From the NCBI GenBank assembly GCA_964016885.1, contig OZ024748.1, positions 20,398,001 to 20,462,000 on the forward strand: 64,000 bases of DNA, in the 5' to 3' direction. This DNA comes from Eledone cirrhosa. Its lineage: Eukaryota. Within the stretch, counting starts at the first letter, position 1; the number at the start of each line of letters is the position of its first letter. The translations under genes were made by a program, and so were the position numbers. The notes beneath the pieces were generated by a model. It had not been told where the DNA came from. It saw only the letters and a list, made by a program, of their open reading frames with translations, and did not search any database. Positions 1 through 64,000 of the stretch are shown here, one piece after another.

Positions 1-452
1 ATGAAAGGCAAAGTTAACTTCGGCGGGATTTGAATGCGGAATGTAAAAGGCTGTAACTCTATGCTGCTAAGCATGTTATCCAAAGCTAATAATAATTGTT
101 TCTACTTTTGGCACAAGGCCAGCAATTACCCCAGTTCATTACTGGTGCTTTATTTTATTGATCCCGTAAGGATGAAAGGCAAAGTTAACTTCGGCGGGAT
201 TTGAATGCGGAATGTAAAAGGCTGTAACTCTATGCTGCTAAGCATGTTATCCAAAGCTAATAATAATTGTTTCTACTTTTGGCACAAGGCCAGCAATTAC
301 CCCAGTTCATTACTGGTGCTTTATTTTATTGATCCCGTAAGGATGAAAAGCAAAGTTAACCTCGGCGGGACTTGAACTCAAACCATAAAGGGCCATAACT
401 CTTTGCTGCAAAGTATGACATCAGACCCTCTACCAATACTGCCAATCCACCG
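1..452 (-). mobile_element. Tandem (171-bp period) copies of tRNA-derived SINE family A
   Basis: Three head-to-tail copies of the reverse complement of the family A consensus (B-box-like gagttcaaatccc; core cctttcatccttacggggtcgataaaataaagtaccag; tail tagaaacaattatt). Confidence 0.85.
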
Positions 453-525
453 ACTCTAATAATAACAATGTAGCTATTCCTGTACTTAGACAAAATATAA
501 GAGCAGCCATCCTTGACTGACTTAC

Positions 526-610
526 CTGTTGGTAGGCTTTCCTTTGCACGTACATACGGTATGTTGCTTGTGTTTGGATAAAGCCATTTTTGAGGACTTT
601 AACTTGCTTT
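526..610 (-). CDS. Internal exon encoding an IQ calmodulin-binding motif, probably the neck of an unconventional myosin
   Basis: Minus strand: tttttcag acceptor at 613-611 and CAG|gtaagt donor at 525. Open frame KQVKVLKNGFIQTQATYRMYVQRKAYQQ fits the [IVLT]QxxxRxxxxRxxY pattern. Confidence 0.75.
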
Positions 611-738
611 CTGAAAAAGTATCAAAATAAATAAATAAATATATAAATAAATAAATATATAAATAAACATTAATTCAAATTTAAATATTTTGGGGACCAA
701 TGCAAGTACTGGATCAAGAAGTCATTTTTATATTTTAA

Positions 739-885
739 CCCTTTATCATTTACATTACTCTATATTTACTATTTTATTTTGTGAACAATACCTTAACATC
801 AGTATGAGTGGCCGGTTACGGCTGCTTTGAACAGAAAGAGGTTAAAGAATTCTGGCTGGATATAGCCGGTTTAAATGTTAAAGGG
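739..885. mobile_element. piggyBac-type MITE
   Basis: TTAA on both sides; TIRs ccctttatcattt / aaatgttaaaggg; second copy at 12398-12618. Confidence 0.75.
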
Positions 886-1396
886 TTAAACTAAGTGTAG
901 ATGTAAACATGGAAAATAGACATTAAACTGTGATGATGGTGGTGGTGTTAATGGTGAGGAGGAGGAGGAGAAATATACAATATCCTAGGGATACCTTCTG
1001 CATGAATAACATATACTGTTGCGGCAAGAGTGAACATAAAATATCTTAGGGATGCCTTCTGCTTAAATAACATATGCTCTTGCTGCAAGAGTTGTCAAAA
1101 AAACATACAATTTTCTTAGGGATGCCTTCTGCATAAACAAACATATGCTCTTGCTTCAAGAGTTGTTGTAAAACATATGTTTTATGATACTATAGCCACC
1201 ATAAAAATCCAGATAGTTTTGAAGAGTAATATATCAACATTTTTATCATAGTTTAGTGAAAACTGTCATAATGGCAGACAAGTTATTTCATCATGTATTT
1301 CAGAGGTTATAACAAACAAACACACTAGCAGGCACTAAATCATCTGCTTTAAAAAATATTTCTCTTTCAAATGGTTTGATGTCAACAGCTTCATTT

Positions 1397-4300
1397 GCTG
1401 TGTACTTGTCTCTGTGTAACTCTACATACGTCTTTCTATTCCATTTTCTGTGTAACTCTACACATGACTTTCTATTCCATTTTCTGTGTGTCTGTGTAAC
1501 TTTACACATGTCTTTCTATTCCACTAGCTGTGTACTTGTATCTGTGTAACTTTACACATGTCTTTCTATTCCACTAGCTGTGTACTTGTGTCTGTGTAAC
1601 TCTACACATGTCTTTCTATTCCATTAGCTGTGTACTTGTCTCTGTGTAACTTTACACATGTCTTTCTATTCCACTAGCTGTGTACTTGTGTCTGTGTAAC
1701 TTTATCATGTCTTTCTATTCCACTAGCTGTGTACTTGTGTCTGTGTAACTCTACACATGTCTTTCTATTCCACTAGCTGTGTACTTGTGTCTGTGTAACT
1801 CTACACATGTCTTTCTATTCCACTAGCTGTGTACTTGTGTCTGTGTAACTTTACACATGTCTTTCTATTCCACTAGCTGTGTACTTGTGTCTGTGTAACT
1901 CTACACATGTCTTTCTATTCCACTAGCTGTGTACTTGTGTCTGTGTAACTCTACACATGTCTTTCTATTCCACTAGCTGTGTACTTGTGTCTGTGTAACT
2001 CTACACATGTCTTTCTATTCCACTAGCTGTGTACTTGTGTCTGTGTAACTTTACACGTCTTTCTATTCCACTAGCTGTGTACTTGTGTCTGTGTAACTTT
2101 ATCATGTCTTTCTATTCCACTAGCTGTGTACTTGTGTCTGTGTAACTCTACACATGTCTTTCTATTCCACTAGCTGTGTACTTGTGTCTGTGTAACTTTA
2201 CACATGTCTTTCTATTCCACTAGCTGTGTACTTGTGTCTGTGTAACTTTACACATGTCTTTCTATTCCACTAGCTGTGTACTTGTGTCTGTGTAACTCTA
2301 CACATGTCTTTCTATTCAACTAGCTGTGTACTTATGTCTGTGTAACTTTACACATGTCTTTCTATTCCACTAGCTGTGTACTTGTGTCTGTGTAACTTTA
2401 CACATGTCTTTCTATTCCACTAGCTGTGTACTTGTGTCTGTGTAACTTTACACGTCTTTCTATTCCACTAGCTGTGTACTTGTGTCTGTGTAACTCTACA
2501 CATGTCTTTCTATTCCATTAGCTGTGTACTTGTGTCTGTGTAACTTTACACATGTCTTTCTATTCCACTAGCTGTGTACTTGCGTCTGTGTAACTTTATC
2601 ATGTCTTTCTATTCCACTAGCTGTGTACTTGTGTCTGTGTAACTCTACACATGTCTTTCTATTCCACTAGCTGTGTACTTGTGTCTGTGTAACTTTATCA
2701 TGTCTTTCTATTCCACTAGCTGTGTACTTGTGTCTGTGTAACTTTACACATGTCTTTCTATTCCACTAGCTGTGTACTTGTGTCTGTGTAACTCTACACA
2801 TGTCTTTCTATTCCACTAGCTGTGTACTTGTGTCTGTGTAACTTTACACATGTCTTTCTATTCCACTAGCTGTGTACTTGTGTCTGTGTAACTTTACACA
2901 TGTCTTTCTATTCCACTAGCTGTGTACTTGTGTCTGTGTAACTCTACACATGTCTTTCTATTCCACTAGCTGTGTACTTGTGTCTGTGTAACTCTACACA
3001 TGTCTTTCTATTCCACTAGCTGTGTACTTGTGTCTGTGTAACTCTACACATGTCTTTCTATTCCACTAGCTGTGTACTTGTGTCTGTGTAACTCTACACA
3101 TGTCATTCTATTCCATTAGCTGTGTACTTGTGTCTGTGTAACTTTACACATGTCTTTCTATTCCATTAGCTGTGTACTTGTGTCTGTGTAACTCTACACA
3201 TGTCTTTCTATTCCACTAGCTGTGTACTTGTGTCTGTGTAACTCTACACATGTCTTTCTATTCCACTAGCTGTGTACTTGTGTCTGTGTAACTCTACACA
3301 TGTCTTTCTATTCCATTAGCTGTGTACTTGTGTCTGTGTAACTTTACACATGTCTTTCTATTCCACTAGCTGTGTACTTGTGTCTGTGTAACTTTACACA
3401 TGTCTTTCTATTCCACTAGCTGTGTACTTGTGTCTGTGTAACTCTACACATGTCTTTCTATTCCACTAGCTGTGTACTTGTGTCTGTGTAACTCTACACA
3501 TGTCTTTCTATTCCACTAGCTGTGTACTTGTGTCTGTGTAACTCTACACATGTCTTTCTATTCCACTAGCTGTGTACTTGTGTCTGTGTAACTTTACACA
3601 TGTCTTTCTATTCCACTAGCTGTGTACTTGTGTCTGTGTAACTCTACACATGTCTTTCTATTCCACTAGCTGTGTACTTGTGTCTGTGTAACTTTACACA
3701 TGTCTTTCTATTCCACTAGCTGTGTACTTGTGTCTGTGTAACTCTACACATGTCTTTCTATTCCACTAGCTGTGTACTTGTGTCTATGTAACTTTACACA
3801 TGTCTTTCTATTCCACTAGCTGTGTACTTGTGTCTGTGTAACTTTACACATGTCTTTCTATTCCACTAGCTGTGTACTTGTGTCTGTGTAACTTTACACA
3901 TGTCTTTCTATTCCATTAGCTGTGTACTTGTGTCTGTGTAACTCTACACATGTCTTTCTATTCCACTAGCTGTGTACTTGTGTCTGTGTAACTCTACACA
4001 TGTCTTTCTATTCCACTAGCTGTGTACTTGTGTCTGTCTAACTTTACACATGTCTTTCTATTCCACTAGCTGTGTACTTGTGTCTGTGTAACTTTACACA
4101 TGTCTTTCTATTCCATTAGCTGTGTACTTGTGTCTGTGTAACTTTACACATGTCTTTCTATTCCACTAGCTGTGTACTTGTGTCTGTGTAACTTTACACA
4201 TGTCTTTCTATTCCATTAGCTGTGTACTTGTGTCTGTGTAACTTTACACATGTCTTTCTATTCCACTAGCTGTGTACTTGTGTCTGTGTAACTTTACACA

Positions 4301-4460
4301 TGTCTTTCTATTCCACTAGCTGTGTACTTGTGTCTGTGTAACTTTATCATGTCTTTCTATTCCACTAGCTGTGTACTTGTGTCTGTGTAACTTTACACAT
4401 GTCTTTCTATTCCATTAGCTGTGTACTTGTGTCTGTGTAACTTTACACATGACTCTCTAT
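1397..4460. repeat. 50-bp minisatellite, about 60 copies
   Basis: Unit ctgtgtacttgtgtctgtgtaactttacacatgtctttctattccactag, highly homogeneous. Confidence 0.97.
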
Positions 4461-4532
4461 TGACAGCTTTCAGCTTTATAGGGAACCTAACGGGGTGCTA
4501 ACATTGCACTAAATGAAAGAGAAAAGCTCTAT

Positions 4533-5320
4533 GGTAGTTGTTGGTGATGGTGGGGCTGGAGGTGCTGGTGTTGTTGGTGGTGATGTTGTTGTTGTTGGTG
4601 GTGGCAGTGGTGGTGTTGGTGTTGTCGGTGGTGGAGTTGGAGGTGCTGTTGTTGGTGGTGATGTTGTTGTTGGCAGTGGTGGTGTTGGTGTTGTTGGTGA
4701 TGTTGGGAGGTGTTGTTGTTGGTGGTGTTGGGAGGTGTTGTTGTTGGTGGTGGTGGCAGTGGTGGTGTTGGTGGTGGCGGTGGTGCTGTTGTGGTGGTGG
4801 TGTTGGGAGGTGTTGTTGGTGTTGGTGTTGTTGGTGGTGGTGTTGGTGGTGGTGTTGGGAGGTGTTGTTGTTGGTGGTGGTGGGAGGTGATGTTGTTGGT
4901 GGTGGTGGTGGGGTTGGAGGTGCTGTTGTTGGTGGTGATGTTGTTGTTGTTGGTGGTGGGAGTTGTTGTTGGTGGTGGTGTTGGGAGGTGTTGTTGGTGG
5001 TGGTGTTGGGAGGTGTTGTTGGTGGTGGTGGTGTTGGGAGGTGTTGTTGGTGGTGGTGTTGGGAGGTGTTGTTGGTGGTGGTGTTGGGAGGTGTTGTTGG
5101 TGGTGGTGTTGGGAGGTGTTGGTGGTGGCGGCGTTGGTGGTGTTGGGAAGTGCTGTTGTTGGTGGTGGTGGTGGTGTTGGTGGTGTTGGGAGATGCTGTT
5201 GTTGGTGGTGGTGGTGGGGGTGGGGGTGATGTTGTTGTTGGTGGGGGGGGGGGGGTGTTATTGTTGTTGGTTGTAATGGTGGGTATGGTAGTGATGGTGA
5301 AGGAGGTGGTGTGGATGGTG
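4533..5320. repeat. (GGT/GTT)n low-complexity repeat with recurring tgttgggagg units
   Basis: G/T-only trinucleotide runs; source of the spurious ORFs at 4498-5350. Confidence 0.92.
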
Positions 5321-5436
5321 TTTCTTTCAGCTGCCACTAACAACAGGTAGATGGTATGGTAAATGGTAACAGTAGAAGTCTGTTAACAACTTAATCTGGA
5401 GTTGGTTTAAATTAGTTGCAGTAACAACCTTCCAAT

Positions 5437-5850
5437 GGAGGTGTGTGGCCTAGTGGTAAGGGTGTTGGACTTACAACCATAATGTTGTCGGTTTGATTCC
5501 TGGGCTGGGTTGTGTGTTGTGTTCTTGAGCAAAACACTTCATGAGTACCAACAATAGCTGGGCGGTTTAACCCTGCAGTGGACTGGTGTCCTGTCCAGTG
5601 GAAAGTCTTGTAATCTGAGTCACTTCAAACCATGGAAAAAGGGATAAGCTTTCTGGCTCAAAACAGACCTTAACACTGTGATAGAATGGTGTCCTGTCCA
5701 GGAGGAAGCTTTGTAATCTGTCTTGAGCCAGAAAGCTTATCCCTTTTTCCCTGTCCTGTCCAGGGGGAAGTCTTATAATCTGAGTTACTTCAAACCAGGA
5801 AAAAAGGGATAAGCCCCGGCCTAACAAACTTCTGGCTTAAAACAGACTTT
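5437..5850 (+). mobile_element. Degenerate tRNA/CORE-type SINE with duplicated 3' part
   Basis: ggaggtgtgtggcctagtggtaagg head; ttcttgagcaaaacactt CORE-like motif; ggtgtcctgtccag...ctggctcaaaacagac segment repeated. Confidence 0.55.
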
Positions 5851-6495
5851 AGATCTTTAGAACAACCTTGCTATTGATGATGATGCTACTAAAATACACC
5901 TGGTGCACTATGTAAAGTGAGTGTGTATGTGGGGGGGGGGGAGAGAATGTATGTAATGATATGCACACATAAACCCCTCTTTCTTCACTGACCCATCTGA
6001 GAAGTTAGTGCCAATTATATGTTGACTTGGCCTGTGACAATCTGCCCAAACCTTACAGGTATTAAATGATGATGATGATGATGATGATTATGTAGTGTGC
6101 ATATCTGTGTGTATGTGTGTGTGTGGGCATGTATATGTGTATATGTACGTATGTGTGTGTATGTGAGTGTATGTATGTGTTTATATACATGTGTGTGTGT
6201 GTGTGTGTAAGTATGTATATATGTATGTGTGTGAGTGTATGCATGCGTATGTGTGTATACGCATGTGTGTGTATGTGTGTATATACATGTGTGTGTATGC
6301 ATGCATGTGTGTCTAAGTATGCATATATGCAAGTGTGTGTGTATATATATATATGTGTGTATATATGTGTGTGTAAGTATGTATATATGTATGTGTGTAT
6401 ATATATATATATATATGTATGCATGTATATATATATATGTGTGTGTGTATGCATGTGTGTGTATGTGTGTATGTGTATATATTTATGTGTATATA

Positions 6496-6683
6496 TAATT
6501 GTTTCTACTTTAGGCACAAGGCCAGCAATTACCCAGTGCATTACTGGTACTTTATTTTATCGACCCCGTAAGGATGAAAGGCAAAGTCAACCTCGGCGGG
6601 ATTTGAACTCAGATCGTAAAGGACGTAACTATGCTGGAAAGCATGGCGTCCGACCCTCTACCGATACTGCCAATCCACCGCCC
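6496..6683 (-). mobile_element. Full-length SINE family A
   Basis: Complete consensus; atgtgtatatataat on both flanks (TSD-like). Confidence 0.88.
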
Positions 6684-7074
6684 TGTGTATGTGTATATAT
6701 AATAATACTATTTATAGTTATGTATTTAGTTTCATTATCAAATGAGAGTTTGGAAGAAACGATTGTCAGCTATTAAATAATTTGAACACAACTTTGATAA
6801 TTGTCTAATTTATTTATTATGTGTATATATATGCATGTATGTGTGTATGTATGTATGCATGTATGTTTTTGTGCATTGACAAGAAGTGTTCCAGCTGATA
6901 TTATCGATGAAATTAATGTACATATCTATAAATCACTGAACATTCCACAGACGTGTTACATTGATAATGTTCTGCACATTAGAGTGTTCTTATTTTTACA
7001 GTTGAATCAACTGGAGCAACGTAAAATAATTAGACTTGCTCAAGGACACTAGGGGCTATCAGAAATAAAACCCA

Positions 7075-7076
7075 CA

Positions 7077-7109
<33 letters not shown>

Positions 7110-7533
7110 GTAATGGTAGATAGATATGTTTCTTTATTTGCCACAAGGGTGCAAAAAGATGAGGACAAATACAGAGTGGGGGGTTTACATACGTGCGTGT
7201 AAAATATAGAATTAATAAAAATAACAAATAACAAATAACAATTAACAATTGAAATCCCCAATGGGGGGGGCGGGGGGCGTTACACATGGGTTGTACAACC
7301 CTCATCTCCAGGAGCACGAAGAGTGAGCGCTCCCTTCCTCTCTTTCCTCAACCTACAGGTTTATATAAAGAGAAGGTCCAACCACTCGGGCCATCCTTGA
7401 CACATAGGTAGATAGATAGAGTAATGGATATGTAAGTAGACAGATAGATAGATAGATTTCTTTATTTGCCACAAGGGCACACAAGAAAAGGGAACAATAC
7501 AAAGGACAGGTAGATAGATAGATGGAGAGATGG

Positions 7534-7565
<32 letters not shown>

Positions 7566-8760
7566 GTTTCTTTTATTTGCCACTAGGGCATCAAAAGTGG
7601 GACAAGTACAAAGGGGGGAGTTTACACAAAAAGGCGTCCTCAATAAGGAGGAGGCAATAACAAAATATAAAAATAAAATAAGATATAACAAAAAAATAAA
7701 ATTTATAACAAAATCCTCAATAGAGAGGAGGCGCCTTGGGGGGTCGCACACACCCCTGAAAAAAGTGTGCAACCCTTTTCCTCAGGAGCACAGAGAGGGG
7801 GTGCTCCCTCGTTCCTTCCTTTTTTCCACCTACAGGCTTATGTAAAGAGAAGGCCCATTCACACGGGCCATTCTCGCCACTTTCACCCACCTTTCATAAA
7901 AACGACTGGGGTGCAGCACCTCTCTCTCCATCCTGATCCTTCTTCCGAAATGATATCGGAAGAAACGGACCAGTTGTTGGCCAGAGAGAAAGGTGCCTGA
8001 CCTCAGTCCTTTCAGACGCGTCCACCATACAACCTCTTTCGCCATGGCTATTACGCACAGAAACACCGCCTCTGCTTCATCTTTGAAGGAGGGAGGCGGC
8101 TTGATCATTACAATAGACTCGGTGGTCAACCGGATCGGTCCCACCCTTGACAGCAGTTGTTCGACATAAAATAGATAGATAAATAGGTAGATAGATAGAG
8201 GAATAGATAGGTAGACAGATAGATAGATAGATTTCTTTATTTGCCACAAGGGCACACGAGAAAAGGGAACAATACAAAGGACAGGTAGATAGATAGATGG
8301 AGAGATGGAGAGATAGATAGATAGATAAATAGATAGATAAATAGGTAGATAGATAGAGGAATAGATAGGTAGATATATTTCTTTATTAGCACAGGACGCA
8401 CAAGAAAAGGGGACAATACAAAGACACATGCCAGGGATTTTAGTTAGATAGATAGATAGATATCTTTATTTATTTGCCACAAGGACATACAAAAAAATGG
8501 GACATTGCAAGCCGTGATGGCAGGGGTTTTACATAAAAACATAAAAATCTTTAACATTAATAAATTACAATAAACTATATATATAAAATAAAATAATCAA
8601 AATCCCAGGGGGGGGGGGTTACTGCAGGGTTGTTTTACACCCCGTAGATAGAACAACCCTCAACACCAGGAGCACGTTTTGTAGGTGTTCCTGTCTTCCT
8701 CAACCTACAGGTTTATATACAGAGAAGGCCCATTCACGTGATATGTAGGTAGGTAGATAC
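7075..8760 (-). mobile_element. Cluster of about six 5'-truncated Tx1/L1-like LINE 3' ends in a (GATA)n array
   Basis: Repeated terminus cccttgtggcaaataaagaaa followed by (TCTA)n. The 7830-8168 frame ...AKEVVWWTR...FFRYHFGRRIRMERE...FYERW resembles the C-terminus of L1/Tx1 ORF2. Confidence 0.72.
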
Positions 8761-8900
8761 AGAGATTTCGATCGACAAGATGCCAGGCCTCCTTCGATTA
8801 CCAAGTGGGGCTGGAACTCATCAAACTGAACCAAGGAAACAATGTTTCCTTTGGTATTTCCATTGTTAATACTATCTACTGGTTACAACTTCTGGTAGAA

Positions 8901-9243
8901 TACGGGAGTTGGCTGAAAATTTCATAGGCTGACTATGAAGGAGTGATGCTAGAGCTGTGAAATCTTGCATGTTAAAATTTCAACTACTTATTAATAACAA
9001 CATTGTTTCTTTCCAGGGTCTGTGTTGAAAAATAAACCTCATTTGGTCATTCCATGAGAGTATCTTTGTCAGGCTATAAAGGAGTGATGCTAGGGCTGTG
9101 AAATCTTGCATGTGCAAATTTCAACTCTACTTATTAATAAGTACATTGTTTCTTTCCAGGGTCTATGTTGAAAAATAAATCTCATTTGGTCATTCCATGA
9201 GAGTATCTTGGTCAGTCTATAAATATTTCTGCTGACCCTCATA
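8901..9243. mobile_element. Mariner-derived MITE with internal tandem duplication
   Basis: TA flanks; degenerate TIRs cgggagttggctgaaaatttcataggctgac / gtcagtctataaatatttctgctgaccctc; about 140-bp internal direct repeat. Confidence 0.65.
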
Positions 9244-9508
9244 TAGTGCCGAGAGTCTAATGAATGTTTGTCATAAGTAAGGTAACAAGATTACATAGCC
9301 AGAAATATAATCCTGTTTACTTTAACCTTAGAGGTAGGTCTGTTACTGTCTCAGGGCAGGTTTCCATGTCAGTGTGTATGTAACATTTTTTAAAACAATA
9401 TCTCACACACACACATATATATATACACACACACATATATACACACATACACGCACATATATATATACACACACATACACATATATACATACACACACAT
9501 ATATATAG

Positions 9509-9539
<31 letters not shown>

Positions 9540-9685
9540 CATATACACACAGACACATATATATATATATATATTGGTGTGTGTGTTTGTAGATCATGAA
9601 AGATTGTGACAAGATCATGAAAGATTGTGACAAGTGGCAAAGGTACTGTGAGACCCGAAATAACATCAAATGATCACGATCACCA

Positions 9686-9718
<33 letters not shown>

Positions 9719-9924
9719 CTCCCTCTCTCTCTATATACATGTGTGTGTGTGTATGTACGCAGTATGCAAAAAGTAAACAGAAATAAAAAGCAAATGACAC
9801 AGTACAATGAAGAAATATATTAGTTTAACAGTTTTATATAGTACGAAGATAAGTCTTAACATAGTCACTAGTCCTTCATACACATATACACACACACATA
9901 CATATATATATATATAATATATTA

Positions 9925-10156
9925 ACAAATGGAAACTATATTTATAAAACCATATTTATTTTATTATACATATTTCAAGGGCCACCAAGGCAAATTATGG
10001 TGCGCTTTCATCAGATAAAATACAATACAGATTAGTTTGATAAATAAATATTGACATACCCTGAAAAAAAGACAACCTTACCAGTGAGAGCTTCCTGGAC
10101 AGTGCTTTATATTTTTAAGCTTGTTGGATCCCAACAAATTAAATATAACCTCTGCA
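9925..10156. mobile_element. Penelope-like terminal fragment with internal inversion
   Basis: Homologous to 20330-20720; the ribozyme part is on the minus strand and the terminal part on plus; flanked by (TA)n. Confidence 0.65.
9957..10022 (-). ncRNA. Minimal type I hammerhead ribozyme motif
   Basis: UAUUUUAU CUGAUGA [stem II aagcgcacca..ugguggcccuu] GAAAU AUGU AUA AUAAAAUA; stem I is 8 bp. Confidence 0.72.
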
Positions 10157-10177
10157 TATATATATATATATACATAT

Positions 10178-10400
<223 letters not shown>

Positions 10401-10621
10401 GTGTATAAATGATAAGAAACATTTACTGATACAATGGTTCCATGGTAGAGTCTGATATTTATATATATATGTGTTTATATATATATGTGTGTGTGTGCAT
10501 GTGTGTGCATACGTGTGCATGTTACTTAACTGGTACTTGGCTTTTGACAATACTAATGAATCAGCAATGATTACCCAACATAAGTGAAACTCAAGTACCA
10601 TGTAATGATTGATGAATGAAT

Positions 10622-10658
<37 letters not shown>

Positions 10659-10660
<2 letters not shown>

Positions 10661-10737
10661 GGGTGACCCGAAAAATAGATACACACTTTTATTAGAATGC
10701 TGTTGAAGTGTGCATACATTTTTTGTGGGACACCCTG
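10659..10737. mobile_element. Tiny Tc1/mariner-type MITE
   Basis: TIRs cagggtg..ccc..aaaa / tttt..ggga.caccctg. Confidence 0.55.
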
Positions 10738-10874
10738 TGTATATAGACATGCATATATACATTCATACAGATATATATATATATTGTTATATTTTATGAG
10801 GGTCAGGCTGCCAATTAAAACACAGACCCCTGTGGAGTTTCACTTCAGTTTTTATTATCTGACAAGTAATTAGG

Positions 10875-11265
10875 TGGTGAATTGGTAGTATTGGTAGCGA
10901 GTTAGACATCATGCTTTCTTGCATATAGTTACAACCCTTTACATTCTGAGTTCAAAACCCACTGAGGTTAGCTTTGATTTCATCTTTACAGAGTTTGATC
11001 ATAAAGGACCGTAACTCTTTGCTGCAAAGCATGGCGTCTGACCCTAAATGGTTTCTAATTCAGGCACAAGGCCTGGGGAAAGTCAGTTTAAGGGGAGGGG
11101 AAAGTCAATTAAATCAACCCCACTGCATTACTGGTACTTTATTTTCTGAGTTCAAATCCTGTTGAGGTTAACTTTATTTTATCAACCCCGTAAGGATGAA
11201 AGGCAAAGTACCAGTAATACACTAGGATAATTGCTGGCCTTGTGCCAAAAGTAGAAACAATTATT
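10875..11265. mobile_element. Rearranged SINE family A fragments
   Basis: Pieces of the consensus in both orientations; central core inverted at 11171-11209. Confidence 0.7.
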
Positions 11266-11552
11266 AAGGTGGTTTAGTCAGGTAACTAATCCAATCATTG
11301 GTTGGTTTAGAAACCGGATGTTTAGTAATTGTTCTTTTGTCACACAACCTGTAACCTTTTCAGCTGGTGATTAGATAATAACTCACCTGACTAATAACAA
11401 AAAACTGAAGTGAAACTCAGCAGGTGTGGCGTGTTTTTTTGGCAACATGACGTACCCAAAGCATAACAATACCTGTTACAACACAAGATTTCACATCAAG
11501 AATTTTGTAAAACAAAGACAAACATTTTTTTTTTTTTTTTTTTAATATATAT

Positions 11553-11632
<80 letters not shown>

Positions 11633-11656
11633 ATATATATATATATATATATATAT

Positions 11657-11993
11657 AGGCACATGGCTTAGTGGTCTTGCAATCGAAAGGTTGTGAGTTC
11701 AATTCTCAGACCGGGTGATGTGTTGTTTCCTTGAGCAAGACACTTTATTTCACATTGCTCCAGTTTACTCAGCTGTAGAAATGAGATGATAGGGCCTGGG
11801 GTCCATATCATTCCACTGCAAAGTGGTCGTGGAGGTGCCACGGCAAAAAAAAAAAGCACCCACCACTCACTGTAAATGAGGTTGGTGTTAGGAAGGGCAC
11901 CCAGCTGTAGAAATCAAGCCAGAATCAGTTCCCGTCACACCCTTGCAAGCAGGGAAAAAGCAGACGTAAAATGAAATGATGTAATGATGATGA
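11657..11993 (+). mobile_element. tRNA-derived CORE-type SINE family B with RTE-derived tail
   Basis: ggcacatggcttagtgg A-box-like head; gagttcaatt B-box-like; ccttgagcaagacacttt CORE-like; (GAT)n tail. Confidence 0.85.
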
Positions 11994-12397
11994 TAATATA
12001 TATACATATATTTATCATCGTTTAACAACTATTTTCCACATTAGCATGGCTTAGTCGGATATACATATATATATATCATCATTACCATTATTTTACACCT
12101 GCTTTTCCATTCATGCATGGGTAACATATGTAATATATAGATATAGATAGATAGATAGATAGTTACACAAGTTTATAGTCTGTTTAACCTAGCTATGTGC
12201 CTAGTCAGCACCATAAATTCATATACATAAATGTGAAAAAAATCTAACTCTGTTAACAATATCAACTCCAGAAAATAATAACTGACTAGGCCATGTTTAT
12301 GAAACAACTAAACTGATAATAGTTATAGCTATAACATCAACTTTATTTTTGATAGACTTTACCCTCACCCAGTTTTTCACTACCACTCAGTCCTTAA

Positions 12398-12618
12398 CCC
12401 TTTAGCATTTGCATTACTCTGTATTTACTCTTGTATTTTTGCAGTAAATGTTTTATCTCACATAATTATCTCTCATAATATCGAATCTATGAGATATTGA
12501 TGTTATTTATTTTGAGAACAATACCTTAACATCAATATGAATGGCTAGTTATAGCTAATTTGAACAGCAAGAGGTGAGAAAATTCTGGCCGGATATGGCC
12601 GGTTTAAATGCTAAAGGG
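12398..12618. mobile_element. piggyBac-type MITE
   Basis: TTAA flanks; perfect TIRs ccctttagcattt / aaatgctaaaggg. Confidence 0.8.
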
Positions 12619-14034
12619 TTAAATGTCATTACCAGAAGCTACTCTGATTTTTCACGGCCCATTTGGCCTTCTGAATGGCATGCCTAAGTTCAAAATTGCA
12701 CTGAATGTTTTAGTAGTGTGGTCTGCCGTATGATGATTCACATCTTATATGGCCCACTGCTAGAAAACATCTGTCCAGGCCTGAATTAGACCAATAATAG
12801 TATTTGTATGACAGACAGACAGACAGACAGAAGCTTGTACGATTATCATAATATAGATTTTCAAACTTTGCCATAACAAACAAAAAATCTCTTATCAGGG
12901 TTGAACAAATAGATAAACTTAATACTGATAGTTCGTGATGATTTCTCATGGCTGAAGGTGATTAAGTAATGTTAGACCTAAACACAAAGTATTGAGTTAC
13001 TTTTTTGTTACTTACCCAAAATAAATCTCCCATGATATGATCATACATGTTCTTTTTTTAATAGCATATTCTGAAGAGAAAGGGCAACGCCCATGACTTT
13101 CAGTTTTTGTTGTAAAAGAAGAGAGGCATAAAATACATCTCCTGGCTTGTTGTGGTACGTGCGACTCAGTGTTAACTATGAGTAGAAACCTGGTCCTAAT
13201 ATTTGCAAAAGGACAGATTCTACTAAAAGTACCCATGGTCAAGATATGTGTGTGAAAGTCTGCACCTGTTTTAGGGTGGTAAACCTAATCTGTTACCACC
13301 TGATTTAACTCAGTTTCAGACGAGACAGTTTCCCTTACAAGACTTTGGTTGACCTGAGACCATGGTAAAAAATATATGGCTAAAGTGAGGGCATATAAAG
13401 ATGAGGATATCTATCTCCGAAGAAATGTTGGTGAGATGGAGCCAAGAACGGGGTCGATGAATATGTGATTTCCCTTCTTAAAAAAAAAAGAAAAAAATCT
13501 CTCTCAGCCCTCTCAAATATCTGAAAGCAGTCTTGTTTCACCTTGAAAAATTTGCTCCAAAGGCCTGGCTAAATTGTCATACATGGTTCATCAATATCAT
13601 TTAATGTCTGCCTTCCCTGCTAACAAGAGTACTTAAGCAGAGCCACAGACCTTTTGACCTCTAGAAAGGTCCTAAATTTATTAACCACACAGCCATAACA
13701 AGCTTACACTTGTCTGTCATGAATAATCACTTATTCAACATTAGCATTTCAGCATTTCTAGGTAGTAATTCTGTGTATTTGTAATCAGGGAATGTGACAA
13801 ATATCTCAGAAGAGTTATTGATATGACAATATAATCTATCAGACTACTTTGTTGTTAGAGCTAAAAGACTATTCGATATTTACAATGACATCACAACATT
13901 CCTATTGGTCTAATCTTCTGTTGGTTGAAACATATATATATATATATATATATATATGTTATATTATATATTATGAAATACTGTGTGCTTCTTGCTCATA
14001 ATAATGTCTATAGTTTTCATTTATATATATATAT

Positions 14035-15021
14035 ATAGAAATAGTGGACAGCTTCCGTTACCTGGGCGATAAAATCAGCAGTGGGGGAGGGTGCTCTGAA
14101 AGTACTGTAGCTAGAGTCAGAACTGGTTGGAAAAAGTTCAGAGAGCTTATACCACTATTAGCTGCTAAAGGGTTCTCACTAAAAATGAAAGGCAGGTTGT
14201 ACGATGCCTGCATACGAACAGCAATGCTGCATGGCAGTGAGACCTGGGCATTGTGTGCAGAGGATATACGCAGACTAGAGAGGAACGAAGCTTGCATGCT
14301 CCGCTGGATGTGTAACAGTAATATACGTGAACGGCAAAGCATAAACGAACTAAGGAAAAAATTAGAGATAAGAGGGATCAGATGTTGTTTACTCGAGAGA
14401 AGGCTACGTTGGTATGGACACGTGATGCGCATGAAAGTCGATAGCTGTATAACAAAGTGCAGGGCAATAAAGATAGACGGTAGTCACGGAATAGGCAGAC
14501 CTAGAAAAACCTGGGACGAGCTGATAAACTCCGACATCACACACTTACACCTCTCCAAGACAATGTCACTGGACCGAGACCTTTGGCGGTACTCAGTAAC
14601 AGAGAAGACCCGCCTTACCTAAATATATAGTAAAACCTACTCCAGCCAGTAGGCATCTCTAACAAAATACACCCCGTCCCACCACCACCACCCCCACCCG
14701 ATCCACACCACCCCGTTCTATGTAAAGTTATGTTGGTGCCGCGCCATCGAGGCCGAAACAAATGAGATCGTGTAGGTGTCACGACAAAAAAACACACAGT
14801 CCACGCTGTAATGTGGCCGTGTAGGCAACACGGTAAAAACCTCCCAGACCCACACTGTAAATGTGGTTGGTGTTAGGAAGGGCATCCAACTGTAGAAAAC
14901 CTGCCAGACAGTCCTATGCGAGCAAGACAATCACTCTTGCCTCAAGTGGGACTACCCCCGTCCAAACCCATGCAAGCGTGGAACACGGACGTTAAACGTT
15001 GATGATGATGATGATGATGAT
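14035..15021 (+). mobile_element. 5'-truncated RTE-clade LINE (RT C-terminus plus 3' UTR)
   Basis: ORF 14044-14622 with FRYLG, LHGSETW, RRLRWYGHVMR, GRPRKTW motifs; (GAT)n tail. Confidence 0.92.
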
Positions 15022-15022
15022 A

Positions 15023-15218
15023 TAGGAAAAAGTATGACCACAATGGCAGAGCTCAAGCCGTTTCGACAGCTATTTCTGGAGTCCAGAAATAGCCGTCGAA
15101 ACGGCTTGAGCTCTGCCGTCGGGGGTCATACTTTTTCCTGTTTCCCACTCTACTACCCTAAGTATTGAGTACTCTGGTGCGTTATGGTCCATCTGGTTCC
15201 TTACCACAATTCCTTTGT
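15023..15218 (+). mobile_element. Family B fold-back Penelope-like terminus
   Basis: Inverted arms about 15024-15080 / 15082-15139, then a terminus ending at (TA)n. Confidence 0.65.
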
Positions 15219-15276
15219 TATATATATATATATATAGGCTATATATATATATATACATCTATATATATATATATAT

Positions 15277-15546
15277 GAAACAAATGAGGTCGTGTAGGTG
15301 TCACAACAAAAAAAACACACAGTCCACGCTGTAATGTGGCCGTGTAGGTAACACGGTAAAAACCTCCCAGTTCCACACTGTAAATGTGGTTGGTGTTAGG
15401 AAGGGCATCCAGCCGTAGAAAAACCCGCCAGACAGTCCTATGCGAGCAAGACAACCACTCTTGCCTCAAGTGGGAAAACTCCCGTCCAAACCCATGCAAG
15501 CGTGGAATATGGACGTTAAACGATGATGACGATGATGGTGGTGATG
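15277..15546 (+). mobile_element. RTE 3' UTR-only fragment
   Basis: Near-identical to 14755-15020. Confidence 0.85.
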
Positions 15547-15974
15547 ATATATATTTTATTAAATCTTTCATCTCTGAAGATGAAGTTTATAGTCTAGAAT
15601 ATTTAATCTTATCAAAACACGTATTGCGTACGCAAATTTTTCATATACACATACACCATCACCATTTTTTTATATATGTTAGAGCAACACATCAATGAAT
15701 TTGCAAAAACTATGGGGTATCAAATAAATTGTATCACAGCATTTAGTTATATTTCAACATTCTGGGTTCAAATCCAGTCTGATATCAATTTTGTTTTCAT
15801 CTTTCCAGAGTTAATAAAATAAACTATTACATAAATACTAAGTGGCCTTTCAATTTTCTAAAGAGAATTAAGTTACCAGCTTCTATTCTACTACATAAAT
15901 TCTTCACACAAGTGTATCTTTATTTGATATGTGTATATATGTGTAGACAATATGCCCCCCACACACCCCCACCG

Positions 15975-16243
15975 CAAGGTGGTCGTGGAGGTGCCACGGC
16001 AAAAAAAGCACCCAGCCCACACTGTAAAGTGGTCGTGGAGGTGCCACGACGAAAAAGCACCCAGCACTCACTGTAAATGAGGTTGGTGTTAGGAAGGGCA
16101 TCCAGCTGTAGAAATCAAGCCAAATCAGTTCCTGTATGAGCAAGGCATGGTCAGCCGACCAGACACTGCCCACAACAGGACAACCCGTCTAACCCATGCT
16201 AGCGTGGAAGAACGGACGTAAAACGGTGATGATGATGATGATG
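15975..16243 (+). mobile_element. SINE/RTE-tail fragment
   Basis: Duplicated gtggtcgtggaggtgccacg box, ggttggtgttaggaagggcatccag box and (GAT)n tail. Confidence 0.75.
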
Positions 16244-16488
16244 ATATATATATATATATACACACATACCTCTATGATGATGGCTGCAACTCAATTTCAA
16301 GTAATGACATCGCTTGATACTTAAGCATGAGCATCATGAGGAAGTGGCTTTTTAGTTCTGCTAGGGACTTGCCTGTGGCCAGCAATACCATGCATCGCCA
16401 AAAATGTCACATATTAATCAATGCCTCCACTTGTATACATACATAGATATATACACACACACACATTTATATATATATACATATATAT

Positions 16489-16902
16489 AACCAAAGATTA
16501 GTATCGTTCGTTGATTACTCAACGAATACAGTTTTACAATAGATTAGAAGCACTCAACAGTCTAAGTTTTCCTGGAGTTTTTAATATTATTCAAAATGTT
16601 AACAAATGAAAAATCTTTGCATAATCAAAATATATACTTTATTATATATATTTCAAAGGTACTGTGTTGTTTTTTCAGTACGTCCTCATCAGACAAAATA
16701 TATGATTTGATATATGACATACCGCTACGGTCTTGATTATTCAATTCCAGTATTGGCAGTAGAAGTATGTCATATATCAGATCATATATTTTGTCTGATG
16801 AGGACGTACTGAAAAAACAACGCAGTACCTTTGAAATATATATAATAAAGTATATATTTTGATTATGCAAATATTTTTCATTTGTTAACATTTTGAATAA
16901 TA
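16489..16902. mobile_element. Fold-back Penelope-like terminus with two hammerheads
   Basis: Inverted arms about 16585-16722 / 16765-16902 within TA-rich repeats. Confidence 0.75.
16784..16855 (+). ncRNA. Minimal type I hammerhead ribozyme (mirror copy 16632-16703, minus strand)
   Basis: AUAUAUUUUGU CUGAUGA g gacGUACUG..CAGUAC cuuu GAAAU AUAU AUA AUAAAGUAUAU. Confidence 0.78.
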
Positions 16903-16924
16903 TACATATATATACATATATATA

Positions 16925-17672
16925 TCATCATCATCATCATCGTTTAACGTCCATCTTCCACGCCTGCATGGGTTTGGACGGGAGTTTTCCCACTTGAGGC
17001 AAGATTTGTTGTCCTGCTCGTATAGGACTGTCTGGCGGGTTTTCTATGGCTGGATGCCCTTCCTAATACCAACCATGTTTACAGTGTGGAACTGGTAGGT
17101 TTCGCTTTGTACTTAGGCAAGGCGAGTCTTCTGTATGACTGTGTAGTGCCAAAGATCTCGGTCCAGTGACATTGTCTTGGAGAGGTGTAAGTGTGTGAGG
17201 TCGGAATTTATCAAGTCGTCCCAGGTTTTTCTGGGTCTGCCTACTCCGTGGCTACCGTCTATTTTTATCGCCCTGCACTTTTTTATACAGCTGTCGTCTT
17301 TCATGCGCATCACGTGACCGTACTAACGTAGTCTTCTCTCGAGTAAACAGCATCTGATCCCTCTTATTCCTAATTTCTCCCTTAGTTCGTTTATGCTTTG
17401 CCGTTCGCGTATATTACTATGACACATCCAGCGGAGCATACAAGCTTCGTTCCTCTCCAGTCTGCGTATATCCTCTGCACACAATGCCCAGGTCTCACTG
17501 CCATGTAACATTGCTGTTCGTATGCAGGCATCATACAGCCTGCCTTTCATTTTTAGAGAGAACCCTTTAGCGGCCAATAGTGGTATAAGCTCTCTGAACT
17601 TTTTCCATCCCGTTCTGACTCTAGCTACTGTACTTTCAGAGCACCCTCCCCCACTGCTGATTTTGTCACCCA
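16925..17672 (-). mobile_element. 5'-truncated RTE LINE copy
   Basis: ORFs 17113-17313 and 17323-17679 near-identical to 14044-14622, with a nonsense codon and a 3' UTR deletion. Confidence 0.92.
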
Positions 17673-18194
17673 ATGACAACCTAACCTGTGGCTGTATGTA
17701 ATATATATTATATATATTATATATATATTACATACAGCCACAGTTAGGTTGCCATCATTTGCAATGTTGATCTTGATGTTAATAACGATAAGATGACAAT
17801 GACGATAGTGACATAAAAAAGGGAGGAGGAGGTGAGGGTGAGAGAGATGGTGGGTTGGAGTGCATTGTCATGAACATTTTGTCTCATTCTGTTTCGTTTT
17901 GTTATATTTTTATTTTCTAAATTCCATTTTAAACTGTGCTGTCAACAAAATTCCTTTACTTGCCCTGACCACTATTATTTCTATTGTGTCTCAGTTATAC
18001 TTTCCACGATTAGGTGAAATATGATCTCACCTGTAAACTGATAATTTACCTTCAAAACATTTCAGTCCACCTGGATTGTGGTTAAGGTTGTTCCTTTTCC
18101 TGCTTAAAGCTGTTTCACTTGATAAACCACATTTCCAAATACTAATATGATATTACTTTCAACTTACATACCATCATCATCATCATCATTATCA

Positions 18195-18347
18195 TGCTTT
18201 GCAGCATAGAGTTACGGCCCTTTGCAGTCTGTGTCCAAATCCTGCTGAGGTTAACTTTATTTTATCGATCCTGTAAGGATGAAAGGCAAAGTACCAGTAA
18301 TGCACTGGGATAATTGCTGGCCTTTTGCCAAAAGTAGAAACAATTAT
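18195..18347 (+). mobile_element. SINE family A with inverted core
   Basis: Consensus match; 18254-18292 inverted. Confidence 0.8.
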
Positions 18348-18411
18348 CAGCAGTTTACAGGTTTTGGGGGATTTTTCATGCTAGAATGGTTTGATGGCTC
18401 TGTTGATGATC

Positions 18412-19135
18412 AGAGCATCTTGTCTCACATCTGTTGCTGAGCACAGCATCATGTCCTACCCCCTTGACCCTCATCTGTTGCTAAATAGAATATCTTGTCT
18501 CAGATCTGTTGCTAAATAGAGTATCTTGTCTCACATCTGTTGTTAAATAGAATATCTTGTCTCACACCTGTTGCTAAATAGAGTATCTTGTCTCACATCT
18601 GTTGTTAAATAGAGTATCTTGTCTCACACCTGTTGCTAAATAGAGTATCTTGTCTCACATCTGTTGTTAAATAGAATATCTTGTCTCACATCTGTTGCTA
18701 AATAGAGTATCTTGTCTCACATCTGTTGTTAAATAGAATATCTTGTCTCACATCTGTTGTTAAATAGAATATCTTGTCTCACACCTGTTGCTAAATAGAG
18801 TATCTTGTCTCACATCTGTTGTTAAATAGAATATCTTGTCTCACATCTGTTGTTAAATAGAATATCTTGTCTCACACCTGTTGCTAAATAGAGTATCTTG
18901 TCTCACATCTGTTGTTAAATAGAATATCTTGTCTCACATCTGTTGTTAAATAGAATATCTTGTCTCACACCTGTTGCTAAATAGAGTATCTTGTCTCCCA
19001 TCTGTTGCTAAATAGAGTACCTTGTTGCATCTGTTGTTAAGCAGAGTATCTTGTCTTACCGCATCTGTTGTTAAGCAGAGTATCTTGTCTTACCACATCT
19101 GTTGCTAAGTAGAGCATCTTGTCTCACATCTGTTG
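18412..19135. repeat. 31-bp minisatellite
   Basis: Unit atctgttgttaaatagaatatcttgtctcac. Confidence 0.95.
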
Positions 19136-19162
19136 ATGTTGCCCTTCTGTCATCTGATGCAT

Positions 19163-19193
<31 letters not shown>

Positions 19194-19417
19194 ACAGAGA
19201 AAACAGGCTGACTTTGTCGTTTTCTATGTCACCCCCTCCCCTCACCCACATACTTTTAAAAGCCAGAAGTCCTTTCTACACCATAGACAGGGTGTCTTTC
19301 ATCATGACACCACCGCTGGAGAGGTGGGGGTTGTTTGTATCACCACTGGAGAGGTGGGAGATTCAGCATGACACAACGTGACAAGGCTGGCCCACTGAAT
19401 TACAGGTACAGTCCATA

Positions 19418-19828
19418 GGTGGATTGGCAGTATCGGTAGAGGGTCGGACGCCATGCTTTCCAGCATAGTTACGTCCCTTTACGATCTGAGTTCAAATCCC
19501 GCCGAGGTTGACTTTGCCTTTCATCCTTACGGGGTTGATAAAATAAAGTACCAGTAATGCACTGGGTAATTGCTGGCCTTGTGCCTAAAGTAGAAACAAT
19601 TATTGTGCAAGTGGCTGAGTATTCCACAGACACGTGTACTCTAATATAGTTCTCAGCGTGATTCAACATAACAGTGTGTGACAAACTTGGCCCTTTGAAT
19701 AACATTACAACACAGTTTTACCAGCTGAGTGGACTGGAGCAACAGGAAATAAAGTGTCTTGCTTAAAGATGCCAAGAATCAAACTCACAACCTTACATTC
19801 ATGAGCCAAACACCCTAATCACTGAGCC
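19418..19828. mobile_element. SINE family A (19418-19603, plus) abutting an older CORE-type SINE (19607-19828, minus)
   Basis: Consensus match; reverse CORE-like ctgagtggactggagcaac..aaagtgtcttgct. Confidence 0.75.
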
Positions 19829-20327
19829 CTTGAAATCATGTGTGTGTAAATTACACAAAATAAAATACCTTATTATTAATACATTAGCTATCACGATATA
19901 ACCATATAAATATAACTAACAACAGCTGTCACTTGCAAGCTAATATGACTTGGTGGTATGTACAATGCTTTTGTTCAGGGTTTTAGGTGCCTATTTAATC
20001 ACAAGCAGACATTGACATTCTCCAGGCCCTCTCTCCTTTGATCCAAGGAAACATCCAGGATCTGGCAGCTGGAAAGATGGAAGTCTGTACCAAGCACTAG
20101 AGTGATATTTTCTTTGTTGGTCTTAAAAATGTGAAAGATAAAGTGGACCTTAGTGGGATTTGAACTCAGAACACAGAGACCCAGAACAAATATTCCACAC
20201 TGAAATGACTGCCACATTCAGTACCTTCTATCACAGTAATATACTATGTAACTTAACAGAATAATAGTTTACTACTTGTAGTTTTATTTTTAAAAACACA
20301 CACACATAAATATATATATATATATTT

Positions 20328-20720
20328 ATACGATATTAAACAAATGGAAACTATATTTATAAAACCATATTTATTTCATTATATATATTTCTGGGATATC
20401 ATATTAAAAATATGGTATGCCTTCCTCAGACAAAATACAATATATAAGCCGTTTTATAAATAAATTTGACATACCTTAAAATAATGCAACTTCCATTTAA
20501 AAAGAAAACGGCTTATATATTGTATTTTGTCTGAGGAAGGCATACCATATTTTTAATATGATATCCCAGAAATATATATAATGAAATAAATATGGTTTTA
20601 TAAATATAGTTTCCATTTGTTTAATATCGTAAACCTACTCCAAAATCTGTTGAGTGCTTTTATATCAGTTATAAAATATTTACTCGTTGTAACCCAACAA
20701 TTTTAAATAAAACTTTTGCA
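20328..20720 (+). mobile_element. Fold-back Penelope-like terminus with two hammerheads
   Basis: Inverted arms about 20330-20456 / 20506-20632, then terminus ...aaacttttgca(TA)n. Confidence 0.75.
20523..20588 (+). ncRNA. Minimal type I hammerhead ribozyme (mirror copy 20372-20437, minus strand)
   Basis: UAUUUUGU CUGAGGA [imperfect stem II] GAAAU AUAU AUA AUGAAAUA. Confidence 0.65.
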
Positions 20721-21179
20721 TATATATATTTATATATATATAAACATTTTTGTCTCTCTGTCTGGCTGTCTTTTCCTTATGCATTTCCAAACTGCTTGAC
20801 CAAATCAAATCAAATTTTACAAGTTAATAGTATTAGACCCCAGGTGCAACAACATATAATTTTTATTTTCATTTGGATTAAAACAATATAACACTATCTC
20901 CTATAGACTACTATAAACTATAATTAAACGGATATTTTATAACACGACGATGACGACATCACATTTTTTATGTGTCTGTGAGTGTGTGTGTGTATGTGTG
21001 TGCGTTTGATACATACATTACGCCTTAGTAAGTTACATACACACACATCTTCACGTAAATACTTAATCAGATACACAGAGAATTAAACATATGATTCAGA
21101 CGCTGGCTTGCACACACGCACACGCACACACACACATTTATATACAATTATCTATATATATATCTACATATAGTATAAA

Positions 21180-21570
21180 AGATTTGAATTTCCAACATCC
21201 TTTTGAGAAACGTGGACCCACTACTTCTATGCAATGGCACACACCATACAGTCAGGAGAATGGGGAACCATCTCCTAGAGGTCACTATTCTTGGAAGCAA
21301 TCATCAAGGAGAAAATGCGTTTATTCCCAAGATTCCTCTTATCCCTTCCTCTACCGAACTGCCATTCAAATTCTCAAGACTTCAGTTTCCTGTTAGAGTC
21401 AGTTCTGCTATGACCGTACATAAAGCTCAGGCTCAGAGTTTCAAAGTTGTAGAATTGAACACAAGAGAATAGTTTTTTTACCCATGGATAGTTATGTAGG
21501 TTGTTCATGAGTGGGAACACCTAGAAATCTTCATATACTATGCACGAAATGAAGAATCTGGTGTATCTGG
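21180..21570 (+). pseudogene. Helitron Rep/Hel (Pif1-like helicase) C-terminal relic
   Basis: LCNGT...FIPKIPLIP..LPFKFSRLQFPVRV..AMTVHKAQAQS matches Pif1/Helitron helicase motifs; stops follow. Confidence 0.85.
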
Positions 21571-21740
21571 AAGATTTTTTTTTACTTTTTATTTTTTTGT
21601 AACACACACACACACACACACACACACCGTCTCACCTCATACTGTAAACCAGACAAACATCAATACAGCCATTTTCTCTTCTACCTGTCTTCTCTTATCA
21701 TCTATTTACTTCAGCAAAGCTGGGTACATCAGCTTGTGTA

Positions 21741-21797
<57 letters not shown>

Positions 21798-22146
21798 TAT
21801 ATATACAAATAGTGAAAACAATCAAATTAAACAAAAAACGGTTAATTCATATTAAAACTCATTATTTTATGATCGTTTCTTTGCTTCACGACATCTACAT
21901 ACGGATTACATTGAGTTCTTCATACAGCTTAGACCCTACCATTAATTGGTGAATTTATCTGTGTGTATATATATATATATATATATATCAACCAAGGTAT
22001 ACACATGCACACACAATTGTAATAAATCCCACATACATACATAAAAGCATATATACACACATATACACACAACAACAGACATACATAAGGACACTGCAAT
22101 AGACAAAGACATATTTATACACTGTACCATTCACACAGCAAGACAC

Positions 22147-22886
22147 ACTCTCTCTCCCCCCTTACTTCAGTGGTCAGTGGTACACAATCTCTCTCTCCCT
22201 CTCTCTCTCCTTACTTCAGTGGTCAGTGGTACACAATCTCTCTCTCTCTCTCTCTCCCTCCTTACTTCAGTGGTCAGTGGTACACAATCTCTCTCTCCCT
22301 CTCTCTCTCTCCTTACTTCAGTGGTCAGTGGTACACAATCTCTCTCTCTCCCTCCTTACTTCAGTGGTCAGTGGTACACAATCTCTCTCTCTCTCCCTCC
22401 TTACTTCAGTGGTCAGTGGTACACAATCTCTCTCTCTCTCTCTCTCCCTCCTTACTTCAGTGGTCAGTGGTACACAATCTCCCTCTCTCTCTCTCCTTAC
22501 TTCAGTGGTCAGTGGTACACAATCTCTCTCTCTCTCCCTCTCTCTCCTTACTGCAGTGGTCAGTGGTACACAATCTCTCTCTCTCTCTCTCCTTACTGCA
22601 GTGGTCAGTGGTACACAATCTCTCTCTCTCTCCCTCCTTACTTCAGTGGTCAGTGGTACACAATCTCTCTCTCTCTCCTTACTTCAGTGGTCAGTGGTAC
22701 ACAATCTCCCTCTCTCTCTCTCCTTACTTCAGTGGTCAGTGGTACACAATCTCTCTCTCTCTCTCTCTCTCTCCTTACTTCAGTGGTCAGTGGTACACAA
22801 TCTCTCTCTCTCTCTCTCCTTACTGCAGTGGTCAGTGGTACACAATCTCTCTCTCTCTCCCTCCTTACTTCAGTGGTCAGTGGTAC

Positions 22887-22930
<44 letters not shown>

Positions 22931-23190
22931 CTTACTTCAGTGGTCAGTGGTACACAATCTCTCTCTCTCTCTCTCCCTCCTTACTTCAGTGGTCAGTGGT
23001 ACACAATCTCTCTCTCTCTCTTTCTCTCCTTACTTCAGTGGTCAGTGGTACACAATCTCTCTCTCTCTCTCTCTTTCTCCCCTTACTTCAGTGGTCAGTG
23101 GTACACAATCTCTCTCTCTCTCCTTACTTCAGTGGTCAGTGGTACACAATCTCTCTCTCTCTCTCTCCTTACTTCAGTGGTCAGTGGTAC

Positions 23191-23222
<32 letters not shown>

Positions 23223-23790
23223 CTTACTTCAGTGGTCAGTGGTACACAATCTCTCTCTCTCTCTCTCTCTCTCCTTACTTCAGTGGTCAGTGGTACACAA
23301 TCACTCTCTCTCTCTCTCCCTCCTTACTTCAGTGGTCAGTGGTACACAATCTCTCTCTCTCTCTCTCCCTCCTTACTTCAGTGGTCAGTGGTACACAATC
23401 TCTCTCTCTCTCTCCCTCTCTCTCCCTCCTTACTTCAGTGGTCAGTGGTACACAATCTCTCTCTCTCTCTCTCTCTCCCTCCTTACTTCAGTGGTCAGTG
23501 GTACACAATCTCTCTCTCTCTCTCTCTCCCTCCTTACTTCAGTGGTCAGTGGTACACAATTTCTCTCTCTCTCTCCTTACTTCAGTGGTCAGTGGTACAC
23601 AATCTCTCTCTCTCTCCCTCCTTACTTCAGTGGTCAGTGGTACACAATCTCTCTCACTCTCTCTCTCTCCTTACTTCAGTGGTCAGTGGTACACAATCTC
23701 TCTCTCTCTCTCTCTCTCCTTACTTCAGTGGTCAGTGGTACACAATCTCTCTCTCTCTCTCTCTCTCCTTACTTCAGTGGTCAGTGGTAC

Positions 23791-23822
<32 letters not shown>

Positions 23823-25092
23823 CTTACTTCAGTGGTCAGTGGTACACAATCTCTCTCTCTCTCTCTCCTTACTTCAGTGGTCAGTGGTACACAATCTCTC
23901 TCTCTCTCTCTCTCCTTACTTCAGTGGTCAGTGGTACACAATCTCTCTCTCTCTCTCTCTCCTTACTTCAGTGGTCAGTGGTACACAATCACTCTCTCTC
24001 TCTCTCTCTCCCTCCTTACTTCAGTGGTCAGTGGTACACAATCTCTCTCTCTCTCTCTCTCCCTCCTTACTTCAGTGGTCAGTGGTACACAATCTCTCTC
24101 TCTCTCTCTCTCTCTCCCTCCTTACTTCAGTGGTCAGTGGTACACAATCTCTCTCTCTCTCTCTCTCCCTCCTTACTTCAGTGGTCAGTGGTACACAATC
24201 TCTCTCTCTCTCTCTCCCTCCTTACTTCAGTGGTCAGTGGTACACAATTTCTCTCTCTCTCTCTCTCCTTACTTCAGTGGTCAGTGGTACATAATCTCTC
24301 TCTCTCTCTCTCCTTACTTCAGTGGTCAGTGGTACACAATCTCTCTCTCTCTCTCTCTCCTTACTTCAGTGGTCAGTGGTACACAATCTCTCTCACTCTC
24401 TCTCTCTCCTTACTTCAGTGGTCAGTGGTACACAATCTCTCTCTCTCTCTCTCTCTCTCCTTACTTCAGTGGTCAGTGGTACACAATCTCTCTCTCTCTC
24501 TCTCTATCTCTATCTCTCTCTCTCTCCTTACTTCAGTGGTCAGTGGTACACAATCTCTCTCTCTCTCTCTCTCTCTCTCCTTACTTCAGTGGTCAGTGGT
24601 ACACAATCTCTCTCTCTCTCTCTCCTTACTTCAGTGGTCAGTGGTACACAATCTCTCTCTCTCTCTCTCTCCTTACTTCAGTGGTCAGTGGTACACAATC
24701 TCTCTCTCTCTCTCTCCTTACTTCAGTGGTCAGTGGTACACAATCTCTCTCTCTCTCTCTCTCTCTCTCCTTACTTCAGTGGTCAGTGGTACACAATCTC
24801 TCTCTCTCTCTCTCTCCTTACTTCAGTGGTCAGTGGTACACAATCTCTCTCTCTCTCTCTCTCCTTACTTCAGTGGTCAGTGGTACACAATCTCTCTCAC
24901 TCTCTCTCTCTCTCTCCTTACTGCAGTGGTCAGTGGTACACAATCTCTCTCTCTCTCTCTCTCTCCTTACTTCAGTGGTCAGTGGTACACAATCTCTCTC
25001 TCTCTCTCTCTCTCCTTACTTCAGTGGTCAGTGGTACACAATCTCTCTCTCTCTCCCTCTCTCTCTCTCCTTACTTCAGTGGTCAGTGGTAC

Positions 25093-25132
<40 letters not shown>

Positions 25133-25204
25133 TACTGCAGTGGTCAGTGGTACACAATCTCTCTCTCTCTCTCTCTCTCTCCTTACTTCAGTGGTCACTG
25201 GTAC

Positions 25205-25256
<52 letters not shown>

Positions 25257-25450
25257 TACTGCAGTGGTCAGTGGTACACAATCTCTCTCTCTCTCTCTCC
25301 TTACTTCAGTGGTCAGTGGTACACAATCTCTCTCTCTCTCCTTACTTCAGTGGTCAGTGGTACACAATCTCTCTCTCTCCCTCTCCTTACTTCAGTGGTC
25401 AGTGGTACACAATCTCTCTCTCTCTCTCTCCCTCCTTACTTCAATGGTCA
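22147..25450. repeat. Compound minisatellite: 29-bp constant core plus variable (CT)n
   Basis: ccttacttcagtggtcagtggtacacaat separated by (CT)n of varying length, about 65-70 units. Confidence 0.97.
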
Positions 25451-25864
25451 GTTATTTTTAAAAGGTAGTTTATCATTTTTTGTTAAATGCGTCACCTACT
25501 ATTGAACATTGTGGACTCATTTAATGAAACACTAGAAAGATAAGGGTTGGGTACCTGTGTGTGTTAGGGGTTGTAAAGTGGTAGTGTGAGTGCAACGATA
25601 AAATGAACCAAACCAACACTGTATAGTGGTAGTGCTGATACCATGATAAAATGATCTTAGTACAAACTATAAATTAGTTGGTGTTTGGAAGGGCATCCAG
25701 CTGTAGAAAGCAAGCCCAAAATGGAAGGTATGAGCTTGGCATGGTCACCTACCTGATCTAGCATCAGAACATGACACAACATTCGTTTTAACACACACGA
25801 GCATAGAAAATAGACATAAAATGATTGGGATAATGAAATAAGTTATATATATATATATATATAT

Positions 25865-26202
25865 GGAGGCACATGGCTTAGTGGTTAGAGCATTGGCCTT
25901 GCAATCGAAAGGTTGTGAGTTCAATTCTCAGACTGGGTGATGTGTTGTTTCCTTAAGCAAGACACTTTATTTCACATTGCTCCAGTTTACTCAGCTGTAG
26001 AAATGAGATGATAGGGACTGGGGTCCCTATCATTCCACTGCAAAGTGGTCGTGGAGGTGCCACAGAAAAAAGCACCCAGCACTCACTGTAAATGAGGTTG
26101 GTGTTAGGAAGGGCATCCAGCTGTAGAAATCAAGCCAGAATCAGTTCCCGTCCCACCCTTGCAAGCAGGGAAAAAGCGGACGGAAAATGAAATGATGATG
26201 AT
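25865..26202 (+). mobile_element. Full-length SINE family B
   Basis: Same consensus as 11657-11993; (TA)n on both sides. Confidence 0.88.
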
Positions 26203-26263
26203 ATATATATATATAGGTATGTATATATAACTTATTTCCTATATATATATATATATATATATG

Positions 26264-26583
26264 TCATCATCATCATCATCATTTTACATCTGCTTTTCCC
26301 TGCTTGCAAGGGTGGGACGGGTCCTATTCAGCACAGGATCTCTCCACTTGCCACGGTCCTTCGTCATCCCCTCTGTGAGCTTCAGCGATCTGAGGTCTGC
26401 TCTCACCACCTCCGCCCATGTTTTTTGTGGTCTTCCTGTACAGCGTCTTCCTTCTACTGGAATTTCTTGGCATCCTCCATGTGCATCACATGTCCATACC
26501 ATCGCACTCTTCTCTCCCGCACACTACAATTATCTCTCTTATACACAGTTTCTCACTCAACTCATCTATACTTGGTCGTTCCT
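26264..26583 (-). mobile_element. 3' fragment of a second RTE family
   Basis: Frame ...VEGRRCTGRPQKTWAEVVRADL...DRGKWR; (GAT)n tail. Confidence 0.8.
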
Positions 26584-26839
26584 ATATATATATATATATA
26601 TATATGTATAACTTATTTCATATATATATATATATCATTATGATTATTATACACCCACACACAGACATACACCCACACACAGACATACACAGACATACAG
26701 CCATACACACATACACAGTAGGGTACAGGATATAAGAATTCGATGAATTTCCTTTTCAGATATTTTATTTACATATACTTCAATGTTGGGCTTTAATAAG
26801 CACTTTCTCTCTCTCTGTCACACCCAAATACATACACAC

Positions 26840-28200
26840 ACATATGTGTGTGTGTATGTACGTTTGTGTGCATTAGAGACACACGTGTGTGTGTGTGTGT
26901 GTACGTTTGTGTGCATGAGAGACAGCCACATGTGTGTGTGTGTGTGTATGTACGTTTGTGTGCATGAGAGACAGACACGTGTGTGTGTGTATGTACGTTT
27001 GTGTGCATGAGACAGACACATATGTGTGTGTGTGTGTGTGTGTACGTTTGTGTGCGTGAGAGATACGCACATATGTGTGTGTGTGTGTACGTTTGTGTGC
27101 ATGAGAGACACACACGTGTGTGTGTGTACGTTTGTGTGCGTGAGAGATACACACATATGTGTGTGTGTGTGTGTGTGTACGTTTGTGTGCATGAGAGACA
27201 GACACATGTGTGTGTGTGTGTGTACGTTTGTGTGCATGAGAGAAAGACACATGTGTGTGTGTGTACGTTTGTGTGCATGAGAGACACACACATATGTGTG
27301 TGTGTGTGTGTACGTTTGTGTGCATGAGAGACAGACACGTGTGTGTGTGTGTACGTTTGTGTGCATGAGAGACAGACACATATGTGTGTGTGTGTGTACG
27401 TTTGTGTGCATGAGAGACACACACATATGTATGTGTGTGTGTGTACGTTTGTGTGCATGAGAGACAGACACATGTGTGTGTGTGTGTACGTTTGTGTGCA
27501 TGAGAGACACACACATATGTGTGTGTGTGTGTGTGTGTGTGTACGTTTGTGTGCATGAGAGAGACACACACGTGTGTGTATGTACGTTTGTGTGCATGAG
27601 AGACACACACACACGTGTGTGTATGTACGTTTGTGTGCATGAGAGACACACACATGTGTGTGTGTGTACGTTTGTGTGCGTGAGAGATACACACATATGT
27701 GTGTGTGTGTACGTTTGTGTGCATGAGAGACAGACACATGTGTGTGTACGTTTGTGTGCATGAGAGACAGACACATGTGTGTGTGTGTGTGTACGTTTGT
27801 GTGCATGAGAGACAGACACATATGTGTATGTGTGTGTACGTTTGTGTGCATGAGAGACAGACACATATGTGTGTGTGTGTGTGTGTACGTTTGTGTGCAT
27901 GAGAGAGAGACATATGTGTGTGTGTGTACGTTTGTGTGCATGAGAGACACACACATGTGTGTGTATGTACGTTTGTGTGCATGAGAGACACACACATATG
28001 TGTGTGTGTGTGTGTACGTTTGTGTGCATGAGAGACACACACATGTGTGTGTGTGTACGTTTGTGTGCATGAGAGACAGACACGTGTGTGTGTGTACTTT
28101 TGTGTGCACGAGAGACACGTGTGTGTGTGTGTGTACGTTTGTGTGCATGAGAGTGACACATATGTGTGTGCGTGTGTACGTTTGTGTGCATGAGACAGAC
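26840..28200. repeat. Compound minisatellite gtacgtttgtgtgcatgagagac plus (CA)/(GT)n
   Basis: About 30 units with variable dinucleotide parts. Confidence 0.95.
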
Positions 28201-28237
28201 AAAAAGAGAAAGACATGTATTTATATATCTGTATTAA

Positions 28238-28419
28238 ATAATTGTTTCTACTTTTGGCACAAGGCCAGCAATTACCCCAGTGCATTACTGGTACTTTATT
28301 TTATCAACCCTGTAAGGATGAAAGGCAAAGTTAACCTCGGTGGGATTTGAACTCAGATCGTAAAGGGCCGTAACTCTATGCTGCAAAGCATGGCGTCCGA
28401 CCCTCTACGACACTGCCAA
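28238..28419 (-). mobile_element. SINE family A
   Basis: Consensus match. Confidence 0.85.
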
Positions 28420-30374
28420 TGATGTTTACCCTCTACTAATATATCGGGTACCTTTTTAACTGTGGTTACCCCTGATCTCACTTGAAATCTACATATTACA
28501 CACAAATATTCATACATACATACACTCACACATTCATATACACATACACACACATACAAACACTCACACATTCATACATTCATTCACACACAGACACACA
28601 TAATCATACATACACACATTCACGCACACACACACATATATATATATATATACACACATACATATACTTATTTAACCATTTTGATACCAAACTGCTTTAA
28701 ATTGTCCATTGTTCTACAATACAAAGGCACTTATTTAAAAGTGTATATATTAATCTAAAACTCTTACATGAAATCATAATTTCATGTAAGAACCATTGTT
28801 ATGTTATGTTCCATACACCAGATATATAATGAAAAAAATAGTTATTTTACTTAATCCCTCTAAATCCATTATTTTCAAATTGTTATCCTTGATTTTATGT
28901 CCATCGTCCCCTGATGACATGGTTGCAGGGTTGTTACTTTCTGAGGCTAGACAGGTAAGATGATTACATCTTGCTCATATATTCCATATTGGGCATGGTT
29001 TCTATAATTAGATGCCCTTTCTAATATCAACCACGTTACAAGGGTGTACTGGGTGGAATTGTTTTGTAGCCCCAGCACGGCAACTTTACAGAGTGGACTG
29101 GGTGTGTTTTATCTTGGCATAGGCACTACGCATGATCTTTTCAAAATAATCTAGATATGATAGGCAGTGTTTTTCTTTTGCAATATGGTAACAATAGGCT
29201 TATATTGTAACAGTAGGGTGTGGTTTCAGAGAGATTTGGATTTTATTTCCTTGTTGGTTGCAGGAGCACGAATAAAAAGATTTCCTTCTTGGCTTTATCT
29301 TGTTATGAATAAATAAAGAAATTTAAGGACAGGCTCCTGAGATTTTATACTCTGACCAGACCAACTTTACCAGTCCAAAAATGTACAATGAGCAATAGAA
29401 GTGAGTTTCACTGATCTATAATTATACTTCAGGGTGGGGTAGACTAGAAACATTATAAAATTATGTGTAATAAGTTAACACCCAACTTGTTACCTGATGA
29501 AACAAACTTATTGTTATCATTGTTAAATGAAGTAAGCCCATGTGAGAAACCCACACACTACTTCTCCTTTACTTTCTCTCTGCTGTTAAAGCCACTACTA
29601 TCTATCAATCTTCACACACTAATTCACTGGTTCTTAAATATATATTTTTCTTTTTTGTAGCTTAAAGCTCCAGCATGTCACATTAGCAACAAATGTCAAC
29701 CATTTCATTACCATATTTCTTATCGAAGACACTGTCTACGATTTTAAAATAATCTAGAATTTAGAGGGATTCTTAAAAAATATAACTAAACTAAGATAGT
29801 GCTTGGAACATAACTTAACAAAGGTTCTTACGTAAAACTTTGATGGAAGGTTATTAAATAGATATGAAACAAACAATTTTGTATCATAAAAGCAGGGGTC
29901 ATTTGGTATCAAAACAGAAAAGATTATTTTCTCTGATGAAGCGGGAGTTTATCCTTGGGGAGAGGTGAATACGACATATACTTATAAGGTCTTTTCTGAG
30001 GAAGTGTTTTGCAGTCAGAAACCCTTCCGGGTATTAATTCTTTTAGTTACCTCTTATGACATGGAGGGCTGGGAAAAGGAGTACCTATTCTAAATGGGAA
30101 CCACACACACCACAAAAAAATATATTGACCCTATTCCCACCTAAATATATAAACATGTTTGATGTTAAGAAATATATAATATAAAACTGAGAAAAATTGC
30201 AACCAAATGATTCAAACTGCCACCCTTGTGGGGCATATGCCATATGTTTAGAAGCATTACTCTAGTTGCTTCTATGAGCATATTCATTCTGTAAATCAGC
30301 ATTATCATTACTGCTTAACATTTATTTTTCTCTTTACCAAAATTTAAAGATACTAACACTCAACTCTGTTTTAA

Positions 30375-30609
30375 GACCACACAGGCTGTGTTGGTTTGAA
30401 CATCTGAATTGTGTGGCCCCTAGTAGATGAAGAAGGAAGGGTTCATGTAAGACCTGAAAAAAGGTAATCAGAAATGTTCTGAAAGCCTGGAACCTTGACC
30501 AAAACCTATCCCTGGAATGAACACTCTGGAAAGATGCTTTGAAAGAGGCTACCAAAACGTCCAATGCTTGTAACAAGTAAAAAAGACCTTAAACTAGATG
30601 ATGATGATG
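30375..30609 (+). mobile_element. Old degenerate RTE 3' end
   Basis: RLCWFEHL-like and G..KT* remnants; (GAT)n tail. Confidence 0.45.
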
Positions 30610-31191
30610 CTTACAGGGGTTAGATGGGTTGTCTAATAAGTGAAATCAGTCAAAGAATTAAAAATGTCACTATTAATATACCTCTGGGTGTGGGTTGATA
30701 AAAACAAACCCTAATAAGAAATATCTTTCTTAAACTTTCTGATATAAAACCTTTCTGAAAACATCTCATTTGTTTCAAAGTGCTCATATTTATATTTAAA
30801 CTTTCCATTACAATTCATTTTCAAGAAAATTTTGTTAAGTCAGGTTTCAAACGCCAGCTTAAAAATGAAAAAAAAAAAAGAAGTTACATTACAAAATCGC
30901 TCAAAATTCTTGATTATTTTCAAAATGATTTGAAATCATAGCATAGATTCTGTTTTTCATTAGAAATATGCAAAAGAGCCCATCATTGCAGGGCACACCT
31001 TTCACCACTGCAGATAAAGATCCCCCTCTCTCATCAATAAGGCCATTTTTAAATAGCCCCAGAACTCTGCTATTTTAGCTCCAGAAGCTAAATAACCAAT
31101 GTATCAAATTTGAACAAAATCGGATGGAAACTGTGGAAATGCATCACCTGCATACATACATACATACATACATTTTCATTTATATATACAT

Positions 31192-31703
31192 ATCATCATC
31201 TTTTAACGTCTATCTTCCACGCTAGCATGGGTTAGATGGGAATTGTCTCACTTGAGGCAAGATTGGTTGGGTGACCGAGTCTCGCTCATATAGGACTGTA
31301 TCTGGCAGGTTTTCTATGGATGGATGCGCTTCCTAACACCAACCACATTTACAATATATATATTGGAGGCACATGGCTTAGTGGTTAGAGCATTGGCCTT
31401 GCAATCGAAAGGTTGTGAGTTCAATTCTCAGACTGGGTGATGTGTTGTTTCCTTGAGCAAGACACTTTATTTCACATTGCTACAGTTTACTCAGCTGTAG
31501 AAATGAGGTGATAGGGACTGGGGTCCATATCATACCACTGCAAAGTGGTCGTGGAGGTGCCACGGCAAAAAAGCACCCAGCACTCACTGTAAATGAGGTT
31601 GGTGTTAGGAAGGGCATCCAGGTGTAGAAATCAAGCCAGCATCAGTTCCCATCCCACCCTTGCAAGCAGGGAAAAAGCGGATGTAAAATGAAATGATGAT
31701 GAT
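31192..31703. mobile_element. RTE tail fragment (31192-31353, minus) and SINE family B (31365-31703, plus)
   Basis: Consensus matches. Confidence 0.82.
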
Positions 31704-32158
31704 GAATGATAATATTCTTTTACTGGTTTCAGACATTGGAGTGTAACTATGTTGGGGCATCACCTTCAAACACAAAAGCACAATAGAATCAAATCAGATG
31801 AGGATGATGTTGAACATTATGATGGTGACTAATCCTAAAAGAGAAGGGTTGGATATTATTCCAGGTCAAGAAAGTCACGTAAGACAATGTGTGTAAGCCT
31901 GAATAACTGTGAACAATTCTGTAACTTCATAAAATTCATTCTTTCTGAGATGCCTATATACATATATATACATCTATGTATGTATGTATACACTGATGTA
32001 ACCATATATATACAAATACATACACATATAACCATATATATACAAATACATACACATATAACCATATATATATACAAATACATACATACACATATAACCA
32101 TATATATACAAATACATACATACACATATAACCATATATATATATATATATATATATG

Positions 32159-33139
32159 TAGGAGGTGAGTTTTATTGTAGTACAATAAAGCAATGCAGAT
32201 ATCGGATAAGAAGCACTCTACAGTTTGTGGGACTGGAGTATGCATAATATAAGATCAAAAGATGGTTAAAGGAGTTCAATATATTTTATTATGCGCATTT
32301 CAAAAACAAACATCATCAAACAATAATATTTGTGTTTTCATCAGATAAAACAGGAGAACATGATATGAAGGCTAAAAAAACACTTGTTGATAGTGCAGTT
32401 TTAAATCAACATATGAAAAGTGGTTTTAGATTGATGTGTGATATTGGGAAAAATATTTTATTTAGAGAGGGGGGGAGAGAAAAGGATGAAAAGGGAAGGA
32501 GATGAGAGGGAGAGATGGGTGATAGAGAGAAAGAGATAGTTTTTATAACTGAGAGGAGATATATTTTATATAGAGGGGTTGAAAACCGTTGGAAGATACT
32601 GTATAAATTAAAAATTTTGAAAATTAACGAAGGGAGGATATGTGCGAGGAAAAAATATATTATATTTAGGGAGGGGGGGGGGTGGAAAGGATGAAAAAAA
32701 GGGGAGGAGATGAGAGTGAAGGTGGAAAGGGAGAGATGGGTGATAGAGAGAAAGAGATAGTTTTTATAACTGAGAAAAAGATATAATGTTTTAATATAGA
32801 GAGGTTGGGAACCCCTCTATATAAAATATATCTCTCAGTTATAAAAACTATCTCTTTCTCTCTATCACCCATCTCTCCCTCTCATCTCCTTCCCTTTTCA
32901 TCCTTTTCTCTCCCCCCCTCTCTAAATAAAATATTTTTCCCAATATCACACATCAATCTAAAACCACTTTTCATATGTTGATTTAAAACTGCACTATCAA
33001 CAAGTGTTTTTTTAGCCTTCATATCATGTTCTGTTTTATCTGATGAAAACACAAATATTATTGTTTGATGATGTTTGTTTTTGAAATGCGCATAATAAAA
33101 TATATTGAACTCCTTTAACCATCTTTTGATCTTATATTA
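32159..33139. mobile_element. Large fold-back Penelope-like terminus with two hammerheads
   Basis: About 330-bp near-identical inverted arms 32246-32580 / 32811-33139 between (TA)n tracts. Confidence 0.78.
33034..33100 (+). ncRNA. Minimal type I hammerhead ribozyme (mirror copy 32284-32350, minus strand)
   Basis: UUUUAU CUGAUGA [long stem II aaacacaaauauuauu/gaugauguuuguuuuu] GAAAU GCGC AUA AUAAAA. Confidence 0.85.
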
Positions 33140-33208
33140 TATATATATATATATATACATACACATATAACCATATATATATACAAATACATACATACCC
33201 ATATAACC

Positions 33209-33239
<31 letters not shown>

Positions 33240-33288
33240 CATACACATATAACCATATATATATACAAATACATACATACACATATAA

Positions 33289-33326
<38 letters not shown>

Positions 33327-33586
33327 CGGCGATGAATTAGTTTTGCGAGGTGTTGGAAGGACACATCCAACACTTCATCAACCGCATGCAGTTCTCTGGC
33401 TACAACCAAAGAGACAGAGTCAGAGTATACGAAGGAGCCATGGAAAAGTATAAGACCCTCATAGAACTGGACATGAAAGGAATTTGCCCATTATACAGGA
33501 GCAAATCATGAAATAGCTTAGATAGGGCTAGACATAAGATAGGGAAGGCCACATCATGGTACGACAACCAGAGATATCAGAGTGTC

Positions 33587-34138
33587 ATGTTTGTGGACGC
33601 CACCCCTGGAGGGAAATTAGCTAACCAGTGTAGAAAGGCCCTGAGAAAGACCCACTTAAAAATTAAGGTGGTAGAAAAGCCAGGAACCACCATAAAATCC
33701 CTGATCAGCAAAACCTACCCTTTTAAGAAAACCCACTGTACCAATAGGAAATGTATCATTTGTAAGGTGAACCCCCGGATAAACTGTAAAACTAGAAACG
33801 TAGTCTATAGCATAAGATGTACAGAGGGTACTTGCAGAAACATGACAACAACATACATAGGTGAGACAGCTCGTAGTATAAGTGAAAGGATAGACCAACA
33901 CTGGGGGGAACTAAAAGGACGAAAAAACGGGTCAGTACTATACGAACATGCTAGACAACATGACGGTAACATAGACAACATAGAAATTAGAATAATATCT
34001 AAACATAGGAATGACCCAGCAGATAGGCAAATCAGAGAGGCCAGTGAAATAGAAATTAGAAGACCAAAGCTAAACAGAAAGAATGAGTGGAACAACAACA
34101 ACACCCAAACAAACAACACTGACCTAAGAGAAGTATAA
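33587..34138 (+). CDS. GIY-YIG endonuclease domain of a Penelope-like element
   Basis: VVY...YIGET.R, catalytic R/H/E/N pattern, Cys-rich linker. Confidence 0.85.
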   Translation: MFVDATPGGKLANQCRKALRKTHLKIKVVEKPGTTIKSLISKTYPFKKTHCTNRKCIICKVNPRINCKTRNVVYSIRCTEGTCRNMTTTYIGETARSISERIDQHWGELKGRKNGSVLYEHARQHDGNIDNIEIRIISKHRNDPADRQIREASEIEIRRPKLNRKNEWNNNNTQTNNTDLREV

Positions 34139-34396
34139 ATAAGTAAATAAAATTAAATAAAATAAGATAAATAAATACATACACAAGCACATAAACACAC
34201 ACTAGTCACCCAGCAGACACAACACTATACACACTAGTCACACATCACACTATACACACACGCAAACGCATGCGCAAAGAAGACAAAATAAAATAAGATA
34301 AACAAACAAGCAAATAAATAAATAAATATATAGACAGACTGAACAAAAAAAAAAAATGGCGTAGACATACAACACAACAGGAGGAACAATTAATAT

Positions 34397-34440
34397 AACA
34401 CCACTGACGATGTTGCAGATGTGCAACGAAAGATTTATGT
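34397..34440 (+). ncRNA. Hammerhead-like motif in the Penelope 3' region (partly degenerate)
   Basis: CUGACGA u GUUGCA gaug UGCAAC GAAA GAUU UA; perfect stem II, weak stem I. Confidence 0.55.
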
Positions 34441-34761
34441 AAATTATGTAAACTATATATATGTGTTTGTGTCTATATTGTATCTGTATTATTTTTGACC
34501 GCCGGTCAGTCAATGGCAACATTGAGGACCGAGTAAGTTAGATCGCAGATATATATATATAAAAGACAGCGAGAAGCGAAAACCAACCAAACAGTGAGTG
34601 TGTTCTGTTATTAATTCTGGCAATATTACGCAAATATGACCCTCCCCAAATATAACAATATATATATATACATACACATATAACCATATATATACAAATA
34701 CATACATACACATATAACCATATATATACAAATACATACATACATACATACACATATAACC

Positions 34762-34792
<31 letters not shown>

Positions 34793-35639
34793 CATACACA
34801 TATATAAATATATATATACATACATACACATTCACACACACATATATAAATACACACACATGTAATCATATATACAAATACATACACACACATGTAACCA
34901 CATATATAAAAATACATACAAGCACATGTAACCATGTATATATACATACACTCACACATATATATATATCAGACACACACACACATACAGACAGAGAAGT
35001 GTGTGTATGTGTATGTATATGTCTATGCATGTGTGTGTAAAAATGCTTTAGTGTGTCATGTGCTATGTGTGTTGGACATCCATTAGTTCCAGTGATGATT
35101 GTTTTAGTTGTTTGACCAATTAACTGTTCAACAAAAGAGAGGTTGATGAAATAAGTAGTAGACTTGAGAAATATATGTTGTGGGACTGACAATCAACTAA
35201 AGACTTTTAAGGTTGTGCCCCAGCATGGCCGCAGTCTAATAACTGAAACCTCCTTCTTCACCCACTTATTCCTGAAAGTGTCATGGGGCCAGAGTCCTCT
35301 CCCACTTATTTCTGAGAAGGTCGAGGGGTCAGAGTCCCCCTTCCCCAACTTATTCCTGAGAGGGTCTTGAGGGCAGAGTCCTCAAACATTCCTTCCATCG
35401 AGTCCTATCAGAAGCAACCATCTCCAATTGATCCAGCTGGATTCCCAAGTGAAACCAACCATGCTGATAGATGTTATCCAAACATTAAAAAAATAATAGA
35501 AACCCTCAAAGAGAGAAAACTAAAATATTTTGAAAATTTAATTAGCTAAAAATGGTTTGTGGTCTACAGTTGCTGTTAACAGAGGGCAACATGAATTAGA
35601 ATAGAGGAAGAATAAACCAGGAATTATGTTGATGGATAA

Positions 35640-36842
35640 TATTGGTTTCTTATATAGGCACAAGGCCAGCAATTTTGGGGGAGGGGAACGTCGATTAAAT
35701 CGACCCCAGTACGTTACTGGTACTTTGCCTTTCATCCTTATGGGGTCGATAAAATAAAGTTAACCTTGGCAGGATTTGAACTTAGATCATAAAGGGCCGT
35801 AACTCTATACTGCAAAGCATGGCATCCGACCCTCCACCGATATTGCCTATCCAACAGACTTGACCCTTTCATTATGTCGTAGTGCACCTGAGAACTGTAC
35901 ACAATAATTTTCATTGTTATTAGGGCGGTGGATTGGCAGTAACGGTAGAGCGTCGGACACCATGCTTTGCAGCATAGAGTTATGGCCCTTCCTGATCTGA
36001 GTTCAAATCCAGCCGAGGTTAACTTTGCCTTTCATCCTTACGGGGTCGATAAAATAAAGTACCAGTCAAGCACTGGGGTCGATTAAATCGACTTTCCCCC
36101 TCCACCAAAATTGCTGGCCTTGTGCCTAAATAAGAAACCATTATTATTATTAACACATTTGGTGGATTGGCAGTATCTGTAGAGAATCAGAGCCATGCTT
36201 TGCAGCATAGAGTTACGTCCCTTTATGATCTAAGTTCAAATCCCGCCGAGGTTAACTTTGCCTTTCATCCTTACGGGGTCGATAAAATAAAGTACCAGTA
36301 ATGTACTGGGTAATTGCTGGCCTTGTGCCTAAAATAGAAACAATTATTATTAACACATTTTTAATTAAATGTGCTGCCTATGTTTTTTTAATTAATGTAG
36401 AAAATAATCAATCATTTTGTGAGATTAAGAAAAGAAGAATTTTCTCATTATTAAGCTGGTTTGAGGGCAGTAGATAAGTGGATTGGCAGTATCGGTAGAG
36501 CGTCAGACACCATGCTTTGCAGCACAGAGTTGTGGCCATTTACGTTCTGAGTTCAAATCCCGCCGAGGTTAATTTTGCCTTTCATCCTTACGGAGTTGGT
36601 AAAATAAAGTACCAGTAATGCACTGGGGTAATTGCTGGCCTTGCGCCAAAAGTATAAAAAATTATTATTGTTAACACATTTTTAATTAAATGCACTGCCT
36701 ATGTGTTTTTAATTAATGTTGAAAATAGTCAAATACTTTGTGAGATTAAGAAAAGAAGACTTTTCTCATTATTAAGCTGGTTTAAGGGTAATAGGTGGGC
36801 TGTAATTGGTAGAGTGTTAGACAACATGCTTTGTGGCATATA
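35640..36842. mobile_element. Cluster of SINE family A copies including a roughly 320-bp tandem duplication
   Basis: Copies at 35640-35852 (-), 35922-36145, 36161-36350, 36478-36667 (+); flank 36350-36462 repeated at 36671-36783. Confidence 0.85.
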
Positions 36843-36846
36843 GTAA

Positions 36847-38501
36847 TGAGATATACCACCTGGACTGGGGTGTAGAGTCTCTCACTCTCTACCACAGCTG
36901 AGATATACCACCTGGACTGGGGTGTAGAGTCTCTCACTCCTTACCTCAGCTGAGATATACCACCTGGACTGGGGTGTAGAGTCTGTCACTCTCTACCACA
37001 GCTGAGATATACCACCTGGACTGGGGTGTAGAGTCTGTCATTCTCTACCACAGCTGAGATATACCACCTGGACTGGGGTGTAGAGTCTCTCACTCCTTAC
37101 CACAGCTGAGATATACCACCTGGACTGGGGTGTAGAGTCTGTCACTCTCTACCACAGCTGAGATATACCACCTGGACTGGGGTGTAGAGTCTCTCACTCC
37201 TTACCTCAGCTGAGATATACCACCTGGACTGGGGTGTAGAGTCTGTCACTCTCTACCACAGCTGAGATATACCACCTGGACTGGGGTGTAGAGTCTCTCA
37301 CTCCTTACCACAGCTGAGATATACCACCTGAACTGGGGTGTAGAGTCTCTCACTCCTAACCACAGCTGAGATATACCACCTGAACTGGGGTGTAGAGTCT
37401 GTCATTCTCTACCACAGCTGAGATATACCACCTGGACTGGGGTGTAGAGTCTCTCACTCCTTACCACAGCTGAGATATACCACCTGAACTGGGGTGTAGA
37501 GTCTGTCACTCCTAACCACAGCTGAGATATACCACCTGGACTGGGGTGTAGAGTCTGTCACTCCCTACCTCAGCTGAGATATACCACCTGGACTGGGGTG
37601 TAGAGTCTGTCACTCCCTACCTCAGCTGAGATATACCACCTGAACTGGGGTGTAGAGTCTCTCACTCCTAACCACAGCTGAGATATACCACCTGGACTGG
37701 GGTGTAGAGTCTGTCACTCCTAACCACAGCTGAGATATACCACCTGGACTGGGGTGTAGAGTCTGTCACTCCCTACCTCAGCTGAGATATACCACCTAGA
37801 CTGGGGTGTAGAGTCTGTCACTCCCTACCTCAGCTGAGATATACCACCTAGACTGGGGTGTAGAGTCTGTCACTCCCTACCTCAGCTGAGATATACCACC
37901 TGGACTGGGGTGTAGAGTCTGTCACTCCCTACCTCAGCTGAGATATACCACCTAGACTGGGGTGTAGAGTCTGTCACTCCCTACCTCAGCTGAGATATAC
38001 CACCTAGACTGGGGTGTAGAGTCTGTCACTCCCTACCTCAGCTGAGATATACCACCTGGACTGGGGTGTAGAGTCTGTCACTCCCTACCTCAGCTGAGAT
38101 ATACCACCTAGACTGGGGTGTAGAGTCTGTCACTCCCTACCACAGCTGAGATATACCACCTGAACTGGGGTGTAGAGTCTCTCACTCCTAACCACAGCTG
38201 AGATATACCACCTGGACTGGGGTGTAGAGTCTGTCACTCCCTACCTCAGCTGAGATATACCACCTAGACTGGGGTGTAGAGTCTGTCACTCCCTACCACA
38301 GCTGAGATATACCACCTAGACTGGGGTGTAGAGTCTGTCACTCCCTACCTCAGCTGAGATATACCACCTGGACTGGGGTGTAGAGTCTGTCACTCCCTAC
38401 CTCAGCTGAGATATATCACCTGGATTGGGGTGTAGAGTCTGTCATTCTCTACCACAGCTGAGATATACCACCTAGACTGGGGTGAATAGTCTGTCACTCC
38501 C
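36847..38501. repeat. 52-bp minisatellite, about 32 copies
   Basis: Unit gagatataccacctggactggggtgtagagtctgtcactccctacctcagct. Confidence 0.97.
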
Positions 38502-39038
38502 TCGTCCTTCCTCTACCCCTTATCTTTCTTTTTCTTTTATTATTGCGAACATTGTATAATCTAACAGAGAATGTTATATACAGTGAATGTAGGAGGAGAA
38601 CATAAGACTGAGATGACATCCTCGCCCCCCTCCTCTGCTAGTATACAGCTTGGTGAGAACAGAGGATACCTGATGACAACAAACATACATTCCTAGCACT
38701 CCTTACAGATACTTAATTCTTCAGATTCTTTAGTTATATATATAAACATATATATATATATATATACACATGTATACATACATATATACCTATATATATA
38801 TCTATATATATACATACATACATATATACCTATATATATATCTATATATATACATACATACATATATACCTATATATATATATATATATATACATACATA
38901 TATACCTATATATATATATATCTATATCTATATATATATATATATATATATACATACATATATACCTATATATATATATAGTGGCGATGAATTAATTCTG
39001 GCAATATTACACAAATATGACCCTCCCCAAGTATAACA

Positions 39039-39109
<71 letters not shown>

Positions 39110-39152
39110 CATATATACCTATATATATATATACATATATCTATATCTATAT

Positions 39153-39655
39153 AATTCACAAGGATCAAAGCTATGTTGAAAGCATTTATTCACTTACAAT
39201 TGTTTCATCCAAACCTAGGCTTGGAGTCTTCGGAGCAATTTTTAATGCTTGTACATATAATTGACCTCCTTTCCAATGCAAGATACAGATACATATATAT
39301 ATATATATTGATGTACAGTGGAGTGGCATATATTATACTGTACTATTTTTGTACAGCAATTCAAATTCAAAATCAAAATCAAAATCAAAATCAAAATTAA
39401 AATAAAAATAAAAATAAAATTTTAATTTTAATGTTAATTTTGAATTTGAATTGCTGTACAAAAATAGTATAGTATAATATATGCCACTCCACTGTACATC
39501 AATATATATATATATGTATCTGTATCTTGCGTTGGAAAGGAGGTCAATTATGTGTACAAACATTGAAAAATGCTCTGAAGACTCCAAGCCTAGGTTTGGA
39601 TGAAACAATTGTAAGTGAATAAATGCTTTCAACATAGCTTTGATCCTTGTGAATT
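39153..39655. mobile_element. Fold-back hammerhead-bearing element in (TA)n
   Basis: About 220-bp inverted arms around an A/T-rich spacer. Confidence 0.75.
39571..39617 (+). ncRNA. Minimal type I hammerhead ribozyme
   Basis: UGCU CUGAAGA c UCCAAGC cuag GUUUGGA u GAAAC AAUU GUA AGUG; the mirror arm reads CCGAAGA. Confidence 0.75.
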
Positions 39656-39700
39656 CTATATAGTTATATATAGATATATATATCTATATATCTATATATA

Positions 39701-39747
<47 letters not shown>

Positions 39748-39928
39748 ATATATATATCTATATCTATATCTATATATATATCTATATCTATATATATATC
39801 TATATCTATATATATATCTATATCTATATATCTATATATATATATCTATATATCTATATATATATATATCTATATATCTATATATATCTATATATATCTA
39901 CATATATATATATCTATCTATATATATC

Positions 39929-40005
<77 letters not shown>

Positions 40006-40322
40006 TGGAGGCACATGGCTTAGTGGTTAGAGCATTGGACTTGCAATCGAAAGGTTGTGAGTTCAATTCTCAGACCGGGTGATGTGTTGTTTCCTTGAGC
40101 AAGACACTTTATTTCACATTGCTCCAGTTTACTCAGCTGTAGAAATGAGATGATAGAGACTGGGGTCCCTATCATTCCACTGCAAAGTGGTCGTGGAGGT
40201 GCCACTGCAAAAAAAGCACCCAGCACTCACTGTAAATGAGGTTGGTATTAGGAAGGGCATCCAGCTGTAGAATTCAAGCCAGAATCAGTTCCCGTCCCAC
40301 CCGTGCAAATGAAATGGAAATG
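40006..40322 (+). mobile_element. SINE family B
   Basis: Consensus match, in (TA)n. Confidence 0.87.
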
Positions 40323-40439
40323 ATATATATATCTATATATATATATCTATATCTATATATATATATATCTATCTATATATCTATATATATTTATATATAT
40401 ATATATATCTATATATCTATCTATATATATATATATATA

Positions 40440-41670
40440 TTGTCTAAGACTAAAGTTCTATTTTGTAGGAAGGAAAATAGGGTGCCGGTCCCATCCGGGA
40501 AATGGCCATGCTCAGTGTCTAGGAAAGGAGTAGGTAGAAACTCCATTTTATGTCCCAAATGCAAAGTATGGGTGCATAAAAGATGTAGTGGGATCACAGG
40601 TAAGCTAACTAAGAACATAGATTTTATATGTGGCCGGTGCTCTGGTGCAATAAGTAGCAGCAAGTGCCCACAAAATACTAGCTCATTCAATTGCACAGAT
40701 GGTTCTATAGAAATAGTGGACAGCTTCCGTTACCTGGGTGATAAAATCAGCAGTGGGGGAGGGTGCTCTGAAAGTACAGTAGCTAGAGTCAGAACTGGAT
40801 GGAAAAAATTCAGAGAGCTTATAACACTATTAGCCACTAAAGGGTTCTCCCAAAAAATGAAAGGCAGGCTGTATGATGCCTACATACGAACAGCAATGTT
40901 ACATGGCAGTGAGACCTGGGCATTGTGTGCAGAGGATATACGCAGACTGGAGAGGAACGAAGCTTGCATGCTCCGCTGGATGTGTAATAGTAATATACGT
41001 GAACGGCAAAGCATAAACGAACAAAGGGAAAAATTAGAAATAAGAGGGATCAGATGTTTACTCGAGAGAAGACTACGTTGGTATGGTCACGTGATGTGCA
41101 TGAAAGACGACAGCTGTATAAAAAAGTGCAGGGCAATAAAAATAGACAGTAGCCACAGAGTAGGCAGACCCAGAAAAACCTGGGATGACTTGATAAATTC
41201 CGACCTCACATACTTACACCTCTCCAAGACAATGTCACTGGACTGAGATCTTTGGCGCTACACAGTAATAGAGAAGACCCACCTTACCTAAGTACAAAGT
41301 GAAACCTACTACAGTCAGTGGGCACCTCTAAGAAAATACACCCCATCCCACTACCCCCACCCCACCTACACCACCCCTTTCAATGTAAAGTTATGTTGGT
41401 ACCACAACATCCAGCCCGACACAAATGAGGTCGTGTAGGTGTCACGACAAAAAAACACACAGTCCACGCTGTAATGTGGCCGTGTAGGCAACACGGTAAA
41501 AACCTCCCAGTCCCACACTGTAAATGTGGTTGGTGTTAGGAAGAGCATCCAGCTGTAGAAAACCCGCCAGACAGTCCTATGCGAGCAAGACAACCACTCT
41601 TGCCTCAAGTGGGAAAACCCCCGTCCAAACCCATGCAAGCGTGGAAGATGGACGTTAAACGATGGTGATG
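40440..41670 (+). mobile_element. Longest RTE LINE copy, with a Cys-rich (PHD-like) segment inside the RT C-terminal region
   Basis: SKTKVL..WPCSV..GVG.NSILCPKCKVWVHKRCSGI..FICGRC..FRYLG..HGSETW..RRLRWYGHV..GRPRKTW; (GAT) tail. Confidence 0.92.
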
Positions 41671-42019
41671 ATATATATATATATATATCTATATATATAT
41701 ATATATCTATATATATATACCTATATATATATATATATATCTATATCTATATATATATATATATATATATCTATATCTATATATATATATACCGATATAT
41801 ATATCTATATATATATATATATATATACCTACCTATATATATATATATACCTATATATATATATATATATATACCTATATATATATATATACCTATATAT
41901 ATATATACCTATATATATATATATAAATGAAAGGTATAGAAAACACTGCAGCGAAAAGCCAACAGCACTCCATAATATATATATATATATATACACCTAT
42001 ATATATATATATATATACC

Positions 42020-42050
<31 letters not shown>

Positions 42051-42198
42051 ATATGTATATACATATATACCTATATATATATAGGTATATATGTATATAC
42101 ATATAGGTATATATATATATATATATATATAGGTATATATGTATATACATATAGGTATATATATATATATATATATAGGTATATATGTATATACATAT

Positions 42199-42245
<47 letters not shown>

Positions 42246-42414
42246 TATATATGTATATACATATAGGTATATATATATATATATATATATAGGTATATAT
42301 GTATATACATATAGGTATATATATATATATATACATGTATATACATATAGGTATATATATATATATATACATGTATATACATATAGGTATATATATATAT
42401 ATATATACATATAG

Positions 42415-42455
<41 letters not shown>

Positions 42456-43207
42456 TATATATGTATATACATATATATATATATATATATAGGTATATAT
42501 GTATATACATATAGGTATATATATATATAGGTATATATATGTATATATATATATATATATCTATATATATATATATATATATATTCCAGCATTCTGGCCA
42601 CACCTTACAGGTCTCATTTCTATGTTATCTGCCCCTACTTTTCCCTTCCTTACCTTGTGTGTGTTATTCTATATGTGGCTGTGCTATTGTGTATGTATGA
42701 ATGTGTGTGTCTGTATGTATGAATGTGTGTGTGTGTGTGTCTGTATGTATCTTTATGTATGTATGTATGTATCTACCTTATTTGAGTTGGTCCTTACCAT
42801 TTGTCTCTTATTTCAACTAACCCAAATTTTGTTACCAATCCTACCACTCTTCCCACATAGCTTACGACCCTCACCTACGAATTATAGACATGCCTAACTA
42901 CTAACAACATATCTCAGTGCCCCTCCCTTCCCTATCTCTCTCTCGTCCACATTTTGATCATTGAAGAAGGATAAGGGTTTGAAATGTTCGTCGTTCCCTC
43001 TTCCTCTTCATGGCGCAAAATTTATGTGGTTGATGATCGCATAAGGCAGAGAGCATTCTTTAGTCCTACCAAGGATATGGAAACATCTTTAGTGCCACAA
43101 TAAAATGCACCCAATACACTCTGTTAAATAGTTAGAATTAGGAATGCATCCTGCATAGAAAACATGTCAAACATTGGAATGTATGAGTGATGTATGGTCC
43201 ACTGTGC

Positions 43208-43526
43208 CAGTGGTCTCCAACCTTTTTTATACCACGGACCGGCTTCATACTGGACAATCTTTCCACAGACTGGTAGTTGTACATATGTGTTATTTAAGTG
43301 GATTTCGATAAAGAGAGCAACAATAAAAAGGGCAATCTATTAAAGGGAAGAAAAAGTGCAGTGAGTATATGAATATTGAATATTTAAACAAATCTTTTTA
43401 AATTAAAGTCCAATATTCAATTTATCTATTATATAATTGTAAACAAGTTAATCATTTCCATGTGGCCTGGTAGCAAATGATCCACGGGCCGGTACCAGTC
43501 CGCGGCCCGGTGGTGGGGGACATCTG
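43208..43526. mobile_element. hAT (Charlie-like) MITE
   Basis: TIRs cagtggtctccaacc / ggtgggggacatctg; 8-bp TSD cactgtgc / cactgagc. Confidence 0.8.
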
Positions 43527-43577
43527 CACTGAGCTACCTAGGTGGAGTGGGGAAGGCAGTAACTCCAAATAAGAGCT

Positions 43578-44556
43578 GACTAGGACCATAATGACCTGTC
43601 TAACCCATGCCAAGCAAACATAAAATGATGATAACTAGGACCATAATGACCTGTCTAACCCATGCCAAGCAAACATAAAATGATGATGACTAGGACCATA
43701 ATGACCTGTCTAACCCATGCCAAGCAAACATAAAATGATGATAACTAGGACCATAATGACCTGTCTAACCCATGCCAAGCAAACAAAATGATGATAACTA
43801 GGACCATAATGACCTGTCTAACCCATGCCAAGCAAACAAAATGATGATAACTAGGACCATAATGACCTGTCTAACCCATGCCAAGCAAACATAAAAAGAT
43901 GATGACTAGGACCATAATGACCTGTCTAACCCATGCCAAGCAAACATAAAATGATAACTAGGACCATAATGACCTGTCTAACCCATGCCAAGCAAACAAA
44001 ATGATGATAACTAGGACCATAATGACCTGTCTAACCCATGCCAAGCAAACATAAAAAGATGATGACTAGGACCATAATGACCTGTCTAACCCATGCCAAG
44101 CAAACATAAAATGATGATAACTAGGACCATAATGACCTGTCTAACCCATGCCAAGCAAACAAAATGATGATAACTAGGACCATAATGACCTGTCTAACCC
44201 ATGCCAAGCAAACATAAAAAGATGATGACTAGGACCATAATGACCTGTCTAACCCATGCCAAGCAAACATAAAATGATGATAACTAGGACCATAATGACC
44301 TGTCTAACCCATGCCAAGCAAACATAAAATGATGATAACTAGGACCATAATGACCTGTCTAACCCATGCCAAGCAAACAAAATGATGATAACTAGGACCA
44401 TAATGACCTGTCTAACCCATGCCAAGCAAACATAAAATGATGATAACTAGGACCATAATGACCTGTCTAACCCATGCCAAGCAAACATAAAATGATGATA
44501 ACTAGGACCATAATGACCTGTCTAACCCATGCCAAGCAAACATAAAATGATGATAA
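43578..44556. repeat. About 55-bp minisatellite, about 18 copies
   Basis: Unit aactaggaccataatgacctgtctaacccatgccaagcaaacataaaatgatgat. Confidence 0.95.
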
Positions 44557-44930
44557 TTTAATGTTTGTTGCCTGTCTCTCTGTCTGTCTGTCTAAATGGT
44601 TGATAGAGTCAGTGATTGTAATGTGTCGACATGTTTTAGTCTGAGGAGACAATGATAATTGTTTTGTCTATCAACCTAGCCTTAGTAGGCTTTAGACTCT
44701 ACTAAAGTTAGACATCAGTTGGTTCCACAGATATAAAGACAAGCATTATTTCATTGATGAAGTTGATAATGTCAAACCAACCTCAGATCACAACTTTAAC
44801 ATTTAAATATAATTAAGTGTGTGTATAAATCTAAGGTAAAAGACGAATTGTCAACAATATCTTTTGCAATTGCATTCTTTTTTCTATGTCCATACCTGCA
44901 TTGTTTTGGCTTTATTATACATATTCAAAC

Positions 44931-44984
<54 letters not shown>

Positions 44985-45295
44985 ATATATATATGTATGT
45001 AAAAGGTAAACAGAAATAACACAATCGGTACAGTATATGGAAGAGATATATATAACATTTACATACAATTAGATATATATATATATCCATATACCTATCT
45101 CTCTTTCTCTGTGTGTATGTGTGTGTATATATGTATTCAAATAATAATAAAAGAATCTTATTACAAAGGAGAAACATACAGATCATATCTGTTATTTAAA
45201 TATCTATTTTTCTGTTTCAACAAAACATTAATTATTGATTAGTTAGAATGTCAGAGGTTATTTACATTCCACATAACTACAAATACATTTCAGAA

Positions 45296-45578
45296 TTGTA
45301 CATGTCTGGCAGATGACTTGATCTGAGACTGTGTTGTACACGTCTGGCAAGTGACTTGATCTGGGACTATGTGCTGTACATGACTGGCAGATGACTTGAT
45401 CTGAGACTGTGTTGTACACGTCTGGCAAGTGACTTCATCTGGGACTACGTGCTGTACATGACTGGCAAGTCAATTGATCTGAGACTGTGTGTTGAACATG
45501 TCTGGCAGATGACTTGATCTGAGACATTGTGTTGAACACGTCTGGCAGATGACTTGATCTGAGACAGTGTGTTGAACT
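45296..45578. repeat. About 39-40-bp degenerate tandem repeat
   Basis: tgtacatgtctggcagatgacttgatctgagactgtg, about 7 copies. Confidence 0.85.
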
Positions 45579-45996
45579 AAAACAATTATTGCATGGAAGA
45601 ATCATTTTAGCAATTTAAACCATAGCCACAGAAAACCTGCCAAGTAAAGGGTCGGGATGACGTGTCAGCTGTGTTAAAGACATGACAATATCCCTAGTGC
45701 TGGTGGTCTGCATGATTATATGCACTCAGTACACTCTATAAAGTAGTTGGTGATAGGAAAGACATCCTGCTATAGAAAACCTGCCAAACAAATGGTTGGG
45801 ATGACTCTTCAGTTGTGTCAAAGACATGACAACATCGCTAGTGCTGGTGTCATGATAAAATATACTCAGTCCAACATGGGAATGTAAGAAAACGAGATGC
45901 AGGTCCCCGGCTCATTCAAGATATCAGTATCACTTATTGAGTCCTGATTTAGTCTGTGAAATGGATCCAACCGGAGCTAGCAATGGAAACAGACAA

Positions 45997-46409
45997 ATAA
46001 TTGTTTCTACTTTTGGTACAAGGCCAGCAATTACTCCAGTGCATTTCTGGTGGTCTTATAGACCTCATAAGGATGAAAGGCAATGTTAACCTCGGTGGGA
46101 TTTGAACTCAGATCATAAAGGGCCATATGCGGCAAAGCAAGTCATCTGTTCCTCTACCAATAATGCCAAATGATGTTGATGTCAACAGTTTCATTACCTT
46201 TTCTGACACAGTTCCACTTCAACTGTCATTTGGCAGTATCGGTAGAGAGTCGGACGCCATGCTTTCCAGCATAGAGTTACGTCTCTTTACGGTCTGAGTT
46301 CAAATCCCGCCGAGGTTAACTTTGCCTTTCATCCTTACGGGGTCGATAAAATAAAGTACCAGTAATGTACTGGGTAATTGCTGGCCTTGTGCCAAAAGTA
46401 GAAACAATT
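45997..46409. mobile_element. Two SINE family A copies in opposite orientation
   Basis: 45997-46168 (-) and 46229-46409 (+). Confidence 0.82.
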
Positions 46410-47659
46410 GTTGATCTTTAACATATTTAACCCTAGGTAGACTTTGATCAAGTAGACCTGTGATTGAAAATATTCCAGCTCTAACCTTCATGTCTTTCTA
46501 CAGCTATATAGGACTACAGTATCCAATGTATCCCATTTCTCTTTTAAGATGGTATTTATGAGATTTGAGGGATATTTAGCTGCTACTACTAGCAGCACAA
46601 GTAAGCAACTATGTATAATCTCTCCTTTATTGATCAGATTGGTTTGGTTGGTGCACTGTTATGCATGAGATGTAACACTGACACTATGATATTATTAATA
46701 TTTCAAACCTTTTCAGCCCTCACCAGTTTACATCCACCTTCCATGTTAGTAATGGTTGGATGGGTCATTATAGAAAATTTCAGTACTTAATTGAAGCTAG
46801 TGTTCTCCTAGATGGGTCGGTCAGTCCAAGTCAGGGAGGCCACATTTAAAATTCTAAACAAAATTTAATTTACAATAGATTAAATAAGATAGAGGGACCA
46901 TAGAGTGCTGTCATTGAAAGGGGGTGAACAATGTTGAAAAGAATACAAAAGAAAAAATATATAGTTGGTTGACTAACCTCGTGTGTTTGAGGACACGTGG
47001 TGGAATTAGGGAGTATTTTCTATGACAAAATCTTCTCTAAAACAAACAAAACCTGTTTGTTTCCTAACGAATAACAGGAAAAGAAAATTATGGTAACTGG
47101 TTTCACATAAATATCTATTAAAATAAATTTATAGAAAGAAAAAATAAGAAGAGGGAAGGTGCAGCAAACAACAAAAAAATAAAACAAAGGAACCAGAAGT
47201 GTTATTTAGATAAAAGAGCTATCATATTTTTCTTCTTTCTCACCTAACATCTTCAGCACAATTATTTCAGTTTTATTATTCAATGATATTTCCGGAATGT
47301 ATGAATATTCTTTCTTAATTTCATAATTATTTACATCATATTTTCACATGGTTTTATTTTATTTTGTTTTGTGTGAAATTTCAGAGAGACAGAAAAAAAA
47401 ACAAAAAAACACATTAAACAATGCATTACATAGGTTGGATGGTCACGTTTCTAATTTCTTCCATGACCATCAAAATTATTTTGAGAGGTTAAATTGGGAA
47501 TAATTCAAGTTTTCAGACCAACCCTTACATGAAATTATCTGCCAAACATTAGTTTTCCATCCATCCATCTACTAGTACATATATTCAGGGTTGGATTTAT
47601 CAGGGAGTAGAGGAAGCAGATGCCATTGGCACATCTTGTCAAACAGGGCCCCTCTAGGA

Positions 47660-47960
47660 ACAGCCCTGGGCCCTTCAAACCTAAACTACTCAGGACCTGC
47701 CAAACCTGAACTGCTTAGGGCCCCAAAAACCTGAACTGCCCAGTGCCCCCAAAACCTAAACTGCCCCCCTCCCCCCATCTAAATTGCTCATAGCCTTCAA
47801 AACCTAAACTGCCCAGGGCCTCCAAATCCTAAACTGCTCAGGGCCCCCAAAACCTGAATTGCCCAGGGTCCTCAAAACCTAAACTGCCCAGGGCCCCCAA
47901 AATCTAAACTACCTAGGGCACCACCAAACCTGAACTGCCTCAGGCCACCCAAAAAGTCTA
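47660..47960. repeat. About 25-bp degenerate tandem repeat
   Basis: aaacctaaactgcccagggccccca-like units. Confidence 0.8.
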
Positions 47961-49545
47961 AATATGGCTCTGCATATATTCTTGCTTAACATGACTGTTT
48001 CTATGTTAACATCAAAAACGCTACAAAGATGAAAAGTCTCTGGAGTTGACATTATTCCACTGTAAGATGTATTAACATGGGAATACAGATACATTATCAA
48101 AGTTATCAAGGAGACAAGAATCTATTTTAATGCACCCCCCTACAAGTATTTAGATTGAACCAGGAAGTATCACATACAAACAATTATATGTATGGTCCTG
48201 TAGCTTCCTTGTATCTTAAAAAAGAGAGACACACTAGATAATGTAGTCCTAGATATATGTTGTCTGAAAGAATTTTAACACCTTTTTATCTTATATGTTT
48301 AGCTCCACACTATCCCTGATTGAACAAACAGGATCAAAAACATTCCAGACATGACTATCTCCTCTTTTTGTTTTTGTTTTTCTAATAACACATATTCTAA
48401 TGAAGCCTTATATACATTTTTTAAGACAGTAATGTGTGATTAATAGCAAATCTGGTTGTTATTTCTAGCAGGCCAAGTAACTATGTAGAAGCTACTTTCA
48501 TAGATTTGAAATGAAGTAATAAGCAATAAGATATGATTTCCAATAGTTAAGGTTTGCTCCCTTCAAAAACCCTCTTTGAGGTCTCAGAATATGCCATCTT
48601 TGTGCATCCATCCCAAGCCTCACAGGACAGGTTGCAGGCCCAACGCCAGTTTTTACAGCATGTTTGAGGACTCTGCACCCATGACCCTCCCAGAAATAAG
48701 TGGTTGAAGAAGAAGAAGAAGAAGAAGAAGAAGAAGAAGAAAAAGAAGAAGAAGAAGAAGAAGAAGGACGACGAAGAAGATATGATTGTATCCAATCAGA
48801 AAGCGTAAAAAAAAAATGAAGATTATGTGAACTTTGCAATGAACTTTGCAAATAACTCGACTTTAGTAATGAGAAGAGAACAATAAAATAACGTTGAGAT
48901 ATTCCCATGGGCAGAGAGACAGAGATCTTCCATATTGTTATAGAAACAACACAAGAAATATATATATATATGGTATATTGAAACATAATGTGTACAACTT
49001 GTTATAAAAAAGATAAGGTGTGCCATGAAACGAAAGTGTCTGCTGAATGTCATTGTAAAGAATAGCAGAATGACACCTACTCTTCTGTAATTCCCACAGA
49101 GTTATTCTCAAATCATACAGACACATCTATATATACTTACATACATAAGTAAATATACTTACATACATAAGTAAATATATTTACATACATACATACATAC
49201 ATATATAAGTACACATACATACATACTTACATATATATACATATGTACATATACATACATACATACATTTACATACATACATATATTTACATACATACAT
49301 ACATATAGATTTACATACATACATAGATTTACATACATACATATATTTACATACATACATACATAGATTTACATACATACATACATACATAGATTTACAT
49401 ACATACATACATAGATTTACATACATACATACATAGATTTACATACATATATTCATATATTTACATACATACATTCATATATTTACATACATATATTCAT
49501 ATATTTACATACATACATTCATATATTTACATACATATATTCATA

Positions 49546-49577
<32 letters not shown>

Positions 49578-49629
49578 CATACCTATATACATATACTTAA
49601 ATGCACAGACACACATATATACATACATA

Positions 49630-49669
<40 letters not shown>

Positions 49670-50020
49670 CTTACATATATACAGACATACATAGACTTAC
49701 ATATATACAGACATGCATATAAATACATACATATATCTATACATACAAACAAACATATTTATATACATACATTACATAGAATATATAGAAACACATTCTT
49801 CTTTATAGTTATTTTCTCATGACTGTGCGATATTTTCTAATCAGATTTTTACACGTTTCTCAAATCACGTTCCATAATTCGATTCCCACCAATAAATGTT
49901 TCTACAATTTTCTAGTTAGATTCACAAAAACAATGTAACTTCATCAAAGTCTTGTTTATTGCCCTGTTTATTGTAGTTAGTAGTAGTAGTAGTCGCATCA
50001 GGGCAGTGGATTGGCAGTAT

Positions 50021-50296
50021 CAGTAGAGCGTTGGAAACCATGCTTTGCAGCATGGAGTTACAGCCCTTTACGATCTGAGTTCAAATCCTGCCGAGGTTAA
50101 CTGTGCCTTTCATCCTTACGGGGTCGATAAAATAAAGAACCAGTCACGCACTGGTGTCGATTTAATCGACTTACCCCTTCCCCCAAATTGCTGGCCTTGT
50201 TCCTATTTAAGAATCCTTACGGGGTCGATAAAATAAAGTACCAGTAATGCACTGGGATAATTGCTGGCCTTGTGCCTAAAGTAGAAACAATTATTA
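50021..50296 (+). mobile_element. SINE family A with duplicated 3' half
   Basis: Consensus match; followed by (TAT)n/(TAG)n. Confidence 0.82.
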
Positions 50297-50303
50297 TTAT
50301 TAT

Positions 50304-50352
<49 letters not shown>

Positions 50353-50920
50353 TTAGCCCTATCTCTGACTTGATTGGGCAGACTTATGTAGAATTAAAGA
50401 CATTCAAGCAATGACCTTCCTGTATTTTTAAAAGTATGCCTAGAATCCCATATATTATCCAATGCGTCCTTTCCCATCCTTCCCTAAAACAGTAAGGTGT
50501 GATATAGCTGCTATTTCTAGTTGCCTGTTAAGCACCCTATTAAAATAGTTATGTATAGTTATAATAGTTAACATGTGGTCTAATAATAACACCCTAACTA
50601 TTCACCTATCGATTTAAGAGAATGAGAAGAAGTATTCGTACTGTACCCTACACCATATCTCATATATTTAAACATATGGGACACATGTGAAACTAAGGAA
50701 CCCTGTCTAACTTTGTTCCTTAAGGGCCAATCTGGAACTAAACTTTGGGGTCACAATATTTCTTTTTCATTTTTTTTGTAGTTGACACAAACCCCAAAAA
50801 ATGAAATTATAAAAAGAAGAACAGTTTCTAAAACATTAACAAATATTAAATCACAAATTTGGAAATTGAGTTAGAGCCTCATGATATTCAGTTCCCACCA
50901 TGGCCACCACAATGAGATGT

Positions 50921-51210
50921 TATACATTCTCCAGCGGCAACCTGTTTGCGACTAACCCAGGCTCTGCTGCAATTCAGGCCAAGGAGAGTAAACTCTCCAA
51001 ATATCGGTGACTCTCCGACAGGTTTGCAGTCAAACCCATAGCAGTGGAGACTTCTGGTCTCCTTGGCCCTAGGGTCACCTCTCTACTCACCACCATCGGC
51101 ACAGTATTGACTACCTACAGGTGTGAACCTCACAAGCTGGAATGGCTCTTCCAGCATGTCTCCCTCATCATCCTCTTGGAAAACGCCTTCTCTATTTTGT
51201 CTGCTGGGGT
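50921..51210 (+). pseudogene. Restriction-like endonuclease C-terminus of a CRE-type non-LTR retrotransposon (relic)
   Basis: PGSAAIQAKESKLSKYR*L..FAVKPIAVETSGLLG..LL..IG.......E....WLFQHVSLIILLENAFSIL fits the AA..AE..K..KY..L...F.P.AVET.G / FL.QR.S..IQRGNA pattern. Confidence 0.7.
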
Positions 51211-51914
51211 TCCCAATTGTTCAAAATAGTGAGAGATAGGGAGAGCAGGAGAGATGGAGACAGTGACAGTGAGAGTTTGGTACCTTTGTGTCTGGACCCG
51301 GTGTATATGTATATGTTTCATAGATACACATTGGTTTTTCCCTTCATGAAAGTATACTCATCAACTATTGAAAATTATTCAAATGAATATCCTAGAGTCA
51401 TATACATGCATATGTCTGTGTTTGTGTGTATCACTGTGTGCATGTGTGAATATTTTTGCATGTGTTTGTGCATGCATATTTAAATTTAAGTGCAGAAAAT
51501 AAATTTTTTGTGAAAAAAAAAAAAATGGTGTAAGACTTTTGTGAGTCAAAATGTTCACCTGATCAGTAAAATGTGTCTAATGTAGGCAATTGTGGATTTA
51601 ATTTCTTACAATTGAAGCATGAGAAATAGCCAGAAGCATGAAAGGATTAGCTGGCGTCAAAAAGAAAAAAAGAAGTTTTACAGAAACTTCATTGTATCGT
51701 GAAAGAAAGCAATGTGAATGTGTGTGGCTATAAGAGTTTTATTCACAGTGTCTTGAATTCTGAGACAGTGATTTATAAATTACCCTGATATATAAATGTC
51801 TGTTGTGATACTTGCAATTTGTATTACAAGATGAGTCACTAGATGACTCAACTATTATGTAACATTCACTCAGTTATAGAGCAGTTGCTCAACTTAGCTT
51901 TTAGAAGTCTGGTT

Positions 51915-53345
51915 ATAAGTTTAAAGGTTTGGCTGTTGTGTAGCCCAAAATCGGCCCTTTAAGATAGGCCTATAATCTCAAGGTTTAGTTGTTGTTGCTG
52001 TTGTGTAGCCCTAAATCAGCTCTTTTAAAATAGACCTATAATGTCATGGTTTAGTTGTTGTTGTGGTTGTTGCTGAGCTCTAGATCAGCCATCATCAGAC
52101 AGACATATAATTTCAACGTTTAGGTGTTGTTGCTGATGTGTAGGTCCCAAATCAGCTTTCATCAGACAGACCTATAATGTCATGGTTTAGTTATTGTGGC
52201 TGTTGTGTCACCCTAAATCAGCCCTGATCAGAAAGACCTATAATCTCAAGGTTTAGTTGCTGTGGTTGTTGTGTAGCCCTACATCAGCCCTGATCAGACA
52301 GACCTATAATGTCATGGTGTAGTAGTTGTTGCTACTATGTAGACCCTAAATCAGATCTTATGAGACAGACCTAAAAATCTCAGTATTTTCTATAACTTGC
52401 TTTGATTTTAACTAGATTCAGCATTAAACCAATTCAGTTGGCAGATGTATAGATATGACAGAGTTAAATGATACACTTGTTGGCATAATGGACTAATCTG
52501 ACTTCCCTGATGTAGGCATTGTGGACTTATCTAAATGATAGAAGCTATAGATATGATGAGCAGACCTAAATGATACTAGTGTTGGTATAATGGAACAAAC
52601 CAGCTTAATGTGATGTAGATATAGTGGAGTGATCCAGATGGGAGAGGTGTAGATGTGGTGTGGATTGACTCAAATGATAGTGACATTGGTATAATGGACT
52701 CATCTGATAGTGGTGTGGTGTAGCTATAGTGGACTCATGCAATTGATACAGCTATAAGTGTAATGAAATGCTGATATCATATAACCTAGTACAACCTATT
52801 TCACAGTTGGGTAACTTACAAAACTCTCCCGACCTAGTTCACTTCATGATGAGAGTATGCGAGGATTAAAAATATAATCTTTCATAGGTCAACTAGGCAC
52901 ATACCTGGAGAAGAATTAGTGGCCACCTTTTTCAAAAAAATGTGTTATTGCTGTGTACCTATGACACCACCCCATTAAGGTGAATGATGGGCTGGTCCAA
53001 ATGACTATGGATTGGGATAATGAAGTGGTTAACTGATAGGGATGTGGTGTGGTGTAAGTAAAGTGACACTGATCCAGTTAATAGTGGTGTGCTGTAGCAG
53101 AATGGACTGATCTAGCTGATAGGGATGTGGTATGGTGTAATCAGAATGGACTGAACTGACTGATTGTGGTGTGGTGTAAACAAAATAGATTGATCCAGCC
53201 AATAGGGGTGTGGTATGGTGTCAGCAGAGTGGACTGATCGACCTGATGTGAGTGTAGTTGAAAAAAAGATTGATCTAACCAATACAAATGAAGATATGTT
53301 TGACTGACTCACTTGGCTATACTGACTATATAATGGATTGATCCA
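51915..53345. repeat. Two old degenerate tandem arrays (about 60-65 bp and about 40 bp)
   Basis: Recurring cagacagacctataat..ggtttagttg and gtggtgtggtgta..ggactgatc. Confidence 0.65.
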
Positions 53346-53359
53346 CACTGACAATTGTA

Positions 53360-53418
<59 letters not shown>

Positions 53419-53736
53419 ATATATATATATGCCTCTCTGTTTTGTTCCTGTATAAATTTGTACTATATATACACACACACACACACATACAGTGGACTGA
53501 TCTGGTCCTCTTTAACTTACATCTCTCTAAATTCAGTTAATTTAATACCACTAATATACTATTATCAAACCAAACATATAAAAGTTGGCCAAGATGTTTA
53601 TATTAGTTGGAGGATTAAGAGACGTATGAGAGTGTCAGACAGAACACCTTGCTACTTTTATCCTAGTTCTTTATGTTTTGAGTTCAAATCCCATCAAGGA
53701 GAAATTTACTTTTTATTCTCCTGGTGACAATAAAAT

Positions 53737-56700
53737 ATAATTGTTTCTACTTTAGGCACAAGGCCAGCAATTACCCAGTACATTACTGGTACTTTATTTT
53801 ATCGACCCCGTAAGGATGAAAGGCAAAATCAACCTCGGCGGGATTTGAGCTCAGATCATAAAGGGACGTAACTATGGCGTCCGACTCTCTACCGATACTG
53901 CCAATCCACATAATACCAGTTAAAAGCTAGGGTCAATTTAATCAACTACATCCTCACCCCAAAGTTTCTGGTCTTGTGTCAATGTATGAAACTATTATTA
54001 TTATTATCATTATGTCAGTGGATTGGCAGTATCGGTGGAGCATTGGACAACATGCTTAGTGGCATAGAGTTACGGCCCTTTGCATTCTGAGTTCAAATCA
54101 CGCCAAGGTTAAATTTGCCTTTCATCCTTATGGGGTTGATGAAATAAAACACCTTGGGTATGAGCAGTGTAGCTTTTGCTGATGTTTATATTGTATTGAT
54201 AGTACTTTTTGTAATGTGTTCAGTGTCTAGTAGTGCTATCTTTTGTATGCTGTATATATTCATAAATCCTGGGATTTTGGTTGCCATCATCATCATCAGC
54301 ACCATCATTATTATCATTATAATTATGATAGTGGATTGAGAATCATTTGAGTCACACACATTGCTTTGCTCTGAAGATTTTGTTTCAAAAGTTTTAAGGT
54401 CCCAGTAAATTATTTCCCCAATTGAGTTGCGGTTTCTTCAAAGCAGGCCTTTGATAAAAAGACATCTCAGCCATGAGTATGCCACCCTCTCAGTCTAGAG
54501 ACAGTAACGTTTGATTCCAAGGAGATTTCACGTCTATTATTACTAACAAGTAGAGGACAATGGATTAACAGTATCAGTAGAGCGCTTGACATGCTTTTAC
54601 ATTCAGAGTTCAAATCCTACTGAGGTTAGCTTTGCCTTTCATCCTTATGAGGGGGTCGATAAAATAAAGTACCAGTAACACACTGGGATAAATTTAATTG
54701 ACTTTCCCTTCGCCTGAAATTATTGGCCTTGTGTCTAAATCAGAAACTATTATTACTAACAAATGTGGTGGGTTGGCAGTATGGGCAAAGGGTTGGACAC
54801 CATCCTTACTAGCATAGAGTTATGGCCCTTTACGGTCTGATTTCAAATCCTGCCGAGGTTAACTTTGCCTTTCATCCTTACGGGGTCGATAAAATAAAGT
54901 ACCAGTAATGCACTGGGGTATTTGCTAGCCTTGTGTCAAAAGTAGAAACAATTATTACTAACAAGCCAAGGGCAGTGGATTAGTTTGTTGGATGAAAAAC
55001 ATTGCCATATTTCATTACAGCCCTTAACATTCTGGTTTTAAAATCTTACTGAGGTTAACTTTGCCGTTCATACTTCCAGGGTCGATAAAATAGAATACCA
55101 GTCAAATATTGAGGTTGATTCTATTAATTGTCCCCGTTTTCCTAGAAACTGATGGCCTTATACTTAAATAAGAAATTATTATTGCTAGCTAGTCAAGCAA
55201 TCTCACAGAACTGCTCTCATTGGTTCAGCATGTTTTGGTTCTTAGTTGAAGTCTATTCTATTCACTTCACTAAATTTATTTATATACCTACTTGAAAGAA
55301 AATGAATGTCACACCTTTTTCATTCAACAGGTAAAATATTTTACACTGAATGGTTTTTATTATTTACTCTTAGGTGCTTAAATAACAACAATAATAATAG
55401 TGGTTTCTAATTCAGGTAAAAGGCCAGCAAATGTTTGGGCGTCGTATGTTAAGTTGATTAAATTGACCCAGGTCATGACCGGTACTCTATTTTATCAACC
55501 CTGAATGAGTGAAAGGCACAGTTGATTTCAGTGGGATTTGAACTCAAAGCAAAAAGAACAGGAATGAATACTTCAAAGCATTTTATCTGAGGCTATAAGA
55601 AATCAGCCAATTCTCTGACCTAACAAGAACAGCAACAATAATAAATATTCCTAGGCACAAGGCTAGTTTGTGGGGAGCAGAAAGTTGATTAAATCAACCT
55701 CAGTACATTACTGGTACTTTATCAACCCCGGAAAGATGAAAGGCAAAGCTAACCATGGTGATATTTGAACTCAGAATGTAAAAGGACGTAACTATATGAT
55801 TCTAAGTATGTTGACTGATGCTCTACCAATTCTGCCAATCCCCCACACCAACAGCAACAATAATAATTGTTTCTACTTTTGGCACAAGGCCAGCAATTAC
55901 CCCAGTGTATTACTGGTAATTTATTTTATCGACCCCGTAAGGATGAACAGCAACAATAATAATAATGATAATTCAAATATGATTTAGGCATAAGGCCAAC
56001 AAGTCAACCATACTGACCCCCCAAGACTTTACTGGTATGTTATTTTATTGATCCCCGAAGGATAATAGGCAGAGTTGAACTTGGTGTTATTTGAACTCAG
56101 ATTGTAAAGAGCTAGAATAAATAGCATGAAGCATTTTGTCTGACAGTGGAGTATGCTAGGTTAATATTTCTTCCTAACCTTCACACATCCTCTACAGTTA
56201 ATGCTCATATATGAAAGTCTGTATGTTGTACATATTTGTAAGTCCTGCAGTTTTGGTCATGTATTGGTCAATTTCTATTTTCTTTATCATTCCCAGAACA
56301 CCTATTATTATACACATTGTTTCTGTTTCCATTGTTCACATTTAGGTTACTTCTACTTCTAGATCTTTATATTTAGATAATTTCTACATTTCTTTGAGAG
56401 ATATATTATTTGTTTCTACTTTAGGCACAAGGCCAGCAAATACCCAGTTCATTACTGGTACTTTATTTTATTGACCCCGTAAGGATGAAAGGCAAAGTCA
56501 ACCTCGGCGGGATTTGAACTCAGATCGTAAAGGGACGTAACTATGCTGGAAAGCATGGCGTCCGACCCTCTACCGATACTGCCAATCCACCGCTTTTGAG
56601 AGATATATTATTGTCAGTCAATTAGACTTCATCTATCTGTGTATGTGGATATTATTGATATATCCTATCATTATCCTCACGTATGTTGATGCCCTAAGGA

Positions 56701-57431
56701 CAGACACTGGTCTGTTGGAGATGCAGGACATGGCAGCGATGATGAGGGACAGAGACCGCTGGAGAGAACTCATCCATGGATCTCGGGAATTTTACCCGCC
56801 TTAGAATAGAATAGAATATCCTCACATTCTTATATTTTGACAGTAATTCTAGTGGAAATTATGTATTCTTTTATTTCTCGTTTTCTACTTGTGATACTAA
56901 AAGTAAATTCGTCAAAACACCTTGATAGATGTGATAGAAGCTACAGAATGTTGTGTTATATATCAATTAGTACATCAAACATACCTGTACTCAGAGAGGT
57001 TCCAGTTGTGACCACCCTGCCTTATTTTTACATGTACTATAACAGGAACTATATTATCCAAAGTGCCCTTTCCCTTCTTTTCAGACATATTGTATCTAGA
57101 ATATATTATCCAATAATTCTTTCCTCTTGTTCTTTTCTTTAAAGATAATAGGATGTGATTTGAAGAAGATTTAGCTGCTATATCTAGAAGGTAATACAAC
57201 CATGTAGAGGCCCTCTTGTTACTTCACATGTCTTGCATGGGGATATAGTGTATTTATAATTGTTTCTACTGGCATGAGGCCAGCAATTACCCCAGTGCAT
57301 TACTGGTACTTTATTTTATCGACCCCCGTAAGAATGAAAGGCAAAGTTAACAACCCACATTATAAAATAAAGTACCAGTAATTCACTGTGATAATTGCTG
57401 GTCTTGCTTGTATCAAAAGTAGAAACAATTA
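53737..57431. mobile_element. Dense cluster of about 11 SINE family A copies of varying age
   Basis: Both orientations; youngest at 56411-56593 (-) with 18-bp TSD tttgagagatatattatt. Confidence 0.85.
56681..56816 (+). mobile_element. Very short LINE (RTE-like) 3' end with (TAGAA)n tail
   Basis: YVDALRTDTGL...MRDRDRWRE frame; TSD tatcctcac at 56672-56680 and 56817-56825. Confidence 0.7.
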
Positions 57432-58665
57432 TAAATGCACCAAATCCTGCTGAGGTTAAGTATTCTAAAAAATAAGTTTGCTCAAACAGAAGGCAGATAC
57501 ATACAACAAAATCAATAATCATCAGCTCACATTGAATCAAGTGAGGCTTTACATGGTTTCTCAGTATGTTAGAAATAGCAGTCAAATCTTCATCAGACTG
57601 TACCCTGTCATTTAAAAGATAATATTGAGCAGGGAGCTTACTGGATAATTTAGTGCTGGCTTTAAAAAAAGATGATTGGAGGGACCTTGTGTAAGTTTGT
57701 TCAACAACAATGGAGCTAAGGCAATTATTTTACTTGCTAGAAATAGCAACCAATTTCTTTAAATCACATTCTACTGTCTTAAAAGAAAGATAAGTCCGAG
57801 ATACAAAAAAACTAGATGGTCATGGATGGAATGACTTCTATCATAAATCTATTCAACCAGCGCTGATCTGGATCTAAACAGGAAGCAAAATCTAAGTGAG
57901 TCAATGAAGGAGATTGTATGTAGTTGCTGACCTTGCTAGATATAACAACCAAATTCCCTCAAATCACAACTTTACTGTCTAGAAGGAAAGTACACAGCAG
58001 ACCATGCCATTCAACACAAAGCTGGGAAGATCAAATCTGGAATACCTTTGGTTATGGGCCACTCAATAAAGACAGAGATGCAGCTAAACAACTACAACAA
58101 CACATGTTAACAATGGAGCCTCTACATTGTCCTTCAGTTTGTTAAAAATAGCAGCCAAATTTCCTTAAAACGTTAGTCTATCATCTAAAACAAAAATCAC
58201 ATTGTCACTACACATCACACCTTACTGTCAAAGGAATTCCAGCTATGACAATTCAGAGTAGATTCACTACATTCTCCAGTAATGATGGTGCCCCAGTATG
58301 GCCACAGCCCAAGGGCTGGGGCAGGTAAAAAGAGTAATCAGGGCAAACTTGAGGCTAAACAACAACAACTGTTTAACTTCAAAGATGAACAAAGATAAAC
58401 TTTGTTATAAACTTGATAACTGACAATGAAGTTATGTTGAATACATATACATATTTTATTGTAGTTGTGAGGCTATATGAGTGACTCAAGGGCCAGGAGT
58501 TTTATGTATAAGGACACTAATCAAACTGTTTGATAAGTGTCCTTATACATGAAAACATTGAACCACAAGTTACTGGTATAGCTTCACAAGTTATAATAAA
58601 AAATATATAACTTTACTCAAACTTTACTTATATATTAAGTGTTGCCTCTCCTGATTGCTCAGCAA

Positions 58666-58696
<31 letters not shown>

Positions 58697-58816
58697 GAAT
58701 GTATGTATAGTATATTTGGCAATATACTATATGTTTAATTAAAAACATACAGTATATTGCCAAATACACTATACATACATTTATGTATACATCGCTAATT
58801 CAGAGCACCAATCCTA

Positions 58817-58848
<32 letters not shown>

Positions 58849-59195
58849 GAATGTATGTATGTATATATGTATATATATTTATATATATACATACACAAAC
58901 ATGACTCGGAAAACAAACGAACAGAATCATCTGCTTTTTCCCACCAATTTCATGTATAAAGGGGAATATCATTTGTATCTTTAACTTCAAGATTTTCTGA
59001 TGATCATCGTAGTACACAGGTGAAACACCTGGGTAATAGAGTAACAAGACTCATCACATAGACGTAACAAAGCCTTTATATATATGGGATCTTCTAAAAA
59101 CAGAAGATCCCGTAATATGGTGAAAGCACCAATTCTTTGCTTAAACTTTAATCTGTATTAATAATAAATATTTGCTCTACAAGTTTATATATACT

Positions 59196-59258
<63 letters not shown>

Positions 59259-59380
59259 GTAAACAGAAATAACAACACAATCGGTACAGTATATGGAAGA
59301 GATATATTAGGTTAACGCTTGATATAGCAGGAAGAGGGTCTTGATGTTTTGGACGCTAGTCACTCATATATATATATATA

Positions 59381-59590
59381 TAACGAAGGAAATGTGGTAA
59401 GGAACCAGGTGGACCATAACGCACCAAAGTACTCAATACTTGAGGTAGTAGAGTGGGTAATAGGGACCAGTAAGACCCCGACAGCTGAGCTCAAGCCGTT
59501 TCGACGGCTAATTCTGGACTCTAATATAGAGTCCAGAATTAGCCGTCGGAACGGCTTGAGCTCAGCTGTCGGGGTCTTACTGGTCCCTAT
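59381..59590 (-). mobile_element. Family B fold-back Penelope-like terminus
   Basis: Near-perfect palindrome 59460-59590 plus terminus at (TA)n. Confidence 0.65.
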
Positions 59591-59655
59591 ATATATATAT
59601 ATATATATATACAATACTTATCGAGCCCTCTTCAGATTTTGGTCTTCCTAATTAT

Positions 59656-59689
<34 letters not shown>

Positions 59690-59701
<12 letters not shown>

Positions 59702-59834
59702 AAATATATATGTATAAATATATATGTATATATGTATAAATATATATGTATAAATATATATGTATAAATATATATGTATAAATATATATGTATATATATA
59801 TATGTATATATATATATATGTATAAATATATATG

Positions 59835-59867
<33 letters not shown>

Positions 59868-59906
59868 GTATATATATATATATGAATGTATATATATATA
59901 TATATG

Positions 59907-59959
<53 letters not shown>

Positions 59960-60089
59960 CCAAAAGTTTAACAAGGTTGATTGATTAATCAATGAATAAA
60001 GTTTTACATAAAATATATTTGATCGATCAAATATATTTTATGTAAAACTTTATTCATTGATTAATCAATCAACCTTGTTAAACTTTTGG

Positions 60090-60136
<47 letters not shown>

Positions 60137-60173
60137 CATATATATATATATATACATTCATATATATATATAC

Positions 60174-60206
<33 letters not shown>

Positions 60207-60350
60207 CATATATATTTATACATATATATATACATATATATATATACATATATATTTATACATATATATTTATACATATATATTTATACATATATATTTA
60301 TACATATATACATATATATTTATACATATATATTTATACATATATATATT
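59690..60350. repeat. Spacer-less palindrome of about 650 bp
   Basis: Centre gatc|gatc at 60024/60025; the unique arms and the flanking compound microsatellite are mirrored. Confidence 0.85.
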
Positions 60351-60495
60351 TATTTCTGAAGACGGCATATATATGTGTTGGTATGTATATTTAATTTTGA
60401 TAGTTTGTATAATTTTGTATAATTTTGTACATAGATCTGTTGAATATGCATGCCAATTCTAACACATATATATCCTAGAAACGATCGTTAAATAA
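60350..60495 (+). ncRNA. Hammerhead ribozyme motif with extended stem II
   Basis: UUAUUU CUGAAGA [about 115 nt; auauauauguguugg pairs with cuaacacauauauau] GAAAC GAUC GUU AAAUAA. Confidence 0.68.
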
Positions 60496-60913
60496 TGAAC
60501 TTTTTTGTGTTTAATATAAGGAACTGTTTCATTGTTTTATTCATTATTTTTTTAATATTTTATATATATATATATATATTTATATATATACATATATATA
60601 TAGTGTAATAATAATAAATTTTGAAGACTAAAATCAAAAGAGGGCTCGATAAGGATAAATATATATAAAATATATATAAGAACCATAAAACAAATATTTA
60701 TTAACAATATATATAGAAACAAAACAAATAAAAAAGAATCTTACTTTAAATATCTGTAAGAATTAAATGATATCCAAAGATTAGTCGAAAATGTTTCTTC
60801 AGAACTTTAAATTCTTGTCAGAGAAGCAGAGAGAATATTTCTACAAGTTGACAGTGTGACACTCAAGAGTCATATATGATTAGTGGAGAAATTCAGCACT
60901 GAGTGTGTAAAAG

Positions 60914-60983
<70 letters not shown>

Positions 60984-61090
60984 TGATATATGTATTGTGT
61001 CTTCTTATGTATTGGGTGTATATGAATGAGATATATGTTGAATAGTTTTGAATGTAATCAATTGTATATGTGAATGAATGTATGTATGTC

Positions 61091-61125
<35 letters not shown>

Positions 61126-62014
61126 ATGACGTCTCTTATATATGTATGAATTAGTGGGTGTGTATATGTGTGTATATGTGAATTAATCTGTATGTGTAAT
61201 GTGCATGGTGTATATGTATTTGTTGAAAACCTGAAGAAGTTATAATCCAAGCTGCTACTGTGTTGAATGTATCAGAAGCAGTGGTGTAGAGGTGTGTAGT
61301 GGTGTAGCGTAGCTAGTCTGTGTCCTCTGTATGAAATATATGATTGGCTTTCTTACCTGTTTACACCTGAGCAATTTTTTGCTGGAACTACAACACCCAC
61401 CTACTGTTAACGAGCTGGGTATAATGTGTTAGGCTGGCATTGTTATACTATGCTGAAGAATTGACTATGTACAATAGTGGTGTACTTTTGACCCAATAAC
61501 AAATACAAAAATCAATTGATTAGAGAGAGAGAGATAGATAGAGAGAGAGAGAAAGAGAAAGATTGATAAAGAGAGAGAGAGGAAGGGAGAAAGGAAGAGA
61601 GAGAGAGAGAGATGTGCATGTTTACATGTGTGTGTATGTGTTTGGTGTGATTGTGTGTGTATGTATGTAATATGAATAGTATCATATGTATTACAAACAC
61701 ATACATAGGTGTAAAAATATAGAGAGATAAACCATCACATACATATCTACATATATACACACATACATACATACACACGCATTCATACATACATGCATGC
61801 ACACATTCACACATATATACATACATACACATTCATACATACATACATGAACACATATATTCATATACATGCACACACATTTATGTATGTAGGTATTTAG
61901 ATAGATAATTATGTGTCTCTTAAACTAAATATAGCTTTATCTCTTTTTAGTTTGCTATATTTTCATGACTGGGTATAATGTGAAGTAAGCATATTGTGTG
62001 TGTATATATGTGTA

Positions 62015-62072
<58 letters not shown>

Positions 62073-62077
<5 letters not shown>

Positions 62078-62293
62078 AGATCCAGGGCCCCGACGGCTGA
62101 GCTCCAGCCATTTTGACAGCTAGATTCGACCTAAGCCACCAGACTGGTGGCTTAGATTGGAACTGGCTGTTGAAATGGCCAGAGCTCAGCCGTCGAGGTT
62201 CTGAAGTTTTTCACATTACCCACTCTACTACCCCAAGTATCGAGCACTCTGGTGGGTTATGGTCCACCTGGTATTTTACCACACTCTCTCTAA
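62073..62293 (+). mobile_element. Diverged family B fold-back element
   Basis: Imperfect arms around aagccaccag-a-ctggtggctt; same terminus. Confidence 0.6.
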
Positions 62294-62623
62294 TATATAT
62301 ATATATGTATATATTCATTTTATTAAAGGTAAATAGTAAGTTTTATTACTCAGGATTTTCGCCAGTTTAACACAGAATAATCAGACAACAACCCTGTGAT
62401 AAACCAGTAAAACTCAGAGTAACAAGACTCAATGCTTAGCTTTAATAAAATGAATATATATATATATACACATTGTGTCTGATGACCCTATGATAGAGAG
62501 GCAAAACTCCAGAGTAACAAGACTCACTATTTAGCCTTAATAAAATGAATATTATAACTCTACTTCAGTATTGAGTACTCTTTTCTCTCAGCTGTCAACC
62601 ACATACACAGACAAGATTTTACA

Positions 62624-62663
<40 letters not shown>

Positions 62664-62704
62664 ACAATAAAAAACAGAAAACAGGCGTAGGTAGATATAT
62701 ATAT

Positions 62705-62890
62705 ATCATCATCATTATCGTTTAACGTCCATCTTCCATGCTAGCATGGGTCTGGACAGGAATTGCCCCAATTGAGGCAAGATTGGTTGTCTTGCTCAGG
62801 ACTGTCTGGCGGGTTTTCTATGGCTGGATGCCCTTCCTAACACCAACCACGTTTACAGTGTGGACTGGGAGGTTTTTACCGTGTTACCTA
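62705..62890 (-). mobile_element. RTE 3' UTR fragment
   Basis: Matches 14830-15020. Confidence 0.8.
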
Positions 62891-63330
62891 CCAGGATTTT
62901 GTTGGTATTTCTGTTTACTTTTTACATACATAAACGTATATATATATATGTGTGTGTGTGTGTATGTATATATAAATATATATATATATACATATATATA
63001 TATACACACACACACACCTAAACACATACATACATATACATTTGTACATAACTACAATAGCCATTAAGGTAAAACTGTGTCCATCAGTCAGTATAAATGA
63101 GGTAGGGGAGGGATAGAAATGTAAAAAAATAAGTATTCAGGGTATGTCATTTACCTACTTGAAATCAATAATTTAAACCCTGACACTTTAAAACAATCCT
63201 AACCCTGCTGACCTCCCAACCACCATGCCCTCTGATTATACACTACAATATACAAACCAATTATATTAATACCATTTGTTTATGGACAGTAGTAGTTTTT
63301 AAGTTTATGGTTCTGATTTTTTATATTTAC

Positions 63331-63664
63331 ATCATTTCATTTTTACGTCCACTTTTCCCTGCTTGCAAGGGTGGGACGGGAACCGATTCTGGCTTGATTT
63401 CCACAGCTGGATGCCCTTCCTAACACCAACCTCATTTACAGTGAGTGCTAGGTGCTTTTTTGCCGTGGCACCTCCATGACCACTTTGCAGTGGAATGATA
63501 GGGACCCCAGTCCCTATCATCTCATTTCTACAGCTGAGTAAACTGGAGCAACGTGAAATAAAGTGTCTTGCTCAAAGAAACAACACATCACCCAGTCTGA
63601 GAATTGAACTCACAACCTTTTGATTGCAAGACCAATGCTCTAACCACTAAGCCATGTGCCTCCA
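63331..63664 (-). mobile_element. SINE family B
   Basis: Full consensus in reverse. Confidence 0.88.
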
Positions 63665-63863
63665 TATATATGTATATATACTTATGCTCATCATCATTGT
63701 TTAATGTCCATCTTCCACACTAGCATGAGTTGGACAGTTTAGTCCCACTTGAGGTGAGATTGGTCGGGAGACTATGTCTCGCAGAAGAGACTATCGCTGG
63801 CATGTTTTCTACGACTGTATGTCCTTCCTAGCACCAACCACATTTAGAGTGTGCTATATATAT

Positions 63864-63994
63864 ATATTTAATATAGAAATGGCTTCTACAGGACTAGTAC
63901 AGTTTCATTCGGGAGAAATCATCAGGGCTTTCCTGATGATTTCTGCCGAATGAAACAGTTCTAGTCCTGTAGAAGCCATTTCTATATTAAATAT
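63864..63994. mobile_element. Fold-back element centred on back-to-back hammerhead-like cores
   Basis: tcatcag (63919-63925) / ctgatga (63933-63939) ... gaaac; about 60-bp arms; TA flanks. Confidence 0.6.
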
Positions 63995-64000
63995 TTATAC

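Follow-up and report, generated by a model that had tools for sequence, protein, structure and literature searches.

Palindromic stem III hammerhead motifs in a 64-kb octopus window probably derive from the 3′ ends of Penelope-like elements

Hammerhead ribozymes with a small palindromic helix III were described in 2014 from Penelope-like elements (PLEs) of Aedes aegypti, Drosophila willistoni and Saccoglossus (PMC4209133). Their consensus reads 'GAAAN Palind NU H', and Aedes families differ in the loop (CGCG and GGCC; PMC4209133, supplement Fig. S3). At the stem II junction, the consensus has a single unpaired base after A9, followed by a G10.1-C11.1 pair abutting GAAA, a >80% trait that is not absolute, with A-U and U-A exceptions (PMC4209133, Fig. 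S3). Most occur as single motifs from truncated PLEs, and opposite-strand pairs lie 100-700 bp apart (PMC4209133). Judged by its title and by citing reviews, a report of dimer-cleaving hammerheads with a diminished stem III concerns the same class, with a short palindromic stem III, PLE association and dimer cleavage (Lunse, Weinberg and Breaker 2017, RNA Biol 14:1499). PLEs of the Neptune clade have a GIY-YIG endonuclease with CCHH, a zinc-finger-like linker and a hammerhead near the 3′ end; an inverted 5′-truncated copy has been described, and the C-x(2-5)-CxxC linker has been tied to a microsatellite bias (PMC8557442). Hammerheads of axolotl and newt non-LTR retrozymes also have a palindromic tetraloop and depend on dimers (PMC7229834).

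We analyzed a 64-kb window of the Eledone cirrhosa genome in which a preliminary description had named five hammerhead sites (A to E). All five lie on the + strand where that description had placed them, and all contain exact boxes in the type I order (CUGANGA, GAAA, UH), together with stem II and stem I, although stem I of D is weak (four pairs, two of them G·U). In a scan of both strands that was blind to loop sequence, 10 of the 36 exact CUGANGA boxes were joined to GAAA through a stem II, and nine of these 10 intact cores had a 6-nt stem III insert, UH and stem I. Eight of the nine inserts are Watson-Crick palindromes; the ninth, in B2, pairs with itself through G·U. The window holds 13 motifs at eight loci, including four - strand mirror copies, the - strand relative B2 and types F and G, all of which the preliminary description had missed:

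16785..16854, + strand: A+, C3 at 16795, loop AUAU at 16838-16841, H17 at 16844, triplet AUA
16633..16702, - strand: A-, mirror copy, C3 at 16692, 98% identical to A+
20521..20590, + strand: B+, core CUGAGGA, loop AUAU at 20574-20577, H17 at 20580, triplet AUA
20370..20439, - strand: B-, mirror copy, C3 at 20429, identical to B+
9955..10024, - strand: B2, solo relative of B (82% identity), C3 at 10014, loop AUGU, self-pairing via G·U only
33030..33104, + strand: C+, loop GCGC at 33088-33091, H17 at 33094, triplet AUA
32280..32354, - strand: C-, mirror copy, C3 at 32344, 99% identity
39565..39623, + strand: D+, loop AAUU at 39607-39610, C-G closing pair, triplet GUA, weak stem I
39185..39243, - strand: D-, mirror copy, C3 at 39233, U4-to-C core change
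60346..60499, + strand: E, solo, loop GAUC at 60483-60486, triplet GUU, 115-nt stem II region
34394..34447, + strand: F (34404), 4-nt insert GAUU, perfect 6-bp stem II, stem I of just 2 bp
63859..63999, both strands: G+ and G-, inverted pair of degenerate hammerheads, C3 at 63933 and 63925

In G, the insert is 14 nt long and nearly palindromic, giving a long stem III capped by CUAG. Weak one-mismatch candidates (for example 12898 on the - strand, 15574, 44641, 54371 and 61453) were dropped for want of a convincing stem I or III.

Local dinucleotide shuffles gave at most one such palindromic site and never reached the observed counts (0/200 and 0/200). Among 145 background GAAA-N6-UH sites outside the cores, six had palindromic six-mers, one of them being the mirror copy of D with its mutated core, while 40 (28%) had palindromic tetraloops. 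As these are mostly AAUU and AUAU, those two loops are weak evidence when taken alone. A and B (63% identity) inherited AUAU from a common source, which reduces the independent palindromes from five to four; the chance probability of these is ~0.006 when only the tetraloop is scored and 3e-6 for the six-mer. Rfam hammerhead models were absent at the gathering score and among the weak matches listed (150 of 363). A covariance model built from A, B, B2, C and D found only the nine A-D copies below an E value of 1e-6 and scored the 3′ half of E at 15.7 bits; its 28 matches included neither F nor G and no new copy in the window. We conclude that all five named sites are genuine hammerhead ribozyme motifs with a palindromic short third stem.

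The inserts between GAAA and UH are U-AUAU-A in A and B, U-GCGC-A in C, C-AAUU-G in D and C-GAUC-G in E, so that loops, closing pairs and triplets are as first described at all five sites. The description had also pointed to a cleavage triplet that changes with the closing pair. The triplets do shift (AUA, AUA, AUA, GUA and GUU), but they add no independent signal: the closing-pair partner and the first triplet base are one nucleotide, 16.2, which makes the change from AUA to GUA automatic. The proposed selection on structure was borne out by covariation within A, B, B2, C and D (E was left out because its long stem II could not be aligned): pairing holds in 94% of 85 cells, and both sides have changed in nine of 18 pairs. 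This level was reached in none of 500 shuffles, although the structure was derived from these same rows, which are related to one another. Stem III is predicted to be unstable in the monomer, with a pair probability of at most 0.04 in all six cases. Both properties have already been published for PLE hammerheads (PMC4209133, PMC6765202), and the palindromic stem III pattern is the one published in 2014 for Penelope-like retrotransposons rather than a new one.

The motifs have the topology, boxes, 2-bp stem III, palindromic tetraloop, long stem II and U-rich and AU-rich flanks of the 2014 hammerheads (PMC4209133), and likewise differ in loop between families and occur as opposite-strand pairs and mostly single truncated copies. 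The supplement file of that study contains no octopus example. Only F has the consensus junction, with one unpaired U and G10.1-C11.1; unlike the consensus, A-E and G lack it. The bases next to the core are G·U in A, A·A in B, A-U in B2 and C, C·U in D, C·A in E and U·U in G, the last also seen as a U·U mismatch at the helix II base of HHR_Amex2 (PMC7229834). The deviation of the named motifs from G10.1-C11.1 is an observation against a PLE origin.

Four of the five named sites lie inside inverted repeats of 300-900 nt, whose arms end ~45-60 nt beyond the cleavage site:

16584..16903: inverted repeat with A+ and A-, 91% self-complementary, 93% paired when folded, core masked
20329..20631: inverted repeat with B+ and B-
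32244..33140: inverted repeat with C+ and C-, arms 98% identical over 337 nt
39140..39660: inverted repeat with D+ and D-, TA microsatellite flank

E is solo; the TA run in which it lies belongs to an inverted repeat unrelated to it (centre 60024). A (TA)3 run occurs within 75 nt downstream of nine of the 13 motifs, representing all eight loci, compared with 23% of random positions. Inverted truncated copies and microsatellite targets are also features of Neptune PLEs (PMC8557442), and the inverted repeats beside TA microsatellites have the shape known for truncated PLE ends; that at 16584..16903 is likely two opposed truncated PLE 3′ ends.

In contrast to Neptune PLEs, coding sequence in the window is limited to one remnant:

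33341..34138, + strand: 5′-truncated PLE reading frame remnant, C-terminal part with linker and GIY-YIG-type endonuclease

This frame has a C-x4-C-x2-C linker, CCHH residues and one in-frame stop near 33509. The whole remnant (33341-34609) includes a 3′ non-coding part with its own hammerhead core, F, ~270 nt past the endonuclease remnant. In an alignment of 13 endonuclease sequences, Y, G, E, R, C and H columns are invariant. Matching by motif pattern placed the C-x(2-5)-CxxC linker in all 14 homologs over 590 aa as well as in the remnant, and a YVDD-type motif in 11 of these 14; the RT core is truncated from the remnant. Atlas neighbours stood at 0.97, with GIY-YIG in 13-18% of members. Pfam recognized neither GIY-YIG nor RT in the remnant and 10 homologs, and the PDB match of the remnant to an intron endonuclease was weak (E 0.18). 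By its linker, the remnant appears to be a Neptune-like PLE. With 151 homologs as tblastn queries, 33341-34081 was the sole match in the window, leaving A-E with no attached PLE reading frame, and local alignments of A-E to the 3′ region of the remnant gave only low scores, uncalibrated by shuffling. A link between C and the remnant, which begins ~200 nt downstream, was rejected: a short repeat whose uninterrupted copy lies at 38981-39050 is split by the remnant, a 4-nt duplication accompanies the interruption, and core F belongs to the remnant itself, so C is a separate insertion.

The preliminary description had stated that such minimal hammerheads cleave efficiently as dimers. This goes too far, as dimeric and trimeric minimal PLE hammerheads showed only low activity (PMC4209133), and the Anolis PLE hammerhead cleaved only with the element's protein and was dispensable for insertion in vitro (PMC11167929). 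In a nearest-neighbour model, which ignores the core, Mg2+ and proteins, the double hammerhead is predicted to lie 11-20 kcal/mol below two monomeric hammerhead folds, but only +6.8 to -7.1 kcal/mol against the monomer ensembles. The predicted apparent Kd of free dimers is 1e-5 M for C and 0.07 M or weaker for the other five of six, and unconstrained two-strand folding placed stem III in register in two of six homodimers. When the four inverted repeats were folded, the core was wholly paired to the antisense arm in each. The truncated copies in the window are predicted to be masked by their own antisense arms and to be inactive. The five sites are probably detached ends of transposons, and cleavage would not be expected at these loci.

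We consider it probable that these type I hammerhead motifs, whose palindromic stem III has two pairs, originate from the 3′ ends of several PLE families, in which a double hammerhead would form between copies arranged in tandem on one transcript; the truncated copies here are predicted to be inactive. From published PLE biology, an active parent element would carry the same hammerhead in its left and right pseudo-LTRs. Two tandem copies in one transcript would then pair through their palindromes, the matched partner restoring stem III in folding predictions, and cleavage would probably require the element's protein. Read-through RNA over an inverted pair is predicted to bury the core in a long hairpin. 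Because the left and right hammerheads are alike, any palindrome would serve and families could drift between palindromes; loop matching would thus reflect common descent rather than a selected code.

The palindrome could instead be a relic, or one way to a short closable stem III, in monomers assisted by protein. We regard this as unlikely. A closing pair alone leaves the palindromic loops of all four lineages unexplained, as only six of 31 background sites with a Watson-Crick closing pair have one (P ~0.001 for four; hand arithmetic, (6/31)^4), and stem III is predicted to be open in the monomer. On its side are the protein dependence of the Anolis hammerhead (PMC11167929), the many invertebrate type I hammerheads that cleave as monomers (PMC7761336, PMC7229834) and the long stem III of G.

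A reading of the short elements not as truncated PLEs but as SINE-like repeats or non-autonomous non-LTR retrozymes is quite unlikely. Although A-E have no attached reading frame and a 2026 preprint traces animal retrozymes back to the pseudo-LTRs of PLEs (10.64898/2026.07.22.740005), retrozymes are 150-450 nt head-to-tail repeats with canonical loop contacts (PMC7229834), and those of axolotl and newt show loop 1-loop 2 contacts and circular RNAs. The window motifs are dispersed inverted pairs or solos and do not form head-to-tail repeats: no same-strand copies are less than 1.3 kb apart, the nearest same-strand motifs being separated by 1.4 to 24.7 kb.

The preliminary description had further proposed that the loop acts as a selected, family-specific code: PLE transcripts would meet in trans, and differing palindromes would be favoured against cross-family cleavage. 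We find this very unlikely. A, B, B2 and C are cross-compatible in stem I, that of C being nearly identical to the others, so the loop would be the main discriminator between C and the AUAU group, with penalties of 9.8 and 15.6 kcal/mol; for B2 with C, the predicted mismatch penalty is 4.4 kcal/mol, within an overall predicted range of 4-31 kcal/mol. Unconstrained two-strand folding also gave no different-loop pair with an in-register stem III. However, A and B share a loop and cross freely, and cross-pairing among A, B and B2 is predicted to be free of cost (0 to -1.5 kcal/mol). Stem I is likewise exchanged in the double hammerhead and already sets D and E apart from the rest, pairing in trans is predicted at an apparent Kd of 1e-5 M or far weaker, only two of six homodimers fold in register unconstrained, and four palindromes are too few to tell selection for difference from drift. 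As tandem copies in cis match by descent, they do not need a code. A family code is thus predicted to be possible but leaky, and it is likely unnecessary. The literature searched does not state such a code, which is weak evidence of novelty, as most subscription papers were beyond reach.

That an AT-rich background with TA microsatellites would by itself yield the palindromes is scarcely credible and largely refuted here, for although 40 of 145 tetraloops after GAAA are palindromic, GCGC and GAUC are scarce among them, and palindromic six-mers occur at eight of nine cores against six of 145 background sites and in none of 400 shuffles.

Read as PLE 3′ ends, the motifs of this window add cephalopod examples to a class known since 2014 and illustrate its density, with 13 motifs at eight loci in 64 kb. 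The unusual stem II junction is the one remaining lead. It may mark a distinct hammerhead variant of cephalopod PLEs (one additional base on either side of the stem II junction, followed by two pairs and then a conserved C, unpaired in five of seven motif types) in which the A/B/C lineage kept stem I fixed while its loop palindrome switched via G·U intermediates (AUGU) into a selected self-versus-other code among co-resident families, a combination we regard as a long shot. A, B, B2 and C, with a common stem I and loops AUAU, AUGU or GCGC, form a natural test set that isolates the part of the loop in partner choice. Selection on loop identity to separate families, if it occurred, would amount to RNA-level self-recognition among transposons and would help to explain the role of PLE hammerheads in vivo.

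The five hammerhead sites named in the preliminary description (A to E) are present exactly where, and with the loops, it reported. All five consist of an exact CUGANGA box, stem II and then GAAA, a six-base insert and UH.

Loop at 16838, plus strand: A, insert U-AUAU-A
Loop at 20574, plus strand: B, insert U-AUAU-A
Loop at 33088, plus strand: C, insert U-GCGC-A
Loop at 39607, plus strand: D, insert C-AAUU-G
Loop at 60483, plus strand: E, insert C-GAUC-G
10014, minus strand: B2, a further motif related to B, loop AUGU, self-pairing through G·U

Using a loop-blind scan, we found 36 exact CUGANGA boxes in the window. Stem II connected the box to GAAA in 10, and nine of these also had a six-base insert, UH and stem I. 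Eight of the nine inserts were perfect palindromes, and the ninth, in B2, self-pairs only via G·U. These counts were matched at no step by any of 400 local dinucleotide shuffles. Among background GAAA-N6-UH sites, six-mers were palindromic in 6/145 and tetraloops in 40/145; thus, AUAU or AAUU alone is weak evidence in TA-rich DNA. At 63-82% identity, A, B and B2 count as one related group, which leaves four independent palindromes in the window. As a whole set, the palindromic inserts are not due to chance, and the motifs are a real feature that the preliminary description read correctly.

These hammerheads are members of a class described in 2014 (PMC4209133). That paper gives 'GAAAN Palind NU H' as the consensus for Penelope-like element (PLE) hammerheads, with palindromic 15.2-16.2 plus loop 3 as a recurring trait, loops CGCG and GGCC in Aedes families, and opposite-strand hammerhead pairs spaced 100-700 bp apart. 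The palindromic stem III insert, loops varying by family and opposite-strand pairs are also found here. As the paper reports only low dimer activity, the earlier wording that such ribozymes cleave efficiently as dimers goes too far.

The cleavage triplet does switch with the closing pair, but this carries no independent weight because position 16.2 is both the closing pair's 3′ partner and the triplet's first base. Selection on structure is supported. When A, B, B2, C and D were aligned, pairing held in 94% of 85 cells and 9/18 pairs were altered on both sides, which none of 500 shuffles equalled. Because the structure was derived from these same, mutually related rows, stem II of D is misaligned and E was omitted, we regard this covariation as real support rather than a formal test.

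Opposite-strand mirror copies accompany four of the five named motifs, and each such pair sits inside an inverted repeat that spans 300-900 nt.

16584-16903, both strands: mirror hammerhead pair with A
20329-20631, both strands: mirror hammerhead pair with B
32244-33140, both strands: mirror hammerhead pair with C
About 39140-39660, both strands: mirror hammerhead pair with D

The arms end about 45-60 nt beyond the cleavage site. The mirror copy of D has an altered core (U4-to-C), and E and B2 are solo motifs. A (TA)3 run lies at most 75 nt downstream of 9/13 motifs, and at 8/8 loci, compared to 23% of random positions. Inverted truncated copies and a microsatellite bias are described in PMC8557442. 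Short perfect or near-perfect inverted repeats without a hammerhead also lie in TA runs (59684-60353, 59457-59590 and 58700-58779); these may be differently truncated PLE ends or other elements. A decayed relative of the 3′ part of E (21755-21880, minus strand; 75% over 136 nt) retains GAAA and the GAUC loop with a broken closing pair, and its upstream region contains no intact core box.

The published stem II junction, one unpaired base followed by G10.1-C11.1, is fitted only by F, a hammerhead core at 34404. The seven other types include G, at the window edge.

63859-63999, both strands: G, two degenerate hammerheads in inverted orientation, with just 7 nt between their cores

All seven have C as the fourth base after A9 (stem II examples at 16805, 20541, 33050, 39585 and 60366). 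The core-flanking bases are G·U in A, A·A in B, A-U in B2 and C, C·U in D, C·A in E and U·U, at the stem II base, in G. The conserved C lies opposite a C or U mismatch in 5/7 types, and neighbouring positions covary. Since junction bases agree between mirror copies, the variant likely predates insertion. The pattern, which may reflect a contact site or a variant, is a lead only, as it was recognized post hoc across four lineages, and the corresponding position of the published alignment frequently has C as well. G, though degenerate, departs from the uniform short-stem-III picture: its insert is 14 bases long and near-palindromic, a long stem III type with a CUAG loop and a predicted stem III pair probability of at most 0.19.

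Core F belongs to a 5′-truncated PLE remnant (33341-34609, plus strand). Its truncated reading frame (33341-34138, plus strand; one in-frame stop) encodes a C-x4-C-x2-C linker and a GIY-YIG-type endonuclease with CCHH residues. Pfam did not recognize it; its Atlas neighbours scored 0.97, with GIY-YIG on 13-18% of members. Over 590 aa, its relatives carry the linker (14/14) and a YVDD-type RT motif (11/14). By the linker criterion of PMC8557442, the remnant is Neptune-like. C lies just upstream of the remnant, but we rejected the remnant as the parent of C because it is a separate insertion, splitting a short repeat (uninterrupted copy at 38981-39050; 4-nt duplication), and has its own core.

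The window also contains other repeats.

25872-25935, 31372-31435 and 40016-40073 (plus), 63593-63656 (minus): tRNA-like heads in four almost identical copies, scoring 30-35 bits in Rfam
14014-14640, 17095-17727, 40236-41309: LINE-type 3′ fragments, three in all and related to one another (DNA identity of 89-93% where compared)
22045-25505, 26793-28300: two long minisatellite arrays, spurious open frames up to 1138 codons

ARAGORN called no gene at the tRNA-like heads, which are likely a tRNA-derived SINE family. One frame of the LINE-type fragments has a PHD-finger match. Among named matches to a LINE fragment of the window, the highest identity was to an Octopus bimaculoides protein (69% over 42% of the query), compared with 42-44% for oyster, which points to a cephalopod as the likely host.

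Folding energies here were predicted with a nearest-neighbour model, which leaves core contacts, Mg2+ and proteins out of account. In all six motifs, monomer stem III was predicted open (pair probability at most 0.04), and the double hammerhead formed with a matched partner was predicted to be 11-20 kcal/mol more stable than two monomeric hammerhead folds. Free dimers are predicted to be weak: against real monomer ensembles the difference was only +6.8 to -7.1 kcal/mol, and the apparent Kd, 1e-5 M in the case of C, was at best 0.07 M in each of the other five. Pairing would therefore need a tether or a protein. The tether could be two pseudo-LTRs within one tandem PLE transcript; such copies would be one family by descent, so that any palindrome would work and loops could drift. 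PMC6765202 likewise describes palindromic short loops in PLE hammerheads and considers dimers likely between tandem copies, and PMC11167929 describes an Anolis PLE hammerhead as protein-assisted and not required for insertion in vitro. Retrozymes are the subject of PMC7229834, PMC7761336 and bioRxiv 10.64898/2026.07.22.740005.

No same-strand match for C, D or E occurs in the window, and A and B are 3.7 kb apart on each strand (16795 to 20531, plus; 16692 to 20429, minus). A and B have identical loops and compatible stem I, and we saw no PLE coding remnant between them. In 4/4 inverted repeats folded, the antisense arm was predicted to bury the core. The window's copies have no such tethered partner and are most likely inactive remnants.

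The palindrome had also been proposed to act as a family-specific recognition code, each family dimerizing only with its own loop type. Loop mismatches carried predicted penalties of 4.4-30.7 kcal/mol. Stem I is cross-compatible among A, B, B2 and C, which leaves most of the discrimination between C and the AUAU group to the loop, and this speaks for the proposal. However, A, B and B2 are predicted to interchange freely, at no cost. From the topology, stem I is also exchanged in the double hammerhead and already sets D and E apart; trans pairing is predicted to be too weak to matter, and unconstrained folding placed stem III in register in only 2/6 homodimers. With free crossing among A, B and B2, discrimination by stem I and weak trans pairing, loop selectivity is predicted to be a by-product, and we consider a selected code very improbable. 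The literature searched contained no statement of a family code; Lunse et al. 2017 may already report such families or tests with mismatched partners. As natural sequences, A, B, B2 and C offer a test set for the recognition code.
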